DNA of 64,000 bases from a virus. Taxonomy: Duplodnaviria; Caudoviricetes. Every line of letters begins with the position of its first letter. Position 1 is the first letter of the stretch. A program made the position numbers and the translations under genes. The notes beneath the pieces were generated by a model. That model saw only the letters and a list, made by a program, of their open reading frames with translations. It did not search any database and had not been told where the DNA came from. Where the stretch lies: IMG/VR virus record IMGVR_UViG_3300035454_000933, positions 154 to 64,153 of that record. One strand, given 5' to 3'. Positions 1-64,000 of the stretch are shown piece after piece.

Positions 1-261
1 GTCCGCCTGCCTGATCTGCGCCTCGTGCGCCATTCGATGCCCGTGCGGGTCGCCACCAGGGAACGCTGACGAAATCAGCGCCTTGATCTGGGAGTACTGC
101 TGCTCCATGTGCCCGACCATCTTCGACTCGTGCTCTTCCAGGGCGGACCCCACGGCGCGCTCGATCAACAATTCGACCCGGTCTTCGGACACGCCTTTTT
201 GCGAAGGTGGCGGGCAAAATTCGGCTTCGCTCAAAACGGACCCCTGGTGATCAACGAACAT
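1..261 (-). CDS. Partial conserved phage protein (runs off the window), possibly lysis-cassette associated
   Basis: Manual translation MFVDHQGSVLSEAEFCPPPSQKGVSEDRVELLIERAVGSALEEHESK...SAFPGGDPHGHRMAHEAQIRQAD; late promoter motif at 281-287; an in-frame ATG 12 nt upstream is also possible. Confidence 0.6.
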   Translation of the reverse strand, partial: MFVDHQGSVLSEAEFCPPPSQKGVSEDRVELLIERAVGSALEEHESKMVGHMEQQYSQIKALISSAFPGGDPHGHRMAHEAQIRQAD

Positions 262-265
262 GGAA

Positions 266-287
266 GACCCCATTCTCATGTCACGAC
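266..287 (-). promoter_or_regulatory. Late promoter motif GTCGTGA-CAT-GAGAAT
   Basis: Matches the recurrent consensus. Confidence 0.6.
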
Positions 288-307
288 GAACGGCTTGATA
301 CAGCCTG

Positions 308-847
308 TTACTGGCCGGCTGGCGCGGGGTAGTTCGGGATCTTGCCGATCGCCTCGCTGCCCAGCGTGCCCGTCGAGTCGATGCCGTACCGCCCAGTGCT
401 GCCGATCTCGCGGCCGAACTCCAGGTAGGTGGCGTTGTCGCTGGCGCGCATTTCCCGCTGCGTGCGGTTGTTGTCCAGCGCCACATCACGCCCGAACTTC
501 ACGCCCAACCAGCCGCGCGCCTCGCGCGAAATCGAAACGGCCTGCTCCAGTGGGTCCGGCGGCATGTAGTAGCCGCCACCGTTGCCCTGGCCACCACCAC
601 CGGTGGCCGCGGACTTGATGGCGTCGGCCTGCACCGCAGAGCCCGCCATGGCGCGCCCGACGTCGCTGTTGGACTTGGCCAGCTCCTGCACGGCCTTCCA
701 CTTTTCGATATCGGCCTTGGCCTGCCACTTCGACGCCGCGATGCGGGCGCTGGCCTGCTTCTCGACGATCAGCGCAGCGTTCGGCGCTGAGCAACCGACC
801 ATAAAAAACGCCACGGAGGCGAGGAAGGCGTAGAAAAAGCGTCGCAT
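308..847 (-). CDS. Predicted lipoprotein, function unknown (179 aa)
   Basis: MRRFFYAFLASVAFFMVG|C signal II lipobox; SD AAAGGAG upstream. Confidence 0.7.
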   Translation of the reverse strand: MRRFFYAFLASVAFFMVGCSAPNAALIVEKQASARIAASKWQAKADIEKWKAVQELAKSNSDVGRAMAGSAVQADAIKSAATGGGGQGNGGGYYMPPDPLEQAVSISREARGWLGVKFGRDVALDNNRTQREMRASDNATYLEFGREIGSTGRYGIDSTGTLGSEAIGKIPNYPAPAGQ

Positions 848-867
848 GAAAGCTCCTTTGAAAAAAC

Positions 868-1536
868 TCAGATAGCCGCTTGGCGCAGCGCCAGACGGAA
901 GCGCACCACCTCGATCGTGTCGACCATGTCGGCGCCGGCAGCGATCACCAGGTCGGGTGAGGTGGTGGCCGTGTAGGCGGAAGCCAACAGCTTGACCCCG
1001 TTCAAGAACACCATGATGGAGCCCGGCGCGTAGCCACCGGTGACGGTGAACGCCGTCTGAGCATCGGCTGTCGGCACGATGAGCACCGAGTCGAAGGCTA
1101 TGCCGAGCGCGGCGCTGTCCAGCTTGGACTTGTCGGATGCAGACATGAACCCAGCGACGGAATCCGTGGCGACGGCGTGCGCAGATCCACCGGATCCGGT
1201 GTGGTCGAACAGCAGACCGATGTTGTCCTTCAGCGCGTCAACGATTTCCTGCAAGGTGTCGAAGTCAGGGTCATCAGACGCCAACAGAACATCAATGGCC
1301 GCCAGCGCGGTGTCGACCGCCTCCAGATGCGTTCCGTGCGTTGCCAACGTGGATGCGTTGGCGCCCAGAGCGTCAACGATGGCCTGCACGGACGCCAGCA
1401 ACGGTTCGTCGCTGGACAGCACGGCGTCTATGGCGGTTAGCGCGGCGCGCAGCCGCAGGACGTCGTCCTCCAGGGGGTTGTCCTGGTGCGGAAGTGGCAG
1501 GTCAATGCCGGGCGTGCGATCGTCGATGACTGCCAT
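868..1536 (-). CDS. Tail fibre/baseplate-associated protein (222 aa)
   Basis: N-terminus DDRTPGIDLPLPHQDNPLEDDVLRLRAALTAID and DFDTLQEIVDAL resemble tail-fibre head segments; coupled to the upstream baseplate genes. Confidence 0.55.
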   Translation of the reverse strand: MAVIDDRTPGIDLPLPHQDNPLEDDVLRLRAALTAIDAVLSSDEPLLASVQAIVDALGANASTLATHGTHLEAVDTALAAIDVLLASDDPDFDTLQEIVDALKDNIGLLFDHTGSGGSAHAVATDSVAGFMSASDKSKLDSAALGIAFDSVLIVPTADAQTAFTVTGGYAPGSIMVFLNGVKLLASAYTATTSPDLVIAAGADMVDTIEVVRFRLALRQAAI

Positions 1537-1538
1537 GA

Positions 1539-2744
1539 TCAGATCGTCATGAAGCGCAGGTTCTTGACCCGCGGGCGCGCCGCCGTGTTGCCGGTCAGGT
1601 TCAGCTTGATCTGCACCATCGCCTCGGTCACGCCGGTCACCTCGTGCGTGATCTCGTAGAAGCCGTTGTCGCCAGGCGCCGAGCCCACGAACGGCACCGT
1701 AGCCCAGGTGTCGCCGACGTCAGCCCCCTTGAACTGCACACCGACCGACGAGCCGCCGGGGATCAGGGCGTCGAAGATGACCTTCACGCGCACACCGGTT
1801 CCGCCTTTGATGGCGCGCGACACGTAGCTGTCGGTGCCGTTGACCGTGCCGACGATCAGCTCGGTACCCGGGAAAAGGGATGGGCCCAGGTCGGCGTCGC
1901 CGAACATGCGCGCCGTCACGGTCACGTTGCCGGTGACGGGAGCCGCCAGGCGCACCGGCTGGCCGCTGGACACCGTCACCACCTGGCCACCAGGGATGGA
2001 CAGCTGGAACTGCACGCTGGTCTGCGAGCCGGGCTCATCGACCAGGGCCGACACCATGAGGTCGGTCGCGTTGACCACCGCCACGGTGCCGAGCACGACG
2101 CTCTTGTCGGACTGCGTGTAGACGGCGCGGTGCAGGCGGAAGGTGAGGTCGCGATCCTGGTGCGGCGTCCAGGTCGCGTTGTTGCTCGACGACAGCAGCA
2201 CACCCACGGTGTAGGGTTGGCTGGTCACCCAGCGCTGGTTCACGCGGTCGAATTTTCCCAGCTCGGCCATGCGCAGCTCGGAGACAGCGTCGTCGCACAT
2301 CGCCACCAGGGCGTACTGCGTGTTGGCGAACAAGAAAATGGGCGCCGGGAAGGTCAGGCGAGTGTGCGCCGTCAGCGTGCTGATGTCGGCCGGCTTGACG
2401 CGGACCTCACCGATCACACCGGACGCCGGAACACCGCTCTCGACCTCGCGGATTTGCACGATGATGTCCGAGTCACCCTTGGCCTTGAACCACAGGTCGA
2501 CGGCGCTGATCTGGCAGGCGGCATCCAGGCTGAAGGTCTGCGCCAGCGGGTCGAAGAAGGTCTGGCGCACGGTGCTGATGATGCGCCGGACTTCGGACAC
2601 GACGGTTCCGGAACCGGTGAACGTGGCCGCACCATGGGAGCCACCAGCGCCGACGAACGACACGCGCTTGGTGCCCGCCGGGACGTTGGCAGGAATCGTG
2701 ATCTTCCCGTTGATAACGCCGTTGGCGTCTGCGATCAAAGGCAT
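1539..2744 (-). CDS. Virion structural protein resembling the C-terminal part of DUF4815-type baseplate proteins (401 aa)
   Basis: DPLAQTFSL, ISAVDLWF and WTPHQDRDLTFRL motifs; follows the 648-aa gene. Confidence 0.65.
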   Translation of the reverse strand: MPLIADANGVINGKITIPANVPAGTKRVSFVGAGGSHGAATFTGSGTVVSEVRRIISTVRQTFFDPLAQTFSLDAACQISAVDLWFKAKGDSDIIVQIREVESGVPASGVIGEVRVKPADISTLTAHTRLTFPAPIFLFANTQYALVAMCDDAVSELRMAELGKFDRVNQRWVTSQPYTVGVLLSSSNNATWTPHQDRDLTFRLHRAVYTQSDKSVVLGTVAVVNATDLMVSALVDEPGSQTSVQFQLSIPGGQVVTVSSGQPVRLAAPVTGNVTVTARMFGDADLGPSLFPGTELIVGTVNGTDSYVSRAIKGGTGVRVKVIFDALIPGGSSVGVQFKGADVGDTWATVPFVGSAPGDNGFYEITHEVTGVTEAMVQIKLNLTGNTAARPRVKNLRFMTI

Positions 2745-2759
2745 TTTGAGTCCTTGGAA

Positions 2760-4706
2760 TTAAACCGTTGCGGTGACAGGGATTCCGTCGAAAGTGACGC
2801 TCTGCAGTACCTCGCCGGCGCCGAAGCCATTGATCTGGAAAGAGAGCTGGATCTGGCGCAGGAACTCGGCCGGTGCGTTTTGTGAGGACAGCAACACCAC
2901 GGTGTTCGATGTGTCGGTCCAAAACCGGTTGGCGCCGTGCCAGCCAGGGGCGAAGCCGACGATGCGCTGCGTGATGGCAGAAGCCCAAGTCGTCTGGATG
3001 TCGGTCCAGCGATCGATGGCCGGTGTGAGCCGCACGGCGGCCGGCAACGGGTCGAACGCCATGTAAGGGTTGACCTTCATGAAGCCGGTCTGCGAGATCT
3101 GCTGCAGGACCACGCCCAGGGTATGCGCCATGCCGGTCTCGACGGTCACGTCGGCCGATGGGATCTCGACTTTAGAGACGGTCACGGACAGCGTGAGTTC
3201 ACCTTCGAAGATGGCGGCATCGTTGACGACTCCGGCATCGCGCAGCGTGTCATCGAGGAACGGGTCAACGAAAAGGCCCTTTTTCTGGATGGCCTCTTTC
3301 AGGTTCGCCGAGCTCTCCAGTCGCTGCTGCGAGATCAGGCCCAGCATGTAGTCGATGCGGCCGTTGAGCTGAGCCAGGTCCTGCATGGGCACCACGCGAA
3401 CACCGTCGTTGGACAGCGTGCGCGTGACGCGCCAGTTCTGCTGCACGGTGGCCAGAACCAGAAGGTCGCGCGGCACCGTTGGGACGATCGGGTTCCAGTC
3501 GGCGCTCACACCCTTGATCCAGGTGAACATGCCGTCTGGCGTCATCACCAGGCGGTCGAAGCGCGGCAGCTTCTGGCGGTAGGTCACCAGCACCAGGGAG
3601 TCCACCACGGCGCCGGTGACGGTGAATCCGTCGTCGTCAACAGCGGTTGGGGTGATGGTCTGGATGTGGCGGTAGGTCGCGGTGTAGGTCGAGCCCGTGG
3701 CCGGCTCCGGGCCCGCCAGGCTCCAGTCCACCTGGCCGGCGGTCAACTGGTAGTCGACGCCGGCCACGTAGGTCGTGCCACCCTGGACGATGGAGACGAT
3801 CTGCAGCACCGACGTGTCGGGCAGCGGGTCCATGGCGCCAACAAATCCGCCGTGCGTGATCGTGACGGTCTTCTGCGCGGTGATCGCCACCTCGATGATG
3901 TCGTTGATCGGGCCGCGGTCGACGTTGATTCGCTGCGAGGCGACCGTGGTGCTGATGTGCGGCTCGTTGCCGATCAGCTTCGTGTCGGGCGCCGCGGCGT
4001 ACACCAGGCGGCGCGATGTGGTCTGCTCGACGCCGAAGCCGTTCACGCGAGCCCGGCCCTCGGCCACGGTGTAGACCTGCTCACCGGTCACCAGGTCGTC
4101 GGACTGCTGCACAGTGAGGCCGGACACCACGTAGGTGCCGCCCGCGCTGTCGCGGTCGTAGCGCGCCAGGGACTGGGTGAATGCGTCCAGGTTCGGCGGC
4201 ACTTCCTTGGCGGTCAGGCTGCCGTCCTCGACGGTGTAGACCGGGAAGAAGTCGCCCGACTGACCGTCGCCGGCATAGCCCCAGCTCGGCTCGATCTTCA
4301 TGCGGCCGGCACCCGGCTCCTGGTAGTTGCGCGTCAGGCTGGCTGGGTCGCGGAGCTCCGGGTCGTCGATCTCCGTCACAGCGGTGGTGGACAGGTAGAT
4401 GCCGATGGCCACGATGCCGGTGGTGGCGATCGTGAAGGTGGCCGACGGGATGCCGCGCACGGCGCCGCGCAGGTAGACGGCGCCGGACTCGCAGCGCACG
4501 ATACCGGTGTTCGCATCGACCACGGCGCGGGCGTCGCGCACGATGTCGCCATCCTTGAACAGCGCGTCACCGATGCCTTTGAGGCGCGTGCGCAGAGCGG
4601 TCTGCACCTCGTTGAGCTCGGCCGACTGCAGCACGTAGCCGGCGCGGAACAGGTGCGCCTCGTAGTTCTTGCTCTCGTCGAAACGATCGTAGTGTCCGGT
4701 GATCAT
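2760..4706 (-). CDS. DUF4815-like baseplate/tail structural protein (648 aa)
   Basis: N-terminal HYDRFDESKNYEAHLFRAGYVLQSAELNEVQ; later GLFVDPFLDD. Confidence 0.75.
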   Translation of the reverse strand: MITGHYDRFDESKNYEAHLFRAGYVLQSAELNEVQTALRTRLKGIGDALFKDGDIVRDARAVVDANTGIVRCESGAVYLRGAVRGIPSATFTIATTGIVAIGIYLSTTAVTEIDDPELRDPASLTRNYQEPGAGRMKIEPSWGYAGDGQSGDFFPVYTVEDGSLTAKEVPPNLDAFTQSLARYDRDSAGGTYVVSGLTVQQSDDLVTGEQVYTVAEGRARVNGFGVEQTTSRRLVYAAAPDTKLIGNEPHISTTVASQRINVDRGPINDIIEVAITAQKTVTITHGGFVGAMDPLPDTSVLQIVSIVQGGTTYVAGVDYQLTAGQVDWSLAGPEPATGSTYTATYRHIQTITPTAVDDDGFTVTGAVVDSLVLVTYRQKLPRFDRLVMTPDGMFTWIKGVSADWNPIVPTVPRDLLVLATVQQNWRVTRTLSNDGVRVVPMQDLAQLNGRIDYMLGLISQQRLESSANLKEAIQKKGLFVDPFLDDTLRDAGVVNDAAIFEGELTLSVTVSKVEIPSADVTVETGMAHTLGVVLQQISQTGFMKVNPYMAFDPLPAAVRLTPAIDRWTDIQTTWASAITQRIVGFAPGWHGANRFWTDTSNTVVLLSSQNAPAEFLRQIQLSFQINGFGAGEVLQSVTFDGIPVTATV

Positions 4707-4718
4707 GTGAGAGGATCC

Positions 4719-5201
4719 TTAGAAGGTAACGACGAACTCGAACGTCTGGCGCACGCTGGCGCTGCGTTCGAATTTCTGGATGTGCTCGATCACCAGCAGC
4801 TGACCCATGGCATCGACCTCGGCCGGCGTGAAGTACATCTGGCCGCCAGGCAGCAGCGGGTCGGTGATGGTGCCAACGAACACACCCAGCTCGCGGATCG
4901 TGCTGGTCGGCGCGTCGGTGAAGTCGAAGGCGAAGCGCATGTAGAGGTGCTTCGTCGGGTCCACAGACTCCGTGAAGCGCCCAGTCGGCACGATGATCTC
5001 GCCGGCCACGTCGGGCTCGCAGTATTGGGTGTAGGCCGCCTTGCGCAGGCCGATCAGGTTCAGCAGCCCGGTGGCGGCGATGGACTCGGCCACGGGGACG
5101 GTGTCCCAGGCTGCGTCGCCGGAGCCCCAGCCCAAGTGCAGAGGCTGGGATTTGACCGACGTCGCCATGGCGATGCGGCCGGAGTTGGTGAGGATTGCCA
5201 T
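4719..5201 (-). CDS. Baseplate/tail-fibre attachment protein (160 aa)
   Basis: MAILTNSGRIAMA...LHLGWGSGDAAW...TIRELGVF; position in the tail module. Confidence 0.65.
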   Translation of the reverse strand: MAILTNSGRIAMATSVKSQPLHLGWGSGDAAWDTVPVAESIAATGLLNLIGLRKAAYTQYCEPDVAGEIIVPTGRFTESVDPTKHLYMRFAFDFTDAPTSTIRELGVFVGTITDPLLPGGQMYFTPAEVDAMGQLLVIEHIQKFERSASVRQTFEFVVTF

Positions 5202-5222
5202 GAGTGACCCTGTTTGAAGCTC

Positions 5223-5244
5223 CGGGTCATTTTGGCGTCACGAC
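5223..5244 (-). promoter_or_regulatory. Late promoter motif GTCGTGA-CGC-CAAAAT (leadered)
   Basis: Intergenic, 36 nt before ATG 5201. Confidence 0.7.
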
Positions 5245-5291
5245 GACTGTGGATGCGATCATGCCGTCGGCGGCGCGGATGGTGAGGAAGG

Positions 5292-5579
5292 TCATACAAC
5301 AACCCCAATCCGTTCCGCTATTTGGCTGATAGCCAGCCGCGCTTGAACGCAAGATTTCACAAGGCCAATCTCTGCAGCGCCCGCCTCAATGATGGCAGAC
5401 GTTTGATTCATGACAGCTTCGCTGCACTTTTCAGCAATAGGCTCAGACCCAGGCCCATCAGTTGCAGAGCATAACAAGCTCGACATTTTCTCCAATGCCT
5501 GGCGCATGCCCTCGATAGCCTCAACTGTCAGATTCCCGCTGCCGAGATTCAAAATGGACTCGTAAACAGACATTTTCAT
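5292..5579 (-). CDS. Hypothetical protein (95 aa)
   Basis: ORF immediately after the 246-aa gene; less GC-rich codon usage than flanking genes. Confidence 0.45.
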   Translation of the reverse strand: MKMSVYESILNLGSGNLTVEAIEGMRQALEKMSSLLCSATDGPGSEPIAEKCSEAVMNQTSAIIEAGAAEIGLVKSCVQARLAISQIAERIGVVV

Positions 5580-5582
5580 CCT

Positions 5583-6323
5583 TTATGAAACGGCATATTT
5601 GCTGCGCATGGCGGTCATCATTGCCTGCGCCAGCGCCTGATGTGCGACCCAGATGTTCTCTGCAAAGAAATGCAACTCGAACATATGGCAGAATAAGTCG
5701 GTGATCTGCGTCAGGTTGGTTGGCAGGCCATCCATGTCACCGAAGCGCGCCCCAAACTTTCCAGACCCGACAGCAACGGAGTTCCCACTCGTCGTTCCGG
5801 AAGCCGCCGCTGTTTCTGTGATGGCCACCCCGTTGCTGGTCGAGTAGCCCTTGCGCGTCTGCTGGTCCGTCGCGAAGCCAACCACGACGAGATCGTCATT
5901 GTTTCGAGACTGAGTAGCTTGCAATACACCTGATGGTGTCCTCCAGTTAACGCTGCGTGCCCCGCTGAAATGCGAAAGACTCAATTGCCCGTTGCTGGAC
6001 AAAGTGACTGCGTCGTCAAACAAGATCGGGTATCGACTGATAGTCGATCCGGTCGCGAGCACCGGCTTCAAGATAGCGACGACCGATCCCATCCATGGCA
6101 CAGGAATTTGGAATCGCCCATGAAAGGTGTTGTCCAACGTAACGCCTCGCCGCCCATTAATCGTGGCAAAAACAGGCGTCCCTGCCGTAATTGACAAGTC
6201 AGCGCGCTGCCCATAGCCGGAAAGATCGCGAAACGTTTTGGTCGAGGCGTCGTAGAAAATTTCGCTTTCGTCAGAGAAGCGGTAGCCCTGCACATAAGAC
6301 GGTACTTCAAAAGGAAAAGTCAT
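5583..6323 (-). CDS. Tailspike-associated beta-rich protein, possibly lectin-like (246 aa)
   Basis: Start overlaps the stop of the esterase tailspike; beta-strand-rich composition. Confidence 0.55.
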   Translation of the reverse strand: MTFPFEVPSYVQGYRFSDESEIFYDASTKTFRDLSGYGQRADLSITAGTPVFATINGRRGVTLDNTFHGRFQIPVPWMGSVVAILKPVLATGSTISRYPILFDDAVTLSSNGQLSLSHFSGARSVNWRTPSGVLQATQSRNNDDLVVVGFATDQQTRKGYSTSNGVAITETAAASGTTSGNSVAVGSGKFGARFGDMDGLPTNLTQITDLFCHMFELHFFAENIWVAHQALAQAMMTAMRSKYAVS

Positions 6324-8473
6324 CAGACAGCCCTCACTTCATCAAAAACCTGCGGGGCCGCCCAAACGCGGTTCACGTAGGTGTGGGTTAGAATTGACGG
6401 CCAGCCCTCGCCTTGGGCGCGAACAAGGGAACCTGGAAGATTTTCAGGCCCAACTTTAAGGCTTCCGTCGGTCGTCTGCGATGCAATCCGCAGAACCTGT
6501 TGGCTGATCAGCCCGACCGGCGCAGAAGCCAATGTTCCCCGCACCTTCCAGCCCTCATAAACCACGGCGGTGATACCGATTTGCGCACCGTTGTCGAACC
6601 ACTCAAACCCATCCTCAGCTAAAGCCGTGTTCAGGTTCTGACCGACATTTAGCGTCGTGTCGCGCTCGACCGGGCCTGAGAACGTCGCCACGAACTGAGT
6701 GCCGCTCAGTGTCACGTCTGTAATATGCAGAGCGCCCCATCGCTTGCCATCCTCGGCATAGGACCGAAGTGCACGTCCAACCGCCTCGCCGCGCTGAATG
6801 TAGCCCTCCTGTGTCGGGTGCACTCGATCAGATCCAGTCGGCCATTGGTAGATGCCGCCAAAATCAATCCCGCCAGGCAAATCGCGGGCAAGACGTCTGA
6901 TTGCTTCTCTGATTTCAGCGTAGGTCAGGCCCGCTATCGTGCCGGGTGCGGGAGATGTGAACACGATGGGGGCAACATAGCCTGGCTTGCGCATCGCTTG
7001 GGCCGCATAAAGCTGAGCTCGACCGTAATATTCGACACCCAGATCATAGTAATCCTGCTCTGTCGTGCCCTCTGAAGCGTTTGCTTCTCCGTGCGCGGTG
7101 TAGAACATCACCTCTGGGTCGAACCCATCCGCCAACGCCAACGCGCAAAGACGTTGCAGAATCGCCCACAGATTCGTCGCCGGCCCGCCAGTCATAAGCA
7201 CTTGCAAGGACCGTGCGCCGATGGCAACGCTACCAATATAGACACTGGCGAACTTGCCACCGATGATGGTGTTGACCACGCCGACCATGGGCGTCTGAGC
7301 CGTGCGTTCCTCGAAGTCGACAACAGACGCCAACTCCGACCAGTGCCCAACGTGGGTGGCGTTGGCCGCAAAGAACTGCCAGTTCGTGATGCTTGCCCCA
7401 CCAAACGGCATCTTGGCTACAGGGGCACCCCTTGTTGCGACAATCGCATTGCGCGGCGCATTGAGCGATTGCCCGAGCAGCACCACGACGGCCGCTTTGG
7501 GGCGTGTCGAGCCAGCCGTGCGGAGCCTGTCCAGATACCGCTGGCGCCTTGTCCCGAACTCAATAGCCTCTTGCACCGGAGCCGAAGCGGGGTACCGTGC
7601 AAGCTCCGTCGCTGTCGTGCTGTTGGTCCTGGCGTACCGGATGATTTCGTTTGCCCCAACAACCTGAAATTGCTGACCGTCTGCGGTGACGGCAAGACCT
7701 GCCGCTGTGGTTGTGTACACCAGAGCGTTGACCGTGGCCGCATCACGGGCAGCCTGCGCCACCGCCGAAGCCGTCTCGGCCGCCGTGCGCGCCACAACAG
7801 CGGCTGCGCGCTCAGCGGTAGAGGTGCCGGCAGCCTCGACCGCGGTAACCGCCTGCGCGGAAGCCTGCGCGGCAGCAGACAGCGTGGCGTCGAGCGCCTC
7901 CTGCACGGGCGCCAGCGACGTGGCGCCGGCATCCTCGATCTCGGCCACCTTGGTGGCGGCCAGGCTTGATATTGCTGCCGCGGCGGTGGACGATGTGGCC
8001 ACGAAGCTGTCGCGAGCCACAACAGCAGCCGAAGCCGCGTTCACCGCCGTCGTGGCCGCAGTGGTGGCGTCTGACGCCTTCTGCTGAGTGGTGGTCTGCG
8101 CCTGGTAGGCGTAGGTCGCGGCATTGCTGGCCTGCAGCTGGGCCGCATCAGCGCCGGTGCGCGCCTGCTCGGCCAGCGCCTGGGCTGCCAGCGCGGCGTT
8201 CTTGTGCGCCAGCGCGGCGGCAGCGTTGACGGATGATGAGCCGGCAGCGGCCTCGGCGACAGCGATCTGCCCCAGGGCCTGGTCGGCTTTTCCGTCAGCA
8301 CCAAGCGCCACGCCAGCGGCGGCCTCGGTTGCAGCCTTCAGGAACGCCGTGCGATCGGCAAGCTGCTTGGCCTGGACGTTGATGACGCCGTCGGGGCCGC
8401 CAAGGACGGCGTCATCGGTTTCAATCTGGTCAACGGTTGGCGTCCAGACGGCGGACTCTGGCAGGTTGGACAT
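6323..8473 (-). CDS. Tailspike/fibre with C-terminal SGNH-type (sialate O-acetylesterase-like) domain (716 aa from ATG 8473)
   Basis: Anchor N-terminus shared with the 556-aa spike; Ala-rich coiled stalk; SGNH blocks LLGQSLN, AHGEAN, DRVHP. Confidence 0.75.
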   Translation of the reverse strand: MSNLPESAVWTPTVDQIETDDAVLGGPDGVINVQAKQLADRTAFLKAATEAAAGVALGADGKADQALGQIAVAEAAAGSSSVNAAAALAHKNAALAAQALAEQARTGADAAQLQASNAATYAYQAQTTTQQKASDATTAATTAVNAASAAVVARDSFVATSSTAAAAISSLAATKVAEIEDAGATSLAPVQEALDATLSAAAQASAQAVTAVEAAGTSTAERAAAVVARTAAETASAVAQAARDAATVNALVYTTTAAGLAVTADGQQFQVVGANEIIRYARTNSTTATELARYPASAPVQEAIEFGTRRQRYLDRLRTAGSTRPKAAVVVLLGQSLNAPRNAIVATRGAPVAKMPFGGASITNWQFFAANATHVGHWSELASVVDFEERTAQTPMVGVVNTIIGGKFASVYIGSVAIGARSLQVLMTGGPATNLWAILQRLCALALADGFDPEVMFYTAHGEANASEGTTEQDYYDLGVEYYGRAQLYAAQAMRKPGYVAPIVFTSPAPGTIAGLTYAEIREAIRRLARDLPGGIDFGGIYQWPTGSDRVHPTQEGYIQRGEAVGRALRSYAEDGKRWGALHITDVTLSGTQFVATFSGPVERDTTLNVGQNLNTALAEDGFEWFDNGAQIGITAVVYEGWKVRGTLASAPVGLISQQVLRIASQTTDGSLKVGPENLPGSLVRAQGEGWPSILTHTYVNRVWAAPQVFDEVRAV

Positions 8474-8496
8474 GGTCTGACTCAAATATTGGACTG

Positions 8497-8518
8497 AGGC
8501 CGATCATGGCATCACGAC
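8497..8518 (-). promoter_or_regulatory. Late promoter motif GTCGTGA-TGC-CATGAT (leadered)
   Basis: Intergenic, before the esterase tailspike. Confidence 0.65.
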
Positions 8519-8552
8519 GCCGACGCCCGGCACACGCCTCTGGACGCACCAC

Positions 8553-10223
8553 TCACGCCGGAGCGACGGTCGACACCGTGCCGCTTTGACCCCGGTATTT
8601 CAGGACGCCAGCCTCCACGTACAGCACGCCACCGACCGGGTTGACCGTGGGAGCGGCGTCGACATTGCGAATTTCAAAGGCCCGATCTTTTGTGAATTTG
8701 GCGGCCTCAATTGAAGTCCCGGCGCGGCACACCATGACGGTCAAGCCGATGTCGTTTGCAAAGTCTGAATCCCTGCTGGACCGAAACCCCGCCCATTTCG
8801 CCAGGGCGCCGATGGCGCTGCGAAATCCAGCCCTGATGTCGATCGCCGATGGTGCGACGTTGTCGCTGTCATCCCGGTGTACAACATCCAGTCCAGAAAC
8901 CGTTGAAACCGAGTCGTACTCGCCCTGGATCGAGGCCAACCGCCCGCCGTTGAACGAGAACATGTTGCCGCCGAGTTGAACCGGAGCGGCCGAGCCGGCG
9001 GCAGAAATGATGATCGTTGAATTTAGTTGCTCAGCATCGCTCGGAGCCAGCACGCCGCCAATCGCGTTGTTGATGCAGGTGCCGACAATCTGGCTCGTGC
9101 TTGGGTATGCGGTATCAAACGAAATGCCGTGCTGCTGGGTGAAGCGCAAGCCTGCCGATGTGGTTGACGTGAAGCCGACCAGACAAAGCCCGCGAAGGTT
9201 GTAGTCTGAGTTGTTGATGTGGATGCCGGCAACGCCGTTGGAATCGGCCAGAAGACCAGATCCGACAGAGTCGCTGCTGCTGATGGCAAAGTGGAACCCG
9301 TATCGGGCGTTTTCCTGCGCTTCGCAGCCAACCAACTGATTCCTGCCGAACTGCACAAAAAAACCATCGGAGAGCGTCGAGGCTTCGCCGCAGTAGAAAG
9401 CCTTGCACCCAACCAACTTGTTGTTGCTGCCTGAAATGAAGAAGCCGTGGTAACCACCGCCAGTGGTTGCCGCGGTGCAGGCGAAAATAAAATTGTCCGA
9501 GCCGTTGATACGGAATCCATGGCCGGCTTGCGGGTCACGGACGCAGACATTCAACAACCGAATTTCCCGCCCGGATTCAATATTTACGCCGTTTTGAGCC
9601 GGGTAATAAACGAACACATTCTCGACGGTGTTGTGTGAGTCGTTGTATTCCAGGCTCAAAGATAGCGGTGACGTACCTGGGTTGATGACGATGCCGTCAC
9701 CTGACGTTTGCTGACTGCAGTCCAGAAACAGGTCTGAAATCACAGAAGCATCGCTGCCCGTCAGAAATGACAGCAGGTTGCCAGCGCCGCCGCGGTGTTT
9801 GATGATGGACTTGTTGCCTGCGCCAAACAGGCGAACCCTCGGCGGGATCGAAACAGGGCCGGACAGAACAACACCTGGCGGAACATAAACCGCGCCGGCC
9901 GTATTGAGTGCGGCCTGAATAAATGCTGTGCAATCAAGAGTCGAAGTGCCGGCCAGAATGGCGGCGTGCTCGGACACCGGGATGTAGTCCAGAACACTCA
10001 CGGACTCCCGCATCTTGCCCTGCACGGACCGCACCACGGCGCCCGCACCAGCCGGCTGGAACCCGACCTTGTCGGCGCCACCGGGCCCCGCCAGCAGCGC
10101 CGTGCGGTTCGCCAGCTGCTGCGCCTGCCGGTTGGCGGTGCCGCCGGCCCCACCGAGCACGCGGTCCGTGAGTTCGATCTGGGTGATGCTGTCCCAGCCG
10201 GGTGTTTCGTTCAAATTTGCCAT
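8553..10223 (-). CDS. Tailspike with pectate-lyase-like beta-helix, putative polysaccharide depolymerase (556 aa)
   Basis: VSVLDY...LDCTAFIQAALNTAGAVYVPPG...VRLFGAG start of a beta-helix; repeated GF.I.GS.N coils; SD GAGG. Confidence 0.8.
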   Translation of the reverse strand: MANLNETPGWDSITQIELTDRVLGGAGGTANRQAQQLANRTALLAGPGGADKVGFQPAGAGAVVRSVQGKMRESVSVLDYIPVSEHAAILAGTSTLDCTAFIQAALNTAGAVYVPPGVVLSGPVSIPPRVRLFGAGNKSIIKHRGGAGNLLSFLTGSDASVISDLFLDCSQQTSGDGIVINPGTSPLSLSLEYNDSHNTVENVFVYYPAQNGVNIESGREIRLLNVCVRDPQAGHGFRINGSDNFIFACTAATTGGGYHGFFISGSNNKLVGCKAFYCGEASTLSDGFFVQFGRNQLVGCEAQENARYGFHFAISSSDSVGSGLLADSNGVAGIHINNSDYNLRGLCLVGFTSTTSAGLRFTQQHGISFDTAYPSTSQIVGTCINNAIGGVLAPSDAEQLNSTIIISAAGSAAPVQLGGNMFSFNGGRLASIQGEYDSVSTVSGLDVVHRDDSDNVAPSAIDIRAGFRSAIGALAKWAGFRSSRDSDFANDIGLTVMVCRAGTSIEAAKFTKDRAFEIRNVDAAPTVNPVGGVLYVEAGVLKYRGQSGTVSTVAPA

Positions 10224-10245
10224 GTTGGTGTCCTCAATGGGTGGA

Positions 10246-11859
10246 TTAAGCAGGGGTGTCGGTGCGCGTCATGCCGGCCACGCGCCAGTCGGGACGCCAC
10301 GGGATGGGGCCCCAGACGGCGAGCAATGGGGTGTCGGTGTTGAAGCCGCTGTAGGAGACGCTGCCGGCGTAGCTCGTGGAGCCGTCGAAATACTGGTTGT
10401 CCGGGCTGACCCAGGTCCGCAACGGGTAGGCTGGCGTGCTGGTGAAGGCGCGGTACTCGACGTTGGCCATGTCGAGCGCCGTGGGGGTGAAGTCCCACTC
10501 CAGCAGGTCGCCGTGCGCGTCCGTTGTGACCAGCTCCACCAGCTCCGTGACGACGACGGCCTCGTAGTGAGACAGGAACATCTCATCTGAGAGGATGGCG
10601 TCCGGCTCAAACTCGACGCGCTGGGCGCCGCGCGAGAAGATGAAGTTCTCGTCGCCAGACGCCGGGCCTTCTGACAGCACGATGCTGGCCATGGCGATAT
10701 TTTGGGCCGGCGCGATCTGCTGGTGGGTCTGCAGGCCGACATGGACCCCGTCGGCGCGATCGCCGTAGGACCCCTCGCCGTCGTAGTGGTGCACGCCGTC
10801 GTAGTGGATGATCGACACCAGAGACGACACCGACCAGTCGTGGCGCGCCACCGGGTGGTTGATGATCGGAGGCTCGTCGTCCAGGCGAAGAATGCCCAGC
10901 ACCTGGTTGTTGAAACCAAAATTGGCGAAGCTGCGCAGCTCCGTCATCCCCCAATCGATGCTGTACTCGACCGGCGGCGACACCTGCACGTGGCGCGCGT
11001 CGAAATCGATCCGCGGCGCGTAGATCTCGATACCGGCGGCCTTGTTGCGCTCGACGTGCGGGTAGACGTCGGCCCAGCGCGTGCCCGGGCGACCGACGGG
11101 CTGGATCACATGGTAGGTGTAGTAGCGGCCATCCTGCAGGTGGTCGACGTCCGACAGGCGCGAGTCGTTGAGCAGGAACATGCGCTTCCATGGCTCGTCG
11201 ATGGTGACGTCGAAGCCGGTGGCGTCGTGGATGGCCTCTTCGATGGCAAAGCCGTTGACGCGGTGCCGGAAGACTTCCTGCGGGATGCGGTCCTGCAAGG
11301 CGCCGTCGGCCTCGCCGCTGCGACGCGGCACGCCGTAGATGCTGGCCCAGACGTCTAGCCATTCGCCCTCGGCCTGAGTGAGGATCATCTGGCGCAGGGC
11401 CTGGCCGATCTGGTACTCGGCCAGGCTCAGCTCGCCGGCATACGCGCTCAGCAGCGCCCATAGCACCGAGGTGTAGACGGTCAGGTGGTCGCCGTTGGAC
11501 AGGTCCTGATCGCCACTGCCTTCGGTGAGCGTGTGCGCGGCGCGCGCGGAGAGAACGTCGTCTTCGAAGACGACATCATGGCCGTCTGCGCGCAAGGCGT
11601 TTGCGAGCTGCCCCAGGGTCTGCCCCATGAGGTCGTACTCGCGCGTGGTCGACCCCCAGTCGTACAGCCCGTTGAACGTCTCCGTCCCATCGAACACCTG
11701 CGACTGCCCAGTGGTCACCAGCAGCTTGCCGTCTGCCACCACCCAGGTCAGGCCGTTGTGGTTGCGAACGCGCAGCGCGAGCTCGGTACCCGGCGCCTTG
11801 TCAAAGACGGCGCTGTGCGGGTACTTCAGCAGGCGCTGCAGGGTGGTCGCTGCGGTCAT
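10246..11859 (-). CDS. Baseplate wedge protein, gpI-like extended (537 aa)
   Basis: QAEGEWLDVWASIYGVPRRSGEADGALQDRI motif; follows baseplate J. Confidence 0.7.
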   Translation of the reverse strand: MTAATTLQRLLKYPHSAVFDKAPGTELALRVRNHNGLTWVVADGKLLVTTGQSQVFDGTETFNGLYDWGSTTREYDLMGQTLGQLANALRADGHDVVFEDDVLSARAAHTLTEGSGDQDLSNGDHLTVYTSVLWALLSAYAGELSLAEYQIGQALRQMILTQAEGEWLDVWASIYGVPRRSGEADGALQDRIPQEVFRHRVNGFAIEEAIHDATGFDVTIDEPWKRMFLLNDSRLSDVDHLQDGRYYTYHVIQPVGRPGTRWADVYPHVERNKAAGIEIYAPRIDFDARHVQVSPPVEYSIDWGMTELRSFANFGFNNQVLGILRLDDEPPIINHPVARHDWSVSSLVSIIHYDGVHHYDGEGSYGDRADGVHVGLQTHQQIAPAQNIAMASIVLSEGPASGDENFIFSRGAQRVEFEPDAILSDEMFLSHYEAVVVTELVELVTTDAHGDLLEWDFTPTALDMANVEYRAFTSTPAYPLRTWVSPDNQYFDGSTSYAGSVSYSGFNTDTPLLAVWGPIPWRPDWRVAGMTRTDTPA

Positions 11860-12947
11860 AGCGGTGTCGCGGTGAACGTGCCGGGCACCAGGGCCTCATT
11901 GATCCCGCACTCAAAGTTGCTGTTCCCCGTCGGAACGATGGATAGCACGCCGGGCGCGGCCAGCATTGCCTCGACCAGGGTCCCGAGGTAGAGCGTGTCG
12001 CCTGGAGCGACGGAGCGAATCTGGGCCGAGAAAATGTCGCCCAGCGACTGGATTACGGCCGGCGTCATCGTCAGGCCGGCGCGCATTTCGACAGACACAA
12101 CCAGGGGCACCGCGCGCTCGACCATGGACAGCACGTCCACACGAACGCCAGCCGCCCGGTACCCGGTGGTGACGCCGGATACCGCATCACGTTTGCCGTC
12201 GATCCGGGTCTGCCCGTCGGCCAGCAGGGCTGCGCTGGCTGTTCCGATGTTCGAGTAGAGGTAGATGTAGACCCGACCGGCCTGCTCATCTATGCCGATG
12301 CGTGTCACGTACTCGGTGGCCACGCCATTTCCGTCCAGCACGGATGCCAGACGAGCGGCGTAGCGCACGGCCACCAGCGTGCCGCGGCTCAACGACTGCA
12401 CGTATTCGGCGAAGCGGGCCTCGCGCTCGGCAAAGGACTCGACGTCGCGCCCGTTGCTGATGGGCAGGTTGCTGACCGTGTAGCCAAGGCCGAAGATGGA
12501 GGCGTCGTCGATGGCGCCGGCCGCGATATTGCCAACCAGGCCGGCAACCGTGTGCGCCACCGGGATGGTGATCTGCGTGCTGCCCTGCAGCCAGGTCAGG
12601 GCCTGTGTGGACACGTAGACGCGGCCATCGGCGGCCGTGAACTCCGTGCCGAGCGGTATCACCGTGTTGGCGCTCAACGGGGTGGCAGAGGACACACTGA
12701 CGTAGCCGGTGGCGTAGGCAGCGGGCAGCTGGTCGAAGCCGAAGCTGAGGAACGTCGAAACCGGGATGGCCTCTCTCAGCCCCAGGAACATCTGCAGATA
12801 CAGCTCTTCGATCTCGACCGCTGGCGCCTCCATGATGGTCCGCGCCACGCTGCCAGGCTGGAAGTCTGTGATCTTCCGTGTCGCCGATCTGGCGTGATTG
12901 ATCTCACTCGCTACGATCGACGCAAAATCTTTGATCTGGAACGCCAT
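11856..12947 (-). CDS. Baseplate J-like protein (363 aa)
   Basis: ITDFQPGSVARTIMEA, GNIAAGAI, GRDVESFAEREARF...LSRGT. Confidence 0.85.
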   Translation of the reverse strand: MAFQIKDFASIVASEINHARSATRKITDFQPGSVARTIMEAPAVEIEELYLQMFLGLREAIPVSTFLSFGFDQLPAAYATGYVSVSSATPLSANTVIPLGTEFTAADGRVYVSTQALTWLQGSTQITIPVAHTVAGLVGNIAAGAIDDASIFGLGYTVSNLPISNGRDVESFAEREARFAEYVQSLSRGTLVAVRYAARLASVLDGNGVATEYVTRIGIDEQAGRVYIYLYSNIGTASAALLADGQTRIDGKRDAVSGVTTGYRAAGVRVDVLSMVERAVPLVVSVEMRAGLTMTPAVIQSLGDIFSAQIRSVAPGDTLYLGTLVEAMLAAPGVLSIVPTGNSNFECGINEALVPGTFTATPL

Positions 12948-12950
12948 TAC

Positions 12951-13571
12951 TCAATCCTCGCCGAGTGAAACATCAACCACGCCACCATCGATGGCGACAG
13001 CGCGGGCCGTGACGCGAACAGCATCACCAACCACCTCGGCGCGCGAGAAATCGACACGAGCGACCCGGAAATCGGACGCCAGAGAGGCTTTCACGTACTG
13101 GGCACCCATGAGGCCAGCCGCCGGACCGTTCACCGTTCCCAGGAGGCGCCAGATGCGGCAGCCATACTCCGGATGCCTGCGCGCCTGGCCACGTGGCGTG
13201 ATGATGACGTGCGTGAGCTGCTGGCGCAGGTTGTCAGCACCCGTGAGAACCGACAGGTCGCCCGCCCCATCGTCGGAGAGCTGCTTGTTCGCGAGAGCGC
13301 AATCGCGCTCGTAGACCGCTGAGCGATCAGGGGAGTCGGCGGTGAAGCCGACAGGAGACGGGACCTTGATCAGAGAACCGGCCAGCAGCACGCCATCGCC
13401 GGCCAGCTGATCGTTGCCGGTGATATAAGGGTGCCGCAGGTTGTTGATCCACACCAGCTGCGGCCAGCGGTTCGCGTCGCCCAGCTCGCGCGACGCCACC
13501 GCCTGCAGGTCGTCTCCGCGGTGCGTTTGCGCCAGCCGGTAGGCCGGCATTTTCTGGGTGAACTCGCTCAC
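12951..13571 (-). CDS. LysM-like + gp25/gpW-like baseplate wedge protein (206 aa)
   Basis: GDDLQAVASRELGDANRWPQLVWINNL; TPRGQARRHPEYGC. Confidence 0.75.
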   Translation of the reverse strand: MSEFTQKMPAYRLAQTHRGDDLQAVASRELGDANRWPQLVWINNLRHPYITGNDQLAGDGVLLAGSLIKVPSPVGFTADSPDRSAVYERDCALANKQLSDDGAGDLSVLTGADNLRQQLTHVIITPRGQARRHPEYGCRIWRLLGTVNGPAAGLMGAQYVKASLASDFRVARVDFSRAEVVGDAVRVTARAVAIDGGVVDVSLGED

Positions 13572-14746
13572 AGCGACACCCCCTCGGCGATGATCTGCGA
13601 GTGGCGCGCGATCTCAGAAAACGACATGGGCGAGAGCACGGGATCCATGGTAGCCAGCATAGCGATGCTGGCCAGCGCCTCGCTCGTGACCTTGCCAACT
13701 CCGTCGAACTCGATCGCCGCAAAGGTGTTCGTCCCAGCAAACCGGCTGGCGGGCCTGCCGCCTGTGGTCGACGAGCAGCCGGACGAGCCGTACAGAGGCG
13801 AATAGTCCTCGTAGTTCTGGCGGTCGCGCAGACTGTTCGAGAACAGGCACAGCACCGTGTTGAAGTGCGACGCGACGCGACCCAGCTCCGCCATGGTGAC
13901 GGTGGGCAGCAGCGTGATGGCGGTGAGCGTGCGCAGGATGTTCGTGCCCACGCGAGCCAGGTCAGCGGCGATCCTCGCCTGCGGGCTGGACGCACCGACC
14001 GAGAAGTTGCTGGCGCCTCGAATGGCGTCACCCGCGGCCCGGAAGGCGTTCACAGCGAGAGCAAGAAGCCGCATGATGGCGGACGATGCCGTGACCAGGT
14101 CCATCGATAGCAGCGCCAGCGCCCGACGGATCAGCGCCTCCAGGTCGAACAGGAGCCAGCCGTCCAGAGCGTCCAGCTCCATGTCCAGGCTTCCAAGCCC
14201 GGCCTGGAAGCCTCCGTACTCCGGCGGCGTGACGCGCGGGATATCGATCTCCGGTGCCGTGGCCTGCAGCGAGATGTTGTACTGGTAGAGCAGCGGCCGC
14301 GACTTGGACCGGCGAAGCACGAACTGGGTCGGGATCACCGAGTAGGCAAAGCCGTCGAGCATGTCGACAAACAGCAGCTGCACCAAGCTCGGGTCCATGC
14401 CGCGCTCGATGGCCTGTTGCTGAGCTTCCGGGAAGTCGTGCGCGACCAGCTGGTTCAGCGCGTCGAACGCCTGGGCGCCATCCATACCGGATCCGTTGGC
14501 GTAGCGCCAGCCGGTGTGCCCGGCGATCGTCAGGCTCGGCAGTCCCTCACCGAACGAATCCACCCATCCGGACACCGACCGGCCAATGGTCTGGTGCACG
14601 GTCGCGCGCAAAGGCTCGGACCGGCTGAGGTCTTCAGGCCGGACCGATAGGGTGACAGGCGGACGCAAAGCCCCGGCATCGTCCAGCACGAACGAGATAG
14701 GACGGACGCCCGCTCGTTGGTCTGTTGGCGCGGGTTTGGCGAGCAT
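13568..14746 (-). CDS. Tail tube initiator/baseplate hub-associated protein (392 aa)
   Basis: Position; LSVRPEDLSRSEP...TVHQT...WVDSFGEG...TIAGHTG...RSKSRPLLYQYNI; late promoter directly upstream. Confidence 0.6.
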   Translation of the reverse strand: MLAKPAPTDQRAGVRPISFVLDDAGALRPPVTLSVRPEDLSRSEPLRATVHQTIGRSVSGWVDSFGEGLPSLTIAGHTGWRYANGSGMDGAQAFDALNQLVAHDFPEAQQQAIERGMDPSLVQLLFVDMLDGFAYSVIPTQFVLRRSKSRPLLYQYNISLQATAPEIDIPRVTPPEYGGFQAGLGSLDMELDALDGWLLFDLEALIRRALALLSMDLVTASSAIMRLLALAVNAFRAAGDAIRGASNFSVGASSPQARIAADLARVGTNILRTLTAITLLPTVTMAELGRVASHFNTVLCLFSNSLRDRQNYEDYSPLYGSSGCSSTTGGRPASRFAGTNTFAAIEFDGVGKVTSEALASIAMLATMDPVLSPMSFSEIARHSQIIAEGVSL

Positions 14747-14768
14747 GCACCCATTCTGACGTCACGAC
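14747..14768 (-). promoter_or_regulatory. Late promoter GTCGTGA-CGT-CAGAAT-N6-ATG (leaderless)
   Basis: Exact spacing. Confidence 0.75.
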
Positions 14769-14770
14769 GA

Positions 14771-15571
14771 TCAAGGTCCCGATGGTGGCTCGACACCCCC
14801 ACCGCCGACGTCTCCGCCACCCGTGTCGCCGCCAGAATCCCCTCCACCAGTCGGCGTCGGCGGCAGCGTGGAGGAATAACCGAACATGACGCCCGGGTGC
14901 ACGTGCGTGGCCAGGCTGACGTTTTGGCCGATCACGTCGCCCTGGGCCACGATCTGCCCCGTGACCGCCAGCAGCGGTGTATCGAAGTTGATCTGCTCGG
15001 CCTTCACGTCGACCGTGCTCTCGGTTTCCAGCGTGACCTTGCCATCAGGGGCCATGGTGAGCGTCATGACGCCGCCGGCCATGCCAATCCGGATGTTCAC
15101 CTGCTTGTCAGTGTTGCGGTCCGTGGCCAGGCTCTCGTCGAAGTTCTTGCCGGCGTAGTCCACCACATCCGGGCTCTCGCCGATGCGGATATAGGTGCCG
15201 CTCGGGTGGACCACCTGGATGTTGCCGTCCCCATCAATCGACGTGGCAACATCCGACTGGTGGCGCGAAAACCGCATCTTCGGGTCAGCGAACGTCATCT
15301 GGTTGATTTGCGGGAACAGGAACCCGACGACCACCGGGACGTCACCGGCGAACTCGACCAGCGCGACCATGTCCTGACCGTCCGGCTTGGTGATATCCCA
15401 CTTGTTCTTTTTCTCGGGCACGGCCGGAAGGTCCACCGTCCCGGTGCGTGCGCTGGCACTGTTGGACATGACCTGCACGCCGACAAGCCGACGGCCGTCG
15501 GACATGACCAGGTCAACAGAGTGATCCTCTGGGTGGGTTGCCACCACAATACCGCGCCTCATGCCGTCCAC
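14771..15571 (-). CDS. Baseplate spike, gpV-like (266 aa)
   Basis: N-terminal OB-like segment, beta-helix repeats, SLATHVHPGV metal-binding tip motif. Confidence 0.8.
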   Translation of the reverse strand: MDGMRRGIVVATHPEDHSVDLVMSDGRRLVGVQVMSNSASARTGTVDLPAVPEKKNKWDITKPDGQDMVALVEFAGDVPVVVGFLFPQINQMTFADPKMRFSRHQSDVATSIDGDGNIQVVHPSGTYIRIGESPDVVDYAGKNFDESLATDRNTDKQVNIRIGMAGGVMTLTMAPDGKVTLETESTVDVKAEQINFDTPLLAVTGQIVAQGDVIGQNVSLATHVHPGVMFGYSSTLPPTPTGGGDSGGDTGGGDVGGGGVEPPSGP

Positions 15572-17088
15572 CCTCCGTCGCGACGCGACTGCTCAGCCAA
15601 CCACGGAGACTCGCTGCCGCCACCCATCTGGGCGCGCTCCACGAAGCCGGTACCGCGCTCAAACGTCAGGGTGGTGATGTAGCCCTGGAAAGGCTGAAAC
15701 TCGTGGTCCACCTGAACAATGTAGGCCTCGAACATCATGCGCCCCTTGACGAAAAGGGCGTAGTCGCCAGCCCTCGCCAGGTCAGTCTCACCGTCGCGCA
15801 CTTGGCCGCCCTTCACGCGGGCCGTTCCGTTTTCAAAGACCACGTTGTCGCGGTTCATTTCGATCATGATCCGGCGGCGCTTGTCGATCCACGCCTCCTG
15901 CAGGTCGGAGCGCTCGGTCTGAACATCCTCCGGCTGGCCGCTGGTCATGGACTTGACCTCGTCGCCCGCCTGCTGGGTGTGAGCGTACATCGGCCGCACG
16001 CCGTAATACTTCACGGCGGCGTTCGGGTATTCCTTGAGCGACACCTTCTCGTCATCCTTGGGGATGCTGGCCAGCTTTCTCTGCATGTCATCGATCAGGT
16101 CAAATCGCGAGTTGTTCACCCAGAAGAAGTTCGCCACGTTGGCGTCCGATCGCGCCACGGGCAGCGACTGAATGTCGTCGTCGTAGATGGTGCAATAGAC
16201 CGGATCCGGCGCGTCGTCCTGAATTTTCCGGCTTTTCGCGCCCGCCGGCTTGGTGATGTGAAGCGCGGGCACCGGGCGGTAGACGACGTGCACGCCGTCC
16301 TCGCGGTCCTCGGTGTAGAGCTCGTTCCAGACGCCCACGTCGCCGTGCAGCTTCAGGATATCGAAGATCGAACCCTCCATCTGTTGGTAGCTGTTGTTCA
16401 CCACGCCGTGCGCGACCGCGATGCTGTCTCCGGTCTGCAGCTTGCGCGGCATCGGCGAGTTTTTCGGGATCAGGCCGTCCAGGTGCGGGTTGATGATCTT
16501 CTCGATCATGGTGCGGACGAACTCACCCGCCTTCATGGCGTTGGCCGCCTGGATGCCGAACATTTCCCACAGGCCGAAGTTCGTGAGCAGGGACTGGCCC
16601 TCGGCGTAGGCCGCCAGGTAGAGCACCTGGAACGTCTGCCAGATTTTCCCGTAGTCCTGGCCCGTCACCACGACCTGGCGCACGGGTTGCCCGTTTTCGG
16701 ACACGCCATCGGGGCGCTCGATGCGCGAGACGAATCCACGCATGACGATCGGCAGCACGGACGGCGGCGCTCCGGTGCCGCCCCACATCCGAATCTCGAT
16801 CATGTCCATGGGCTCAACCAGGCCGTAGATCGACTCCAGCTCACCGCCCCAGACCGAGTGCTTCTCGGCCTTGTCGGCGAACGTGATCACGAAGCCGCCG
16901 GACGGCTCCCTGACGGACTTCGATGTCCGGACCGAGCTGCGATCGTTCAGGAACGGCGTTAGGTCGATGAACTCATCCTTCCCGGCGTAGCGCTCGGACA
17001 CCGCGGTTTGACCGTCCACCGCCGTGCGGCTGATGGTCTTGTAAAGCCGAGCGGATATCTGCGGCAGGGCGCTCTTGTAGGTGGGCAT
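15559..17088 (-). CDS. Baseplate hub protein (509 aa)
   Basis: Position between tape measure and spike; VVVTGQDYGKI; C-terminal AYIVQVDHEF...TTLTFERG. Confidence 0.7.
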   Translation of the reverse strand: MPTYKSALPQISARLYKTISRTAVDGQTAVSERYAGKDEFIDLTPFLNDRSSVRTSKSVREPSGGFVITFADKAEKHSVWGGELESIYGLVEPMDMIEIRMWGGTGAPPSVLPIVMRGFVSRIERPDGVSENGQPVRQVVVTGQDYGKIWQTFQVLYLAAYAEGQSLLTNFGLWEMFGIQAANAMKAGEFVRTMIEKIINPHLDGLIPKNSPMPRKLQTGDSIAVAHGVVNNSYQQMEGSIFDILKLHGDVGVWNELYTEDREDGVHVVYRPVPALHITKPAGAKSRKIQDDAPDPVYCTIYDDDIQSLPVARSDANVANFFWVNNSRFDLIDDMQRKLASIPKDDEKVSLKEYPNAAVKYYGVRPMYAHTQQAGDEVKSMTSGQPEDVQTERSDLQEAWIDKRRRIMIEMNRDNVVFENGTARVKGGQVRDGETDLARAGDYALFVKGRMMFEAYIVQVDHEFQPFQGYITTLTFERGTGFVERAQMGGGSESPWLAEQSRRDGGWTA

Positions 17089-17091
17089 GGG

Positions 17092-19992
17092 TTACCAGCC
17101 TCCGGATGCGCCAAACGGGCGGGCGGGAGCGACGCGGGTGGACACCGGCGCCTGGGGTTTTTGCAGCAGGCGCATGGCCTCCGGGCTGAGATCGAGGCGC
17201 ACCGACATCTCCCCGGACAGCGGGCCGTTGGCGCCAGCGCGCTGCGACATGCCGCCCGACGGCACCGTGGACGGCTTGGGCACCAGGTCAGGGGCGTCAA
17301 CGCCAGCGATCGGTCGCCGGTGCTCGCCGGAATTGAACGCCAGATTGGGGTCTGTCGCCTTGCCGTCCTTCAGCACCTCGTAGTGCAGGTGAGAGCCGGT
17401 GGACCGACCGGTGCTTCCGACCTTCCCGATCACCTGCCCGGCCTTGACGTTTTCGCCGACCTTGACGCCGTTGCTCTTGTTGTGGGCGTAGCGCGTCACC
17501 GAGCCGTCGGCGTGCCGAATCTCGATCACGTTGCCATATCCACCCTTGCTCATGCCAGAGCGCGTCACCTCGCCATCGGCTGTGGCCTGGATCGACGTGC
17601 CAAGGGGTGCGGCAAAGTCAATGCCGTTGTGGTTCTTGCGCTGTCCTGTGATCGGGTGGATCCGAGAACCGAAGCCGCTGGACACCCGGGAGCCACCGGT
17701 GGTGTAGCTGCGGCCACCCGACTCGGAAGCCGCGCCAGCGCTGACGCCCAGGCGCCCCAGGCGAGCTGTCTCTGCGGTCGACTGCAGGGAAGCGTTCACC
17801 ACCGGAAGCGGGGACCCCTGATCGCGCATCGCCTTGACGTCCTTCTCCAGCTCGGTGTTCGCGTCCTTCAGCGCCTTGGCCTCTTCCCCTTTCAGTCGAA
17901 TGACGTCAAGGCGGGCCTTCTCTTCGGCTGCGAACAGCTGCTCGGTCAGCTCCTGGATGCGCTTTTGCTTTCCGGCCTTGTCCTCCGCCGACATGGATCC
18001 GTCATCGCGACGCAGCTCGTTGAGGATCTTCTCTCGATCGGCACGGATCCCGCCCGGCGCAGAGGCTGCGTCCTTGAGGTTGGCGGCATACGTGCCCTTG
18101 ATTCCGGAAATACGGTCCTGGCCCTCCAGTCGCATCACCTCTTCCATGATCTGCTTGGGCGACTTCTCTCCCTTGCCTGCGATGTGCATGATGCCCAGCC
18201 GCATGCTGTTCATGAGCGGCACCATCTTGTCCGCGATGCTGGTTTTGATGTTGTCGAGCGCGTTCTTGCTGTCGCGGATATCCGAACCGGTGGTGCGCTC
18301 CTGGTCGTACTGGGCCGTCAGCTTGGCCAGAATGTCCTTCTGCTCGCTCTCGGTCCCTCCAGCCATCACCTGGCTGAGCGCCAGCTTGTCGGACTGGCTG
18401 ACGTCGTCACGCCCGAGCAGGCTCCGCGCCAGCGACTGGCGATCGGAGCCCGAGCCATAGAGCGCCTTCGACATATTCCCGATGCCGGTACCGGACAGCT
18501 TGCCCAGGTCGCCGTACTGCTGCATTTCGCCGATTTCGTTCGGCTTGATGCTGAGCATCGTCATGGCCTGATTGATGCCGATACCCAGGTGGTTGGCTGT
18601 GGCCTGGGCGAGAAGGCCCGGGTTGCCTCCGTACTGGCGCCGCAGCATGGACAGCGACTCCTGCAGGAAAGTCTTGTTTCCGCCAGGACCTTTGATGCCG
18701 AAGCGGCTGGCCGCGCTGCCTTCTCCGAACATGCTGTCGTTGGTCGCGAACGCGCCGCCCTCGCGCATGATCTGGGTCTGAATGGGGTCCAGCCCCATAC
18801 GAGAACCGACCTGGGCGGTGAAGAACTGCGACGCCTCACCCTTCGAGCCGCCACCAGACAGGCTGGAATTCACGCGCGACAGCATGGCTGCGGCGCCCGT
18901 CGGATCCAGACCGGCCACGCCGGAGCCGACCATGGCCGAATACATACCCGCGTACCCGGCGACGTTGGCCACGCCCATGTTGCTGCGGGTCTGGGATGTG
19001 GCAAAGCCGCCGATCGCCTCCATGACCTCTTCGGCCTTGGCGAAGGCCCCGGACTTGCCGATGGTTTCACCCAGCAGCATGGCGAAGCGCCGGCTCTCCT
19101 GGGTGTTGGAGGTCACGCCGACGCCACGCATCTGCCCCATGACGCCCACGCCCTGGGACGGGTCCAGGCCGTAGGCGCGGGACATCCCGACGCCGACACC
19201 CAGCTCGCCGGACAGGCTCTTGAATTGGTCGCTGGACAGGTTGCCCAGCTTGGCAAACTGCGTCGCGAGCTGTCCAGCCTCGGCGTAGGTGATCTTCAGA
19301 TTGTCGGCGCCGCCGTGCACAACGGCCTTCAGGGCGTCGAACGAGACGTTCACATCGCCCAGCGTGCGCTTCAGGCGATCGAGGGCAACCGCGTTGTCCT
19401 CGGCCTTTCCGATGTTCTCCGTGGCTGCACCGACGATCTTACCGATGCCCAGCGCCAGCATGCCGCCCATGAGGCCCATGAGGCCCGCGCCAAAGCCTGC
19501 AGACATGCCGGTGCCCAGTGCACCAGCGGCAACCCCTCCAGCAGGCCCAGCGGCCCGCATTCCGGCCTGCGCAGCACCGGTGGCCACGCCGGCCCATGGC
19601 GAGCCAGCGGGACCGGGTGGGGGCCGCGGGCCACCACCACCACCACCGCCAGCCTGGCCAGAGAAATGCGGCCCGACCGAGTACTCGAACACCTTGCGCA
19701 TCTGGCGCGCGCGCGAGTTCGGGTCCGGATACAGGCTGTCCCAGTCAAGGCCCAGCATGTTCTTGCCGCCCTGCCCCGTGGCCTTCATGCGCTTGTTCAG
19801 GTCGCCATTGATCCGCAGGAGCTGCTCGAACCGCTTCACCACCTTGTCCAGATCCTGGATGGTGGTGTTGCTCACGGGCTTGAACTGGACCTTATTCGCC
19901 TGGGCGATCTTTTGCCCCATGGCATTGATCTGCTGCTCGACCGCGCCCGGGTCGAATTGCGCCTCTACACCGATCCCGATTTTGTTTGTCAT
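17092..19992 (-). CDS. Tape measure protein with C-terminal M23 peptidase (966 aa)
   Basis: Gly/Ala-rich helical body; M23 motifs HNGIDF, TRYAHN, STGSHLHYEV. Confidence 0.9.
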   Translation of the reverse strand: MTNKIGIGVEAQFDPGAVEQQINAMGQKIAQANKVQFKPVSNTTIQDLDKVVKRFEQLLRINGDLNKRMKATGQGGKNMLGLDWDSLYPDPNSRARQMRKVFEYSVGPHFSGQAGGGGGGGPRPPPGPAGSPWAGVATGAAQAGMRAAGPAGGVAAGALGTGMSAGFGAGLMGLMGGMLALGIGKIVGAATENIGKAEDNAVALDRLKRTLGDVNVSFDALKAVVHGGADNLKITYAEAGQLATQFAKLGNLSSDQFKSLSGELGVGVGMSRAYGLDPSQGVGVMGQMRGVGVTSNTQESRRFAMLLGETIGKSGAFAKAEEVMEAIGGFATSQTRSNMGVANVAGYAGMYSAMVGSGVAGLDPTGAAAMLSRVNSSLSGGGSKGEASQFFTAQVGSRMGLDPIQTQIMREGGAFATNDSMFGEGSAASRFGIKGPGGNKTFLQESLSMLRRQYGGNPGLLAQATANHLGIGINQAMTMLSIKPNEIGEMQQYGDLGKLSGTGIGNMSKALYGSGSDRQSLARSLLGRDDVSQSDKLALSQVMAGGTESEQKDILAKLTAQYDQERTTGSDIRDSKNALDNIKTSIADKMVPLMNSMRLGIMHIAGKGEKSPKQIMEEVMRLEGQDRISGIKGTYAANLKDAASAPGGIRADREKILNELRRDDGSMSAEDKAGKQKRIQELTEQLFAAEEKARLDVIRLKGEEAKALKDANTELEKDVKAMRDQGSPLPVVNASLQSTAETARLGRLGVSAGAASESGGRSYTTGGSRVSSGFGSRIHPITGQRKNHNGIDFAAPLGTSIQATADGEVTRSGMSKGGYGNVIEIRHADGSVTRYAHNKSNGVKVGENVKAGQVIGKVGSTGRSTGSHLHYEVLKDGKATDPNLAFNSGEHRRPIAGVDAPDLVPKPSTVPSGGMSQRAGANGPLSGEMSVRLDLSPEAMRLLQKPQAPVSTRVAPARPFGASGGW

Positions 19993-19996
19993 GGCT

Positions 19997-20290
19997 TCAG
20001 CTCAGTGTTTCCCAGTCTTCGCCACCGGCGCCGATCTGGGATGCGACCTCATCCGGGTCAAAATCGTCGTCAGAGAACTCGTCCTCTGCCGCCTTCGGAT
20101 CGTCGAGATACATGTGGGCAAAGTAATCGACGCGCATTTCATCTTCGGTGGCCGCCAGGTATCTCGGATCGGTGGCCGTCAGCCCATACTTTCGGCGGAA
20201 CCAGAATCGAAGCGACCTGGATAGCTCAAGACCCCGGGACCTGGCTGTCGACCGATCGTCCGCGTCGAAAAGAGCGCTCCTTGTCGACAA
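19997..20290 (-). CDS. Tail assembly chaperone extension (gpGT-like second ORF, probably reached by frameshift)
   Basis: Overlaps the 3' end of the chaperone ORF in the +1 frame; only a TTG start; directly precedes tape measure. Confidence 0.6.
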   Translation of the reverse strand: MSTRSALFDADDRSTARSRGLELSRSLRFWFRRKYGLTATDPRYLAATEDEMRVDYFAHMYLDDPKAAEDEFSDDDFDPDEVASQIGAGGEDWETLS

Positions 20291-20570
20291 GCTCGGTGTA
20301 GACCTTGTTCAGGCGCGCGTAGACGTCTTCATCGAGCGGATCGAGTTCCTCCAGAACCCAACCTTCCGGTGCGCGCACGGTGAGCACCTTCAACGCAGAA
20401 AGCCAACCGCAGACAGCCTGCAGCCAGGACGTTGGCTCAACACCGTCGATCATGCGGGCGAACTCCACCTGGATGGCGATCTCGTCGGCCATCTGGCGGC
20501 GGGCAAAGGTGAACTGGCCAACGCCTTCGACAGGCACGTTGAAGTCGGACAGGTTCGGTGCACGGGACAT
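20226..20570 (-). CDS. Tail assembly chaperone, gpG-like (114 aa from ATG 20570)
   Basis: Between tube and tape measure; SD GGGAGA; acidic. Confidence 0.75.
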   Translation of the reverse strand: MSRAPNLSDFNVPVEGVGQFTFARRQMADEIAIQVEFARMIDGVEPTSWLQAVCGWLSALKVLTVRAPEGWVLEELDPLDEDVYARLNKVYTELVDKERSFRRGRSVDSQVPGS

Positions 20571-20590
20571 GGTTTCTCTCCTTGGGAAAT

Positions 20591-20623
20591 GAAAAAGGCC
20601 ATCCACCAAACCGGTGGACGGCC
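20591..20623 (-). terminator. Intrinsic terminator after the tail tube gene
   Basis: GGCCGTCCACC-GGTTT-GGTGGATGGCC-TTTTT, with a G-U pair valid only on the minus strand. Confidence 0.7.
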
Positions 20624-20644
20624 TCTATTCTGCGGTCACGAATG

Positions 20645-21067
20645 TCAGACCGCTCGACCGGTCACGTCCAGGGCGTTGAATTGTCCACTGGTCACGATGA
20701 TCTGATGGGCGTTCACATCGATGTCGCCGCTGGCGTAGGAAACACCCACGTACTTGCGCAGCAGCTTCCCGTCGTTCTTGGAGTAAATCTCCAGATCGAA
20801 GACCAGGCCGCGCAGGGCCGCGTCGCCGTTTTCCAGAGCGATACCGGCTTCGAGCATGGCGCCCTTGATCAGGACCATCTGCTGCACGCTCAGCGAGTGG
20901 CGCGCCATGGTGGGCACGTACTCCTGGACATGGATATCGCCGATTCCGCTGGCGGGCTCCGGACTGTAATCGTCGTTGGCGCGCACCGAGCGCACGAGGC
21001 CCAGCTGGATGCCATCGAATACCACGGCAACTCGGTTGCCGCTGCGGGTTTTGACGTTCGTCTTCAT
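20645..21067 (-). CDS. Tail tube protein (140 aa)
   Basis: Directly after sheath; PEPASGIGDIHVQEYVP. Confidence 0.85.
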   Translation of the reverse strand: MKTNVKTRSGNRVAVVFDGIQLGLVRSVRANDDYSPEPASGIGDIHVQEYVPTMARHSLSVQQMVLIKGAMLEAGIALENGDAALRGLVFDLEIYSKNDGKLLRKYVGVSYASGDIDVNAHQIIVTSGQFNALDVTGRAV

Positions 21068-21078
21068 TCAAGGCTCCT

Positions 21079-22797
21079 TTAAGCGGCCGATGCGCCGGTG
21101 AACGGCACGGCGTAGATCGTGGCCAGCACGTAGTTGACGGGGATCACGGGCGAGCATTCGAACTCGACGCGAAGCACATCACCCTCCAGTGAGGCCTTGA
21201 TGTTGCGCCACGCCGGGTTCGCGTCGTTGCCAGCCAGGACACCAGGGCCCTGCGGTTCGGCGCGCGCCAGCTCGCGCAGAGTGGACTCGGCGATGCTGAT
21301 GGCGCGAGACAGCACCAGGGGGTTGGCCTTCTGCCCGCGCAGGGCGTCCAGGGCTTCGCGCACGTTGCGAGCGGTGAAGTCCAGCGCGACACCGGTCGAC
21401 TGCTCGACGCGGTTGTAGTTGTCATTGACCAGCCAGGTGCTGATCGATTTCACCACCTTGTACCCGGCCTCGGTGTTTTCCAGGCACAACACACCACCCA
21501 GGATCAGCATGTCGGTGTCGGTCGGGTTGCGCAGATCGCGCTCCAGGCCGCGCACCTTGATGGTCTTGTTGGTCAGCGGGGTGCCGGGGTTCACGCCGGA
21601 GAACATGCCGGCCAGCAGGGCCGCCGAGATGTAGGGCGGGAACAGCGCCAGCTTGCCGGCGGCGTCGTAGTTGTAGTGGCCCAGGTGCACCAGCGACGTG
21701 CGGTCGCTGTTCAGAGCCTTGGCGGCGTCGATCGCCTGCAGGTCGGTCGTGCCGGCCGCCGTGCCGCAGATCGCGCGGCGCTCCTTGAGGCCGATGTTCG
21801 ACATGTACGACACGTGGGCGTCGGCCAGGGCGTGGATGGCCGGGTCGCCGGAAACCGGCGTCACCCACTGCACATCAACTCCTTGGAGCGCCTCGAACGA
21901 AGCAGACCAGTCGTCGAAGGTCGTGGTGCCATCGCTGCCGCCGGTCAAGAACGTGAACGGGGTCACAGCGGGCTTGGCGCCAGCGCCGGTAACTCGAGCG
22001 GCGTTGAGGAAGCCCTCGCCAGCACCGTTGAACCAATCCACGGCGGCCTGCAGGTCACCGCGGACCACGTAGGCGGCCGTCTTCACGTCCTGGGCCACGG
22101 TGACGTGATCGAGGGCGCTTGGCGTGGCCTTGGTGCCGTTGCGGTCCAGCGCCGAGGCGGTGAAGTCGGTCACGGCGTTGATGCGGTCCACCAGATCCTG
22201 CACGGTGGGGAACTCGGCCAGCGTGATGGTGGCCACCGGAGTGCCGGTGGGGGCGCTGAGCACCAGGGTGGTGTCGTTGACCGTCAGGGTCGCGGAGGCC
22301 AGGGCGCCGGTGTAGTGCACAGAGAAGGCACGCCGGGCGACGTTGTCCTGGCTGTAGTAGTTCTGGCCCTGTTGAACGGTCAGGCGCAGGCCGTCGATGC
22401 TGGCAGCCTCGGCCTTGTATTTCACCTGGTTCTGGCCCAGGCCGTAGTTGGTCGAAGTCAGGTTGATGACGTCGGCGGCCGCGGCGTTCTTGAGCACACC
22501 GGTCGCGCGGGTGGCCGGGTTGACGCGAACGGCAACAACAGACTGCGGTCCGCCGGTCTGAGCGCTCGGGTCGAACGCGGCCAAGACGGCGTCGAGCAGC
22601 TCGCCGGACACCAGCTCGCGCTGGGCTTCCTGCGGGCTGCCGAAACGCAGGGCCGTCTTCGGGGCGCCTGCTGCGGAACGACCCACCAGCGCAACCACGT
22701 TGCCGACCGACAGGTTCTGGTAGCGCATGGCGTCGTCGTTGACGACGGACGCGGTGGCGGGCGAAACAATCAAGCGCCCATTGAAAAATACAGCCAT
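21079..22797 (-). CDS. Tail sheath protein (572 aa)
   Basis: MAVFFNGRL...SPATASVV; FGSPQEAQRELVSGELLDA; C-terminal VIPVNYVLATI. Confidence 0.9.
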   Translation of the reverse strand: MAVFFNGRLIVSPATASVVNDDAMRYQNLSVGNVVALVGRSAAGAPKTALRFGSPQEAQRELVSGELLDAVLAAFDPSAQTGGPQSVVAVRVNPATRATGVLKNAAAADVINLTSTNYGLGQNQVKYKAEAASIDGLRLTVQQGQNYYSQDNVARRAFSVHYTGALASATLTVNDTTLVLSAPTGTPVATITLAEFPTVQDLVDRINAVTDFTASALDRNGTKATPSALDHVTVAQDVKTAAYVVRGDLQAAVDWFNGAGEGFLNAARVTGAGAKPAVTPFTFLTGGSDGTTTFDDWSASFEALQGVDVQWVTPVSGDPAIHALADAHVSYMSNIGLKERRAICGTAAGTTDLQAIDAAKALNSDRTSLVHLGHYNYDAAGKLALFPPYISAALLAGMFSGVNPGTPLTNKTIKVRGLERDLRNPTDTDMLILGGVLCLENTEAGYKVVKSISTWLVNDNYNRVEQSTGVALDFTARNVREALDALRGQKANPLVLSRAISIAESTLRELARAEPQGPGVLAGNDANPAWRNIKASLEGDVLRVEFECSPVIPVNYVLATIYAVPFTGASAA

Positions 22798-22808
22798 GTG
22801 GACCTCGC

Positions 22809-23024
22809 TTAAACAGGCGTTTTACGGAATTGCTCGAAGCGCTCTTCGAAAGCAGCGGTGGAGTCCTTCAGGCGGCCGGCTGTGCGCTCGGTGTACTCGA
22901 AGGCGGACAGAAGCTCCGGGCGGCGCACCGTCTCGGAGAGGCGTTGGCAAAACTCGTTCAGCGTGAGCTGGACAGTCTCGACAACGACAACGGCGGCTGG
23001 TGCCGGGCTTGCGGTTTTGCTCAT
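22809..23024 (-). CDS. Small hypothetical protein (71 aa)
   Basis: ATGA-coupled to the upstream gene, SD AGGAG. Confidence 0.65.
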   Translation of the reverse strand: MSKTASPAPAAVVVVETVQLTLNEFCQRLSETVRRPELLSAFEYTERTAGRLKDSTAAFEERFEQFRKTPV

Positions 23025-23857
23025 GGGACAATGGCTCCTGAAATGATTTCACGAACAGAGCCGGTCGCGCTTCCGACGCGGACCGGGGCGATGCATGTGA
23101 AGTTGCACATCACCTGGAAAAGGGGCGCAGGGTACTCGCCGCTCACGGCGTCCACATCCTGCTGATTCAGGCTCACTTGCTCCCAGCCTTTGCTGGAGAA
23201 CACCGGGATATTTCCGATCACCAGGCGCCGAATAGCCTTGCGCAGCTCGATGCGCTCGTCGCTGTTGAGCGACCACCCGACCACGGTCACCTTGACGCTG
23301 GCAAGCCAACCCTCCGACTCTTCGAAGGACCCATCGAAATCGTCGATCAGATCGCCGGTGATATCGTCGCCGATGCCACGGATCGAATCGTCCTCACTCT
23401 CAAGATGCACCGTCACCAACGGGAACGTGAGCCCTTGCTCCAGGGACGGTGTGGCCGTGTAGACCGGGATGTACCCGAGCTCATGCACCAGGTTCCCGCG
23501 TTGCGCCTCAACCAGAAGGCCTGCCTCCAGTCGCTCGCGCAGGAAAGAGAGCACGTCGGTGGTGGTTTCCTCGTAGATCGCAGACGGGGTGCCGTGGGCC
23601 GTGGGGCCGGCCGTCCAGGTCACGCCGTCGGTGGTGTAGAACGGGCGGTAGAACGCCATCACCTCGTTCTGCAGGAAACTCGTATCGACCACCAGGCGAT
23701 CGGAACCCTCGTAGACCACGGCCGCCGTGGCGTCGTCGTGGCCAGAAAATGCATCCGATCCTTTGCGCAGAGCCTTCCACCGAACGGCGCCGGCCGGCGG
23801 TTCAAAGAACAGCCGGAGCGCGTTACCGATGTGGAGAGGCTGCACCATTGCGATCAT
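23021..23857 (-). CDS. Tail completion/terminator-like protein (278 aa)
   Basis: Position before sheath; PLVTVHLESE; late promoter 15 nt upstream. Confidence 0.6.
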   Translation of the reverse strand: MIAMVQPLHIGNALRLFFEPPAGAVRWKALRKGSDAFSGHDDATAAVVYEGSDRLVVDTSFLQNEVMAFYRPFYTTDGVTWTAGPTAHGTPSAIYEETTTDVLSFLRERLEAGLLVEAQRGNLVHELGYIPVYTATPSLEQGLTFPLVTVHLESEDDSIRGIGDDITGDLIDDFDGSFEESEGWLASVKVTVVGWSLNSDERIELRKAIRRLVIGNIPVFSSKGWEQVSLNQQDVDAVSGEYPAPLFQVMCNFTCIAPVRVGSATGSVREIISGAIVP

Positions 23858-23879
23858 GGTCGGATTTTGGCGTCACGAC
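23858..23879 (-). promoter_or_regulatory. Late promoter GTCGTGA-CGC-CAAAAT-N6-ATG (leaderless)
   Basis: Exact spacing. Confidence 0.75.
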
Positions 23880-23886
23880 GCGAGCA

Positions 23887-23908
23887 GGCGTGACGGCACA
23901 CTGACAAC
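23887..23908 (+). promoter_or_regulatory. Late promoter GGCGTGA-CGG-CACACT-N6-ATG (leaderless, divergent)
   Basis: Same architecture on the opposite strand. Confidence 0.75.
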
Positions 23909-24781
23909 ATGAGCACGCTGAGCTACAACATCACATTGAACGCCGGGTCGCAGCTCGACCTTGCCGCAGGCATCAACGCCCAGGTCCTGCCGCTTTTGAG
24001 CCAGGCGGTGAAAGCCGTAGCCAAGCAGGCGACAGCGGACTGGCAGGAGGCGGTCTACAAAGCCAAACTGTGGAGCGGTGAGAAAGACGCCTACGCGAAG
24101 TCCATCAGCTGGCGCATGACGGGCGACTTCAGCGCCATGATCGAAGCCGACTACCAAAACGCGGCAGCGATCGAAACCGGCCGGTCGCCGCGCGACATGA
24201 AGAAGATGCTGGACACCAGCACCAAAGTGCGCCGCACCACGGATGGGCGCCGGTTCTTGGTCATCCCCATGCGCCACAACACACCCGGCAACACGGCGCA
24301 CGCCAAAGCCATGCCGGCGGCCGTTCACGCGCTGGCCAAGCAGATGACGCCGAGCCGGGTGACGGCCATGGGCAAACGTGAGTCCGGCGAGGTTGTGTCA
24401 CTCAGCCCGAGCTACGGTATGAGCAAGGGTCGCCCAAACGCGAACTATCTGTCGGACACGAAGACGAAGCAGCACTACCTGGTGGCCAGCAGGACCTACG
24501 CCTGGGGCGATCGCATGACGAAGGCCGCCCTGCGCGAGGCCGGCGTCGAAGCGTCCACGGCGAAGCGGTACGCCGGCATGGTCAAGATGGACACCAGCAC
24601 GCCGGGCGGAGGCAAGTCGTCGAGCTTTTTGACGTTTCGGATCATGATGGACGGCCAGACCGGCAAGTGGATCGTGCCCGCCCAGCCGGGCCTGTACCTG
24701 GCTCGCAACGTGGCTCAGAAGATGCAACCCAAGGCGATGGCCGCATTTGCGGCCGCGGTCAAGAAGACCGTCAGCGGCTGA
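23909..24781 (+). CDS. Neck/tail-completion protein, loosely HK97 gp10-like (290 aa)
   Basis: Plus-strand gene in the neck block with its own late promoter; AAAIETGRSPRDMKKML; FLTFRIM; WIVPAQPG. Confidence 0.65.
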   Translation: MSTLSYNITLNAGSQLDLAAGINAQVLPLLSQAVKAVAKQATADWQEAVYKAKLWSGEKDAYAKSISWRMTGDFSAMIEADYQNAAAIETGRSPRDMKKMLDTSTKVRRTTDGRRFLVIPMRHNTPGNTAHAKAMPAAVHALAKQMTPSRVTAMGKRESGEVVSLSPSYGMSKGRPNANYLSDTKTKQHYLVASRTYAWGDRMTKAALREAGVEASTAKRYAGMVKMDTSTPGGGKSSSFLTFRIMMDGQTGKWIVPAQPGLYLARNVAQKMQPKAMAAFAAAVKKTVSG

Positions 24782-25415
24782 ACAGGTCGAAGTTTCGTAC
24801 CACAACGCGCTTTGGCAGGCGCATGCCGCTGTGCTCGTTGCGGTCGCTGGGGAAGTCGCCCCAGACGAAGTACTCAGGGTGCTTCGTGCCCGTCATCGAG
24901 TACGAAACGCCCGCGGGCGGCTCACCAACACCGCCGACCCAGGACGGCCGGCCGTCGGTACCGATTACGGGCAGCGAGCCTTCAACGATCAGCCGAGTGG
25001 TCGGGTGCAGCCAGAAGCACCGCGTCACGCTCGCCACCTTGAAATTCAGGCGCTCAGCCGGGTGCCCACGCACCAGTGGCTGGCTGAACACGTCGGACGA
25101 ATTGAGAGAGGTCACACGGTCATACGCGCCGGCATCCCACAGAGGGCTGGCCTGGGGGATGGTCAGCACCATGTCGCCGGCCTCCCACATTCCCATCTGC
25201 GCCCACTGCATCTGCACCTTCTGACCGGCCACTCCGGCCACCGTCTCCACCGGGTCATCCCAGATTCGACCTTTGCCAGAGCACAGGGCGTGCTTGGGGT
25301 CTGGCGCGCCAGACTGCGGGTTCACGCAGGCGCACGCAAAGCTGCGGCGCCAGAGCAGCTGCTGGCCGATGTTGGCCAGGTGGGTGTCGAAAGCTGCGGC
25401 TTTGAAGCGCATCAC
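24771..25415 (-). CDS. Neck/head-completion protein (214 aa)
   Basis: FACAC...ALCSGKG motif; coupled to the 358-aa gene. Confidence 0.65.
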   Translation of the reverse strand: MMRFKAAAFDTHLANIGQQLLWRRSFACACVNPQSGAPDPKHALCSGKGRIWDDPVETVAGVAGQKVQMQWAQMGMWEAGDMVLTIPQASPLWDAGAYDRVTSLNSSDVFSQPLVRGHPAERLNFKVASVTRCFWLHPTTRLIVEGSLPVIGTDGRPSWVGGVGEPPAGVSYSMTGTKHPEYFVWGDFPSDRNEHSGMRLPKRVVVRNFDLFSR

Positions 25416-26488
25416 ATCACCATCATGCGAATGCCGTGGATCCGCGCGACTAGGCCTCCGTTGCTGCCCGATCCGTTCATGATGGCGTCGACAGCGTCGC
25501 GGTACTTCGCGGCGTCAACGCTCATCGACTGGGACAGGCCGTCCGCGCTGATGCTGCCAGACTGCGGCATGAAGCCATCCTCCACGATCTTTACCACCGC
25601 CAGCTTGATCACCGCGTCGATCAGGTCCGGGTACTCGGTGGCCACGTTGGACAGGCCAGCGATGTAATCCAGGTCCACCGTGAACGGGAGGGTCTTCCCG
25701 CCAGACAGAGAACTCATGAACAAGCCGCCAAGCAGGGTCTGGTAGGCGGTCCCGGTGGGCACCAGCTGCACGTGGCCATAGCGCAGGTCCGCGCGAATCC
25801 AGTCGGCAGGCACATCGACTATGGTCTGCTGGGGAGAAGGGTAGACGAACTTCATGCCCACGATCGACTGCACCGGCTTTTGGCGTGTGACGATGTAGCC
25901 CCACTTGTCGCCACTGAAGTTGTCCGGGTTGTAGTCGTAGGCCGGATCCACGTCCCATGGCATTCCGACAGGCAGAGACTCCAGCTGCTCGGGCGTCGGC
26001 TGGCGCGGAAAGAACCGCGTGGGGCGAAGCGGCACGCGCAGGGTGTGCCGCACCTCGGCCTCGGCGGCCAGCAGTTTGTCCCACAGGAAGTCATCGCTCA
26101 GAGCCACATCCGGCATGGCGCCCGCGGCGGCCAGCGCCAGGCGATCGCGCCGCAGCTTGGCGATCACCACATCCCGGATGAACAGGTCGGAGCGCACGAT
26201 GGTGTCGGCGTCCTCGACTTGCACTTCGAACAAGCGCGATCCGAACGCACCAGACACGCGCAGCAGGTGCTCGCCTACCGCCAGCGCGGCCGTGACGGCG
26301 CCGGCGATCGTCACCGTGACGGAACCAGGGGCAGATCCCAGGGCCGCCGTGACAGCCGCGCCGGTGGGCAGGCCATCCACAGACAGCAAGGACGCGGCAA
26401 CAGCGCCAGACACCGGGACTGGCGCTCCGTTGGCCGCCACGACCAAAGAGATCGAGGCGTCCTGGTTCTTGATGATGGTGTTGCTCAT
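25412..26488 (-). CDS. Head-tail adaptor/neck protein (358 aa)
   Basis: WDKLLAAEAEVRHTL; VDLDYIAG; SGSISADGLSQS; late promoter 15 nt upstream. Confidence 0.7.
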   Translation of the reverse strand: MSNTIIKNQDASISLVVAANGAPVPVSGAVAASLLSVDGLPTGAAVTAALGSAPGSVTVTIAGAVTAALAVGEHLLRVSGAFGSRLFEVQVEDADTIVRSDLFIRDVVIAKLRRDRLALAAAGAMPDVALSDDFLWDKLLAAEAEVRHTLRVPLRPTRFFPRQPTPEQLESLPVGMPWDVDPAYDYNPDNFSGDKWGYIVTRQKPVQSIVGMKFVYPSPQQTIVDVPADWIRADLRYGHVQLVPTGTAYQTLLGGLFMSSLSGGKTLPFTVDLDYIAGLSNVATEYPDLIDAVIKLAVVKIVEDGFMPQSGSISADGLSQSMSVDAAKYRDAVDAIMNGSGSNGGLVARIHGIRMMVM

Positions 26489-26510
26489 GGCGTCAATTTT
26501 TGATCACAAC
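26489..26510 (-). promoter_or_regulatory. Late promoter variant GTTGTGA-TCA-AAAATT-N6-ATG
   Basis: One mismatch, exact spacing. Confidence 0.6.
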
Positions 26511-26538
26511 AGAAAAGCCGCCATCAGCGACCAGGGCA

Positions 26539-26760
26539 TCAGGCCGTGGCGATAGCGCCGGAGGTGCGCAAGCTCAAGACCAGCGCATCGAACTCGGCCT
26601 TGGTTGGGTTGGCGCCAGCGGCCACAGCGACGGCGGCGCCCTGCTTCACCAGGCCCGGCTTGGCTTCGGTGGCATCGTCCAGCATGTCGCCGAGCTTCAC
26701 CTTGGCAAGACCCGGGGTGGCGTTGTTGAGCAGGTGTTTCTGTTCGGCGGTCAGGGACAT
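26539..26760 (-). CDS. Head fibre/decoration-like protein (73 aa)
   Basis: AAVAVAAGANPTKAEFDALVLSLRTSG resembles head-fibre C-termini; SD GGAG. Confidence 0.6.
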   Translation of the reverse strand: MSLTAEQKHLLNNATPGLAKVKLGDMLDDATEAKPGLVKQGAAVAVAAGANPTKAEFDALVLSLRTSGAIATA

Positions 26761-26792
26761 GATGGGCTCCAGAATTTTGGGGTAGAACTACG

Positions 26793-26814
26793 GCGTTCAT
26801 TCTGACATCACGAC
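26793..26814 (-). promoter_or_regulatory. Late promoter GTCGTGA-TGT-CAGAAT (leadered, SD GGAG)
   Basis: Directly downstream of a terminator. Confidence 0.7.
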
Positions 26815-26818
26815 GAAG

Positions 26819-26842
26819 AAAGCCACCTCCTGGTGGCTTTTT
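26819..26842. terminator. Probable bidirectional intrinsic terminator
   Basis: AAAGCCACC-TCCT-GGTGGCTTTTT. Confidence 0.65.
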
Positions 26843-26851
26843 CCATTTGGG

Positions 26852-27434
26852 CCGGTGTCAGAACACCGAGTCTTCGCTTTCGCCGTCCACGGGGCCGTCA
26901 GCGGCCTTGCCATCGGGCTCGCTGGCGTCGGATGCGGTCGTTTTGTCGGTGTACTCACACACCAGCGCGGGATTCACAGCCTTAGAATCCGCACACAGAG
27001 AATCAAACGCGGCCCGCTCGCGCATCGCAGCGGTGTGGTTCCAGTCGGCAATCCCGGCGATCAACCCGAGCACCAGACAGCCAGCGGCACCACTGCCGCC
27101 AGTGGCAACAACGATGCCCACGCAGAAATTGTTCGCAGTCGGTCCCCAGCCTGTAGCGGATAGCGCCCGGTGCATGTCTGCCCGCTCCACGGGATCTTCG
27201 AGGCCATCGGCGTAGTAGAGCAAGCCGGCTTTGATCGGCAGCACGGCCAGCCCCAGCGGGTTGGCTTCCTTTACGCCGTCGATGGTCAGGACGAGGGCTG
27301 TGCTGATGACGTCCGCAGCCTGCCCTTGCATCGCCCGGTCCTGCAGCTCGTCGGCCTGTGCTGACGCGCAGCACAGCAGCAGCGCCAGTGCGGCGGCCTT
27401 CATGCCGCAACCCAGACCGGTGTCAGAACACCGA
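26852..27434. repeat. 18-bp direct repeat CCGGTGTCAGAACACCGA at 26852-26869 and 27417-27434
   Basis: Exact match read from the sequence; each copy spans the stop codon of the gene it ends and contains the inverted repeat CGGTGT/ACACCG. Confidence 0.85.
26858..27403 (-). CDS. Secreted/membrane protein with signal peptide (181 aa from ATG 27403)
   Basis: MKAAALALLLCCASAQA|DE; hydrophobic segments. Confidence 0.6.
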   Translation of the reverse strand: MKAAALALLLCCASAQADELQDRAMQGQAADVISTALVLTIDGVKEANPLGLAVLPIKAGLLYYADGLEDPVERADMHRALSATGWGPTANNFCVGIVVATGGSGAAGCLVLGLIAGIADWNHTAAMRERAAFDSLCADSKAVNPALVCEYTDKTTASDASEPDGKAADGPVDGESEDSVF

Positions 27435-27875
27435 TTCATCATCAACGCCACCAGCGGCCGTGGCATCAGCCTTCTCGGTGGCATCCGTCTCCGCATCGGC
27501 TGCAGCGGGTTCAGCGGCAGTATCTGGTGCTGGTGCTGGTGCTGGTGCTGGCGCGGAGGCAGGAGTCGGTGCCTTCTTGGCGGCCGGCTGCTTGGCCGAT
27601 TTTGCGGCAGCCTTCTCGGCTGCAGCGGCCTTGGACGCGGCGGCCTTCTTGGCGGCTTCATCGGCCGCGCGTTGCGCTTCCTCGGCCTCTTCCGCTTTTA
27701 CACGGGCGTCCTCTTCCGGGTCCACCTGGTACAGCTCGTAGCCAGGGATCGCCACGAAGGTCTGGGCTTGGTCGTCGCTCAGATCGACGGACAGAACGCC
27801 GTGATCGTGGGGCTCGAAGTCCACGCCGTTGATGCAGGTGGATGCGTTGGGAAGGGTGCAGAGAACACGGGGCAT
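27423..27875 (-). CDS. Ala/Lys/Pro-rich protein downstream of the capsid gene (150 aa from ATG 27875)
   Basis: SD AAGGAG; MPRVLCTLPNASTCINGVDF then low-complexity tail. Confidence 0.7.
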   Translation of the reverse strand: MPRVLCTLPNASTCINGVDFEPHDHGVLSVDLSDDQAQTFVAIPGYELYQVDPEEDARVKAEEAEEAQRAADEAAKKAAASKAAAAEKAAAKSAKQPAAKKAPTPASAPAPAPAPAPDTAAEPAAADAETDATEKADATAAGGVDDESVF

Positions 27876-27893
27876 GAATGACTCCTTGGGATG

Positions 27894-27926
27894 AAAGAAA
27901 ACCAAGCCCTCTCGCGAAGGCTTGGT
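27894..27926 (-). terminator. Intrinsic terminator after the major capsid gene
   Basis: ACCAAGCCTTC-GCGA-GAGGGCTTGGT followed by a T-rich tract. Confidence 0.75.
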
Positions 27927-27948
27927 CTATCGGATCAGCTCACGCCGA

Positions 27949-29451
27949 TCAGTTGAACGGCTTCCAGCGCGCGGTCTTCGGCAGGATGTTCTTGATCACG
28001 CCGTGGTGCTTCGGCTTGGTCACGCGCAGGTAGCCGAACAGGAACTGGAACCAGCTCACCACCGGGACGCCGCCCACACCGAACGGCAGGGGGATCTTGG
28101 TCATGGGCTGGAACTGGCGCCAGCCGATCGCGTCAGCGCCCTTGCCCAGGTTGAGCAGGGGGACCTTCACGGTGCCGGGAATGTCGCGGTTCAGGTCCAC
28201 GTAGACGGTCGAGGCACCGGTGCGAGGCACCATGCACATCAGACGCAGGTCGTCGGTCCCGTTGGTGCCGTTCAGGCGGCCGCGGTAGATGGCGTAACCG
28301 GTTTCCAGGCCAGAGCCGGAAACGGTGATGGTCAGCGTCACTTTCTCGCCCGCGGCCACAGCCACCTGGGCCGACTTCAGGATGGTCGACTGACCCTGAC
28401 CCTGGCCACCCACACCGGCGACGGCGTAGTAGTAGTTGCCGGCGCGAGGGGCGGTGAACTGGCTGGCTGCGTCGGCAGCAGGGACACCGGCGACAGCCGC
28501 GGGCTTGAAGCCGTTGTTGGCGGTAGCCATGGCGGGCTGAGACAGCTCGAAGGGCTTGGACATCACGAACTGGTCGTGGTGCAGGAACGTGTCGATGTTG
28601 GTCTTCAGCACGCCTTCGGTGAGCTGAATGCCTTGCACGTGGCCGCCGATGCTCAGCGTCTGGCCTTGCTGGCTGGACCAACGGAACGCAGGGTCAAGAC
28701 CCATGTTCAGATCGGTCTGCACGGCGGTGGGCATGAACACGTCGGTCACGCGGCCCCACGAACCGTAGTCGTAGACGCTGGCGTTGATCTTGGCGAAGGG
28801 CTCCACGCTGTCCAGCGGCAGGGCCTGCATGTCGATCACGTTCGACTCGCTCATCAGGCCGGCAGCGATCTCGTTGTCGATCTGGGCAAAGATGCCGTCG
28901 AACTCGGTGGGGCAGACCTTGGAGTTGCCGTAAAACAGCAGGTACTCGGCATCGGTCATCAGCTGCAGGGCGCCGTTGCGCTCTTCGACGCTGGTGGCCT
29001 CGACGATGTTCTTGCCGATGTTGAGCACGTAGCCGACCTGACGCAGGGTCATCAGGAACTTGACCAGGCCCACTTCACGGCTGTACTCGCCCTGCGCAGC
29101 GCGGACAACGCCCATCTGCGTGTTGGTCGAGCCACCCAGGAAGCCGCCGATACCGGTCTGACGGGTGTACTCGTCGACGATGTTGGTGGCGTTGGTCTGT
29201 GCCAGGCGCTTGAACAGCACGAAGTGCTCCTGCTCCTGGATCGTGGTCTTCATGGCCGTGTCCAGCGACTGCACGCCCAAGGCGCCGCCACCGGTCAGGT
29301 TCGAGACGTCAGTCTCGTAGTTGCTGGCTTCCAGTGCCTTTTTCAGGTCACCGAGAGCGTCCAGCGCGCCACCGTGGGAGCCGCCCAGCGAGGGCATTGC
29401 CCCGCCCGGTGCCATTCCGGCGAATTGTTGCATCAGGGCTTGAGCGTCCAT
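27949..29451 (-). CDS. Major capsid protein, SPO1/Twort-type (500 aa)
   Basis: LKKALEASNY...GGGALGVQSLD parallels the A511/Twort ALKSFTTGYG...GALRREFLD N-terminus; position after protease and scaffold; SD GAGG. Confidence 0.85.
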   Translation of the reverse strand: MDAQALMQQFAGMAPGGAMPSLGGSHGGALDALGDLKKALEASNYETDVSNLTGGGALGVQSLDTAMKTTIQEQEHFVLFKRLAQTNATNIVDEYTRQTGIGGFLGGSTNTQMGVVRAAQGEYSREVGLVKFLMTLRQVGYVLNIGKNIVEATSVEERNGALQLMTDAEYLLFYGNSKVCPTEFDGIFAQIDNEIAAGLMSESNVIDMQALPLDSVEPFAKINASVYDYGSWGRVTDVFMPTAVQTDLNMGLDPAFRWSSQQGQTLSIGGHVQGIQLTEGVLKTNIDTFLHHDQFVMSKPFELSQPAMATANNGFKPAAVAGVPAADAASQFTAPRAGNYYYAVAGVGGQGQGQSTILKSAQVAVAAGEKVTLTITVSGSGLETGYAIYRGRLNGTNGTDDLRLMCMVPRTGASTVYVDLNRDIPGTVKVPLLNLGKGADAIGWRQFQPMTKIPLPFGVGGVPVVSWFQFLFGYLRVTKPKHHGVIKNILPKTARWKPFN

Positions 29452-29505
29452 TTTTGTGGTCCTCTAAATTGCGAGTTTGAAAGTTGCGGTTGCGGTGGGA
29501 ACTGG

Positions 29506-30174
29506 TTACTTGGCGCGCGCAACGCTCGCCAGAATTTCGGTCGGGATCTGGTGGCGCTCACGCAGGCAGACACTGATGGTGTTCAGCTGCACACCGCTGA
29601 TCAGATCCTGATCGTAGGCCGCGTTGGCCTTGGCCATCAGATCGGCCGGGCCTGCGGCGGCGTCAGCGGCAGCCGCGGACTTCGCCATGGTCGAGCCGAC
29701 GTCGGGCTTCTCGGTCACCACCAGGGTGCTCTTGCGGCCGCGACCTTGAGCGGACATGGAGGCCACCTGGTCGCTCAGCGACTTGATCAGGTCGCCCTGC
29801 TTCTTCATGGTGCCGGCGATGGCGCCCAGGCCTTTGGCCAAAACGCTGTCAACGCCGTCCAGGCGTGCCACAAGGGACTTCACGAATTCGGTGGCGTCCA
29901 GCACCTGGTGCTCGTTGCCTTCTTCGTCGGATGCCATCATGGACTTGCCGAAAGGCGTTTCGCCTTCCTTCTTGGCGCCCGCGGCAGCCGCGGCAGCAGC
30001 GATCGCTGCGTCATCGCCGCCTTCTTCGCCGGCACCAGGAGCGCCGCCTTCGCCGCCATCCTCGTCCTCGTCGTCTTCGACAACGGGGGCGTCAGCAATC
30101 GCTTTTGCCAAGGTGTCGGCATCGCCGTCGATCTTGCCGAGTTCAGCAAGCAGCTCGTTAAATTGCGTGGTCAT
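29506..30174 (-). CDS. Capsid scaffold protein (222 aa)
   Basis: Acidic coiled-coil protein between protease and capsid genes; repeated K|S/A/G sites. Confidence 0.75.
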   Translation of the reverse strand: MTTQFNELLAELGKIDGDADTLAKAIADAPVVEDDEDEDGGEGGAPGAGEEGGDDAAIAAAAAAAGAKKEGETPFGKSMMASDEEGNEHQVLDATEFVKSLVARLDGVDSVLAKGLGAIAGTMKKQGDLIKSLSDQVASMSAQGRGRKSTLVVTEKPDVGSTMAKSAAAADAAAGPADLMAKANAAYDQDLISGVQLNTISVCLRERHQIPTEILASVARAK

Positions 30175-31056
30175 TCAATTGCTCCGTTTCGATAGACCTT
30201 TTTTCAGATCGCGGAGAAAGCGATCCACCCATTCGGCTGCCTCGTCAGGAGACAGGCCAAAACTTTTCTGGCTGTAGGCCGTCATGGCCTCGGCGTTCAC
30301 GCCGCGCAGCCGGTGTTCACGGACCGCCTTCGAAAGGCGATCCCGAAAATCAAAGTATGACGTCACGCCGGTATCGAGGGACTGAGCCCCAAGAGCGGCG
30401 CCGCCAGTTTTTGCGGAAGCATCGGTGACGTAGGACGCCTCCAGCGCTTTCGTCAGATCAAAGCCTCCAGCGCTCCAGGACTTCGCCAGCACGCCGAACG
30501 GCATCGTGGCGACACCGCCAACGGTCTGGTTCACCGGCTGCTGGGAGACTGCGATGTTGGTCCAGCGGACCTTGCTCACGACGCCGACCTTGCTGCCCGA
30601 CTTGGGGTCGATGCGGTCAGACTTCGCCAGCACCTTGCCGCCAACGCTGGGGTACCAGCGCCGCGGCGGGTTCAGCTTGGTCATGGAATCCCAGACCATG
30701 TTCGCGCGCTCGGAAAGCGGGGTGTCGCCCGTGAACAGCTGCGCCTTCACAAAGGTGGACTTGCCGTCAATGCGGACGTCAACCGGCGTGCCAATCTCCC
30801 ACATTTCTGGATCCCGGATATCCAACATCTTAGCCACGGCCGGCATGGACTTGTGGTCGATGTCGATGTTACCGAAGCGCAGATAGTGCGACGCCGACTC
30901 TTCCAGAGCCTTCGCCAGCACAATCTCGTTTTGCTGGTCCTTGGCCTCGTTGGCCGCCTCCAGGTAGATGAACCGGTTCCGGCCCTCCTGCGCAGGCGTC
31001 GCCTTCAGCATGCATTCGATGCTGAGGTATTCCGGCAGGTGGGCGAGTTGATCCAT
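30175..31056 (-). CDS. Prohead protease (293 aa)
   Basis: FIYLEAANEAKDQQNEIV, GNIDIDH, YPSVGGKV; position. Confidence 0.8.
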   Translation of the reverse strand: MDQLAHLPEYLSIECMLKATPAQEGRNRFIYLEAANEAKDQQNEIVLAKALEESASHYLRFGNIDIDHKSMPAVAKMLDIRDPEMWEIGTPVDVRIDGKSTFVKAQLFTGDTPLSERANMVWDSMTKLNPPRRWYPSVGGKVLAKSDRIDPKSGSKVGVVSKVRWTNIAVSQQPVNQTVGGVATMPFGVLAKSWSAGGFDLTKALEASYVTDASAKTGGAALGAQSLDTGVTSYFDFRDRLSKAVREHRLRGVNAEAMTAYSQKSFGLSPDEAAEWVDRFLRDLKKGLSKRSN

Positions 31057-31079
31057 GGGTGGGATTTTTTCGTCACGAC
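31057..31079 (-). promoter_or_regulatory. Late promoter GTCGTGA-CGA-AAAAAT-N7-ATG (protease/scaffold/capsid operon)
   Basis: 16-nt spacing, no SD. Confidence 0.75.
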
Positions 31080-31108
31080 GGCACGAGGGGTGCTCGAAGT
31101 GGAAAAAA

Positions 31109-31366
31109 TTATCGACCGAGCGCCTTCTCGGCCTTCGCGATCACCACGTGAAGATCGGCGCGCTCGCGAACCAGGTCCTCATAGCGTGACTGGGAAGCGT
31201 CCGGGGCGGACTCCAGTCCGGGTCGAAGCCGGGCGAGCGAGGCATCCACCTCGTCCAGGCGTTGGTGCGCCCGGTCCAGAATGCCGCGCTCGGCCTTTTC
31301 TGTTTCTCCGGCCAGCTTCGACAGGTCGGTGAGCTGGGCCCGGGTGTTCGAGATGTGACGTTTCAT
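31109..31366 (-). CDS. Hypothetical coiled-coil protein (85 aa)
   Basis: ORF between the SNF2-like gene and the protease gene. Confidence 0.55.
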   Translation of the reverse strand: MKRHISNTRAQLTDLSKLAGETEKAERGILDRAHQRLDEVDASLARLRPGLESAPDASQSRYEDLVRERADLHVVIAKAEKALGR

Positions 31367-31377
31367 GGGTGCACCAA

Positions 31378-34300
31378 TTAGAACAGGCCGGCTTGAGGCG
31401 TTGCCGAGGCTTGACGGCGCGCCTTGATGGCGCCGGCCAGGCCGGTGTCGTCCAGACCGTCCAGAGTTTCCGCCATCATGTCCTTGAGCGCGTACTTCTT
31501 GCGCAGCCTCTCGCGCGATCTCCGCTCTTCTGGGTGGTCGGCCTCCAGGTCGAGCAGCTCGATGGCGGACTTCTGGCCCAGGCGGTCGATGCGCTTGTTC
31601 CGCTGGCTGTGGGTCTTCGCCGTGTCTGGAATGTCGTGCTGGATCAGGTACCGGCCCGACTGCAGGTTCAAACCAACAGCCGCGGCGTCAGAGGCCACCA
31701 GGATATCGGCCTCCGGAGGTCCGCCACCGTCCGGGTTGAACATGCGGCGCTTGCGGTCCTTCTCCTTGGCGCCGTCCGACCCCGTGATCACCACGACACG
31801 CTTGCCGGCGGCCTCCAGCGCCTTGCGGTACTGCTCCACGCTCTCGCGGTTGCGCGCGAACACGATGCCCTGCTTGTCGGGGCGCGCCTGCACCAGCTTG
31901 AGCGCGTGCGCGACCTTGGCGTTGTCCGGGTGGCTGTTGATGATCCGGTTCATGGCCGAGGCGCGCAGAACACCAACGGCCTTCTGCAGCTGGGCGGCCA
32001 CGGCCTCGTGCTCTTCGTCGGGCACGCCAGCAAACGAGTTCGGAGACAAGGCCTTGATGGCCGCCACGTCGACCTTGCCGGCCTTCTGCGCCATCCGGGC
32101 CCGAGCCAGGTGTTTGTCCAGATCCCCTATCGCCTGATGCTGCCCAGCCGACAGCTGCACCAGCTCGCGTTTGCGCTCGCGCTGAATGTCCGGGGTGATA
32201 TCGGTGGGGAAAATGTAGCGCGCCATTTCCCGCTGCAGCGCGTTCTTGCTGGCGATGGTGTCAGCGCCATACCGGCGCATGAAAGCCGACCGATCGGCGT
32301 AGCGAACCGGGTCCATCTTGTGCAGCAGGGAGTGCACCTCGCTGGCATCGTTCTTCACCGGGTCGCCGCTGGCGTAGGTGTGGTACGGCGTGTGGTGCCC
32401 GGCGGCCTCGATCACGTTCGACAGCGAGGAATTCTCCTTGCCGGCGCGGTTCAGCGTGTCGTGCGCCTCGTCGACGAACGAGGCGTCGAAGTTGATGCCC
32501 TCCTTCTCCCAGGTCGAAGCGATCCACTCCTGGCGCTGCGCGGGCGTCATACCCTGCAGCTTGTCGGTCATTTCGTCTTCACTGATGCCCGCGTGCTGGG
32601 CGCCCAGGTGCACCATGTCGTCACGGAAGGACTGGTGCGTCATGACCGCGATATGGGTTCCGGCATCCTTGTAGGCGGCAATCCGATCGTCCCGATTGGC
32701 GCCAGGCTGGATATGGGTCTTGAACTTGCCTGGCTCCAGCAGGCGCAGCGCCTCGCCGTTGAACTGACCCTGCACCACCGACGGCACCAGCATGATGGAG
32801 CGCTTGATCTTGCCCTGGCTGGCCAGGTGCGCGTGCGCGCCCAGCATCATGTTGGTCTTGCCGGATCCAGCCCCAGCGGCCAGGCCCATGCGCTTGTTGG
32901 CGTCCAGGTACTTGATGGCGCGCTGCTGGGCGGCGTACTTGCCGGACATGCTGATGCCCCAGAGCTTCGTGGGCTGCCCGGGTTTGAAGTTGGCTCCGAC
33001 GTGCTCCATCATGCCGGCGATCTGCCGCTCGACCACGTGGCCGACCGTGTGGCGCTCGTCAGCACCCAGTTTGTGTTCAACCGGCGCATCGCTACCGCCG
33101 TTGTTGCTCAAATTCTCGTCTTCTTGAGACGCAAAGAAGCCCATCTGGGCCTGCTCCATGGCAGCCTGCTCCTTCTGGGCCGCCTCGATCTTGTCGGCCA
33201 CCGCGCCGCTGGCGTACTTGCCTCCAACCCGGTTGCGCAACCGATCGATCAGATCCTTGTCCTTGGCCTGGCGCGCTTCGCGAGCAGCAGGATCCACAGC
33301 GTCCAGGTGGTTCAGGTTGTTCCTGATGGTCCTCTTGCCCAGCTTGATCGGATTGGCCGGATTCAGCTTGTTGTGGGTTTCAACGAACGACGACGCCACG
33401 CGCGAGCGGATCACGTCCTGGACGGCCTCGTAGGCGCGCTCGTTGCCGCCCATGGTCTTGAGGTACTTCGACCAGGTCAGCGAGCTGGCGTTCAGCTTGG
33501 CCGACAGGTTGTCGCGGTGGCTGCGCCAGTCCTGCCAGTCGGGGTTCGGCACGGTGTCGCCGAACATATCGGTGGACTCCTTCTCGGGCTCCGATCCGAT
33601 GTGGTCTTCAAGCTCCTTGCGCATGGCGCCGGCCGAAGCGTCCTCCTTCGCGATGTTGCGATAGAAGAACTCACGCAGGGCCGACTGGTCCTTGTGCTCC
33701 AGTTCACCGATCTGCTTGTACGCTGCGGTGGCCTCTGGAGTCTCAGCCAAAGCCCGGTGCAGGGCGTCCACCGAGTGCTGATCCACGGCCACCTTCTGGC
33801 GGTTGAGCGTGGTGCGCTGGCCGCCCAGGCTGGTCACGTGATCATCGGCGTACTTCTCGAAGATCGGGTCCAGGTCCTCGGCGCGCTGCTGCTTGCCGTC
33901 GGCGCCCTTGAGTGGCGCCACCTCGTCGAGCGCCTTCCGATAGTCCTCGGTCCGGTCGAAGCCGACCTTCTGGAAGAAGGCCGCCGACTGCACATCGGCC
34001 AGGATATCCACCGGGCTGTCCCCGTCCGCCGCGCGCGCGCCGATGTAGGTGCGAAGCGAGGCAGACAGATCCGCGCTGGGCTGGAACGGCTGCGCCAGGC
34101 GATCGGCGACACCGGCCTTCACGTCCATGACCAGGTCCGGGCGATTGGCTACGCCCTGCGGCAGCCAGCCGTCCTCGTCCTGCTTGCCGGAAACGATATC
34201 GAGGTTGCGGCGGATTTGCTGCAGGTCCTGGTGTGATGTGGGTCGGGCCAGGCGAAGCATGCCGGCGTGGTTGATGGTGAGGAATGTGTTCGAGCCGTCA

Positions 34301-35931
34301 CGCTCGAGCGAATAGTCGCCCGGCATCAGGCCGATCGCGCGCGCCTGAACCACGGCTGAGTCCAGCGCCATGTTGCCGAGTGAGGTGTGGAAGTCGCCGT
34401 CGCCCGGGCCCTTCATGGCCATGACGAGAGCGGCATTGGCCTCCATTTCACCCAGGGCCTGCCCCAGGATGCGCTGGGCGTCACCGACCGCGGCGCGGCG
34501 GCGCGCGTTCAGCTCCTGCGCCACTGACAGCTCGGCGCCCGTCTGGGCCTCGTCGGAAACCTCGATCGCCTTGGCTGCATCGGTCAGGTCGCGGGCTTTC
34601 TTCAGCGCCTCGGTGCTGGCGACCATGTAGTGGTTCATGTGCCAGTCCTGGACGCCATCGGCCACGCTCTGCACGTCCTCGGCGGGCATGTCCGCGTGGA
34701 TCCGGCGGGCCAGCACCTGGGCGGCGCCGGCCACACCGAGCACGTCGACAACGGATCGGTCGACCAGCGCATCACCGCCGACGGCCAGCGCCAGCGCGTT
34801 GATGCTGTTGTAGGCGCCGACACCGATGTGGCCGCCCAGCGTCTCGCTCGGGTTGGCCCCGGCGATCTTTCCGACCTCGGACAGGAATGCCCGGGTTTGC
34901 ACGGTGCGCAGGTCGGACGCTAGGTCCTCCTTCACGGCGTCATCGACATCGTCGCTGGCCGACAGAACAAACGCCTTCGGCTCAACGGTGGCCGCGGCAT
35001 CAATCTCGGCGTTTGCGTCGCGCGCGGCGCGCTCGATCTGCTGCAGGCGTTTACCCAGCTTGACCAGGTCCAGCGCGTCCTGGGCGGACATGAGGCTCGC
35101 ATCGGCCGTCGGGGCGGCTGGCTCCTTGATGCCCTCCAGCTCGGCCTTGATGGCCGCGGCGGCGCCGCCGTTCTTCTTGAACGCGGCCAGCAGCTGCTCG
35201 GGCGACTTGGCGGCCTGGACCTCCTGCTCCAGAACGGCCGGGGTGAGGCCGGCCGCTTCGGCGCGACCCTTGTAGTCGGCCTGGAAGCCGAGCCCCGAGG
35301 TCAACGGCTTGACCGGGTCAATGTCCTGAACGGACAGCTGGTCCGGGTCGTCGCTGGACAGCGGCAGCTCTCCGATACCGGCGTCAGCGCGCAACGCGGC
35401 ATCGGCCACCAGGCGCTCGCGGCTTTGCTTCACGGCGTCCTTGGCCTTGCCGAGCAGGTCGCGGTGGAACTTATCCTGCACCTTGGCGCGCGCGCCTTCG
35501 GACAGGTGCTCGTAGTCCTCGGCCGGGAATTCCAGCTCAGCGGGATCCCAACCGGCTCGCTTGGCGACCTCCTGGATCAGCCCGAGCTCGGCGGCCTTGC
35601 GTTGCTCGTGCACGGCCTTGCGGGCTTCCTGCTTCGCGCCGTGAACACCGGACGCCTTGTCGGCCGCGATCTGATCCTGGCGCGCGGCCCGCTTCTTGCC
35701 AGCCGACGCCTTGGCCTCTTCTTTGTAGGTGGAATGGGACTTGACGCCGCGCAGTTTGAGGTAGTTCAAGCTGCCGCCGGCACCACCCACCACGCGAGCG
35801 GTACCGTCCGGCTGCGGCTCGATGAGCAGCGGCTGCCCCTTGGACCCCGGCCCGTTCGGGCGGACTGTGATCCAGTGGGCCCCTTCAGGGATGGAGTCGG
35901 CCTTGATGAACAGGCGTGGGATTTGCGGCAT
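31378..35931 (-). CDS. Large head-associated protein with C-terminal SNF2/SF2 helicase-like domain (1517 aa)
   Basis: Walker A AAGAGSGKT, FVDEAH, SGDPVKND, ASDAAAVGLNLQ, SQRNKRIDRLGQ. Confidence 0.85.
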   Translation of the reverse strand: MPQIPRLFIKADSIPEGAHWITVRPNGPGSKGQPLLIEPQPDGTARVVGGAGGSLNYLKLRGVKSHSTYKEEAKASAGKKRAARQDQIAADKASGVHGAKQEARKAVHEQRKAAELGLIQEVAKRAGWDPAELEFPAEDYEHLSEGARAKVQDKFHRDLLGKAKDAVKQSRERLVADAALRADAGIGELPLSSDDPDQLSVQDIDPVKPLTSGLGFQADYKGRAEAAGLTPAVLEQEVQAAKSPEQLLAAFKKNGGAAAAIKAELEGIKEPAAPTADASLMSAQDALDLVKLGKRLQQIERAARDANAEIDAAATVEPKAFVLSASDDVDDAVKEDLASDLRTVQTRAFLSEVGKIAGANPSETLGGHIGVGAYNSINALALAVGGDALVDRSVVDVLGVAGAAQVLARRIHADMPAEDVQSVADGVQDWHMNHYMVASTEALKKARDLTDAAKAIEVSDEAQTGAELSVAQELNARRRAAVGDAQRILGQALGEMEANAALVMAMKGPGDGDFHTSLGNMALDSAVVQARAIGLMPGDYSLERDGSNTFLTINHAGMLRLARPTSHQDLQQIRRNLDIVSGKQDEDGWLPQGVANRPDLVMDVKAGVADRLAQPFQPSADLSASLRTYIGARAADGDSPVDILADVQSAAFFQKVGFDRTEDYRKALDEVAPLKGADGKQQRAEDLDPIFEKYADDHVTSLGGQRTTLNRQKVAVDQHSVDALHRALAETPEATAAYKQIGELEHKDQSALREFFYRNIAKEDASAGAMRKELEDHIGSEPEKESTDMFGDTVPNPDWQDWRSHRDNLSAKLNASSLTWSKYLKTMGGNERAYEAVQDVIRSRVASSFVETHNKLNPANPIKLGKRTIRNNLNHLDAVDPAAREARQAKDKDLIDRLRNRVGGKYASGAVADKIEAAQKEQAAMEQAQMGFFASQEDENLSNNGGSDAPVEHKLGADERHTVGHVVERQIAGMMEHVGANFKPGQPTKLWGISMSGKYAAQQRAIKYLDANKRMGLAAGAGSGKTNMMLGAHAHLASQGKIKRSIMLVPSVVQGQFNGEALRLLEPGKFKTHIQPGANRDDRIAAYKDAGTHIAVMTHQSFRDDMVHLGAQHAGISEDEMTDKLQGMTPAQRQEWIASTWEKEGINFDASFVDEAHDTLNRAGKENSSLSNVIEAAGHHTPYHTYASGDPVKNDASEVHSLLHKMDPVRYADRSAFMRRYGADTIASKNALQREMARYIFPTDITPDIQRERKRELVQLSAGQHQAIGDLDKHLARARMAQKAGKVDVAAIKALSPNSFAGVPDEEHEAVAAQLQKAVGVLRASAMNRIINSHPDNAKVAHALKLVQARPDKQGIVFARNRESVEQYRKALEAAGKRVVVITGSDGAKEKDRKRRMFNPDGGGPPEADILVASDAAAVGLNLQSGRYLIQHDIPDTAKTHSQRNKRIDRLGQKSAIELLDLEADHPEERRSRERLRKKYALKDMMAETLDGLDDTGLAGAIKARRQASATPQAGLF

Positions 35932-35953
35932 CCCAGCAGGATAAGGTCACGAC
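35932..35953 (-). promoter_or_regulatory. Late promoter GTCGTGA-CCT-TATCCT-N6-ATG
   Basis: Exact spacing; motif overlaps the MuF stop. Confidence 0.75.
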
Positions 35954-37101
35954 GCGCCCAGGATGGCCGCCAGCTCGGCCGCAAACTCAGGGTCATCACC
36001 AGGGTCAACGTCGCCACCAGCCAGCACCCAGCGGCCGCGGCAATGCGGGTGCACCAGGCCCGCGGGGATCCACCACATCTCGGCCGGGTCGCGCTCCACC
36101 AGCACATCCCCGACGCGCTTACGCGGGGACGCTGCGCGCCCGATGTTGTTCTTTCCGGGCCAGACCATGCGGTCCGGATCCTTCTTGGGGTGATCCGGCG
36201 AGACGACCTCGACCACCGCGCCGTCGATGCGCCGGCAGAACGCGCAGGCGCCGTCGTAGCGCTCCACGCGCTTGATCCGGGTCCCGGGCTTCAAGCTGGC
36301 GATGTAGCCCTGCAGCTGGGCTTCTCCGGCCTCCGTGACCGCGATCCGGCGCCAGTCCCGGTTCATGGCGCCGAACTCGTCGAGCAGCTTTGTCTCCAGG
36401 CTGTGGGACCCGGCGAGCGCCGAACCGAACGCCTGCTCTTCCAGGTGGGCGGCCACCACCACGCGCATGCGGTGGCGCGCGCTTTCGCTCAGCGCCCGAA
36501 CATTCTCGGCCACCCGCTGGCGCGCGAACGTGAGCACGTTGCCGGCAAGCGCGGACAGCGGGACGCCCATGGCCGACGACGACGGCAGAGAGGCCAGGAT
36601 GGCGTCGGCCTGCTTCAGCGTGGGCGGCTTTTCGAGGTTGGCCTGAACCTTGCCTAGCATGCTCGCCTTGGTGGCCAGCCAGTCGGCCTCGGCCAGCATG
36701 GCGTCGGCCGGAAGGTAGCTCTGCACCACGTACTCGATCGCGAGCATGTGGTCGTTCAGCGTCCACTGGGCCGGCGGCAGACTTTCGAGGTACAGGCGCG
36801 CCAGGGCGAGCTCCCCCTGCGACCAGTGCGACATGATCCCCGGTGGTGGCGCGGGCGCTGCAGCGGCGGTGTGATTGGCTCCCGACTTCCAGGCCAGGAA
36901 CTGCGTGCGGACGGCATCCAGGCGCATCAGGCCGCGCTCTGTGAATAGCTCGATCAGGCGGTGCACCAGGGGCGAGTCGTGCGGCTTCCAGATACCGTCC
37001 TTGCCGTGGTCGTGGCCATCCGAGAGGGCCTTGTACAAGCCCTCAAGGGTGTCGTTGGTGACGGACTCGGGAACGTTGATCAGGTCGAGGAATAAGCCCA
37101 T
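35947..37101 (-). CDS. MuF/SPP1 gp7-like head morphogenesis protein (384 aa)
   Basis: RDWRRIAVTEAGEA, DGACAFC, LVHPHCRGRW. Confidence 0.85.
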   Translation of the reverse strand: MGLFLDLINVPESVTNDTLEGLYKALSDGHDHGKDGIWKPHDSPLVHRLIELFTERGLMRLDAVRTQFLAWKSGANHTAAAAPAPPPGIMSHWSQGELALARLYLESLPPAQWTLNDHMLAIEYVVQSYLPADAMLAEADWLATKASMLGKVQANLEKPPTLKQADAILASLPSSSAMGVPLSALAGNVLTFARQRVAENVRALSESARHRMRVVVAAHLEEQAFGSALAGSHSLETKLLDEFGAMNRDWRRIAVTEAGEAQLQGYIASLKPGTRIKRVERYDGACAFCRRIDGAVVEVVSPDHPKKDPDRMVWPGKNNIGRAASPRKRVGDVLVERDPAEMWWIPAGLVHPHCRGRWVLAGGDVDPGDDPEFAAELAAILGAS

Positions 37102-37123
37102 GGCGGAAGTATGGGGTCACGAC
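37102..37123 (-). promoter_or_regulatory. Late promoter GTCGTGA-CCC-CATACT-N6-ATG
   Basis: Exact spacing. Confidence 0.75.
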
Positions 37124-37126
37124 AGC

Positions 37127-37201
37127 TGGAGCGGGCCGCGGGAATCGAACCCGCCTGGTCAGCTTGGAAGGCTGATGCCTGAACCGATCGGCCAGGCCCG
37201 C
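37127..37201 (-). tRNA. tRNA-Gly (anticodon TCC)
   Basis: Acceptor GCGGGCC/GGCCCGC, anticodon arm TCAGC-CTTCCAA-GCTGA, T arm GCGGG-TTCGATT-CCCGC, encoded CCA; 75 nt. Confidence 0.9.
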
Positions 37202-37912
37202 ATACAACGAAGCCCACCGAAGTGGGCCTCGCGGCTGGTTGCTGCCCAGCGCATCAGCTGCAGGACGACATTTCTGGGCCTGCGCACTTTTGCAGCTACC
37301 CCTTGCGGGGCGCATCACTCTACAGAGGTGAGTTGATGGTGCTGAGGACGATTCAGCGGCATCCAGCGCGCCCGGCGGTACTTTACATGCCACAAGGACG
37401 CCAGCTCGCGCGGCGCGCTGGTTCGGATAGCCTCGCGCCACCTACTGAGCGCACCCGAAGCAGGCCGATCCGGCAGCCCGCAACATCCTCGCTTCTCGGT
37501 TCGCGACCATCGTGGCGGCGCCCTATTGCGGATCCAGGATAGACAAGTCCCTTCTCGCTACTGCAGCAGGAGCGCCATCACGATGGCCCTACGCCCGTTT
37601 TGGTGGGCGGACGCAGGTCACCGTGTCGGGGTACGTCTCCCGCCCGGGCTTTCACCGTTCGTGTAGCTGCTCGTCCGTTGATGGACCACACACCCCAGAA
37701 GCTTGGGCCTTACCGCCGTGCTCGCCGCCCTACCAGCTCCGGCCCTTTCGGGTATCGCGGCTTGAGGACTGGGTCCGCACTCCTGCCCCACAAGGGGAGA
37801 CGTCACGCATGCCACAGCACACAGCAGTCTCGCGCTTCGGTGAGCCAACGGGCGAGGCCCCGAAAGGCCTCGCCGAATTGACACACAACCCGCGCTTCTC
37901 GGGGGGTTGTAT
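37202..37912 (-). ncRNA. Candidate large structured RNA between two tRNAs (GOLLD/ROOL-like context)
   Basis: About 710 nt with no credible CDS; cUUCGg, GCAA and GAAA tetraloop hairpins on the minus strand; nested long-range helices 37272-78/37694-700 and 37292-99/37663-70; 10-bp stem 37363-72/37412-21. Confidence 0.55.
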
Positions 37913-37989
37913 TGGTTGCGAGGGCCCGATTTGAACGGGCGACATTCTGGGTATGAACCAGACGCTCTACCAGGCTGAGCTACCACGCG
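37913..37989 (-). tRNA. tRNA-Met (CAT), initiator-like
   Basis: 77 nt, C1:A72 mismatch, anticodon arm TCTGG-TTCATAC-CCAGA, T arm, encoded CCA. Confidence 0.85.
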
Positions 37990-38245
37990 CCAATGGGAAC
38001 AGCCGGAAGCTGCTCTCATTGGCGGCCTGCAAGCAGGACCAATGCCCGGGTACGCTATCCGGGTCCGACGCATGGGCATGAAGCCCGATGGTGGACGGCA
38101 CACCACACCACATGGAGTGGATGCGATGTTAGCACCATCCCGACAATGGCCGCCTGGTGTTGCCACCATCCAACGGGCACTGGTGCCTGCGGTAGCGACG
38201 GCACCCATCGGGATGCATTGCTGCAAACCGACCCCGGGTCGCGCC
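37990..38245 (-). ncRNA. Second hairpin-rich block with no credible CDS, upstream of tRNA-Met
   Basis: Stems GCCAATG/CATTGGC (37989-38023), CCTG-CTTG-CAGG, CCCGATGG/CCATCGGG (38084-91/38205-12), GGTGCC/GGCACC. Confidence 0.45.
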
Positions 38246-38250
38246 GGAGG

Positions 38251-38272
38251 AAAAAATCCCGGCTTGCGCCGG
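38251..38272 (-). terminator. Possible terminator after the portal operon
   Basis: CCGGC-GCAA-GCCGG then GATTTTTT. Confidence 0.5.
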
Positions 38273-38284
38273 CCCTGCTGGGCT

Positions 38285-38629
38285 TCAGGGTGTTTTTTTG
38301 AGTCTAAGCTGTTCCTGCCGTGCTTCCGGCGGAATCCCAACAAAACGACGCCGGCCGGACGCATCCTGAACAATCAGACCGTCCTCGCCTTCCTCAATCA
38401 CGTGGTAGCGCTGCTCGGCGCGCTTCTTGTGCCCAGACAGGTGCTCCCAGCGGATCCGGTGCTGGGCGCCTTCGTGCTCCACCGTGCAGCCATGCTTGCC
38501 GGTGCAGACGACCTTGCCGGACACAGGCTGGCCCGATCGGTGGAAGAACACCTCATCACCCGCACTGGCGCGGTAGGCCCCAGCGGCGGCCTGCTGGCGC
38601 GCGTTCTTGGGAGCGTTGAAGTCGGCCAT
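38285..38629 (-). CDS. Hypothetical small beta-barrel-like protein coupled to portal (114 aa)
   Basis: Start overlaps the portal stop; AGDEVFF...GKVVCTGKHGCTV. Confidence 0.7.
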   Translation of the reverse strand: MADFNAPKNARQQAAAGAYRASAGDEVFFHRSGQPVSGKVVCTGKHGCTVEHEGAQHRIRWEHLSGHKKRAEQRYHVIEEGEDGLIVQDASGRRRFVGIPPEARQEQLRLKKTP

Positions 38630-40335
38630 TACGGCTCCACCGTGAACACCGGCAGGCCGAAGGACTTCTTCAGGCTGCCATCGTCGAACATCCCTTGTTC
38701 CTCTTGCCCAGCGTCGCCGCCAGGCGGGGCGCCAGTGGCGTCCTCGTCGTCGCCACCCACGCCAGGCGGAGGCTGTCCGCCGCCGGCCGTCGGGTCGCCG
38801 TAGTCCTCCTGCGAGGCCTGCTTGGACGCCTGGTACGCGCCAGAGAGCACAGGGTTCAGCGGCGCATCGCCGATATCGCCCTCAACCGCATCCAGGTTCA
38901 GGTGGGTCTTGCGGGCCTCGTTCCAGGTCATCAGGGTCTTGGCCTTGTCCCAGGTCGTCTCCGGCGATTCCTCGTCGAGCCCGGTCCAGCGGAAGCAGTA
39001 CTTGTCGCCGAACTCCGACACCACGTAATCCGAGAACACGTCCTCGAAGTGGGTCAGCAGCGGGCGCAGGCCTTTGTCCTTCGAGTTGACCAGCTTCTCT
39101 TCGGTGTCCGAGCCAGACAGAGACGACGTGCCCGCGGTGAAGGACTCGAAGTTGATCTCGTCCGGCGCGATGCCGTAGATCGCGCAGATGATCGACGTCA
39201 GGAACGTCATCCATTTGGCGAACATGATCTCGTTCACCTCGACGCCGAAGTTCTCGAAGGCGGCCTTGGACTCCTGATTTTTCGACACGAGCACCGGCAA
39301 CGTCCACGCGTTGTTGATGCCCTTGACCATGGCATTCCAATAGCGCTTGAAGGCGGCCATGTCCTGCTCGGCGTAGTCGCCGGTCAGGTGCAGCAAGCCC
39401 TTGGGGATGCTGTTCGAGTCGAAATAGCGCGTGTTGTAGGTGAAGGCGTTCAGGAAGCCGGTGACGACGCGCACCAGCAGCTCGACCTCGGACAGGCCGT
39501 AGCCGCCCACCATCACGTCGGTGCGCGGATTGCGCGGCACGTAGATCAGGTCGTCGAAGGTGTAGGCGGCCCGGATGTTCCCGTCGACCACCTGCAGGGC
39601 GAATATCTCGTCGTCGCCCTGGTAGCCGATCTCGTTGGCCAGCCGGATGGTCGCACCGTCCACGGCGTACATGCCGTCGATGCCCATCGCCTTGTTGCGC
39701 TTGTACTCCGTCTCGATCGGCGCGCTGTCCATGGTGAGGCTGTCGCGCACCAGCTTCGCCATGAGGCCGGAGAAGTTGTCGCGCTTGAGGCGCGCGCGCT
39801 GCCGCGGGTTCTTTTCCCAGCCGCAGTGCGTGAAGAAGTCCTGCAGGAGCGCCACCGACTGGTGCTCATCTGTCCCCAATTTTTCGTTCGGGTCCTTCAG
39901 GGCGATCTTGAAGCCCGGGCCCTTGCCGCCGTCGGCCACGCGACAAAAGCGCTTGACCTGGCGGATCCGCGTGAAGACCACCGCAGACAGGATGGGGGTC
40001 TGATCGACCATGCCGCGCAGCATGTCGAAGGACATGGAGCTCCAGCGGTCGCGCCACTCCCCCATGGCGTTGCCATACGTGTCGTTGATGTGGACCGACT
40101 GCATGCCGGCCTTGCCGCGCTCGACCGCCCGGGACGGGAACGGGATCACGTTCGCGCGCGACAACGACTTCGCAAAATCCTGCTCAGCGTAGCTCTCGCG
40201 CATGTACTCGATGATGGGCGCCATGTCCTGCACCGAGGACGGCATGGCGTCCTGCTGCGCCTCTCGGAGCGCATCGACGCGCTCGTCTTGGGGGGCGCCA
40301 TCAGCGTGGGCAACAGAAAGTGCAGTTTCAGCCAT
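38629..40335 (-). CDS. Portal protein (568 aa)
   Basis: YIPRNPR-like YVPRNPRTDV, GYGLSEVE, IPKGLLHL, FGVxP-like YGIAPDEINF, KDKGLRPLL. Confidence 0.9.
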   Translation of the reverse strand: MAETALSVAHADGAPQDERVDALREAQQDAMPSSVQDMAPIIEYMRESYAEQDFAKSLSRANVIPFPSRAVERGKAGMQSVHINDTYGNAMGEWRDRWSSMSFDMLRGMVDQTPILSAVVFTRIRQVKRFCRVADGGKGPGFKIALKDPNEKLGTDEHQSVALLQDFFTHCGWEKNPRQRARLKRDNFSGLMAKLVRDSLTMDSAPIETEYKRNKAMGIDGMYAVDGATIRLANEIGYQGDDEIFALQVVDGNIRAAYTFDDLIYVPRNPRTDVMVGGYGLSEVELLVRVVTGFLNAFTYNTRYFDSNSIPKGLLHLTGDYAEQDMAAFKRYWNAMVKGINNAWTLPVLVSKNQESKAAFENFGVEVNEIMFAKWMTFLTSIICAIYGIAPDEINFESFTAGTSSLSGSDTEEKLVNSKDKGLRPLLTHFEDVFSDYVVSEFGDKYCFRWTGLDEESPETTWDKAKTLMTWNEARKTHLNLDAVEGDIGDAPLNPVLSGAYQASKQASQEDYGDPTAGGGQPPPGVGGDDEDATGAPPGGDAGQEEQGMFDDGSLKKSFGLPVFTVEP

Positions 40336-40357
40336 TTACCCAGTGTGCCGTCACGAC
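40336..40357 (-). promoter_or_regulatory. Late promoter GTCGTGA-CGG-CACACT-N6-ATG (portal)
   Basis: Exact spacing; shares CGTGACGGCACACTG with the 23889 site. Confidence 0.75.
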
Positions 40358-40420
40358 GAAAGCGGTTGACTGAACGCCAGGTGTTGCAACAAAATTGCAG
40401 CATCACCAACCGAGAGCCGC

Positions 40421-40540
40421 ATGAACAAAAGAGAAATGACCCCTTCCGAGCGCATGAAAGAACGCGTGCGCGACGTCCTGCTCGCGATCACGATCGGATT
40501 CGGGGTCGCCTGGTGGTTGGCCAGCTGGTCGGCCGCCTGA
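40421..40540 (+). CDS. Small single-pass membrane peptide (39 aa), convergent with terL
   Basis: MNKREMTPSERMKERVRDVLLAITIGFGVAWWLASWSAA; possible TTGACT-N18-CAAAAT promoter upstream. Confidence 0.5.
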   Translation: MNKREMTPSERMKERVRDVLLAITIGFGVAWWLASWSAA

Positions 40541-43159
40541 TCAGGCAAACAGCATGCAACCCGGGTCCGTGTGGCGGACCAGGATGTTGTCGCGCTCCGA
40601 GCAGCGGCCAGCCTCATACGCGGTGCACTTGCCACAGGTGCCATCCCGCATCACCAGCCTGGCATCCTCCATCAACGCGCCAACGACGGGCGTGTAGGCC
40701 TCCAGCGCCTTCTGAACCGACGTCTCCTTCGGTTTTTCCTCCACCGGCAAGATGAAGGTGTTTGTGCCGTAGGCCCGGGCCCAGGCCACGTCGCACAGCA
40801 TGTTGGCGTAGCTGGTGTGCGGGTCGATGCCGACCTTCACCACCCGGCGCTTGAACTTGCGCTCTTCCTCGTCCTTCTCGGCCACCAGGGCGGTGCGCGT
40901 GAAGTGCAGGAACGCCAGGTCTTTGCAGACCGCCCGCATTTCGCGCTTGCCCTTTTCGAGCACCTCCTGCACCAGGGCGGACGGGTCCGGGAACAGGCAA
41001 TGCGTTTTCTGGAACCGGCCCATCGACACCTGCATGCACTTGTACTGGTCGAGCGTGACAGTGAACTGATCGCGAGCCTCATCGGTGGTCCGGCGGTCGC
41101 TGGCGTCCTGCTTCGGGGTGTCGCCCCAGCGGATCATGTCGCCTTCCATGTTGCCGTAGCCGGCCAGAAACACCTTGCCGTGGTGCCGGCGCGCAAAGGA
41201 CTTGGCGCTGTCGTAGTTGGGCAGCGTCTCCACCACGCAGCACTGGACGCCGTAGATCTCCATCAGCTCGTCGCACCGGCGCCAGGGCGACGCGTCCGGA
41301 TCCTGTGGCGTGGGCGAGATGTAGATGTACTCCAGGTGGATGGTCGCCTGGCGGCCGTCAGGCATGCGCTCCTTGATGATGGCCACGATGAAATTGCCCA
41401 TCTGGTCCAGCCCCATGAACGTGCCCTTGGCGGAGAGCTTCCACATCAGGCCAGCGGCCATGCCGGCGGCAGCGCAGGCGTTCAGAATCTCCAGGTTGAC
41501 CGGGACCTGGGATGGGTCGGTATAGGGCTTGCCCAGCTTCCGGTTGAAGAAGTTCTTCATGTCGTCGGCGTTGTGGTACGCCTCGATGATCTCGCGCGGT
41601 GAGATCGTCGGTGACAGGAACTGGGGGTAGTGCACGGAGCGGATCTCGGCGTCCGGGTTTTTGGCAATCCACTCGCCGTCCTGCGGATCGTCGATCCAGC
41701 CCGAGCAGCTGACGCACCGGTACCGGTACTCACCCAGAGCGACGGCCTTTCCACGGTTCACGCGGCGCGGCGCATCCGGGTCGTAGCCGATGCACTCCGG
41801 GAAGTGCTCATCGAGCACCTGCAGGTGGCCACAGCACGGGCAGCGCGTGTGGAACTGGTGTTGGGTGCCGCGCTTGAACCACCAGTGGATATCCGAATCC
41901 GGCCAGTTGGCCGTGGAGCCCATCAGGGTGTAGCGCAGCTCCGACGCGGACATACGCTCGCGGACCTTCTCCATGTCCGCGATCGCCATCTCCTGCACCT
42001 CGTCGAACGAGATGATGTCCATGGGAAACGACTCGGTCGCCGTCTTGCCGGTGGTCCAGAGGAAGTGGAAGCGCGACGTGCCCATGTTGCGGATCAGCAC
42101 GTTGCCCTCGCCACCCCGGGTGCCGGTGGCCTGCTTGTCGGTCATGAGCGTGTAGACTTCCGGGATGGTCCGGACGATCGGCATGAAGCGCTCCGATGAC
42201 TTGCCAGAGGCCAGCATCTGAGACGGCATGAACATGCCGATCTTGGCCGGCGCGAAGCGCAGCGCCAGGTAGAGCATGGCCAGCATTTCAAACACCGTGA
42301 AGCCCACCTGGGTGCACTTCATGATCACGTCGACACGACCGAACGCCTCGGCGAGCGTGGACGGGATCAGGTCGTAGATGAACCGCATGGCCGGACGGTT
42401 CGACAGCGTGAACGGGTGGCCGTCCACCTTCAGACCGCTGGCCTCCAGGCGCTCGCACCACCCGAGGAATGTCTCACCGGTCAGCAGGGTCTGCTGCTCG
42501 GGGGTGAGCTCGACGGCGTGCTCCAGGAACTCGGCGCCAAAGCGCTGCTGGTACTCCAGGTCGCCAGCCGACTCGGCGGCCTTGCGAGTTTCCTCCGGCA
42601 GGTGCGGATTTTGCAGGCTGTCGAGCTGGTGGGACGCCCACTCCGGGTCCCGCAGACCCAGGCGCCAGACCTTGTAAAACCCGTTCTGCTTTCCGTAGGC
42701 GCCGGACAGGATCCACGCCGACCCGTTGTGCACGCGCAGGGCCGGGCTGAGCACGTCGAACCAGACGTCGTCGAAAGACTCGATGTGGCGCGCGTCATCG
42801 ACCACGATCAGGGCGTACTGCTCGAAGACCTCCTGCTTTTCCTCCAGGCTGTAGAAATCGATGATGCCACCAGACGTCAGCTCGATGCGGCGCGTGTTCA
42901 CCCGGCGCTTGATCAGCGGGTCGATCGCGCGCATGACGCGGCGCCGGACCTCCACCATGTCGTCGTCGGTGGCCGCAAAGAAGGCCACCGGCCGCTTGCC
43001 GACCAGGGCGCCGCGTTTGGACGTGAGAAGGACGTCGATGCCCAGGGTGGTCTTGCCGCCCTGCTCCCCCATGGCCACCGCATTGAAACGCTTCGATCCG
43101 TCAATCGCCTGCTTCTGGGCGTCGTGGAGGGTGGGTAGGGTGATGCGAACTTGGGCCAT
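40541..43159 (-). CDS. terL: Terminase large subunit, GpA-type, with an extra N-terminal degenerate terminase ATPase domain (872 aa)
   Basis: Second domain IMKCTQVGFT and ISFDEVQEM, Zn motif CPCC...CVSC, nuclease MGLDQ; first domain MGEQGGKTT and IVVDDA. Confidence 0.85.
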   Translation of the reverse strand: MAQVRITLPTLHDAQKQAIDGSKRFNAVAMGEQGGKTTLGIDVLLTSKRGALVGKRPVAFFAATDDDMVEVRRRVMRAIDPLIKRRVNTRRIELTSGGIIDFYSLEEKQEVFEQYALIVVDDARHIESFDDVWFDVLSPALRVHNGSAWILSGAYGKQNGFYKVWRLGLRDPEWASHQLDSLQNPHLPEETRKAAESAGDLEYQQRFGAEFLEHAVELTPEQQTLLTGETFLGWCERLEASGLKVDGHPFTLSNRPAMRFIYDLIPSTLAEAFGRVDVIMKCTQVGFTVFEMLAMLYLALRFAPAKIGMFMPSQMLASGKSSERFMPIVRTIPEVYTLMTDKQATGTRGGEGNVLIRNMGTSRFHFLWTTGKTATESFPMDIISFDEVQEMAIADMEKVRERMSASELRYTLMGSTANWPDSDIHWWFKRGTQHQFHTRCPCCGHLQVLDEHFPECIGYDPDAPRRVNRGKAVALGEYRYRCVSCSGWIDDPQDGEWIAKNPDAEIRSVHYPQFLSPTISPREIIEAYHNADDMKNFFNRKLGKPYTDPSQVPVNLEILNACAAAGMAAGLMWKLSAKGTFMGLDQMGNFIVAIIKERMPDGRQATIHLEYIYISPTPQDPDASPWRRCDELMEIYGVQCCVVETLPNYDSAKSFARRHHGKVFLAGYGNMEGDMIRWGDTPKQDASDRRTTDEARDQFTVTLDQYKCMQVSMGRFQKTHCLFPDPSALVQEVLEKGKREMRAVCKDLAFLHFTRTALVAEKDEEERKFKRRVVKVGIDPHTSYANMLCDVAWARAYGTNTFILPVEEKPKETSVQKALEAYTPVVGALMEDARLVMRDGTCGKCTAYEAGRCSERDNILVRHTDPGCMLFA

Positions 43160-43180
43160 GTCTCATTATTTTCTCACGAC
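43160..43180 (-). promoter_or_regulatory. Late promoter GTCGTGA-GAA-AATAAT-N5-ATG (terL)
   Basis: 14-nt spacing. Confidence 0.7.
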
Positions 43181-43203
43181 AAAAAGCCCGCGCTCGGCGG
43201 GCT
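43181..43203 (-). terminator. Intrinsic terminator abutting the terL promoter
   Basis: AGCCCGC-CGAGC-GCGGGCT-TTTT. Confidence 0.65.
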
Positions 43204-43221
43204 CTTGGAATTGGGGACAGA

Positions 43222-44133
43222 TTACTTGAGCAGGTCAGCGTCGATCACGAGCATGGACTTCTGCATCGGGGCCGGCTTCTTGGCGCCGCTCACAAAATCC
43301 AGCTTGGTGGGGTGGAAGTTGCCGCCCGACGCGGTTCGGACCTGCGGGCCATGGTGGTCCACGACCTCGTGGGTCTTGCCGGAGCCGTCCTTCACCGTGT
43401 CGCCCTTGCGGAAGTACTTCCCATAGGCCTTGTGCTCTTCGTGCCCGACGTCGCCTTCGGCTGGTGGGATGTAGTCGCCTGCGCCCGCTGGCTTTTTTGC
43501 GGCCGGCTTCTTGGCGCCACCATGAGCGCCAGACGCATACGCATGCTTCAGGGCGTGCTTGAGCAAACCCTTGCTCACCTCTTTGAAGTCCTCTCGATCA
43601 CTACCGACCGTGTCCAGTGAATCGAACTGGCCGAAGTGTTTCCCCGCCTCAGCGACGACACCGTCGCGGTGCGTGCCGCCATTCGAGTGACCAGCGCCAG
43701 CGTCGTAGGCGTGATGCAGTGCGGCCTTCAGGCCGGATTTTCCAGTGTCCACGAAGTCCTCGCGATCGCTTCCAACCTCATCGAACGAGTCGAGCCCGAG
43801 GTGCTTCTTGGCTGCGGCGCTGATTGACTCGTCCATGTGCGCGCCCTTGCCAGTCTGGGAGACGTGGTTCAGCGCGGCGGAGTGGCGATCGGCGACGCCC
43901 TTGTCCTGCAGGATCACGTGGTTCTTGCCGTCCGGCTCCTTGATCTGGTGGCCGCCGTGCTTGAACGGGGCGACGCTGTAGCCGCCGGCCGGCTTCTTTT
44001 CAGAGCCTCCATGCATGCCCCAGGCAGGCTTCGGCTTCGCGGCCTGGCGCTTGTCGTCGTGGGCAGCGACAAAGGCTCCGTCCTTGCGCGTGAAGCCCTG
44101 AATGTGGGCCTTGAGTACCAGCTTCTTGTCCAT
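43222..44133 (-). CDS. Putative head cargo protein with tandem DUF6900-like repeat (303 aa)
   Basis: N-terminal LVLK|AHIQGFTRKDG; two copies of KH(L/F)G.(F)DS.D.VGSDREDF......LK.AL.HAY..GA. Confidence 0.7.
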   Translation of the reverse strand: MDKKLVLKAHIQGFTRKDGAFVAAHDDKRQAAKPKPAWGMHGGSEKKPAGGYSVAPFKHGGHQIKEPDGKNHVILQDKGVADRHSAALNHVSQTGKGAHMDESISAAAKKHLGLDSFDEVGSDREDFVDTGKSGLKAALHHAYDAGAGHSNGGTHRDGVVAEAGKHFGQFDSLDTVGSDREDFKEVSKGLLKHALKHAYASGAHGGAKKPAAKKPAGAGDYIPPAEGDVGHEEHKAYGKYFRKGDTVKDGSGKTHEVVDHHGPQVRTASGGNFHPTKLDFVSGAKKPAPMQKSMLVIDADLLK

Positions 44134-44151
44134 GACGACTCCAGAGGAAAT

Positions 44152-44173
44152 GACGGCAGTGTAGGGTCACGAC
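44152..44173 (-). promoter_or_regulatory. Late promoter GTCGTGA-CCC-TACACT (leadered, SD GGAG)
   Basis: Intergenic, before the 303-aa gene. Confidence 0.7.
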
Positions 44174-44174
44174 G

Positions 44175-44516
44175 TCAGATCAGGCTGCCATTGTGCCGCG
44201 AGTACGGCGGCGACGGCTGCAGGCGGGCGTGCTGGTGCCAGAAGCTGGCGTAGGCGTCATGCAGCTTGCGATCGCGCACCGAGTTCTTGAAGTTGTCGTA
44301 GTCCACGGTCATGACCGCCACCATCATGGCCTCGCCGACTTCGGTGCGCGGCACCACGGCGCGGAACTGGTAGTCGGTGCCGATCCGGCTGATCACCTTT
44401 GCGCGAGGAAACACGCGCTCGATATCGCCGGGGCGACGGGCGCGCACCAGCAGCTCATCGGGGCCGCACTCCTTGTCGACGATCGACAGGAACGCATCAT
44501 TCATACAGATCCACAT
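44175..44516 (-). CDS. Conserved hypothetical protein (113 aa)
   Basis: LLVRARR...TDYQFRA...DYDNFKNSV...AYASFW; SD GGAG. Confidence 0.75.
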   Translation of the reverse strand: MWICMNDAFLSIVDKECGPDELLVRARRPGDIERVFPRAKVISRIGTDYQFRAVVPRTEVGEAMMVAVMTVDYDNFKNSVRDRKLHDAYASFWHQHARLQPSPPYSRHNGSLI

Positions 44517-44550
44517 AACATCACTCCAGCAGGTTTAAGGTGGGGTGATG

Positions 44551-44573
44551 TTACATCAACAATTTTGTTGATG
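44551..44573. promoter_or_regulatory. Palindromic operator-like site CATCAACAA-TT-TTGTTGATG
   Basis: Perfect 9-bp inverted repeat (44554-44573) in the AT-rich gap upstream of the 113-aa gene. Confidence 0.5.
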
Positions 44574-44586
44574 GTGTTTTTTCGTT

Positions 44587-45375
44587 CTAGAACAATGACT
44601 TACCAGCCGACCACTTGCCGGGCGGTGGCTCCGGCTTCTTGGGTGCTGGCCCAGCGCCGATAGCCTCCGCAACGGGATGGTCGGCCCATCCGTTGAGTAG
44701 GTCGTACAGGTGCGACTTGGGCGCCAGGTGCACCGCCTGAGACTCCCAACCCATGGTTGTCGGGTCCCCGCCGACGCGGCGCGCGCGGTACATGCGGGCC
44801 ACCGAGGTGGTGCGATCGAAGTCCCCGACAAAGCCGGTGATCTCGATCTTCAGGCCGGTCTCTTCAAAGGCCTCCTTGATGGCGTTGGCCTGCAGGGACA
44901 GGCCCGCCTCAGCCGTGCCTTTGGGGAATGTGGCGTGGTAGCCGCCGAACTGGTTCGTGGGCGCCGTGAGCCACACGCGGCCGTCCGGCTCTTCGATGAT
45001 GACGCCAGCGCCGATCGACTTTCCGGGCTTGGTCACCAGGGGCGGCTCGGCCAGGTCGTCCATGACGCCATCGACGTAGTCCCAGCCTTCGGCCGTGGTC
45101 GGGTGGTCGCGCCAGGCGGTGAAGCTGACGCCGTTCAGGCGCGCGGGCACATCACCACCGGGCACGAAGGTGGCCACGGCTTCGGGGTTGTCCCAGGTGC
45201 TGTGTGCCGACGGGTGGCTGGGCTTCTTGATCAGCACCGGCTTGCCGTTGTCCCCGAGTGCCGGGTGGTCGTGTGATTCAGGCGCGGGCTCCCCGCCGAC
45301 CCGTTCATACGGCCGCACGTAGTGCTCGCCCCGCATGTGGCCTTTGACGTGGGCCTTGGCCAGGTCTTCAATCAT
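44587..45375 (-). CDS. NUDIX hydrolase with N-terminal cargo-like extension (262 aa)
   Basis: Nudix box GTAEAGLSLQANAIKEAFEETGL (E7 to L and R15 to K variant); N-terminus LAK|AHVKGHMRGEHYVRPY. Confidence 0.85.
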   Translation of the reverse strand: MIEDLAKAHVKGHMRGEHYVRPYERVGGEPAPESHDHPALGDNGKPVLIKKPSHPSAHSTWDNPEAVATFVPGGDVPARLNGVSFTAWRDHPTTAEGWDYVDGVMDDLAEPPLVTKPGKSIGAGVIIEEPDGRVWLTAPTNQFGGYHATFPKGTAEAGLSLQANAIKEAFEETGLKIEITGFVGDFDRTTSVARMYRARRVGGDPTTMGWESQAVHLAPKSHLYDLLNGWADHPVAEAIGAGPAPKKPEPPPGKWSAGKSLF

Positions 45376-45866
45376 CGCACCCCCAGGATCAGGTTCGCTG
45401 TGTCTTGCAGCATGGCCTCCAGCGCGGCCTTGACGTCGTCATCACCCATCTGGCCGTCCTCGTGCTGCACCGCCAGATCCACGATCGACGAAGCAACCGT
45501 GGTGAACAGGAGTAGGCCCGGGTCATCGACGCCAGGCGTTTCTGGCACGACGAGCTTGATGCGGCGGCCCAGCCGGTCCGGGCTGTTCCAGGGAAGCGGC
45601 GAGTACCGCGGATCCGCGCCCATGACCACATGACCGTACTCGGCAGCGAGGTCCCGGATCTGCTCGATCGCTTTCTCGTTGGACAGTGTGTCAGCGTTGT
45701 AGGCGCGGCGCACACCGACGACCTGCTGCGCGAACTCGGACACCAGCGCGCTGACAACGTCCGGGTCGCCGAGCGACGGGCGCTGGCCCGGCGGCTTGAA
45801 GCCCAGGTCTTCCTCGCGGCCGCGCTCGGCGGCGCGGGAAGCTTCATCGTTGTTCGGTTCCATCAT
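45372..45866 (-). CDS. Hypothetical acidic protein coupled to the ART gene, candidate inhibitor (164 aa)
   Basis: TGATG overlap with the 1798-aa gene stop and ATGA overlap with the NUDIX gene. Confidence 0.7.
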   Translation of the reverse strand: MMEPNNDEASRAAERGREEDLGFKPPGQRPSLGDPDVVSALVSEFAQQVVGVRRAYNADTLSNEKAIEQIRDLAAEYGHVVMGADPRYSPLPWNSPDRLGRRIKLVVPETPGVDDPGLLLFTTVASSIVDLAVQHEDGQMGDDDVKAALEAMLQDTANLILGVR

Positions 45867-48800
45867 CAAATCCCCAGGTCAGGCGGCAACATCAGGATCT
45901 CCAGCTCCAGGCGCTGGGCCCCTGGGTTCCCGTGCTCTTCATCCGGAACCATTTTTTTGGACAGTATAACGAAGCGGGCATTTGGTAAAGTCGTTACCTC
46001 CTTCTCGCCAGCGAAGCCTCCAGACCCGAAGGACTCGACCGCCTTTGCCCCCTTGGCATAGACGACCTTCACCCGGTGGGTGCCGAAGCCCTTCGTGGCC
46101 GTCGGGCTGTAGCTTGTGCACATCGGGCCCGTGGCCTGGAACACCGTGCCGTCCTTGGCGGACATGATGTGCTCCAGCATCTGGGGCGACATTTTCTGCC
46201 AGCGGTACAGGCAGGTGCCCTCCGGCATCGCCGTGGCGTGCGCCAGCGCGGCCTGGGCCACGTCCTTGAGCAAGTTCCCCTGGTGGTCCTGGCTCTTGCC
46301 GTCTCGGAACAGGTCGTTGTAGGAGCCCGACGACTGGACCGAGGAAATGAAGTGCTTCGCCAGCTTCGAAGCCGACTTGTACTTGGCCTTGGCTGCTTCG
46401 ACCGCCGTGGTGGTGTAGTTGCTCAGCACCTTGGGCTTGAAATTCCCCGGCGCGCCGATCGCCCCAAGCGCCACCCAGAAGCCGAGCTTCTCGTTGCTTT
46501 GGACCTTGGCGACCGTGGTGCCGAACGGCTTCGGGGGGAACGCGGCGTTCAGGGCGGCCAGGGAGCCGACGTCGGTCGATCGGAAGACCTTCAGCGGCTG
46601 CGGCGGGTTCGCCACCTCGTCGAGCACCTGCAGCAAGTCCTGCTGGTACTGCAGCACGTGCTTGGACGGGTGCTTCGACACCGGTAGCATTTTCCCGGTC
46701 GGCTCGCCGGTGTCCTTGTTGACCTCCTGGAATTTGAAGTCGGCCAGCGCAACCATGTTGCCGGTGGCCGCAAGGCTGCGCATCGCCTGCTCGACGGCCT
46801 CGTTGCTCTTGTTGACGTGAGGCTTGGAGCTCAACCCGACGCCCGCCCCGTTCCAATTCGAGAAGTCGTGCACCTTGGGCAGCGACGCCGGGTTGATCGG
46901 CAGGGCCGTCGGGTCGAGCGCCTTCTTCGGCGGCTTGGCGGCCTTCGGGAAGCGTGCGATCAGGTCGTTCTTGCGCGCGATCAGCGTGTCGGCCATGGCC
47001 TTCTTCTGCGCCTCGGTACCGGGACCGTGGTCGAAAACCAGGGCGCGAATGGCCGAGTCGTCGATGGCCGCCACCTTCGCCACGCTGGCGGTCAGGTCGG
47101 CCACGGTCATCTTGCCGAACACGGCCGCCGACTTCGGGTTCAGCTTGGCGTCGCGCAGGGTGTCGATCTCGTCGACCTTGGGGCCGAATGGCTTCTTTGC
47201 GCCCTGGGCGCGGTACTCCAGCGAGCCACCCGCATCGACGCGGTGGGCCTTGCCGTCGGGCCCGATCTGGCAGTTGTCGAGCGCCAGGCCGATCACGTCC
47301 CAGTTTCCGAGCCAGGCGTCCACCGCGAAGCCGGCGTGCACACCTTCGACCTTTGCGAGCGCAGTGGCGCTGCTCGCCGGCTTAATGTTGACCCACTTCG
47401 ACGCGATGCCGACCTTGCCCGCCTTCGTGACCAGCTGCGCATCCTGGCTGGACAGTCCGGCCAGAGCGTAGAGCTTGGCGGCCAGCACCTCGCTCTTGGC
47501 GGTGTCGGCGTCGTTGGGGAATTTGCAGTACCACTCCTGGCCGGTCGGGTCCTTGAATTTGCCGCCCGGGTTCGAGCCGCCCTGCTTGCCGGTCTGCGCC
47601 CAGGCGTCCATGGCGGGCGCCGCGGCCGTCGTGCTCGAAGCGGAAGACCCGGCGCCAGGCATGTCCGAGGCGCTGAACGAAGGGTCGAGCTTTTGCAGCA
47701 TGTGCAGCGGCGGCACGGTGTGGCCCGCGGCCGACATCTTCTGCACCAGCTCCTGCAGGGTGGTCGCTTGAGCTGCCGGATCCCCGGTGTTGGCCTGCAT
47801 GCTGGCCTCGTCGTGGTACTCGGCGCCCATGCTGGGCTCGAAGGCCACCAGGCCCTCGTGGTTGCCGATGGTCCCAGCGCCACTGAAACCCGGGTCGTTC
47901 GGGCTGTGGACCCAATCGCCAGCGCCGTCGTCGCCGGTCTGCATCTTCACCCAGTGGCCGTCCTTGAGGATGAGCATGCCGTCGGCGCCCATCTTCGTGT
48001 CGCCTTCTTTCGGTCCCTGCTGCGCATCGGCGTCGTGCTCGTGCGTGCCGTATCCCTGGTACGTGTAGCCGTTGGCCGACTTCTGCTTGATCAGCGTCGT
48101 CTTCATGGCGGCCGCGGCCTGCGGGGAAGCCAGGTGCTTGACCGTCGTCTGCTGGGTCCCGCCGATCTTCCCGTACTCGGTCTTCAGCGTGGACCCATGC
48201 ACCGACACCGACCACGACTTGCTGTGCGTGCCGGTGGTGTTGTGGAAGACCTGCGAGGCCACGCTGATCTTGGCCGGCTCGACCGGCTCCGACATTTTGT
48301 GCCGGACGATCAGCTTCTTGATGTGCGCGAGCATCGGCTTGGAGAGCTGCAGCTTCGACATGCTCTCCAGGTTTTCGAGCGTCAGGTTGTTGAGCGCCGC
48401 CTTCTCGTCTTCAGAGAGAGGCTTGATCATCTTCTCGATGTGCGCCTTGACCTCTGGCTTCAGGCTGCCGACCTCCAGCATCTCCTGCAGGTCGGATATA
48501 TCCAGGCTCTCCAGCGACTCCAGCACAGACGGGTGCACGCCTACCGGCTTCCCGGACAGCGCCCAACCGTGAAGGTTGTGCACCTTCTCTGTGGCCAGCT
48601 GCAGGGACGCATCGAACTCGTCGTCGGCCATCGACGAAACGTCTCCGGCGATGTTGCTCTGAATGGCGTCGTTGAACGCCTCCATGGCGGTGTCTGGATC
48701 CGAGTCCTCCAGGGCCGCGTAGGCTTCGGCCTGCTCCTTGGTGGGTTGCTTGCCGGCGGCCATGGCGGCCTTCCAGCCGTTGAACGCTTCGTTTGCCGCG

Positions 48801-51262
48801 GGCTCCGGAGAAGCGGCGTCGGCAGCCGTCGGCACGTGCGCCACGCCCAGGGCGGCCAGCGCGTCGGCGCCGTATTTGTGCCAGGCCTGGGCGTCCTTGT
48901 TGTCTGACCCAGCCAGATGCTGGGTGTTTTCCTGCAGGGTGGCGATGTCCTTGTTTTTGAAGGCGTCCACCATGACGGAGCCCGTCAGATTGAAATGCGA
49001 CGTCACCGGCGGTACCGGTGGGGTTTTGCTCAAGTACGCCAGCGCCGCGGCGGCGTAGGCATGAGCCGCCTTGGCGCCAGCGGACTCCAGGCCATCGGCC
49101 AGCGTCTGGTGGTCATCAATTTTTGCGACGTTGCCACTGTTCAGAGCCTGCTCGATATCGTCGATCACCTCAGACCAGTGAACCGAGACGAGGCCGGTCG
49201 GCTTCGCTGGCTTCGAGCTGGTGGGCTCCGTGGCCACGGCCGCGGTAGCGCCAGGCTCGCCCAGGCCGGCGAGCGCGGTCTGCGCGAGAAGAACCTGCTT
49301 CTTGGCGTAGGTCTGCTTGGCTGCACCCTTGGCGTCGATGAACGCCTGCAGGCCGGCCGTGTCGCCAGCGAAGGCCATGGCCTCGATCTTGGCGACCGCG
49401 GCGTTGTGGCTCTTGGCGTTGGTGTTCGCGTCCGGCAGCTTCTGCTTGTACCAGGGGATCGACTGCAGGTTCTGCAGCTGCTGGGACGAGAGGGTGCTGG
49501 TGGACGGCGCCGCAGGCGACATGGTCACGTTGCCCGGTACCGGAGCCACATCGGCCAGGACCTTGGCCACATTGGCCTGCACGCCAGGCTTCAGGCTGGA
49601 CCACGGAACCTTTGCAACGGCATGCGCGGTGGTGTTCGGGATGCCGGTGGCCGTGGCGTAGACCGACGGGTCGCTGGCGGCCAGGTACTGCGCCTTTTTT
49701 CCCCAGGACAGGCCGTCCCACTGGTACCCGACCGAACCGGCGGCTGGCGGGGCCTCGCCGCCCTGCTTCACCCAGTGCCCGTCCTTCAACACCAGGGTGC
49801 CGCCGTCGGCGCCGGGTTTTGTGTCGCCCTCCTTGGGGCCGCTTGCCGACCACTGCATCAGGCTCCCGCCGTCGCTCGTGGCGGGCGCGCCGGAGTGCAC
49901 GAAGCCCTGCTTCTCGTAGAAGCCGACAGCGTCCTTGGTGGCGTAGAGCTTGATCGGCAGGTCGCCATAGCTGGCGAATTTCTTGGCCTCGGCCAGAAGC
50001 TGGGTGCCAGCACCCTTGTCCACGGAACCGATGTGGTGCACCTCGACGCTGTCGCCGGTCTTGCCGAACGCGATCGCCGCGGTCACCTTGCCGCCGGAAT
50101 CCTTGATGACGAACTTGTTCTCGTAGTTAGAGAACAGCGCGTTGTTGATCTCTTCAACAGCGGCGGCCGGGCCAGGCTTGATCAGCTTTTGGAGCTCGAC
50201 GGCTTCCGTGATGCCGTCCCCGACGAACTGCGGGCCGGTTGCAGGGGCAGCGGCAGGAGCCGGTGCCGGCTTCGCCCCACCCTTGGCGTGCTCCAGCGCC
50301 GCGGCGTGCAGGGCCACGAGCTTCTTGCTGTTGGGCGTCTTGCCATGCCACATCTTCTTGTGCGGCTCGGCGGCGTCCTGCACCACCTGGACGTTACCGG
50401 CGTTGGCGTGGTCGATGATCTTCTGGGCCGTCTTCTCGTAGAGGGCCTTCACGCCGGTGACGGTCTTGCCCTCCTGGAAGGTGGGCATCTGCAGCGGGGC
50501 TGCGGTGGGCGCCGTGACCGGCTCCGGTGCCGGCGCCTCCGGCTTGAACTGCTCGGGCGCCTTCGCCACCAGGTGCATGCCGAACTTCTCAGCCAGCACC
50601 TTCTGCGCAGCGATCGCCTTCTCGCCAAAGTCCGCAGCGTCGAAGGCCTCCTGCTCGTCGTCGCCGTTGTTCAGCGCCAGCACGAAGCCGTCGACCTTGT
50701 CGTCCAAGCTGGCGGGCAGCGCGCCCTTGAGCGCGAGAGCGAGGCCGGCGTAGCCGCCCAACCCCTGCACCTCGGTTGGCTCGGCAGCGGTCGCAGCCGG
50801 CGCCGTGTTGGCCTCTCCGGACACTGCGCCATGGGTACCAGCCTTCTGGCCTGGTTTGACCATGTGTGGGCTGCCGTACAGACCGAGGATGTGGTTTGCG
50901 ATCTTGGCCAGCTTCTGGGAATAAGAATTCGTGCCGTAGCCCGCGCCCAGAATGGCGGCCACGTTACCTGTGTCAGACCACTCCTTCAGTTTTGCCAGCG
51001 CGCCGTTGAAGGTCTTGGCGTTGACGTTCGAGTCCGGGATCTTGAGGGCATCCAGCATCTCCGGCGTGAAGTGCGGAGACGGCACCACTGCGTGCGATTG
51101 GGGTGCGTGAGCGACTGGTGCTCCTTTGGGGGCGGGCTTGTCGTCGTGAAGTTTGTGCCAGCGGCCGTTGTAGAGGTAATGCTTCCCCGAGTGCTTGAAC
51201 TTGCCCTCGTGAACGATGGACTTCAGCAATAGGACGAGGCGTGGGGATTGATTGGCGGCCAT
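45866..51262 (-). CDS. Polyvalent protein: GNAT + WGR + HipA/PI3-4-kinase-like + R-S-E ADP-ribosyltransferase (1798 aa)
   Basis: GNAT DKGAGTQLL and AVGFYEKQGF; WGR KSWSVSVHGSTLKTEYGKIGG; kinase GGSNPGG, WYCK, KSEVLA, DAWLGNWD, DN, RVDAG; ART LYR, CTS, EKE. Confidence 0.85.
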   Translation of the reverse strand: MAANQSPRLVLLLKSIVHEGKFKHSGKHYLYNGRWHKLHDDKPAPKGAPVAHAPQSHAVVPSPHFTPEMLDALKIPDSNVNAKTFNGALAKLKEWSDTGNVAAILGAGYGTNSYSQKLAKIANHILGLYGSPHMVKPGQKAGTHGAVSGEANTAPAATAAEPTEVQGLGGYAGLALALKGALPASLDDKVDGFVLALNNGDDEQEAFDAADFGEKAIAAQKVLAEKFGMHLVAKAPEQFKPEAPAPEPVTAPTAAPLQMPTFQEGKTVTGVKALYEKTAQKIIDHANAGNVQVVQDAAEPHKKMWHGKTPNSKKLVALHAAALEHAKGGAKPAPAPAAAPATGPQFVGDGITEAVELQKLIKPGPAAAVEEINNALFSNYENKFVIKDSGGKVTAAIAFGKTGDSVEVHHIGSVDKGAGTQLLAEAKKFASYGDLPIKLYATKDAVGFYEKQGFVHSGAPATSDGGSLMQWSASGPKEGDTKPGADGGTLVLKDGHWVKQGGEAPPAAGSVGYQWDGLSWGKKAQYLAASDPSVYATATGIPNTTAHAVAKVPWSSLKPGVQANVAKVLADVAPVPGNVTMSPAAPSTSTLSSQQLQNLQSIPWYKQKLPDANTNAKSHNAAVAKIEAMAFAGDTAGLQAFIDAKGAAKQTYAKKQVLLAQTALAGLGEPGATAAVATEPTSSKPAKPTGLVSVHWSEVIDDIEQALNSGNVAKIDDHQTLADGLESAGAKAAHAYAAAALAYLSKTPPVPPVTSHFNLTGSVMVDAFKNKDIATLQENTQHLAGSDNKDAQAWHKYGADALAALGVAHVPTAADAASPEPAANEAFNGWKAAMAAGKQPTKEQAEAYAALEDSDPDTAMEAFNDAIQSNIAGDVSSMADDEFDASLQLATEKVHNLHGWALSGKPVGVHPSVLESLESLDISDLQEMLEVGSLKPEVKAHIEKMIKPLSEDEKAALNNLTLENLESMSKLQLSKPMLAHIKKLIVRHKMSEPVEPAKISVASQVFHNTTGTHSKSWSVSVHGSTLKTEYGKIGGTQQTTVKHLASPQAAAAMKTTLIKQKSANGYTYQGYGTHEHDADAQQGPKEGDTKMGADGMLILKDGHWVKMQTGDDGAGDWVHSPNDPGFSGAGTIGNHEGLVAFEPSMGAEYHDEASMQANTGDPAAQATTLQELVQKMSAAGHTVPPLHMLQKLDPSFSASDMPGAGSSASSTTAAAPAMDAWAQTGKQGGSNPGGKFKDPTGQEWYCKFPNDADTAKSEVLAAKLYALAGLSSQDAQLVTKAGKVGIASKWVNIKPASSATALAKVEGVHAGFAVDAWLGNWDVIGLALDNCQIGPDGKAHRVDAGGSLEYRAQGAKKPFGPKVDEIDTLRDAKLNPKSAAVFGKMTVADLTASVAKVAAIDDSAIRALVFDHGPGTEAQKKAMADTLIARKNDLIARFPKAAKPPKKALDPTALPINPASLPKVHDFSNWNGAGVGLSSKPHVNKSNEAVEQAMRSLAATGNMVALADFKFQEVNKDTGEPTGKMLPVSKHPSKHVLQYQQDLLQVLDEVANPPQPLKVFRSTDVGSLAALNAAFPPKPFGTTVAKVQSNEKLGFWVALGAIGAPGNFKPKVLSNYTTTAVEAAKAKYKSASKLAKHFISSVQSSGSYNDLFRDGKSQDHQGNLLKDVAQAALAHATAMPEGTCLYRWQKMSPQMLEHIMSAKDGTVFQATGPMCTSYSPTATKGFGTHRVKVVYAKGAKAVESFGSGGFAGEKEVTTLPNARFVILSKKMVPDEEHGNPGAQRLELEILMLPPDLGI

Positions 51263-51284
51263 CCCCGCATTGTTGGATCACGAC
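51263..51284 (-). promoter_or_regulatory. Late promoter GTCGTGA-TCC-AACAAT-N6-ATG (polyvalent protein)
   Basis: Exact spacing. Confidence 0.75.
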
Positions 51285-51295
51285 GATGTGGGTCG

Positions 51296-51961
51296 TCAGA
51301 GTAAATGCGTCCGCTTGGTGCTCTTCTTGATGTTGTCGACACTCCACAAAGGCCGCAGGTTCGTGAAGTGGTTCAGCGCAAGCACATCGGCCTCAGTCGT
51401 CGCCGTGGCCAGCGCCACGATGTGGTCGACGTGCCAGAGCGACCGGTTGGTCCAGGTCATGCCGGGCAAGAACTGGCGCTCGATGTGGGCCGCAAATTCA
51501 GGCCAGGAGCACCCAAGAACCAGACTCGTCTTGGAGGCCTTCTTGTACCCGTTCCGCCTTAGCGCATTTCCGAGCAAGGCTCGCACACGATGAGAAAGGC
51601 AGAAGACCGCGTCACTTGCCCGTCGTTTTGCTGACCGCTCGTTCTTTTTAGCGAGTATTTGCGGCTTTCGCTTCAGGTAGTCGATCCGCTTTTGAAGCGC
51701 AATTTTTTCTCGATTTTCACGTCGATAAACCGATCTAGACAGCAAAATTTTCTCTCGATTCTTGCGTCGGTACTCGGCTGATCCGTTAATTTTTTTTGCC
51801 GGGTCACTCTTGTGGTCAGCCTTCTGAAGAATGCGAGAGCACTCACGGCACTGGCCGCTTCCTGTAAACCGCTCAACAACGTGCCCGCGAATGCATGGCC
51901 TCCCAGTAAAATATCTCGTGAGCTCACGCTTTCTGGCTTCAGCCCGAGTGATGATTTCCAT
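51296..51961 (-). CDS. HNH homing-endonuclease-like protein (221 aa)
   Basis: YFTGRPCIRGH...CREC; WHVDHIVALA...NHFTNLRPLW..DNIKK; lower GC than neighbours. Confidence 0.8.
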   Translation of the reverse strand: MEIITRAEARKRELTRYFTGRPCIRGHVVERFTGSGQCRECSRILQKADHKSDPAKKINGSAEYRRKNREKILLSRSVYRRENREKIALQKRIDYLKRKPQILAKKNERSAKRRASDAVFCLSHRVRALLGNALRRNGYKKASKTSLVLGCSWPEFAAHIERQFLPGMTWTNRSLWHVDHIVALATATTEADVLALNHFTNLRPLWSVDNIKKSTKRTHLL

Positions 51962-52055
51962 ACCTGTCCAAGGATGAGTCCTGATGAACAGCGCGGCTGG
52001 CGATGGACTAGACCGCCGGGGTGCCCCCCTTGCCGCGCCGAGTCACCAGTTTACA

Positions 52056-52367
52056 TCACGACGCCCGCTTGACCTGCGCCCCTCGTCCGGTCGGCCGGAT
52101 CACCACGCCCAGGCCCGGGACCTTGAACGGCTTGTTCTTCAGCTGGTGGGCCTCGGTCTTGGTCAGACCCTTGCCCTCCCAGACGTAGTCCGGGTACCGC
52201 TTGTTGAAGCGCTTGGCCTTGCGCTCGGCCTTGAGCACCGACGGGTACTCGCGGTAGATCATCTGCCGGCCAGGATCCTGGGACGGCCAGCCCGGCAGGT
52301 GCACGAGCAGGTAGCCGAATTTCTTCGGCGGCTTCTTGGGCTTTGGCTCAGCCTGCGGATCGGCCAT
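52056..52367 (-). CDS. Basic hypothetical protein (about 103 aa)
   Basis: ORF from ATG 52367, overlapping the upstream gene. Confidence 0.5.
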   Translation of the reverse strand: MADPQAEPKPKKPPKKFGYLLVHLPGWPSQDPGRQMIYREYPSVLKAERKAKRFNKRYPDYVWEGKGLTKTEAHQLKNKPFKVPGLGVVIRPTGRGAQVKRAS

Positions 52368-52593
52368 GGGCCAGCCCCTTCTGGTACCACGACACAGCCG
52401 ATCCATCGGCCCAGCCGCGGCAGTTCCGGCACTCGTAGCGCGCTGACAGATTGCCTGGCTGCAGAGGACCGAAGTCGTGCCCAGGGCATGCGTCCAGCTT
52501 GGCGTGGTTGGCTTTGACCGCGTCCCAGATGCCGAGCAGGGCCTCGCGCCGCAGGCCGGTGACCGAACTGAGCGTGTCGACGCTGTCGGCCAT
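52348..52593 (-). CDS. Small Cys/His protein (about 81 aa)
   Basis: LDACPGHDF...YECRNCRG. Confidence 0.6.
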   Translation of the reverse strand: MADSVDTLSSVTGLRREALLGIWDAVKANHAKLDACPGHDFGPLQPGNLSARYECRNCRGWADGSAVSWYQKGLAHGRSAG

Positions 52594-52654
52594 CAGACCA
52601 CCAGAACCCAGAAGGGCACGGTCCACCACATCCACATGTACATGGGGTAGATCA

Positions 52655-53086
52655 TCAGGCTGGGCTCGAACTTTGTGACCAACCCTGGATGACGGAGGCT
52701 TCAGCCACGCACTCAGCGGAATGGCTGACGCCGTCGGTCGCGCCGCAGCGATCGCCTTGGCACGCAGGAACGGCCGTGGCCACCTGGTAGGGCATCCACT
52801 CGCAGTAGCGGCCGACCGGCTTGCCGTCGAGATCGACAGCGGGCTCCTCGCCTGGCTGCAGCAGCGTGCACGACAGCACCGGGAACTGGCGGCCCATGAT
52901 GTCGGTGACCAGCACGTTGATCATGCGGTCGCCCCAAACGCTGATGACGGTGGCGTCCAGCGGCTGGCGATTCGTGGTGTCGGTCGGATCGCTTGCGGTC
53001 TGCATGGGAACTGGCCCGGTCTGGTCGCTCTTGCTTGGTCGATACCAGACCTTGCGGCCGACGGTGGGGGTGATGACACGGGACAT
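52655..53086 (-). CDS. Hypothetical phage protein (about 143 aa)
   Basis: TPTVGRKVWY...PLDATVISVW...INVLVTD...YCEWMPYQ; SD GGAG before ATG 53086. Confidence 0.7.
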   Translation of the reverse strand: MSRVITPTVGRKVWYRPSKSDQTGPVPMQTASDPTDTTNRQPLDATVISVWGDRMINVLVTDIMGRQFPVLSCTLLQPGEEPAVDLDGKPVGRYCEWMPYQVATAVPACQGDRCGATDGVSHSAECVAEASVIQGWSQSSSPA

Positions 53087-53175
53087 AAGCACTCCAGGTA
53101 GCTCCAGCAGGCGGCTGGCTCGCATTCACTCAATCGCCGCCACCAGCCGAAACCGGAAAGGCGTCCGACGGGCGG

Positions 53176-53604
53176 TCAGGCGCCAGCGGCAGCGGCGACG
53201 TCCACCGGGTCGGTATCGCCGGCCACGGTGCCAGCAATGGCCGCGACGTTGAGCAGCGCCGCGCGCGCCGCGATCATGTCCTCGGCCTGCTTCATCAGGC
53301 CCACGATGTGTTGGGCGTGCGGGTCGCCAGCGGCCGCGGCCGCCTCGACAGCACCAGCGGCGCCGGGCACGTCGAAGCCGAACTTCACCGCCTGCACCGA
53401 TGTGCCGGCCGGCAGGAACTCGGCGTCCCAGGTGACCGGCAGCATGTCCTCGCCACCCTCGCCCTCGGGCCGCACGCCGTCGATCTGGATCGGCGGCACC
53501 GACGACACGAAGCGGCCGTCACCGACGTGCACGAAGGATGCCGCGCCACCGGTTGGCAGCGAGACGGACAGGGCGGCGCCCCGGGGCAGTTTGAAAGAGA
53601 ACAT
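53176..53604 (-). CDS. Hypothetical protein (142 aa)
   Basis: SD AAGGA; AT-rich upstream gap with TACAAT/TAAAAT. Confidence 0.65.
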   Translation of the reverse strand: MFSFKLPRGAALSVSLPTGGAASFVHVGDGRFVSSVPPIQIDGVRPEGEGGEDMLPVTWDAEFLPAGTSVQAVKFGFDVPGAAGAVEAAAAAGDPHAQHIVGLMKQAEDMIAARAALLNVAAIAGTVAGDTDPVDVAAAAGA

Positions 53605-53643
53605 GGCGAGTCCTTGTTGCGTTAAAAATTTTATTGTATCAGC

Positions 53644-55086
53644 TCAAAAAGGCTGATCGTCGTCTTCAGCAACAGGGGCCGCAGCCGGCGCCTCGGAGCG
53701 CACCTCGTCGTCGCGCGGGAACAGCTCGCCGGTCTCCGCGTGCACCGCGCGCCGGCCGGTCAACATTTCCCAGCGCCGCACCGCCACATCAACAAATTTG
53801 GGGTCGAGGTCGCACACGCGGGCGATCAGGCCCATGCGATCGGCCATGATCAGCGTGGTGCCGGAGCCCGAGAACTGGTCGATCACGATATCGCCCGGGC
53901 GGCTGCTGGGCTTGGCCAGCTTCTCCCACAGGCCCACCGGCTTGGTGGTCGGGTGCAGCTCGGAGCGTGCCGGCTTGTCGTGGTAGATCACGGACCCTGG
54001 CGCCTCTTCGATGGTCGCCTGCCCGTCCACGATCAGCACCGTGTCGCCCACCGTGATGGCCCAGCGCCCGTCGCTGAGCTGGCGCACCGGCCCGTGCTCG
54101 CCGTACTCGACGACTGTCGTGCGCTTGCGGCCGCCATACCAGCGGTGCGCGGCTCCCGGCTTCCACCCGTAGAGGATCGGCTCGTGCTGCCACTGGTAGT
54201 CGCTGCGCCCCAGCACCAGGGAGTTCTTGCGCCAGATGAGGCAGCCCGAGAGCTTGAAGCCGGCGTCGCGGAACGTCGATCGGAAGTTCAGCCCCTCGGT
54301 GTCGGCGTGCGCCACATACACCGGTGCGCCCGGCTTCATGATGCCGAACATGGTCTGGTACGCCGCCAGCAGGAAGGCCCGGAACTCGGCGTCCTTCATG
54401 CTGTCGTTTTTGATCTTGCCCGCCAGCGCCGACTCATAGTCCACGTTGTACGGCGGGTCGGTGATGCACAGGTCGGCCAGCTCCCCTTGCATCATCCGGT
54501 CCCAGAACTCGGCGGACAGCGAGTCGCCGCAACCCACGCGGTGCGGGCCGCACTGCCAGATATCGCCCTCGCGGCTGTGGGGCACGTCGGGCACGGGCGG
54601 GACGGCGTCCGGGTCACCACCGGCGCCCTCGTCCTCTTCCTCCATGCCCTCAAACAGCTTGGCCAGGTCTTCCTCGGCAAAGCCGGTGTACGCCTCCAGG
54701 TCGAAGCCGCCAGCCCGCAGGTCGTCGGTTTCCAACTTCAGCATGTCCAGATCCCAGGCCGCGCCGAACGCGTCCGGGCTGCGGTTGTCCCAGATGACCT
54801 GGGCGCGCCGCTCCTCGTCGGACAGGTGCGACAGGTCGATCGCCGGTACCCGCTTCAGACCGATCTTCTTGGCCGCCAGGATCCGGCCATGCTCAGCCAG
54901 GATGACACCGTCCGCCACCAGGATCGGGCTGGTGAAGCCCACCCGCTGCATGTTGGCGGCCAGCGCCTCGATCTGGGCCGGCGGGTGGGTCTTCGAGTTG
55001 CGCGCATACGGCAACACCTCGTCGACCAGCACCATCTTGATCTCGCTGGGCAGGCGCACGCCAGCGTCGAGTTCGTGCGCGCCCAT
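53644..55086 (-). CDS. ParB-like N-terminus + N4/N6 DNA methyltransferase (480 aa)
   Basis: PYARNSKTH...GFTSPIL...EHGR; TDPPYNV; HPTTKPV; DQFSGSGTT. Confidence 0.9.
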   Translation of the reverse strand: MGAHELDAGVRLPSEIKMVLVDEVLPYARNSKTHPPAQIEALAANMQRVGFTSPILVADGVILAEHGRILAAKKIGLKRVPAIDLSHLSDEERRAQVIWDNRSPDAFGAAWDLDMLKLETDDLRAGGFDLEAYTGFAEEDLAKLFEGMEEEDEGAGGDPDAVPPVPDVPHSREGDIWQCGPHRVGCGDSLSAEFWDRMMQGELADLCITDPPYNVDYESALAGKIKNDSMKDAEFRAFLLAAYQTMFGIMKPGAPVYVAHADTEGLNFRSTFRDAGFKLSGCLIWRKNSLVLGRSDYQWQHEPILYGWKPGAAHRWYGGRKRTTVVEYGEHGPVRQLSDGRWAITVGDTVLIVDGQATIEEAPGSVIYHDKPARSELHPTTKPVGLWEKLAKPSSRPGDIVIDQFSGSGTTLIMADRMGLIARVCDLDPKFVDVAVRRWEMLTGRRAVHAETGELFPRDDEVRSEAPAAAPVAEDDDQPF

Positions 55087-55760
55087 CAGAAGTCGTCCTC
55101 TGGCTCGGCGTCGGAGCCCACACCCATGTCGCCCGTGCCCATGTCCGGCGGCGCAATGATGCCCCGGGCCTCGGACGGCACCGAGCGTTCAACCAGCACC
55201 GCGGTCGGCGCGTCCCCGGTCTTGGCCTCGGTCGTGATCCCGTAGGCCCGGCACTCGCCCGCCTGGACCAGCGAGAGCGTCTCGGCCGTGATCTTCGCCA
55301 GCTTCGCCATCTCGAAGGCGGCCGGAATGTCCGCGGTCGGACCCGACGCCTTCTTGATCGCGTTGTAGGCGATGTTGCGCGGCGCCGACCACTCGGTGCG
55401 GTGCCGGTCGATCACCCGGGCGCGCGCGCTGACCGCCTCGTCACGCGAGTACTCCGCAGCAGCCTCGGCCGCGGCCGTGGTGTCATCAAGGGGTTTGCCT
55501 AGTTCGCTCATTTTGCGTTTGAAGTTGTCGGCCAAGGTGCCGGCACGGGACGACATATCCCGAATACCGACCTTCGCCTTTTTCCAGCTCTGCAGCCGAT
55601 GCCAGCGCCGCACCCAGTACGTCGGGCACCCGACCTCAGCGCCCACCGACTCCAGCGTCGAGTAGGGCTGACCCTCGAAAATAACGCGCGCCGCGGCCAT
55701 GATCTCCATGGACGGCTCCGGGCCGTAGCGCGCGATCGGTTCACCTGCAATTCTTCCCAT
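55086..55760 (-). CDS. Putative terminase small subunit (224 aa)
   Basis: N-terminal HTH-like segment (TLESVGAEVGCPTYWVRRW..LQSW); late promoter 15 nt upstream; precedes the ParB-methylase as terS often does. Confidence 0.55.
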   Translation of the reverse strand: MGRIAGEPIARYGPEPSMEIMAAARVIFEGQPYSTLESVGAEVGCPTYWVRRWHRLQSWKKAKVGIRDMSSRAGTLADNFKRKMSELGKPLDDTTAAAEAAAEYSRDEAVSARARVIDRHRTEWSAPRNIAYNAIKKASGPTADIPAAFEMAKLAKITAETLSLVQAGECRAYGITTEAKTGDAPTAVLVERSVPSEARGIIAPPDMGTGDMGVGSDAEPEDDF

Positions 55761-55782
55761 GGCGCAATCTTACGTTCACGAC
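55761..55782 (-). promoter_or_regulatory. Late promoter GTCGTGA-ACG-TAAGAT-N6-ATG (putative terS)
   Basis: Exact spacing; last copy before the early region. Confidence 0.75.
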
Positions 55783-56009
55783 GGCATGCGCCACGCGAGC
55801 AGCGCCACCACCGACACCGACACGGCGATCGGCAGCAGCAAGGCCGCGGTGAGGACGGGCGCGCCAGCCAGGACGGCGGCGCAGGCGACGGACACCCAGA
55901 CGATGGCGGCCCACAGGACGGCGGAGAACCAGTGCATGGACGCAGGATCCGGCGCGCGGTCCTGCTCCGATAGGCGTGAACGCGGGAATTTGATGATGGT
56001 GGCGGACAT
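55776..56009 (-). CDS. Small membrane protein (about 77 aa)
   Basis: Two hydrophobic helices; start uncertain. Confidence 0.45.
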   Translation of the reverse strand: MSATIIKFPRSRLSEQDRAPDPASMHWFSAVLWAAIVWVSVACAAVLAGAPVLTAALLLPIAVSVSVVALLAWRMPS

Positions 56010-56019
56010 AGGAGGTAGG

Positions 56020-56307
56020 TCAAGCAAGGGACAGGTAAGCAGCGGCGGCAGCCAGCACGTCGCCATGACAGGGAAGCGGGGCGCAGCAGCAGCAGAGGTC
56101 GCGGCCGTGAAGCTCGCGCACCAGCTGGCCGAAGCCGGGCCGGGCCTGGATCTCGCGCCACAGCCAGCGCCGGTACCGGGCCACCACCTCGGCACGGTCG
56201 CCATCGCGGCCGACAACGAACGGGTTGCCCCAGGGCGAGCCGCGCATGATGTTGACGGCGCCGGGCGGAACGCGGCCACCGTGGTGGTGCTTGTTCAGGA
56301 CGGTCAT
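56020..56307 (-). CDS. DUF4326-like protein (about 95 aa)
   Basis: RGSPWGNPF...ELHGRDLCCCCAPLPCHGDVL. Confidence 0.8.
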   Translation of the reverse strand: MTVLNKHHHGGRVPPGAVNIMRGSPWGNPFVVGRDGDRAEVVARYRRWLWREIQARPGFGQLVRELHGRDLCCCCAPLPCHGDVLAAAAAYLSLA

Positions 56308-56518
56308 GGCGCGGCCACACCGGCGGGCGCCGGAGCCCGAAACTCGTTGCACTCAGCCCACGACGGACCGAGGTCGTTGAAGGCGTAGCGCCCGATGTGC
56401 CAGCCCGGCATGTCTCGCCACAGCTGGGACTGCTTGTTGCGGATCTGGGCACCTGGCACGGCCGACAGCGGCGTGGTCCGCAGCGGGTGGCCCGCGGGAA
56501 GGGTGTGGAGCAGGACGG

Positions 56519-56773
56519 TCACCGGCGGCTCCGGGACGCACGCAGCCGGGCCAAGACCTTGAACGGCCAGAGCAGCGACCAGGCCGCGATCACCCAGCAA
56601 ACACCCAGGACAGCGGACGCGGCCAGCACCACCAGCCCAAGATCCCGGGAGTCAGCACCGGTCATCACGCGCCACAGGTCGCGCCACTCGCTGGATGGCT
56701 CGAACAGCAAGTCGCTGAAGAACAGCGCCAGACCAAAGCACAGGTAGAGCCCCACGGCGTCGACCACGTTCAT
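56519..56773 (-). CDS. Small membrane protein (84 aa)
   Basis: ATGA coupling; two hydrophobic helices, LLWP motif. Confidence 0.55.
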   Translation of the reverse strand: MNVVDAVGLYLCFGLALFFSDLLFEPSSEWRDLWRVMTGADSRDLGLVVLAASAVLGVCWVIAAWSLLWPFKVLARLRASRSRR

Positions 56774-57246
56774 GCGCCACCCCATGCAGCGCGGGCCGAT
56801 GTGCGGCGCTTGGGCGGGGCGGGCGGGCGGCACGCGGCGAAGAAGGCCATAGCCAGCTGCGCAGCGCTCGATAGGCGGTCCGGCAGCAGCAGCCCATCAT
56901 CCGCGCCCGCTAAGCCACGCGAAGCCACGATAAGCCACGCGACCGCCCACAGCGCCGTCACCAGCAGCCAGACCCACGTCAGCAGCATCCGGTACATCGA
57001 CCACGCACCAAACATCGCCATCAGCAACGGGGACAGCGACACCAGCAAGGCCAAAGGGACAAACACTAGCAGTGTCACCGCCAGCGGCCAGGCCCAGCCG
57101 CGCAGCACGCCGGACATGACCAGCAGCAGGAACGCGAGCACCGACGACTGCTGCACCCACCACATCGGCTGGCGCTGCGACAGGTTGACCACCGGCTGGA
57201 ACACGCGAGCCAGCAGGAAGGCATCGAGGCGGAGGAACGGGTTCAT
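56770..57246 (-). CDS. Multi-pass membrane protein (158 aa)
   Basis: ATGA coupling; four hydrophobic segments. Confidence 0.6.
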   Translation of the reverse strand: MNPFLRLDAFLLARVFQPVVNLSQRQPMWWVQQSSVLAFLLLVMSGVLRGWAWPLAVTLLVFVPLALLVSLSPLLMAMFGAWSMYRMLLTWVWLLVTALWAVAWLIVASRGLAGADDGLLLPDRLSSAAQLAMAFFAACRPPAPPKRRTSARAAWGGA

Positions 57247-57506
57247 GGCTTGGGTTGAGGTGGAGGGGGAAGGGTGTAGTCGCCGTCGTAGCGCGGGCCC
57301 AGCGGGACGAGGTCACCGGCGTCGATCGCCTCCAGCACCCACTCGCGCAGGCCGCAGCGACCAACGCGAGGAGCAACCGGCATGACCAGGCAGTCGCGCG
57401 GATCAACGCGGTAGAGCGCACGCAGTTCGCCCGCCGAGACGTGGTGCAGCTGCCCGTCGCGCGCTGAGCGGACCGGGCCCGGGCATAGGACGTAGCGGGC
57501 GGTCAT
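57243..57506 (-). CDS. Hypothetical protein (87 aa)
   Basis: MTARYVLCPGPVRSARDGQLHHV; ATGA coupling at both ends. Confidence 0.65.
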   Translation of the reverse strand: MTARYVLCPGPVRSARDGQLHHVSAGELRALYRVDPRDCLVMPVAPRVGRCGLREWVLEAIDAGDLVPLGPRYDGDYTLPPPPQPKP

Positions 57507-57847
57507 GGCCTGCGAGCCCACGGCGCAACCCAGCCAAGACCACCGGCGCGCCATGGGCAGGCAACCCAGAAGCCGATGGCGACGCGCGGGAAGTCGGGGT
57601 CGCGCAGGCTCATGCGGCCAGCCGACCAGCCCAGGCCATCCCGAGGGCGGCCGAAGAAGAAGCGGAAGCCCATCCAGCGCAACAGGCGCCCGAGCAGGAG
57701 CCAGGCGACAACCACCATGGTGAGAGGCCACAGCAGCGAGAGCCAGAACGCGGTCCGGGCGTCGGTGTCGTCGTGCCAGGCAGCCCAGGCCAGCGTCGCA
57801 AAGCCGGCGGCCAGGTAGATGGCGGCGTAGGCGGCAGGGTTGGTCAC
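57503..57847 (-). CDS. Membrane protein (114 aa)
   Basis: ATGA-type coupling; LLWP motif, two hydrophobic helices. Confidence 0.55.
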   Translation of the reverse strand: MTNPAAYAAIYLAAGFATLAWAAWHDDTDARTAFWLSLLWPLTMVVVAWLLLGRLLRWMGFRFFFGRPRDGLGWSAGRMSLRDPDFPRVAIGFWVACPWRAGGLGWVAPWARRP

Positions 57848-58143
57848 GGCAGGACGACGGGGTCAACCCGGTAGAAGCCGCGGACGTTCAGCACGTTGCG
57901 AAGGCCGCGACGCGCGCGCTTGGCGTCAGCGGCGGCCATGCGCTCCAGGCCGGCAGGGGAGCGGTCGAAGCGGGCGGGGCCAGCATGGGCGCGGCGCGGG
58001 GTGAAGCGCGGCAGAGGCATCGGCCAGGAGCTGCGGCGCACAGGGGTGGCCTGCTCGGCGGCGACAGCGTGCACGCCAGCGCCAGCCAGGACGGTGGCGG
58101 CCATGAGGGAAGCGGAGGCAAGGGAAAGCGAGGATTTGCGCAT
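57844..58143 (-). CDS. Hypothetical basic protein (99 aa)
   Basis: ORF in a coupled chain. Confidence 0.5.
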   Translation of the reverse strand: MRKSSLSLASASLMAATVLAGAGVHAVAAEQATPVRRSSWPMPLPRFTPRRAHAGPARFDRSPAGLERMAAADAKRARRGLRNVLNVRGFYRVDPVVLP

Positions 58144-58155
58144 GGTGAGGCGGGA

Positions 58156-58755
58156 TCAGTGGTTGAAGGCGGCCGCGGCAAGAGCCACGCCGATGAAAAA
58201 GCCCGCGGTGATCCACTCGTGGTAGACCTCCCACAGGCGGCGAAGACGGGACGGGGCAGCCGGGCGCGCAGGGCGATCGGGGTAGACCAGGGCCATCTGA
58301 TCGAGGAACTCGCGGGCGGAGATCAGCTCGCGGACCAGGCTGGAGTCCGTGCGCAGGACCGGGCCCAGCGCGGCGGGCATGGGCGCGAAGAACGGGTGGT
58401 TGGGCACGGGGTCGCCGACATGGGCGGGCGCAGACGGGTCGGGGTAGACGACGTCGATGGCGGGTTTGCCAAGCGGGCCGACGTAGAACGCGCCAGGGGC
58501 GATGGCGGCCAGCTCCGATACGGTAGGGCGATGGGCGCGGTAGACATGGCTTCCGGCGAAGAGGTGATCCAGCTCGGGCGCCCGTTCGAGGCGGCCACCG
58601 ATGACAGGCAGCGAGCGAGCCAGGACGGCCATGTCGGCATCGGACAGGCGGACGGCCGACGCGTCGACAAGCCCCGTATGCGCAGACCGAGGCGGCACCG
58701 GGTCAGCAGGGGAAGCGGCCACGATGGGCGCGGCGGGGTGAAGGGCATCAAGCAT
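58156..58755 (-). CDS. Hypothetical protein with C-terminal transmembrane helix (about 199 aa)
   Basis: Pro/Ala-rich; ends WITAGFFIGVALAAAAFNH. Confidence 0.55.
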   Translation of the reverse strand: MLDALHPAAPIVAASPADPVPPRSAHTGLVDASAVRLSDADMAVLARSLPVIGGRLERAPELDHLFAGSHVYRAHRPTVSELAAIAPGAFYVGPLGKPAIDVVYPDPSAPAHVGDPVPNHPFFAPMPAALGPVLRTDSSLVRELISAREFLDQMALVYPDRPARPAAPSRLRRLWEVYHEWITAGFFIGVALAAAAFNH

Positions 58756-59068
58756 CGGTGGTCTCCGGGGTTTCAGCAGCAAGGCGGTCCTGGCGGGCGT
58801 GCCACATTTCCATGATCACGGCCTCCAGCCGACGGCGGTACTCGGCACCGAACACGGCCTCGCGCTTGGCGAGGTGGGCCTGGCGGGTTTCGCGGTCGAC
58901 CATGGAGAGCACCCAGACGGCCTCCTCATGGCGCAGCCGGGTTTCCTCCTTCCAGGCTGGGCACCAGGTGCAGACGACGGCGCCGGTGAGCAGGGTCACG
59001 GTTTCGGCGTCGGTCTCCAGGCGCGCGCAGCCGGCGCATTCGGTGGCGGGGGTTTGAGTTGAGGGCAT
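58748..59068 (-). CDS. Hypothetical protein with Cys pairs (106 aa)
   Basis: CAGC...VVCTWCPAW. Confidence 0.6.
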   Translation of the reverse strand: MPSTQTPATECAGCARLETDAETVTLLTGAVVCTWCPAWKEETRLRHEEAVWVLSMVDRETRQAHLAKREAVFGAEYRRRLEAVIMEMWHARQDRLAAETPETTDA

Positions 59069-59080
59069 ACAGCGAAAATT

Positions 59081-59836
59081 TTACAGCATAGCCAGCAGCT
59101 CGGGCGCCGCATTCACGACGGGCGCAACAGCTGGACCCATGGTGGCCAGGTCGATGATGCCGAACGCCTGCGGTGACTCGCCACCGGACATCCAGGCGCC
59201 CGTGTCGAGGAACAGCACGTTACCCAGCGCTGCGATGGCGTTCACGACCGTGTGTCCGACCACGACGACGGCCACACCTTTGACGTCGGAGCGATCGCCC
59301 TGCTCGACGCGGCGCCGCGACCACATGGCCATGTCCCGGACGTGATCGGCCTCGAAGCCTTCCCCGGTCAGCAGCAGGTCGGTGAAGTCGCGCCAGTCGG
59401 CCAGCGGGCAGTCGGCATGCACCAGGCCGACCAGGCCATGGGCGGTTTCCACCTCGATGGCCACCGGCAACGCCCCGAAGGCGTCGATGAAGGGCAGGCG
59501 CTCGGGCGGCGTCATGCCGATGAACCAGGCGCCACCGTTGGCGGCATACAGGCCCGCGTCGCAGGAGCCGGCCGCGTAGTCGAGCGCCATGGCCTCGTGG
59601 TTGCCTTTGACGGCATGAAGCCGATCCAGCCACGCAAGCGCCTGGGCGGACTCCGGGCCGCGGTCCACCAGGTCGCCCACCGAGAACAGGCGATCGCCCG
59701 CGCCATGGTTGAACCCGACGGCATCCAGAGCGGCCTGCAGCTTGGTGAAGCACCCGTGCACGTCGCCCACCACCAGGTCGCGCCCGGCGGTGTTGCGGGT
59801 AAAGCGGCGGACCTGAGAAAGCGCTGATTTGCTCAA
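59081..59836 (-). CDS. Metallophosphoesterase, lambda NinI/PrpA-like Ser/Thr protein phosphatase (251 aa)
   Basis: VGDVHGC, VGDLVDRGPES, KGNHE, VGHT, LDTGA. Confidence 0.9.
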   Translation of the reverse strand: MSKSALSQVRRFTRNTAGRDLVVGDVHGCFTKLQAALDAVGFNHGAGDRLFSVGDLVDRGPESAQALAWLDRLHAVKGNHEAMALDYAAGSCDAGLYAANGGAWFIGMTPPERLPFIDAFGALPVAIEVETAHGLVGLVHADCPLADWRDFTDLLLTGEGFEADHVRDMAMWSRRRVEQGDRSDVKGVAVVVVGHTVVNAIAALGNVLFLDTGAWMSGGESPQAFGIIDLATMGPAVAPVVNAAPELLAML

Positions 59837-59927
59837 AATTTTTCCTTCATTGCGCCCTATGCGCGCCCTAAAACCTGAAAACTCGCGTAAGTCTTTGATT
59901 TATAACGGTTGACGCCCAGATTAGAAA

Positions 59928-60299
59928 TCAGGGTGCGACCTGCGCGGCCACGAAAAGCGAGGGGAAATCCGACGACGGCGCCGGGTTGGGTTGACAGCGG
60001 ATCCCAGCGTCAACGAAGCCCGTCGGGGCGCCCGGGCGGCGCAGCTGCAGGCCACACGAGCACAGCACGCCAGGCGTCGGCCCCGTCGCCGTCGCGCCGC
60101 AGTTGGTGCAGGCGTAGACCACCAGGCCAGGCGCACCAGGCGTCGACGCCAGGCGGCCGAAGCAATGGCGGCACACATGCGGCTCAAGCGTCCACGTCGC
60201 GTCTGGGGCTCCGGGCCGCGCGCGCGATTTTTTTATCGGGGACAGATCCCCGGCGCGCACTTGCGGCATATCTCCGGCTCCGTTATCGCATTCCGGCAT
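59928..60299 (-). CDS. Zn-binding hypothetical protein (123 aa)
   Basis: HVCRHCFGR, YACTNCG, LCSCG. Confidence 0.65.
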   Translation of the reverse strand: MPECDNGAGDMPQVRAGDLSPIKKSRARPGAPDATWTLEPHVCRHCFGRLASTPGAPGLVVYACTNCGATATGPTPGVLCSCGLQLRRPGAPTGFVDAGIRCQPNPAPSSDFPSLFVAAQVAP

Positions 60300-60792
60300 A
60301 TATCCGCCCCTTTCCCAACCCGAACACGACCCGCGTCGACGAATCCCTCAAGACCTCCACGACGATCTCCAGCACCGAAGCCGTGAGCCCCCGTTCCACG
60401 ACCGACACCCGGTCACCTCTGCGCACACACACCCGTCTGCGCTCCAACGCCGGATGGTTCAGCGGCGCCTTGCCCCTGGCATTCCGACCGCGGATCCACT
60501 CGTACTCACGATTTTTGCAGGACACGCAAACGTTCCCGCCGATCAACCGCATGCCCTGCCGATGACACCGGGAGCAGATCGCAACCCCCCTGAGAGGGCT
60601 CGCCGTCGAATCCGCACGCCCCGCATGCTGAGCCCCAATCGAGCAGCCCCGACACCGATCGCCGGGCGCCGACTTCTCCCACATCAACGCGCAGGTGCTG
60701 ACCTGCAAAGACGCCGACAACCGGTCACACCGGAACAGCAGCCGACCGGGGAGCAAATCATTCGAGTGGTACTCGACACCTTCAGCGCGCAT
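60283..60792 (-). CDS. Zn-finger protein (169 aa)
   Basis: CRGCSIG, ICSRCH, VCVSCKNR; SD GGAG. Confidence 0.7.
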   Translation of the reverse strand: MRAEGVEYHSNDLLPGRLLFRCDRLSASLQVSTCALMWEKSAPGDRCRGCSIGAQHAGRADSTASPLRGVAICSRCHRQGMRLIGGNVCVSCKNREYEWIRGRNARGKAPLNHPALERRRVCVRRGDRVSVVERGLTASVLEIVVEVLRDSSTRVVFGLGKGRIYAGMR

Positions 60793-60911
60793 AGAAGCTC
60801 CGTGGGGGAATACGGGCAGATTCTATGCCGAGAATGCATCACGACGTAACAAAAACGCGGGAGTTGTACGTGGGCAACGGTATAATACAAATTCAACCAA
60901 CCGGAGCAACC

Positions 60912-61304
60912 ATGGCCACATTTCTGAACACCCCCGCCGACATGACCCCCGAGGTCTTGACCACCGACAGCGAGTTCGTCATCCGCCACTGCACCCGAGA
61001 GCAAGCCCAGGCCCTCGCCACCCAGTACGGCATGCAGACCCTCCCCTGCTTCGGATCCACCGGTCACCGCCTCTGGTCCAAAGCCAAGGTGCGCGTCTTC
61101 AACTCACCAGGCCGACCTGCAGACGACGAGACGACCCGCCTGATCGCACTCGACGTTGGCCAGGACCTGACCCTGCCTCTGGGCCAGCGCAGCGTTCAGG
61201 TGCTGCGCAACAAAGCCACCCGGATCAGCCGCAAGACCGCCCGCACCTACAGGACCAGCAGCGTGTGCCCCGAGGGCTTTGTGGTCATCACCCGGACGGC
61301 ATAG
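60912..61304 (+). CDS. Hypothetical early protein (130 aa from ATG 60912)
   Basis: SD GGAG; TATAAT at about 60881 upstream. Confidence 0.7.
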   Translation: MATFLNTPADMTPEVLTTDSEFVIRHCTREQAQALATQYGMQTLPCFGSTGHRLWSKAKVRVFNSPGRPADDETTRLIALDVGQDLTLPLGQRSVQVLRNKATRISRKTARTYRTSSVCPEGFVVITRTA

Positions 61305-61346
61305 CCGGGGCTGGCCGGCAGCCCACGAAGCTGCCACCGAAGCAGC

Positions 61347-61730
61347 GTAACGGTGTAACGAGCCCAAACGCCACCGTTACGGAAACCGTTACGGCATTTT
61401 CTTCAACAAAATCAACACTCTATATATATTATGTAACGATGTAACGATATATATATAGGATAACCCCCTACGATACCAGTATTATATTATGTTATATAAC
61501 ACATATAATATAACACCCCTTCCCTTATTGGCTGTACCCCTCAAAAACCGTTACATCGTTACGTTCCGGGAAATCGCATGCGCCGCAACAGGTTTTCCCG
61601 TTACAAACCCGTTACGCCAGCGTTACACCGTTACAAACCAGGTGCACGGCCAGATCGTTACAAAAACCGTTACAACCTTTGCGCCGCAACGCATTTTGAC
61701 CGTTACACCGCGGGCGCTGCGTCCCGTTAC
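61347..61730. repeat. Iteron-like CGTTAC/GTAACG array (16 copies) around an AT-rich core; probable replication origin
   Basis: GTAACG at 61347, 61355, 61433, 61441; CGTTAC at 61375, 61387, 61549, 61557, 61599, 61610, 61621, 61629, 61656, 61668, 61701, 61725; AT-rich 61400-61515. Confidence 0.7.
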
Positions 61731-61827
61731 GGTCTGGCCACGCGAGGCATACCCGACTGGGGCGTGGGGCCTAGCGCCTGCATCAAAAATCTTGCCGCAT
61801 AATCAAATCACGCCACCGGAGAACCCC

Positions 61828-62055
61828 ATGCACGCCACCATCCCCCAGGCCACCATTACGGCCTTGACCCAGATCCCGAAGCCCCTCAACGACCTCGGGT
61901 CTGGCTTCTTCTACACCACCAGCGACAACGGCACCGTCACGCTCTGGCACGCCAGCCGCGGCGACACCGAGGCCTGCCAGCTCGCCCAGCGCCACCCCGG
62001 CACCTCGGGCAAGGACGCCGCCACCATCGCCAACGACATGCTCCTGGGAGCCTGA
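61828..62055 (+). CDS. Hypothetical protein (75 aa)
   Basis: SD GGAG; MHATIPQATITAL. Confidence 0.65.
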   Translation: MHATIPQATITALTQIPKPLNDLGSGFFYTTSDNGTVTLWHASRGDTEACQLAQRHPGTSGKDAATIANDMLLGA

Positions 62056-62059
62056 CACC

Positions 62060-62602
62060 ATGCCCAACATCAGCCCACTCGAAGCCCGCATCATCCAAGT
62101 AGCGCGCGACAACGACACCCTCGCCGAGGTCTGCAACTTCATCGACTACGACCCCGACGTCGGCAGCGTCCCTGGCCACTGGCGCGTCCGCTGGCCCGTG
62201 TTCCTGGTGGCTAACACGTTGATGGCGCAGCAGTTCGCGCCGGAGGAACAAAAGCAGCCGAAGGCCGCGCCGGTGAAGGTCAAACTCACAAGGTTTCAGT
62301 ATTGCACCATGGCCCAGGTGATGCACCGTAGACGCGAGCAGGCCACCACCGAGGCCAGCGCCGACCGAATGAACCTGTTGCTCAGGATACTTCTCTCCAG
62401 CACCCACCAACCGGCGCACACATTCAGCTTTACCCCCCGACAAATCGACATCATCCAGGTCGAGGCCGAGCTGATCACAGAAGACCTTGAGCCAAAAGGC
62501 GCCGATGGTGGCAGGCTGAGAATGAGCATGCGCAACATGATCACGCGCATCAAGGCCGCCCGCCTCGCCCACATTTCAACCACCATCACCAGCAAGCCAT
62601 GA
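62060..62602 (+). CDS. Hypothetical protein (180 aa)
   Basis: SD GGAG; coupled chain. Confidence 0.65.
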   Translation: MPNISPLEARIIQVARDNDTLAEVCNFIDYDPDVGSVPGHWRVRWPVFLVANTLMAQQFAPEEQKQPKAAPVKVKLTRFQYCTMAQVMHRRREQATTEASADRMNLLLRILLSSTHQPAHTFSFTPRQIDIIQVEAELITEDLEPKGADGGRLRMSMRNMITRIKAARLAHISTTITSKP

Positions 62603-63000
62603 GCACAGACCTCTCCCACCTCACCATCGGCCAGACCGTGGCCCTTCGCGTCCGTGATGGCTGGACCATGCCAGGCCGACCACGCATCACGCACCGCCTG
62701 CTGGTCATCACCAAAATGACCGCAACCATGTTCGAGGCCCAGCACAGCAGCCGCACGATCAAGGTGCGCAAGAAGGACGGCAAGGTGACTGGCGAGGATT
62801 ACACCTACGTCATCGAAGCCACGCCAGAGATCATCGCCGCGTACCACGCCACCGCGGCTTTGATCGCCCGCGACCAGGCCGCCCAGCGCGCGTGCCAGGA
62901 CCTGATCGACCGGCCACTCCACCAACTCAAACTCAGCACCGAGCAGCTCGAAGCCCTGGGCAAGGCCTGGACCGAGATCAAAGCGATGGCCACACCATGA
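62599..63000 (+). CDS. Hypothetical protein (133 aa)
   Basis: ATGA coupling; LTIGQTVAL beta-barrel-like start. Confidence 0.65.
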   Translation: MSTDLSHLTIGQTVALRVRDGWTMPGRPRITHRLLVITKMTATMFEAQHSSRTIKVRKKDGKVTGEDYTYVIEATPEIIAAYHATAALIARDQAAQRACQDLIDRPLHQLKLSTEQLEALGKAWTEIKAMATP

Positions 63001-63245
63001 GCGCAGCCATCACAAAACTGACCCCCTGGTTCCCAGGCGACATGAATCCCGCGCGCCCAGGCGTGTACCAGCAGCGGGACGGATTCGGCCGAGAGATCGG
63101 CTACCAGCGCTGGGACGGATTCCGGTGGTACATCTGGTACCGGACACCACAAAAAGCAGCCGACAGCACCACGCCTGCAGCGCTCAGCGGCCAATTCAAA
63201 GACTGGCGAGGCCTCGCCCAACCCACCACCACCAGCAAACCATGA
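62997..63245 (+). CDS. Hypothetical phage protein (82 aa)
   Basis: KLTPWFPGDMNPARPGVYQ...WDGFRW...WRGL; ATGA coupling. Confidence 0.7.
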   Translation: MSAAITKLTPWFPGDMNPARPGVYQQRDGFGREIGYQRWDGFRWYIWYRTPQKAADSTTPAALSGQFKDWRGLAQPTTTSKP

Positions 63246-63448
63246 AGCGCCAAGACCTGCTCGCCCTGATCCGCGTCGCCGGCTACCACAACGACACGCG
63301 AGCCGGCGTGCGCCTGTTCACCGAGAACCGCATCAACCGCGAGGCCTACGACGCCGCGTGGCACGACGGCCAGAAGATGCGCGAGAAAGGCATGCGCTGC
63401 GCGTGCCCACAATGCAAGGCGGCCAACAACCCGCAGCCAGCACCATGA
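63242..63448 (+). CDS. Hypothetical protein (68 aa)
   Basis: ATGA coupling; RCACPQC. Confidence 0.65.
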   Translation: MKRQDLLALIRVAGYHNDTRAGVRLFTENRINREAYDAAWHDGQKMREKGMRCACPQCKAANNPQPAP

Positions 63449-63678
63449 GCCGGCAAAACTACATCTTCAGCCTCTGCCTACGAGTTGACGACCCCAAAGC
63501 CTTGCGCCGGGCCGCGATGGCGCGTCTCACCACCGAGGACGGCCTGCCAGAGCGCGATGCGCTGGAGCTGGTCGGCCCAAGCGACGCGCCCGACATCAGC
63601 GCATGCATCATCGCCTGCCTCGACCCAGGCAGCCTCAACGGCTGCAGCATCGACAACAGCAGCGCAGACGAGGCATAA
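63445..63678 (+). CDS. Hypothetical protein (77 aa)
   Basis: ATGA coupling. Confidence 0.6.
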   Translation: MSRQNYIFSLCLRVDDPKALRRAAMARLTTEDGLPERDALELVGPSDAPDISACIIACLDPGSLNGCSIDNSSADEA

Positions 63679-63762
63679 CCACACACGTCACTCAACCAAT
63701 AGACTTCAATCAAAATTGTTGCGGCATGATGGAGGCATCCACCACACCACCGGAGCCGCAAC

Positions 63763-63951
63763 ATGATCAAGATCCAAACCAGCATCGACCTGATGCACGC
63801 CCTCGCCGCAGCCCTCGACACCAAAGACATGGGCCTGGTCGACCACATCGAACGCCAGGTCGCTGACTGGATGCAGACCCAGGGCGCGCGCGTCGCGCAG
63901 ACCAACCTGATCGAGGCGGTGCGCAACGCCATCAACGAGATGATCGGCTGA
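63763..63951 (+). CDS. Hypothetical protein (62 aa)
   Basis: SD GGAG. Confidence 0.6.
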   Translation: MIKIQTSIDLMHALAAALDTKDMGLVDHIERQVADWMQTQGARVAQTNLIEAVRNAINEMIG

Positions 63952-63957
63952 GCGGCC

Positions 63958-64000
63958 ATGGCCACCACCTACACCTGCACCCGCTGCAACGGCACCGGCC
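63958..64000 (+). CDS. Partial Zn-ribbon protein (MATTYTCTRCNGTG...)
   Basis: CxxCxGxG motif; truncated by the window edge. Confidence 0.5.
   Translation, partial: MATTYTCTRCNGTG

Follow-up and report, generated by a model that had tools for sequence, protein, structure and literature searches.

The 64,000-nt stretch of viral DNA analyzed here (the window), which belongs to a phage genome of ~90 kb, raises the question of what is read at GTCGTGA, a heptamer that recurs shortly before start codons, and of how the genes behind it are translated. The initial annotation had proposed that GTCGTGA and a hexamer that follows after 3 nt form a late promoter with a largely leaderless regulon. The full pattern, GTCGTGA-N3-NANNNT, was found in 14 copies on the minus strand (the gene strand) and in none on the plus strand, whereas first-order Markov simulations averaged 0.14 copies and never gave more than 2; 3-4 further copies had one mismatch. 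The heptamer alone was present 21 times, 19 of these on the minus strand; shuffled versions of the window carried it 11.6 ± 3.5 times and none reached 21. About five minus-strand heptamers were found without the hexamer, the number expected by chance. The copies at 30576, 59113, 59242 and 60839 lacked the A at position 2 and the T at position 6, as previously annotated. An exact heptamer at 52056 is followed by AAACTG, with no T at position 6, and the plus-strand copies at 51143 and 55231 are likewise without hexamer.

Alignment of the sites revealed a motif of 16 bases (heptamer, 3-base spacer and -10-like hexamer) with the consensus GTCGTGA-Y-G-N-C-A-N-A-(A/C)-T. By sequence logo, the A and T of the hexamer were invariant, its interior was free, and its spacing from the box was fixed at 3 nt; no conservation was detected upstream of the box and hence no -35 signal. 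When numbered as a promoter, 49 of the 79 aligned sites had G at -14 and 27 had T at -15, and C was preferred over T at -12.

The positions of the motif relative to the genes of the window are listed in Table 1. All 11 genes for which the initial annotation had placed GTCGTGA or a one-mismatch variant 14-16 nt before the ATG were checked and confirmed, with the hexamers as written. The ATG of a long open reading frame (ORF) follows the hexamer by 5 nt at 43159, by 7 nt at 31056 and by 6 nt at the other nine. The absence of Shine-Dalgarno (SD) sites from these genes was also borne out: the best pairing to the anti-SD within 19 nt upstream was weaker at the 11 leaderless genes (median -2.4 kcal/mol) than at 27 operon-internal genes (-5.8 kcal/mol). 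SDs were found, as annotated, at the major capsid, sheath and tube genes, which lie inside the units; the 293-aa protease gene is followed by a 222-aa gene in the scaffold position (also with an SD) and the capsid gene, and the 278-aa adaptor gene by sheath and tube. The 384-aa head protein, named MuF in the initial annotation, had no match in Pfam. Two arrangements are compact: the TGA of the box in the motif at 35938..35953 also terminates the 384-aa gene (35947), and the motifs at 23864..23879 (minus) and 23887..23902 (plus) stand back to back. The six copies annotated with leaders (281, 5238, 8512, 20636, 26808 and 44167) do have them. At 20627..20642, a hairpin and T-run and then an SD lie directly past the motif, and the role of this copy is uncertain. 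The 127-aa protein encoded from ATG 261 is possibly related to lysis.

Table 1. Motif copies of the window and the two genes considered for the box-reading factor.
Feature	Positions	Strand	Start codon	Hexamer to start codon	Predicted mRNA 5' end	First gene and context
GTCGTGA-acg-TAAGAT	55767..55782	-	ATG 55760	6 nt	leaderless	224-aa protein, then 480-aa DNA methylase
GTCGTGA-tcc-AACAAT	51269..51284	-	ATG 51262	6 nt	leaderless	1798-aa multi-domain protein (GNAT + WGR domains)
GTCGTGA-gaa-AATAAT	43165..43180	-	ATG 43159	5 nt	leaderless	large terminase; intrinsic terminator 5 nt before motif
GTCGTGA-cgg-CACACT	40342..40357	-	ATG 40335	6 nt	leaderless	portal
GTCGTGA-ccc-CATACT	37108..37123	-	ATG 37101	6 nt	leaderless	384-aa head protein; motif directly after tRNA-Gly
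GTCGTGA-cct-TATCCT	35938..35953	-	ATG 35931	6 nt	leaderless	1517-aa SF2-helicase protein
GTCGTGA-cga-AAAAAT	31064..31079	-	ATG 31056	7 nt	leaderless	293-aa homolog of annotated prohead protease
GTTGTGA-tca-AAAATT (variant)	26495..26510	-	ATG 26488	6 nt	leaderless	358-aa head-to-tail adaptor homolog
GTCGTGA-cgc-CAAAAT	23864..23879	-	ATG 23857	6 nt	leaderless	278-aa adaptor homolog
GGCGTGA-cgg-CACACT (variant)	23887..23902	+	ATG 23909	6 nt	leaderless	290-aa protein; divergent
GTCGTGA-cgt-CAGAAT	14753..14768	-	ATG 14746	6 nt	leaderless	392-aa tail-tube-initiator / baseplate protein
GTCGTGA-ccc-TACACT	44158..44173	-	ATG 44133	24 nt	leader, SD (ctggag)	DUF6900 protein, 303 aa
GTCGTGA-tgt-CAGAAT	26799..26814	-	ATG 26760	38 nt	leader, SD	73-aa head-fibre-like protein; motif behind terminator-like hairpin
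TTCGTGA-ccg-CAGAAT (variant)	20627..20642	-	ATG near 20569	~57 nt	leader	tail chaperone; motif directly after tube gene
GTCGTGA-tgc-CATGAT	8503..8518	-	TTG 8485 or ATG 8473	~17-29 nt	leader	~716-720-aa protein
GTCGTGA-cgc-CAAAAT	5229..5244	-	ATG 5201	27 nt	leader	160-aa baseplate protein
GTCGTGA-cat-GAGAAT	272..287	-	ATG 261	10 nt	leader	127-aa protein, hydrophobic TM-like C-terminal stretch
P0001	60283..60792	-				169-aa Cys-rich protein, 3x CxxC; first gene leftward of divergent control region
P0002	59928..60299	-				113-123-aa zinc-ribbon protein; gene overlaps P0001 gene by 17 nt

Related phages, in which the initial annotation had suggested that the motif be sought, were found to share it. 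It was detected in 6 of 7 isolated relatives (hosts Aeromonas, Pseudomonas, Bordetella, Enterobacter and Yersinia; 47-66% GC), and 7 of the 8 genomes together held 80 sites, all except one on the gene strand. The motif was also present in 34 of 38 IMG/VR loci (568 kb; 109 gene-strand vs 4 opposite-strand sites) and in three prophage-like bacterial loci. By phylogenetic footprint, the portal promoter motif was retained in 32 of 34 IMG/VR loci, with leaderless spacing in 29 and flanks that were not conserved. Among the eight genomes scanned, the start codon was ATG at 34 of 35 leaderless-spaced sites; for ORFs of at least 60 aa the offset from hexamer to ATG was 6 nt at 26 sites and 7 nt at 8 sites, and when GTG and TTG starts were admitted only one extra case at 5-7 nt was found, a 62-aa GTG ORF. 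The 278-aa adaptor gene was leaderless in 6 of 7 isolated relatives, with no recognizable motif upstream of its ortholog in Mecenats66, and the divergent arrangement seen at 23887..23902, with a weak-heptamer motif, recurred in five relatives. Orthologs of the promoter at 5229..5244 had leaders in the relatives too. Enterobacterial relatives kept the motif, yet mostly with SD leaders, and one variant clade kept CGTGAC with a relaxed prefix (nine leaderless sites, all forward, compared to a control count of 0). In the complete relatives the motif was limited to the virion (morphogenesis), lysis, packaging and cargo modules and was absent from the replication and early region. In six genomes, 12 motif sites had an intrinsic terminator ahead of them, at a distance of 5-52 nt. 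About one copy per genome directly precedes a strong hairpin and T-run, an order that is odd for a simple promoter.

Taken together, the promoter and largely leaderless readings of the initial annotation held in every sequence test run (strand bias, anatomy, +1 spacing, terminators, modules and conservation), and GTCGTGA-N3-NANNNT is probably the late-class promoter of this clade, without a -35 element and with an mRNA that often starts at the ATG. The host core RNA polymerase, most likely with its primary sigma factor, would take the hexamer as a -10 element, with A-11 and T-7 invariant and G-14 as a partial extended -10, while GTCGTGA at -22..-16, in place of the -35, would be bound by a phage-encoded factor that is itself expressed from an earlier sigma-70-type promoter. 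In keeping with use of the host enzyme, searches of the contig and four complete relatives for domains of a beta subunit or a sigma factor (Sigma70_r2, Sigma70_r4_2) were negative. A hexamer 6 nt before the ATG sets the A of this codon at the usual +1 distance; thus, with spacings of 6 nt (5-7), transcription would begin on or beside this A and the mRNA of the first gene would be leaderless. We infer in this way that the sites are active as promoters, the positions of their transcription start sites (TSSs), their late timing and their use of host sigma-70. The predicted leaderless set includes terminase, portal, the 384-aa head protein, protease, two adaptors, tube initiator, two giant proteins and the 224-aa protein, and downstream genes of the units, such as capsid, sheath and tube, would be translated via their SDs. 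This layout, with low-copy proteins as leaderless first genes and capsid, sheath and tube as SD-led internal genes, is consistent with a tuning of virion stoichiometry. In Gammaproteobacteria, leaderless mRNAs are generally regarded as uncommon and inefficiently translated, which counts against the leaderless reading.

A candidate for part of the box-reading factor, and only a candidate, is P0001 with P0002, two zinc proteins conserved as a pair. Their genes adjoin both in phage ST4 and in the window, and every relative examined had a P0001 homolog. Some distant homologs carry the two domains as a single fused protein, with either domain first. Prophage-like loci with P0001 at 36-40% identity also had the motif. 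The link between P0001 and the motif is not clean, as Mecenats66 has a P0001 homolog (33% identity) but the motif was not clearly found in this phage. Structural models of P0001 and P0002 matched no known transcription factor fold and had no sequence or fold similarity in the PDB. The best fold neighbors of P0002, all non-significant (E ~1), were zinc-ribbon RNA polymerase subunits and factors, among them Rpb9 and Elf1, a likeness that stems from a generic zinc ribbon.

These proteins also bear on a second reading, in which the reader of all 16 bp is an unrecognized sigma-like specificity subunit of the phage, or a sigma appropriator standing in for regions 3 and 4, instead of host sigma-70 aided by a classical activator bound to DNA. 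Transcripts would start at the same place and be just as leaderless under both readings. The box abuts the -10 at fixed spacing to give a contiguous 16 bp with C preferred over T at -12, the motif is identical in hosts of different orders, and P0001 and P0002, being of no known fold, could be a novel RNA polymerase-binding factor, as the Rpb9 and Elf1 neighbors would also allow. By contrast, neither Sigma70_r2 nor Sigma70_r4_2 was detected in these five genomes (the contig and four complete relatives), the invariant A-11 and T-7 together with G-14 are what primary sigma factors read, and the resemblance of P0002 is at E ~1 and generic. We consider this reading possible but rather unlikely.

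Very improbable, in our estimate, is that GTCGTGA is a repressor operator which silences weak constitutive extended -10 promoters in the lysogen. The clade does look temperate (ST4 has an integrase, Touem01 was predicted to be temperate in its own paper, and one copy lies within a 4.5-Mb Paraburkholderia contig), and the sites resemble the stoperators of mycobacteriophage L5 in their asymmetry, their number and their shared orientation with transcription. The rigid 3-nt spacing between box and hexamer and the absence of the motif from the early and replication region argue against an operator. In addition, the hexamers are weak (C-12), no -35 is present and T-15 occurs in only about one third of sites, so that unaided sigma-70 activity should be low.

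The copies that directly precede a strong hairpin and T-run would suit a box that loads a Q-like antiterminator and renders polymerase starting there resistant to terminators. Terminators are frequent within the late region, and a gene for a NinI-like phosphatase comes directly after the P0001 and P0002 genes, an order reminiscent of the lambdoid nin-Q region in lambda. However, 14-20 copies per genome are not a single late promoter, the two proteins have no similarity in the PDB, and a promoter-proximal pause element could not fit at most copies, where the ATG follows directly; we find this role very improbable. An action of the motif in RNA, as a processing site or translational enhancer that marks starts on read-through transcripts, merits the least credence, for although the late genes are nearly all on one strand, such that read-through transcripts would hold every copy, and the box provides an upstream stop codon in one case (35947), the invariant A and T with a free interior are a DNA -10 signature, many copies come right after a terminator, and the divergent pair at 23864-23902 suits promoters. 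Moreover, pairing between the box and the anti-SD is poor, and 14-16 nt separate the box from the ATG.

Among known elements, the start-associated sequences of Cluster K mycobacteriophages and the stoperators of L5 are also short asymmetric repeats that precede many gene starts and are co-oriented with transcription. The former include a ribosome-binding site and the latter bind repressor; the motif here differs in that it lacks an SD and places a -10-like hexamer at the +1 distance before the ATG. Sigma-70 promoters of the extended -10 (TGn) type resemble it in that a -35 is not needed and in the G-14 and, less often, T-15 before NANNNT, but its invariant part lies at -22..-16, where their consensus has nothing, and C rather than T is preferred at -12.

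The closest known systems come from coliphage P1, with its Lpa-dependent late promoters, and from Thermus phages, with their leaderless middle and late regulons. The P1 analogy drawn in the initial annotation stands for the architecture: P1 has many late promoters (11 reported; PMC10695390), scattered over the ~94-kb genome of a myovirus, and in each of them a conserved box directly ahead of the -10 hexamer takes the place of a -35. This box is annotated in NC_005856 as the '-22 region' (LPpac: ATGTGACTT-N4-TACCCT), and the gene for the activator Lpa (gp10) is under a sigma-70 promoter, as proposed for the factor here. The analogy does not extend to the activator or the box itself. No Lpa homolog (PF25716) was found in the contig or four complete relatives, P0001 and P0002 are unrelated to Lpa, and the inverted repeat of 9 bp that forms the P1 box stands 4 nt (LPpac) to 9 nt (LPhot) from its hexamer, compared to an asymmetric 7-bp box at a fixed 3 nt. 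Unlike the leaderless sites, the P1 late promoters compared have leaders (~35 nt for pacA, 22 nt for hot).

For Thermus phage Lalka27a, 16 late promoters were described with a special -10, an upstream conserved base and no -35; half had TSSs mapped six nucleotides downstream of the -10 TANNNT, transcripts were mostly leaderless, and a divergent late-promoter pair lay between two late genes (preprint 10.64898/2026.04.20.719267). Its authors infer a phage-encoded specificity factor and saw leaderless transcripts in Thermus phage YS40 too (preprint 10.64898/2026.04.20.719267). The Lalka27a motif differs from that of the window in being TAGGGT with C at -25, and a search of Thermus phages for P0001 homologs was negative. 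Hosts differ as well, those here being Proteobacteria, in which leaderless mRNAs are unusual. Thermus itself commonly uses leaderless mRNAs. Common to the promoters of Lalka27a and those predicted in the window are dense placement, no -35, leaderless spacing or transcripts and a divergent pair, and the Lalka portal genes have weak DNA similarity to the portal gene of the window.

The sequence motif composed of the box GTCGTGA, a 3-nt gap and the -10-like hexamer NANNNT very probably represents a real, clade-wide and phage-specific class of promoters that is late and frequently leaderless (i.e., with the ATG 5-7 nt after the hexamer and no Shine-Dalgarno sequence, SD). Enrichment of GTCGTGA was evident from the 21 copies in the window, 19 of which are on the minus strand, compared to 11.6 ± 3.5 in shuffled sequences. 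When the fixed gap and a hexamer with A at position 2 and T at position 6 were included, 14 copies were detected on the minus strand and none on the plus strand, with 0.14 expected from Markov simulations. Minus-strand copies without the hexamer numbered roughly five, equal to the chance expectation. Three copies with one-mismatch heptamers also carried the hexamer, and a further copy was less certain (see table).

The parent of the window is a 64,153-bp IMG/VR virus contig, ~70% complete according to CheckV. The window spans its bases 154-64153 and has a GC content of ~64%, and the long open reading frames (ORFs) are nearly all on the minus strand. Based on Pfam matches and homology, the modules were ordered as a 224-aa protein and a DNA methylase; a 1798-aa protein (GNAT, WGR), a NUDIX protein and a DUF6900 protein; a GpA-type large terminase, portal and 384-aa head protein; a 1517-aa SF2-helicase protein, prohead-protease homolog and major capsid protein; and adaptors, sheath, tube, tape measure and baseplate. 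The closest isolates are phages of ~86-96 kb, and those with a description are myoviruses: Aeromonas ST4, Pseudomonas Dolphis, Jeremy and Touem01, Bordetella PHB04, Enterobacter phiT5282EW, E. coli ECML-606-1, Yersinia fHe-Yen8-01 and, at a greater distance, Morganella Mecenats66.

The comparative evidence is the strongest support for the motif. A scan of related phages, suggested in the initial annotation, revealed that the pattern recurs in isolates and IMG/VR loci and lies on the gene strand almost throughout. ST4, Dolphis, PHB04, phiT5282EW and Touem01 were each found to have 10-14 exact copies and fHe-Yen8-01 to have 7, with all but one of the copies in these six relatives on the gene strand; a reversed-pattern control gave zero in the five genomes scanned without mismatches. 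The motif-bearing genomes span 47% to 66% GC, and their hosts fall in three gammaproteobacterial orders, with one betaproteobacterium in addition. The 38 IMG/VR loci that surround portal homologs total 568 kb and have 109 copies on the gene strand versus 4 on the opposite strand; 68 of these were in the leaderless arrangement. Of 34 loci compared upstream of the portal gene, 32 carried the motif and 29 had the ATG at 6-7 nt, and the flanks on either side were unconserved. Orthologous promoters recurred, gene by gene, for terminase, portal, 384-aa protein, protease, both adaptors, tube initiator and the giant ART-type protein. A divergent back-to-back pair was also conserved, with a weak heptamer in the plus-strand copy (GGCGTGA, GTAGTGA or ATCGTGA) in five relatives. 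One subclade (locus L074, genome G001, IMGVR_UViG_3300022744_000026) lacked GTCGTGA and had GGCGTGA, ATCGTGA or GACGTGA instead, with architecture and spacing unchanged and nine leaderless sites, all forward. Thus, the invariant core of the box is CGTGA(C). For Mecenats66, k-mer enrichment found no replacement motif, and at most a loose GTGAT...TAAT pattern was seen by eye in aligned upstream regions.

In complete relatives, the motif was restricted to the virion, lysis, packaging and cargo modules, with none in the replication/early region, and it is called late for this reason. Twelve copies, the terminase and portal promoters of the window among them, were preceded at a distance of 5-52 nt by terminator-like hairpins, as would be expected at boundaries of transcription units. 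A few copies showed the order of promoter then terminator, with a strong hairpin and T-run within 0-3 nt downstream; these could be hairpins that stabilize the 5' end, degenerate sites or a sign of a terminator-resistant polymerase. The box TGA upstream of one gene also serves the 384-aa head gene as its stop codon, so the promoter of the next gene overlaps the upstream coding end. The promoter of the 384-aa gene itself begins 3 nt after a tRNA-Gly gene, which together with a tRNA-Met gene bounds a gap of ~710 nt without a conserved ORF. At the window edge, the motif precedes a gene for a 127-133-aa protein with a hydrophobic, transmembrane-like C-terminal stretch, which may be a lysis gene, since the holin of ST4 is preceded by a copy of the motif.

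Features associated with the motif and its candidate reader (window coordinates unless stated otherwise)
Feature	Position	Strand	Remarks
Motif copy at window edge	272-287
Gene after this copy	1-261 (contig 31-432)	-
Hairpin-followed copy	20627-20642 (with hairpin 20594-20642)	-	weak TTCGTGA after tube gene
Hairpin-followed copies in relatives	ST4 3897; Dolphis 28081; phiT5282EW 4151; fHe-Yen8-01 30137		loci L016-L040
One-mismatch heptamer with hexamer	20636		TTCGTGA
One-mismatch heptamer with hexamer	23887	+	GGCGTGA
One-mismatch heptamer with hexamer	26504		GTTGTGA
Divergent back-to-back pair	23864-23902		conserved
Less certain motif copy	30363		within protease gene
Box overlapping 384-aa gene stop	35947-35953	-
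tRNA-Gly(TCC)	37127-37201	-
tRNA-Met(CAT)	37913-37989	-
P0002 gene	59928-60299	-	zinc ribbon; overlaps P0001 gene by 17 nt
P0001 gene	60283-60792	-	169 aa, three CxxC pairs
GTCGTGA without N3 hexamer	60839-60845	-	47 nt upstream of P0001 start; TAGAAT 10 nt later
Sigma-70-like promoter	61403-61432	+	faces the opposite way
Mini-ORF at protease promoter	phiT5282EW ~31031		ATG-TTT-TGA
Mini-ORF at protease promoter	fHe-Yen8-01 ~3726		ATG-TTT-TGA

The anatomy of the motif was derived from an alignment of 79 exact sites (window plus six relatives), which gave the consensus GTCGTGA-Y-G-N-C-A-N-A-(A/C)-T. The logo held zero information upstream of the box, which indicates that there is no -35 element. 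With the hexamer taken as the -10, the box occupies -22 to -16 (centered near -19) and Y-G falls at -15/-14, a partial match to an extended -10 (TGn at -15 to -13), with G-14 in 49 and T-15 in 27 of the 79 sites. A-11 and T-7 were conditions of the search pattern and hence are invariant in this alignment; among heptamers, however, both were present in 69 of 106 on the gene strand and in 1 of 24 on the other.

The 11 starts that had been listed as leaderless were all correct; the hexamer-ATG gap is 6 nt in nine genes, 5 nt for the terminase and 7 nt for the protease, and each ATG checked opens a long ORF. The proposed lack of an SD at these genes agreed with negligible anti-SD pairing (median -2.4 kcal/mol, n=11), versus -5.8 kcal/mol for 27 operon-internal genes; capsid, sheath and tube genes, described as SD-led, do have clear SDs in the window. 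Across the isolates, 34 of 80 sites had an ATG 5-7 nt after the hexamer. The start codon was ATG in 34 of 35 sites with this gap, the exception being a doubtful 62-aa ORF with GTG. A 6-nt gap places the A of the ATG at the canonical +1, and from the 5-7-nt spacing we infer that the transcript's 5' end would coincide with the start codon. An SD-like role of GUGAU, which can pair with AUCAC of 16S, was rejected on two grounds, namely the 14-16 nt that separate box and ATG and a duplex energy of only ~-2.4 kcal/mol.

The leaderless share was found to vary with the host. Nine of the 14 exact copies in the window are leaderless (11 with variants), as are 7/12 in PHB04, 7/14 in Touem01, 6/13 in Dolphis and 4/10 in ST4; the arrangement is rare in the enterobacterial phages phiT5282EW (1/10) and fHe-Yen8-01 (1/7), where counterparts of the same promoters have leaders of 17-42 nt. 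SD-like purine runs precede the portal ATG in phiT5282EW and three lower-GC IMG/VR loci. At the protease promoter of both enterobacterial phages, a two-codon ORF (ATG-TTT-TGA) occupies the exact leaderless position, 13 nt before the real protease ATG; this is possibly a remnant, or else a leaderless mini-ORF that supports reinitiation. This leader pattern is as would be expected if +1 is at that ATG and Enterobacterales disfavor leaderless translation. Within the window, leaderless genes invariably open their units, and their products are low-copy or enzymatic; the abundant proteins (capsid, sheath and tube) are encoded by internal genes with SDs. The suggestion that the arrangement tunes virion stoichiometry would fit this layout, which is not proof of it.

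That phages with such varied hosts share an identical motif points to the box being read by a phage-encoded factor. Domains were searched in six frames in the contig (~70% complete) and the full records of ST4, Dolphis, PHB04 and Touem01. In these five genomes, no match was found to the P1 activator Lpa (Pfam BPP1_LPA, PF25716) at E ≤ 1, nor to the RNA polymerase beta subunit (PF00562), for which controls matched. Sigma regions 2 (PF04542) and 4_2 (PF08281), the two sigma families searched, were matched in 0/5 genomes, compared to 11/14 and 14/14 controls. T7-type polymerase (PF00940) likewise gave no match in the five genomes, a weak negative as the control genomes were silent too, and no polymerase was listed in the stretches viewed of the deposited ST4 and Dolphis annotations. 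With no sigma, Lpa or polymerase domain found, the enzyme is likely host RNA polymerase, and A-11, T-7 and G-14 would suit its primary sigma.

Among the small conserved non-structural genes, those for the zinc proteins P0001 and P0002 stand out. Other such genes encode DNA-binding proteins of 74 aa and 90 aa and are found across all or most relatives that bear the motif. The P0001 and P0002 genes adjoin in both genomes where both were mapped (the window and ST4) and open the leftward arm of a divergent control region. The counterpart of this region in relatives carries sigma-70-like -10 hexamers, and that of PHB04 a full -35/-10 pair; a sigma-70-like promoter facing the opposite way was also seen in the window. 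The hexamer-less GTCGTGA upstream of P0001 may be an autoregulatory site in the control region of the regulator itself. P0001 homologs were found in all relatives examined and form a family of 919 clusters at 50% identity, with no functional name on any match examined. A P0002-like domain is fused N-terminally in the distant members P0178 and P0199 and C-terminally in P0176 (clearly) and P0190 and P0192 (weakly); fusion in both orders is a Rosetta-stone sign that the two proteins may act together. A few long forms of the P0001 family have sub-threshold HTH domains. Three prophage-like bacterial loci (Steroidobacter MAG, Paraburkholderia solisilvae and Nitrosomonadales MAG) with P0001 homologs of 36-40% identity also bear the motif. 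The P. solisilvae locus (L097, NZ_JBHUHI010000001.1, 4478632-4499186), with its P0001 homolog and nearby motif copies, is inside a 4.5-Mb chromosomal contig, so members of the clade appear to exist as integrated prophages. The phyletic argument that P0001 is absent where the motif is absent was ruled out by Mecenats66, which has a 33%-identical copy at the record end (tblastn) and no clear motif.

P0001 had no Pfam or PHROG family match, and a profile search against PDB sequences gave nothing. Its AF2 model (pLDDT 88) matched nothing in the PDB at E ≤ 0.001 by Foldseek, the best Z in a wide VIA-align search was 2.8, and its ESM Atlas matches were viral hypothetical clusters alone. The P0002 model (pLDDT 82.5) had only non-significant zinc-ribbon neighbors (such as Rpb9 and Elf1; E ~1). 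Both models are thus confident, with no known fold matched. Taken together, P0001/P0002 is a tentative candidate for the box-reading factor, with a less than even chance of being correct. It is less likely than not that the pair forms a new class of two-part zinc late-transcription factor, which would read GTCGTGA at -22 to -16 beside the -10 and replace -35 recognition, with the same promoters switched by host order between leaderless (Pseudomonas-, Bordetella- and Aeromonas-type) and SD-led (Enterobacterales) forms. The L074 subclade would suit a test of co-variation between the box and P0001/P0002.

The motif provides a testable map of late transcription units in a widespread clade of temperate-looking, ~90-kb myoviruses that have hardly been studied. 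It is also usable for correcting gene starts, e.g., the ST4 portal (OR261032.1), which is annotated to start at 70060 and has a motif-linked ATG 30 codons upstream, at 70150, in agreement with the other phages. If the transcription start sites are confirmed, about half of the late units in the Pseudomonas, Bordetella and Aeromonas phages would start with leaderless mRNAs, which is uncommon among Proteobacteria. With the promoter kept and SD leaders added, the enterobacterial relatives offer a natural comparison for when and why leaderless translation is tolerated. The box-reading factor could be a new means of redirecting host RNA polymerase, and a 16-bp promoter, if silent unless its factor is present, would be of practical value as a genetic part.

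No description of the motif or of promoters of this clade turned up in full-text searches, including those by related phage names. The nearest architecture is that of the P1 late promoters, the analogy drawn in the initial annotation, which held for a -10 without a -35 and failed for box sequence, symmetry, spacing and an Lpa homolog. As in P1, the promoters are many, with a box beside the -10, and P1 expresses its activator from a sigma-70 promoter. By contrast, the P1 boxes (ATGTGACTT and AAGTTACTT) are a 9-bp inverted repeat near -22, the box here is a 7-bp GTCGTGA that is not a true palindrome, the spacing from box to hexamer differs, and no Lpa homolog was found in the contig and four relatives, with P0001 and P0002 also not significantly similar to Lpa by BLASTP. 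P1 promoters additionally require host SspA along with the activator. Thus, the system works like that of P1 and is not a member of it. Sigma-70-family phage factors (SPO1 gp28/gp34 and phiEco32 gp36) differ in that no sigma region 2 or 4_2 match was found in the five genomes here. The lambdoid Q late promoter is single and followed by a terminator; this clade has 14-20 copies per genome, a few of which are followed by terminators. P0001 and P0002 had no Pfam or PDB match, which is compatible with a novel Q-like protein. A leaderless late regulon is experimentally supported for Thermus phage Lalka27a (10.64898/2026.04.20.719267), in a preprint that cites earlier work of its authors on phiYS40. 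The motifs and hosts of Lalka27a and phiYS40 are not those of this clade. The mapped 5' ends of Lalka27a lie at the same distance from the -10 as the A of the ATG here (10.64898/2026.04.20.719267).

Follow-up and report, generated by a model that had tools for sequence, protein, structure and literature searches.

A conserved lysine-Ala/Ser site on head proteins and head-module enzymes of a phage lineage, a probable cut site of the head-maturation protease

Results and discussion

Four head-module genes share a short N-terminal label

The window analyzed here, a 64,000-nucleotide stretch of a Caudoviricetes genome (IMG/VR record IMGVR_UViG_3300035454_000933, positions 154 to 64,153), contains a minus-strand head module with genes for accessory proteins interleaved among those for the capsid, portal and protease (Table 1). 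Near the starts of four of these genes is a shared element composed of two hydrophobic residues and a lysine, followed by alanine or serine (hhK/[AS], with the slash at the proposed cut), which we call the label; the residues up to and including the lysine, 7-14 of them in the window proteins, are called the leader. The original prediction, made from the sequence of the window, described these open reading frames as beginning with a hydrophobic stretch that ends in lysine before serine or alanine, and both the frames and their first residues are as it described. A signal peptide or lipoprotein reading of the leaders was rejected because the hydrophobic run is just 3-5 residues long and cysteine is absent.

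The four proteins have different contents. Multi-effector architecture is restricted to the 1798-aa protein, which consists of GNAT and WGR domains (both identified with Pfam), a conserved middle region and an ADP-ribosyltransferase (ART)-like end. Similarity of this end to Vip2 is weak (E about 0.05), and the homologues in ST4 and Dolphis are annotated as ADP-ribosyltransferases. The 1517-aa protein contains helicase domains only (Pfam SNF2/helicase), all in its C-terminal third. A single domain type is present in each of the two smaller proteins: NUDIX (Pfam) in the 262-aa protein, and DUF6900 (Pfam), which occurs twice and is accompanied by an SH3-like domain, in the 303-aa protein.

A late-promoter-like motif, GTCGTGA-N3-xAxxxT, occurs 14 times, every time on the minus strand, compared with 0.41 occurrences expected. 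The 1798-, 303- and 1517-aa genes start 6-24 nt downstream of a copy, and further copies precede the genes for the portal, the terminase, the MuF-like protein and the protease. The start of the NUDIX gene overlaps the stop of the 164-aa gene, the start of which overlaps the stop of the ART gene. The arrangement proposed originally, in which three of the label genes have their own late promoter and the NUDIX gene is coupled to one of them, is consistent with these motifs and overlapping codons, the coupling being to the ART gene via the 164-aa gene.

Table 1. Positions of genes and sequence features in the window. Slashes mark proposed cut positions.
Feature	Coordinates	Strand	Remarks
Major capsid protein	27949-29451	-	PHROG 752 (9e-88); predicted maturation cut K38/A39 (around base 29338)
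Scaffold-like acidic protein, 222 aa	29506-30174	-	Five label-type sites, one conserved near residue 24
Head maturation protease	30175-31056	-	PHROG 1028 (3.5e-38)
1517-aa SNF2-type helicase protein	31378-35931	-	Start MPQIPRLFIK/A; leader ends K10/A11 (35902-35931), then IPxGAHWITV
Late-promoter-like motif of helicase gene	35938-35953	-	6 nt upstream; within end of preceding gene
MuF-like protein, 384 aa	35947-37101	-	Conserved, head module, HPHCRGRW end; conserved site LYK24/A25
Portal protein	38629-40335	-	Conserved C-end K/SFGLPVFTVEP (38632-38664)
303-aa protein	43222-44133	-	Start MDKKLVLK/AHIQGFTRKDG; leader ends K8/A9; leader and hairpin 44047-44133
Late-promoter-like motif of 303-aa gene	44158-44173	-	Upstream of gene
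262-aa NUDIX protein	44587-45375	-	Start MIEDLAK/AHVKGH; leader ends K7/A8, then hairpin motif (about 45295-45375)
164-aa acidic protein without label	45372-45866	-	Translationally coupled between ART and NUDIX genes
1798-aa multi-enzyme protein	45866-51262	-	...PRLVLLLK/S; leader ends K14/S15 (51221-51262)
Late-promoter-like motif of 1798-aa gene	51269-51284	-	6 nt upstream of gene

The label is conserved in relatives

Short hydrophobic N-termini could resemble one another by chance in a GC-rich genome, and within the window alone the enrichment is modest: 4-5 of the 56 called proteins have the label within their first 15 residues, compared with 0.8-1.6 expected (binomial p 0.007-0.02), and relatives do not conserve an additional, unrelated match at 24771-25415. 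The comparative evidence makes chance untenable, and we give that explanation almost no weight. K-[AS] is kept in all 17 distinct helicase orthologues, and it is present in the ART and NUDIX orthologues of ST4, fHe-Yen8-01, Touem01, Mecenats66 and four IMG/VR genomes, with the exception of the Touem01 NUDIX orthologue, in which glycine follows the lysine. Among these cargo orthologues the leader varies in both length and sequence while K-[AS] stays, and in orthologues of the 1798-aa protein hhK/[AS] is followed by (I/F)AHQAGYxLxGGRWH. In PHB04, the label is present on 4 of the 12 accessory genes between portal and protease (p = 2.5e-4), the carriers including a ppGpp synthetase, an InPase-like 169-aa protein and a 2097-aa methylase that adjoins the helicase orthologue; in the genome of another relative it is present on 1660-aa and 121-aa proteins. 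The shared element on unrelated enzymes that was originally noted is thus real, as it is conserved in orthologues and recurs in sister phages. The NUDIX reading frame of two of the sister genomes extends about 70 residues ahead of the label.

The label has the form of a head-protease cut site

The same site is present in head proteins in which the original prediction overlooked it: the MuF-like protein, the scaffold, the protease and the capsid protein. We infer that the 384-aa protein is MuF-like; it has no match in Pfam, PHROG or NCBIfam, and its homologue in Mecenats66 is annotated as a ‘putative minor head protein’. K/[AS] is conserved in these four proteins and at the portal end from phages of Proteobacteria to the Thermus phage Cumys. 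The scaffold and the protease have five label-type sites each, or ~0.02 per residue, versus 0.0024 in the proteome of the window. Among 16 protease sequences, H68, S137, K18/A19, K192 and K203/A204 are invariant, with H68 and S137 the likely catalytic-type residues; in the window protease, K203 is followed by a copy of the N-arm of the capsid protein.

The capsid protein of Listeria phage A511 is homologous to that of the window (tblastn E = 1e-7, 22% identity), and the portals of the two phages are related. In the A511 capsid record (GenBank DQ003638.2), the mature-peptide feature places the cut at K23/S24, after ALK and before serine, and this position aligns column for column with K38/A39 of the window protein. 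The distant A511 capsid protein supplies the sole mapped cut behind the comparison, and A511 differs from the window in that the cut is annotated in the capsid protein only and no tagged cargo is known. Together, these comparisons support the conclusion that the label has the form of the head protease’s cut site.

A different protease, either of the host or embedded as a peptidase in polyvalent proteins, could act at the site ahead of packaging or once injection has taken place. Iyer et al. (2017, PMC5512222) proposed that polyvalent proteins are processed by embedded metallopeptidase domains. The four window proteins, however, contain no detectable peptidase domain, and a site conserved in the capsid protein, the scaffold and the protease alike is the pattern that marks a head-maturation protease. 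We therefore regard the action of another protease as improbable.

The label continues into a basic hairpin and occurs at domain junctions

In the NUDIX and 303-aa proteins, the label runs on into a conserved basic hairpin, HVxGYTRKDGTxVxxHxDKR, which is downstream of the proposed cut and was missed in the original prediction. A profile of the label plus hairpin matches 1062 protein clusters, 70 of them at E<=1e-10, which also argues against chance. The tag, for which an HMM search across related phages had been suggested, is therefore widespread, but it is not specifically N-terminal: among the best 150 of the 1062 matches, 81 copies are internal, between domains of polyvalent proteins, and 52 are N-terminal, the latter with leaders of 4-25 residues. 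More than 95% have a hydrophobic residue three positions before the cut. Domains in the carrier proteins include InPase, ART-PolyVal, PBECR3, NUDIX, Acb1 and PolyA_pol. Neither the label-plus-hairpin pieces nor the N-terminal 60 residues of the ART and helicase proteins matched a Pfam family at E<=10.

Over its full length, the 303-aa protein aligns with the first unit of a two-unit relative, the 476-aa protein P0005, and it stops exactly at ...DLLK, after which P0005 continues with AHVKGYTRKDG. The border of the 303-aa gene is thus at the proposed cut, which is what a processing site predicts. The C-terminal sequences MQK/SMLVIDADLLK of the 303-aa protein and LKK/SFGLPVFTVEP of the portal are as they were first quoted, when both were described as K/S followed by a hydrophobic strand. 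The P0005 alignment does not bear out a separate signal of that kind in the 303-aa protein; in that alignment, SMLVIDADLLK (43225-43257) is the leader half of the next junction. The variable borders of the 1798-aa protein were also inspected for label-type sites, and none was convincing or conserved.

The strong conservation of the hairpin after the lysine suggests a function beyond that of a cut site. The label and hairpin might constitute a binding module that is never cut, in which a short strand and a basic beta-hairpin dock cargo to some component of the head, be it the portal, the MuF-like protein, the scaffold or DNA, or connect one unit to another, with the lysine as part of the fold. 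The ~25 residues after the lysine are conserved more strongly than a protease would require, the core hairpin is also found, lysine-free, in tandem repeats of signal-peptide-bearing proteins, and in a structure search of a protein atlas, residues 1-35 pair with the beginning of a viral NUDIX cluster. Other observations are difficult to reconcile with such a module. The helicase and the InPase-like cargo bear hhK/[AS] without the hairpin, the capsid protein has the same K/A at the cut annotated for A511, and the end of the 303-aa gene falls exactly between ‘strand’ and ‘hairpin’, which would split a folded module. In addition, AlphaFold assigns confidence <50 to leader residues 1-12 of the 303-aa protein and models most of its C-terminal tail without regular structure (confidence in the 60s), which fits, weakly, with exposed sites. 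On balance, we consider an uncut module rather unlikely. The PBCV basic adaptor domain is a structural look-alike of the label plus hairpin and was rejected because sequence gives it no support.

The module is lineage-specific and accompanies head genes

Of 160 other phage loci encoding InPase or ART-PolyVal proteins, which were fetched with two carrier proteins, 159 are without the module, indicating that it is specific to a lineage and is not shared by polyvalent proteins at large. When the label alignment was used for a pattern scan of IMG/VR, only nine loci were identified, on contigs of 77-98 kb in every case. In a word-index search, residues 1-40 of the 303-aa protein matched solely the protein itself, and tblastn of the whole protein against cultured phages gave no match. 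No paper on the label came to light in full-text searches of the literature for fHe-Yen8-01, for PHB04 proteomics or for the motif string.

Alternatively, the label could act in the host cell after delivery or expression, as a localisation, stability or nucleic-acid-binding tag, and not in head assembly. The hairpin is basic, and alanine or serine as a new first residue would be stabilising under the N-end rule. The label genes, however, are located in the head module under the late-promoter-like motif, and a 46-kb contig that differs in other respects contains the module together with the same portal and MuF lineage. A role confined to the host cell thus seems improbable to us.

A proposed role in marking head cargo

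In the fHe-Yen8-01 record, the homologues of the ART, 164-aa and NUDIX proteins carry the note ‘particle associated’. This note covers 52 of 136 genes, replication proteins among them, and all three homologues would carry it by chance with p about 0.06; broad as it is, it is the only experimental hint of packaging. Prediction of a complex between protease residues 1-200 (16-row alignment) and residues 1-40 of the 303-aa protein scored 0.00, which counts neither for nor against an interaction.

The reading we favor, with reasonable but limited confidence, is that the label is the cut site of this lineage’s head-maturation protease and marks the protease-cut boundary of head cargo. If the label on the head-module enzymes is, as is probable, a protease cut site, then these enzymes probably enter the capsid, are trimmed and accompany the DNA when it is injected; we infer this cutting, packaging and injection of cargo from sequence comparisons. 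In the mechanism we propose, the protease would recognize two hydrophobic residues and a lysine and cut before the alanine or serine that follows. The site is present on the proteins that build or fill the procapsid (the capsid protein, the scaffold, the protease itself, the MuF-like protein and the portal tail) and, 5-18 residues from the start, on the accessory enzymes of the head module (the SNF2 helicase, the GNAT/WGR/ART protein, the NUDIX hydrolase and the DUF6900 protein). The accessory enzymes would be synthesized late, enter the procapsid, lose their leaders and be delivered with the DNA. Between the enzyme units of polyvalent proteins, the site and basic hairpin would mark unit borders, such that units could either be encoded singly behind a leader or be strung together and then cut apart.

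Whether the leader also addresses cargo to the capsid, as was originally proposed, is a separate matter. It may do so, although we lean against it, and the leader alone is doubtfully sufficient to carry cargo into the capsid because copies of the label occur internally and some leaders are very short. A broader version of the model, which we offer tentatively as one possibility, is that the label is a portable ‘load and cut’ address in a large phage lineage with A511-type head proteases. An inactive protease or the scaffold core would hold the uncut site and so recruit the enzyme into the procapsid, cutting would free the enzyme and separate units, the basic hairpin at the new N-terminus would aid exit with the DNA, and any enzyme behind the label would become injected cargo.

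If the favored reading is true, the label provides a sequence-based rule for identifying proteins that phages supply in finished form together with their DNA, a group difficult to spot by sequence. Among the carriers are enzyme types associated with host take-over or counter-defence, such as ADP-ribosyltransferases, NUDIX and InPase proteins, PBECR nucleases and the Acb1 anti-CBASS enzyme. Such cutting would also account for the division of this lineage’s ‘polyvalent’ proteins into working units although they lack their own peptidase, and in laboratory strains the label would serve as a second handle, independent of T4, by which selected proteins could be loaded into phage heads.

Relation to known systems

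Carrying cargo in the head is already known in T4, in phiKZ-like phages and in P1, each in its own way; what is new here is the motif and the lineage to which it belongs, its occurrence both at N-termini and at junctions, and its spread over about a thousand protein clusters. In T4, the internal proteins IPI-III and Alt are packed into the head and injected, and their capsid-targeting leaders are removed by the prohead protease gp21. As in T4, the window has short N-terminal leaders on non-structural proteins of the head module, an ADP-ribosyltransferase among them, and the leader ends with the maturation cut motif of the capsid protein itself (here by sequence only, from K38/A39 compared with A511). 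Unlike in T4, where gp21 cuts after the glutamate of L/I-x-E, the site here is lysine followed by alanine or serine, the leaders have no sequence relation, the protease and capsid lineage is A511/SPO1-like, and the label also occurs between domains and runs into a conserved basic hairpin. By these sequence criteria, the system in the window is an analogue of the T4 capsid-targeting leaders and not a member of that group.

Phage-type polyvalent proteins, as described by Iyer, Burroughs, Anand, de Souza and Aravind (2017, PMC5512222), are predicted to be packaged and processed into units. The effectors described there are the same (ART, NUDIX, InPase, PBECR, SNF2 helicase and RelA/SpoT) and are encoded beside portal and MuF genes, and the label genes of the window are likewise beside portal, MuF-like and head genes. 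The systems differ in that processing is attributed there to embedded metallopeptidases, and most units here are separate genes with their own leaders; term searches of PMC5512222 gave no mention of the label. In SPN3US and phiKZ-type phages, the prohead protease cuts propeptides from many head-internal proteins, ejection proteins among them, at a single motif, as mass spectrometry showed (PMC5694885, PMC10052503). Both that motif and the phage lineage are unlike those described here.

P1 carries DarB and DarA, large antirestriction proteins with helicase and methylase functions, in its head and injects them, and their packaging needs other Dar proteins and not a leader. Unlike DarB, the window helicase has no methylase domain; in PHB04, the methylase is a separate protein beside the helicase.

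Enzymes sharing an N-terminal label lie among the head genes

The window is nearly the whole of a 64,153-base virus contig (G+C 64%). By portal, capsid protein, protease and terminase, its kin are myophages of 86-95 kb (Bordetella PHB04, Aeromonas ST4, Pseudomonas Dolphis, Jeremy and Touem01, Yersinia fHe-Yen8-01 and Morganella Mecenats66), with Thermus phages and Herelleviridae, e.g. Listeria A511, as remoter relatives. Dolphis lacks the helicase gene and PHB04 carries a bigger enzyme island at the same site, so the head module is conserved and the enzyme genes are accessory insertions in it. We read the 384-aa protein of this module as MuF-like. The ~710 bases between tRNA-Gly and tRNA-Met (37202-37912) contain neither a credible gene nor an Rfam match at gathering score. 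Residues ~1218-1535, in the middle of the 1798-aa protein, lack a Pfam match but are conserved out to Gordonia and Actinomycetia phages at 33-41% identity.

Head genes and interspersed enzyme genes of the window, in listed order
Feature	Coordinates	Strand
1798-aa protein (GNAT, WGR, ART-like end)	45866-51262	-
164-aa protein		-
262-aa NUDIX protein		-
113-aa protein		-
303-aa protein (two DUF6900 domains)		-
Large terminase		-
Portal		-
114-aa protein		-
Two tRNAs		-
384-aa protein (read as MuF-like)		-
1517-aa SNF2-type helicase protein		-
85-aa protein		-
Head maturation protease	30175-31056	-
Scaffold		-
Major capsid protein	27949-29451	-

The original prediction held that the 1798-aa (ART), NUDIX, 303-aa and 1517-aa proteins begin with a hydrophobic stretch ending in K|S/A, and the window's translations bear out all four quoted N-termini. 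We call two hydrophobic residues plus Lys, a predicted cut (|) and Ala/Ser the label, and the residues before the cut the leader. At the three genes for which a late promoter was proposed (1798, 303 and 1517 aa), a late-promoter-like motif, GTCGTGA-N3-xAxxxT, lies 6-24 nt upstream. The proposed coupling of the NUDIX gene is seen in overlapping stop and start codons. The motif also precedes the portal, terminase, MuF-like and protease genes; its 14 copies in the window are all on the minus strand (0.41 expected). Taken alone, the window is only modestly enriched in the label (4-5 of 56 proteins, one match being unrelated, versus 0.8-1.6 expected; p 0.007-0.02).

The label is retained in orthologues and resembles a site in head proteins

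All 17 distinct helicase orthologues retain Lys followed by Ala/Ser, with two or three hydrophobic residues before it, and apart from the label their leaders vary in length and sequence; in Thermus phage Cumys, LVLAK|A stands ahead of the conserved RWITLHP. ART orthologues have MRLLLLK|S, MLVLAK|A, VVLLAK|S, RYFLK|A, LYLIK|A and LVLFLK|A. NUDIX orthologues also retain the site, with Gly after the Lys in Touem01. The fHe-Yen8-01 NUDIX protein (L030 38737, gene 131) has a three-residue leader by its annotated start, which may be longer (7-10 residues) because in-frame GTG/TTG codons lie directly upstream, overlapping the end of the previous gene. In PHB04, where 4 of 12 island genes are tagged (p = 2.5e-4), the label also occurs on non-homologous enzymes: a ppGpp synthetase, a 2097-aa methylase and an InPase-like protein of 169 aa. 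A 1660-aa and a 121-aa protein of one IMG/VR genome carry it too.

Orthologue comparison revealed a conserved K|[AS] close to residue 38 of the capsid protein, close to scaffold residue 24 and at K24|A25 of the MuF-like protein, while K18-A19, H68 and S137 of the protease are invariant in 16 sequences. The predicted K|S near the portal C-end is likewise conserved, eleven residues before the end. Scaffold and protease contain five label-type sites each, about ten times the density of the proteome. In the A511 GenBank record the mature capsid protein begins after ...EDALK, and a multiple alignment places this Lys in the same column as K38 of the window's capsid protein. Because several head proteins thus share this conserved K|[AS], the label looks like the head protease's site.

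Protease residues ~198-232, past the invariant K203, are a near-copy of the capsid N-arm (residues ~33-66; K|ALEASY..TD....GGAA.G.QSLD) that is conserved in 16 orthologues; mimicry of the arm may give the protease a place in the shell. The conserved portal C-end K|SFGLPVF (38632-38664, minus strand) resembles K|SFGLSPDEAAEW of the protease (residues ~263-270), which may be a common docking or cut element.

The label continues into a hairpin and marks junctions within polyvalent proteins

The original prediction does not mention a basic hairpin, ~HVxGYTRKDGTxVxxHxDKR, into which the label continues in four proteins: NUDIX, the 303-aa protein, and the PHB04 ppGpp synthetase and methylase. In the ART protein the hairpin has diverged, whereas the label of the helicase and of the InPase-like protein stands without one. 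Searching a 45-position label-plus-hairpin profile against 1.84 billion representative proteins gave 1062 matches at E<=0.001 (70 at E<=1e-10). The best 150 of these 1062 include 133 copies with the Lys in place, and the third residue before the cut is hydrophobic in >95% of copies. The proposed N-terminal location holds for 52 of the 133 (leaders of 4-25 residues, median 8), but the other 81 are internal, which argues that an N-terminal position may be dispensable.

Carriers contain InPase, ART-PolyVal, PBECR3, NUDIX, DUF6900, Acb1, PolyA_pol head, RadC and RING/U-box domains, the repertoire of phage "polyvalent" proteins (PMC5512222). That paper ascribes processing to embedded metallopeptidases, and term searches of it found no mention of the label. 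One carrier has the Acb1 anti-CBASS domain and another the RING/U-box domain; ready-made counter-defence enzymes may be delivered by this route.

In two sister IMG/VR genomes (L034 and L035) the NUDIX frame is extended at its start by ~70 conserved residues that form a small domain ahead of the label, which is therefore internal. Most telling is the 303-aa protein. Over its full length it aligns with unit 1 of a 476-aa metagenomic protein, and it terminates ...DLLK exactly where the latter goes on AHVKGYTRKDG. The 303-aa protein thus ends with the leader half of a junction, and its gene border coincides with the proposed cut. AlphaFold modelled the 303-aa leader with confidence <50, residues 240-280 as a confidently folded small beta domain, and most of the C tail without regular structure (confidence in the 60s).

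The claim that the label loads unrelated enzymes into the head thus survives in part: from these comparisons the label probably marks a boundary at which a protease cuts head cargo, and it also occurs at junctions inside polyvalent proteins. T4 capsid-targeting leaders are analogous, although they differ in motif and lineage, and here the label doubles as a junction. The fHe-Yen8-01 record marks the ART, 164-aa and NUDIX homologues "particle associated", a tag on 52 of its 136 genes. The leader may address cargo to the capsid: stand-alone genes have kept one, which suggests a function for the uncut site, although the internal copies speak against a need for an N-terminal position. A binding role is also conceivable, as the hairpin is strongly conserved and recurs, lacking the lysine, in tandemly repeated form in proteins with signal peptides.

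The label-plus-hairpin module is lineage-specific: it occurs at 1 of 160 InPase or ART-PolyVal loci, and that locus also has the window's portal and MuF lineage. A 46-kb IMG/VR contig with an integrase-like gene (L147) combines this portal and MuF lineage with three label-bearing genes; in two of these, another K|A site precedes the first by ~20 residues.

Follow-up and report, generated by a model that had tools for sequence, protein, structure and literature searches.

What does a 711-nt gap between two tRNA genes in the head-gene region of a phage genome encode? The gap lies within the window, the whole stretch of 64,000 nucleotides that was analysed, which comes from a 64-kb IMG/VR record that is about 70% complete and is kin to Bordetella phage PHB04, a 94-kb Phabquatrovirus. 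The initial annotation had read the gap as one highly structured RNA of about 710 nt, either a relative of the GOLLD and ROOL RNAs or a new class. Extra stable RNAs in phage tRNA clusters have long been known, and their purpose is still a puzzle.

The gap between the tRNA genes is non-coding

The locus comprises the following features, given in the order in which the RNA strand is read:

38629–40335, minus strand: portal gene (Pfam Phage_portal, PF04860)
38285–38629, minus strand: small conserved ORF
38259–38272, minus strand: terminator-like hairpin with a T-run, just past the small ORF
37990–38258, minus strand: upstream structured non-coding block before tRNA-Met (flat GC-frame plot, local z −2.6 to −2.9, BLAST)
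37913–37989, minus strand: tRNA-Met (CAU) (ARAGORN; Rfam, 57.8 bits)
37202–37912, minus strand: flagged non-coding spacer of 711 nt, mosaic and largely lineage-specific (folding, GC-frame plot, BLAST)
37127–37201, minus strand: tRNA-Gly (UCC) (ARAGORN, Rfam)
37108–37123, minus strand: copy of a promoter-like motif before the 384-aa gene (exact match)
35947–37101, minus strand: 384-aa gene, labelled MuF in the initial annotation

ARAGORN and Rfam both find the two flanking tRNA genes on the minus strand, as first reported, and on the RNA strand tRNA-Met lies 5′ and tRNA-Gly 3′ of the gap. tRNA-Met has non-standard pairs at acceptor positions 1 and 5 (Rfam), the first acceptor pair being a mismatch with C opposite A. 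Its acceptor ends resemble those of bacterial initiator tRNA, and its anticodon stem is without the full run of three G-C pairs; this phage tRNA may be an initiator-type variant. The locus had been placed between the genes for portal and MuF. The portal assignment is upheld by PF04860, but the MuF label is not, as the product of the 384-aa gene has no match in Pfam or PHROGs. That gene is kept in most relatives, at 49–70% identity.

The GC contents of the three codon positions form flat curves (0.6–0.7) from about 37125 to 38250 and split to 0.9 and 0.45 in the flanking genes, and the ORFs that cross the gap matched no PHROG family. Because of these two results we conclude that 37202–37912 is non-coding, which rules out a hidden coding gene and agrees with the earlier remark that the gap holds no credible coding sequence. 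The extent first given is right for the 711 nt but too short for the non-coding stretch, which also takes in 37990–38284 upstream of tRNA-Met. Conservation of the block at 37990–38258 reaches only the closest relative, L002 (BLAST). On the minus strand this block contains the word GAUGGUG three times; the same word terminates module Y (see below) and other hairpin modules in relatives.

Searches for known RNA families

Over the window, Rfam 15 at gathering score returned the two tRNAs only. A cmscan of 36800–38400 with matches admitted at E values up to 10 gave neither GOLLD (RF01998) nor ROOL (RF03087), which leaves the proposed kinship with these RNAs without support. The same range and threshold gave no tmRNA, STnc100, group I or group II intron, RNase P, riboswitch or ribozyme. 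The literature, searched by motif strings, yielded nothing relevant.

Two candidates deserve separate mention. A permuted tmRNA (RF04321, RF01850) was rejected because ARAGORN and Rfam (E up to 10) find none in the window; the tRNA-like domain and the tag reading frame of such an RNA are both missing there, and the same tools detect the tmRNAs of PHB04 and contig L028. STnc100 (RF02076) was rejected for want of a covariance-model match at E up to 10.

The permuted tmRNA genes of the relatives are in two pieces and lie at 4356–4693 on the minus strand of PHB04 (L001) and at 6676–7096 on the plus strand of L028; their tags are ANDDYIRAAA and ANDSSFLMAANA. The annotation of the PHB04 record shows only a 37-aa hypothetical protein in its 2.7-kb RNA region.

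Folding of the 711 nt as a whole

The region as a whole (minimum free energy −340 kcal/mol) folds modestly better than shuffled sequences, the yardstick named in the initial annotation, with z between −2.3 (minus strand, 60 shuffles) and −3.65 (20 shuffles), but z for ten coding controls of 711 nt, also taken from the window, lies between +0.7 and −2.0. The plus strand has z −1.4 with 60 shuffles, and its fold is 31 kcal/mol less favourable than that of the minus strand. Significant local structure is confined to module Y (z −3.8) and the 3′-terminal 99 nt (37202–37300; z −3.96). The description 'highly structured' suits these two segments but not the entire region, whose z overlaps that of the coding controls.

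All of the minus-strand hairpins that had been named were found at their positions. The enclosing and nested long-range helices that had been proposed are likewise present as complementary words, but only at chance frequency and without conservation. Exactly complementary 7-mers separated by 100 nt or more number 30, compared with 19.7 ± 5.6 in dinucleotide shuffles (12 of 200 shuffles reach 30), and long-range complementary 8-mers number 10, compared with 5.2 ± 3.2 (18 of 200 reach 10). Because these words are not significantly above shuffles, the nested long-range pairs are what a sequence of 65% GC yields anyway.

These measurements bear on the reading that the locus makes one structured RNA of about 0.7 kb, a new class that is excised whole and in which the conserved segments X and Y described below are cores of a fast-diverging, ornate scaffold. 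Such an RNA would suit the tRNA genes on both sides, the 7 bp by which its two outermost ends can pair, the whole-region z-score, the energy difference between the strands and the slight, non-significant excess of long-range complementary words; the overlap of the z-score with coding controls and the chance level of the long-range helices argue the other way.

The gap is a hypervariable hotspot for RNA cassettes

We gathered 38 IMG/VR relatives via the portal protein. Across these relatives the portal gene and the homologue of the 384-aa gene lie between about 240 nt and about 5 kb apart, and the gap contains no tRNA or one to three tRNAs. Further cassettes found there include a permuted tmRNA (L028), an anti-hemB-like sRNA (L028, L004) and the V-W units described below (L019/L033, L005). 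The gap between the portal gene and the next gene is thus a hypervariable insertion hotspot for RNA cassettes. One relative, L016, has a spacer of like size (698 nt). The anti-hemB matches (RF02837, a Burkholderia sRNA) score above gathering, at 7211–7299 of L028 and 3460–3528 of L004, and sit just upstream of the homologue of the 384-aa gene, where the window has tRNA-Gly.

The comparison was widened to 365 loci from relatives and other phages, about 3 Mb in all. When the window's 1.2 kb of non-coding sequence was searched against these loci with BLAST, only the tRNAs and two short pieces, here called modules X and Y, recurred. Homologues among the 365 loci are lacking for about 80% of the 711 nt, and comparative support within the spacer is limited to X and Y. 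The best match in a metagenome scan for closer relatives with the 384-aa protein was 67% identical.

Module X is a conserved double hairpin

37619–37669, minus strand: module X (covariance model R1, 62.8 bits, E = 3e-14)

Module X opens with a conserved 5′ ACG, after which come two directly abutting hairpins, the first with a 4-bp stem and a 7-nt loop and the second with a 5-bp stem and an 8-nt loop. The window holds one copy, with the 5′ ACG, both hairpins and the conserved loop sequences of the R1 model. A degenerate search pattern derived from seven relatives matched 40 contigs in IMG/VR, 38 of them with the full motif. The negative control, 596 Gb of bacterial genomes, gave 120 pattern matches; 117 of these fail the hairpin test, and the three with complementary stems come from Pseudomonas, Herminiimonas and Allopusillimonas. 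Extra copies found with the R1 model lie in PHB04, L009, L242, two V-W contigs and phage P1.

Across 34 distinct sequences, aligned by fitting to the R1 model, 95% of cells are paired and five of the nine pairs change on both sides (16 cells). None of 500 shuffles reaches the observed values, and slid controls pair at 20–48%. An unfitted alignment of 26 sequences contains two covarying pairs at positions that the search pattern had left free. Thermodynamics alone gives X a z of +0.7; conservation combined with weak energetics is usual where a motif is maintained for its tertiary contacts or its contacts with protein.

Several identities for X were considered and rejected. A host housekeeping RNA does not fit its occurrence in 1 of 151 Burkholderiales genomes and its absence, for the one variant searched, from complete E. 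coli chromosome sets. The neighbouring genes are diverse, mostly early recombination genes of prophages, which excludes a constant protein partner. A promoter-to-terminator unit around X in prophages was dismissed as well: no terminator recurs consistently, and the promoter-like site that precedes X in L040 is on the opposite strand in L073.

X is co-oriented with nearby tRNAs in all cases. A tRNA lies within 600 nt in 8 of 25 contexts (a subset), compared with 7% of random places in the same loci. X immediately precedes tRNA-Pro in L073 and L076 and lies between tRNA-Met and tRNA-Tyr in L077. The copy in phage P1 (42 bits) is in the leader of the ban operon, where 4 nt separate it from the downstream tRNA-Asn, and blastn finds the X-like match of P1 also in P7, D6, RCS47 and SJ46. 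GenBank record AF234173 gives the C1-controlled ban-operon leader of P1 a dicF-like region, tRNA-Asn and tRNA-Thr; the X site is unannotated.

The tmRNA-style tag frames ANDDVVLMAA and ANDDLMMVAA occur at 978–1010 of L272 and about 2146–2178 of P1 (L366), in prophage and P1 ban-operon leaders upstream of a V-W unit or X. Neither frame is accompanied by a detectable tRNA-like domain.

Module Y is a covarying irregular hairpin

37505–37588, minus strand: module Y, an 84-nt irregular hairpin (alignment, covariation, fold z −3.8)

Module Y is built from five helical segments, with an invariant internal loop and an invariant apical loop, and is 78–86% identical to stretches in PHB04, L028, L220, L229, L230, L233 and L242. 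Eight distinct copies share 27 pairs, with 96% of cells paired and four compensatory pairs, one of which appears as three pair types; in the window's copy all but five of the 27 form, by a by-eye count on the alignment. The minimum free energy fold is the same as the covariation structure. The many G-U pairs in Y, which would be A-C mismatches on the other strand, place the Y RNA on the tRNA strand.

Y directly follows the permuted tmRNA in PHB04 and L028. ARAGORN and Rfam find no tmRNA in the five other Y-bearing contigs, so we rejected the idea that Y is part of a tmRNA. It is not a tmRNA tag region either, as its apparent reading frame is not conserved as protein and one copy has an in-frame stop. 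An assignment to the Y RNAs that accompany Ro60 was also discarded, because this phage and four other Y carriers have no TROVE-domain gene.

The 15-nt apical sequence of Y recurs by coincidence in terminase genes at a conserved EGLVYP peptide (L225–L227, L231, L234, L245 and others). Pattern matches to Y therefore need a check of the flanking stems.

X and Y travel separately

Where X and Y occur together, their order and spacing are as follows:

this window: X then Y, 36 nt apart
L028: X then Y, about 1 kb apart with the tmRNA between them
L242: X then Y, about 700 nt apart
PHB04: Y then X, about 350 nt apart

Each module is also found without the other in many contigs. In L242 both lie between two tRNAs, within a 1.5-kb ORF-poor stretch. 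Variable order and spacing, together with the solo occurrences, are what one expects of separate cassettes and not of the domains of a single RNA. Both structures are conserved and covary, both move on their own, and both share the strand of any tRNA or tmRNA gene close by; they match no Rfam 15 family and appear to be undescribed.

This pattern weighs heavily on the single-RNA reading. The arrangement in L242 and the 698-nt spacer of L016 could be taken as further examples of a large RNA framed by tRNAs, but no architecture is conserved around the modules, whose order and spacing vary and each of which stands alone in many contigs; we consider it unlikely that one RNA fills the gap. From the original proposal of a large structured RNA of a new class, a structured, non-coding, tRNA-flanked locus in the head-gene region survives. 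A single RNA of about 710 nt held by long-range helices does not, as the helices are at chance level and unconserved and the two modules are separate, in either order elsewhere.

The reading we favour, with a probability of about 0.6, is that of a phage RNA island: within the minus-strand transcript of the head genes, this untranslated stretch would hold two tRNAs with a chain of small, independently folding RNA modules strung between them.

Other structures in the spacer

Besides X and Y, the spacer contains the following candidate structures:

37588–37617, minus strand: 10-bp hairpin between X and Y with a CCA-containing loop (minimum free energy fold)
37420–37456, minus strand: possible degenerate second copy of the internal-loop and distal motifs of Y (weak, by eye only)
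37237–37300, minus strand: long V-like hairpin with an enlarged loop (fold z −3.96 for 37202–37300; V consensus)
37208–37231, minus strand: 3′-terminal GC-rich hairpin with a UUCG loop, followed by a weak U-tract and tRNA-Gly (sequence, fold)

The V-like, CCA-loop and UUCG-loop hairpins are not conserved elsewhere among the 365 loci. The hairpin at 37588–37617 has no homologue in that set and its fold is not significant alone; a vestigial tmRNA acceptor stem was considered here and rejected, as by eye there is no T-arm and the tmRNA models lend no support. Both halves of 37237–37300 match the conserved 5′ hairpin V of the V-W unit, a match that nhmmer alone does not make significant (E 4.6). 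The 3′ partner hairpin W was not found in the window, so that a complete V-W unit is lacking. The hairpin at 37208–37231 was not flagged in the terminator scan.

The V-W unit itself is a widespread tRNA-shaped RNA. Its closing stem of 7–8 bp shows free covariation from contig to contig, and its middle arm, 27–163 nt long, is swappable. Its conserved 5′ and 3′ hairpins have complementary loops, a possible kissing pair. It occurs at about 11436–11663 of L019/L033, 8803–8933 of L005 and 4458–4579 of L220, and in more than 100 other IMG/VR contigs (L246–L365). The V-W-bearing records tested had no Rfam match, and five records were without a match to RF02076.

The unmatched remainder of the spacer, about 580 nt, is by our best guess lineage-specific filler or a set of private modules. 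A starker reading is that most of the spacer is non-functional recombination debris of RNA cassettes, including a lost tmRNA, that has piled up in the hotspot, with only the tRNAs under selection. The hypervariability of the site, the 80% of orphan sequence, a V-like hairpin without its partner, the possible degenerate second Y and the adjacency of Y to a tmRNA in PHB04 and L028, when no tmRNA is found in the window, are all in keeping with this; yet debris would decay, and both X (62.8 bits) and Y are intact in the window, including pairs that differ on both sides from those of relatives. We hold this reading to be very unlikely.

Proposed transcription and processing of the island

The promoter-like motif picked out in the initial annotation is significantly enriched: it has 23 matches with at most one mismatch, compared with 11.2 ± 3.4 in shuffles. 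Fifteen exact sites are on the minus strand (for example 37108–37123, 40342–40357 and 35938–35953). The motif stands just before several gene starts, and exact copies precede the portal gene and the 384-aa gene. No copy lies inside the RNA island, which is therefore probably transcribed by read-through from the portal unit. Transcription would start at the portal promoter and continue past the terminator-like hairpin, which is presumably leaky.

Established tRNA biology makes it plausible that RNase P, acting at the 5′ end of tRNA-Gly, and 3′-end processing of tRNA-Met would free the 0.7-kb spacer. By analogy with the RNAs of the T4 tRNA cluster, the freed spacer may then be trimmed to stable hairpin modules. 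In four contexts, P1 among them, 3–11 nt separate X from a tRNA on its 3′ side, and there RNase P would create the 3′ end of X. The long, nearly continuous helix of Y could suit RNase III-type processing or serve as a stabilising stem.

The same features allow for an element that acts purely in cis. On that account the spacer, through X, Y or both, would shield the late-operon read-through transcript from Rho or RNases, or would supply RNase III or RNase E sites at which the portal message, the tRNAs and the message downstream are cut apart, and there would be no product acting in trans. The position of the island between two late genes, without a promoter-like motif of its own, agrees with this account, as do the co-orientation of X with flanking genes in the long early-operon leaders of prophages and P1 and the helix of Y, which is of the size that RNase III needs. 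However, the next gene would not need read-through, given the promoter-like motif in front of it, many relatives are without any island (a 240-nt gap), and the invariant loop sequences of X and Y point to specific recognition beyond helicity. We rate a purely cis-acting role as improbable.

Possible functions of the modules

For the favoured RNA island, the invariant loops of X and Y and their travel with tRNA and tmRNA genes indicate specific partners in tRNA processing or translation-linked machinery. Our best guess is that each module binds a protein or an RNA and acts on the processing of tRNAs or on host machinery linked to translation.

A bolder proposal is that X, Y and V-W form a portable RNA toolkit of beta- and gammaproteobacterial phages, moved together with tRNA and tmRNA genes and acting in trans as mimics or decoys of tRNAs or of ribosome-rescue RNAs. 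Cut out by tRNA-processing enzymes, the modules might blunt anticodon nucleases or divert trans-translation. If this is true, phages would have in these modules a new class of RNAs for counter-defence or takeover, but we give the proposal a low probability.

Whatever their role, two modules with covariation support are shared by unrelated phages whose hosts are Bordetella, Pseudomonas and enterobacteria. The locus also carries a caution: 'giant RNA' calls in GC-rich phage gaps deserve a test for modular make-up first.

Comparison with known systems

The locus shares with GOLLD and ROOL RNAs a phage origin, a length of several hundred nucleotides, adjacency to tRNAs and an enigmatic function. 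It differs from them in giving no match to their models and in conserving only two short, independently moving modules without a large architecture. Permuted tmRNAs are found in relatives in comparable islands, with Y immediately behind the tmRNA in PHB04 and L028, whereas the window has no tRNA-like domain or tag frame and Y is also present where there is no tmRNA.

The tRNA cluster of phage T4 gives two stable RNAs, species 1 and 2, of unknown function. Like these, the modules described here would be structured non-tRNA RNAs inside a phage tRNA transcription unit, from which tRNA-processing enzymes are expected to release them, and the 711-nt spacer does sit between two co-oriented tRNAs. 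The difference is that processing of the spacer is here deduced from this arrangement; no sequence relation to the T4 RNAs is expected.

The put antitermination RNAs of phage HK022 are about 70 nt long, with long bulged stems in two stem-loops at most one base apart, and are cis-encoded in phage operon leaders, where they act just after the promoter by binding the zinc-binding domain of RNA polymerase (PMC9378689). X likewise consists of two near-abutting stem-loops found in phage operon leaders. Size and position differ: the stems of X have 4 and 5 bp in a total of about 40 nt, and X often abuts tRNAs and is distant from promoters.

The ban leader of P1 offers a parallel for X, which lies there in an untranslated stretch with other RNA modules, before a tRNA. 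P1 has no Y, and its leader belongs to an early operon of a temperate phage, in contrast to the head-gene region here. Since X precedes a tRNA in this well-mapped operon, the function of the module is open to ordinary genetics in a model system.
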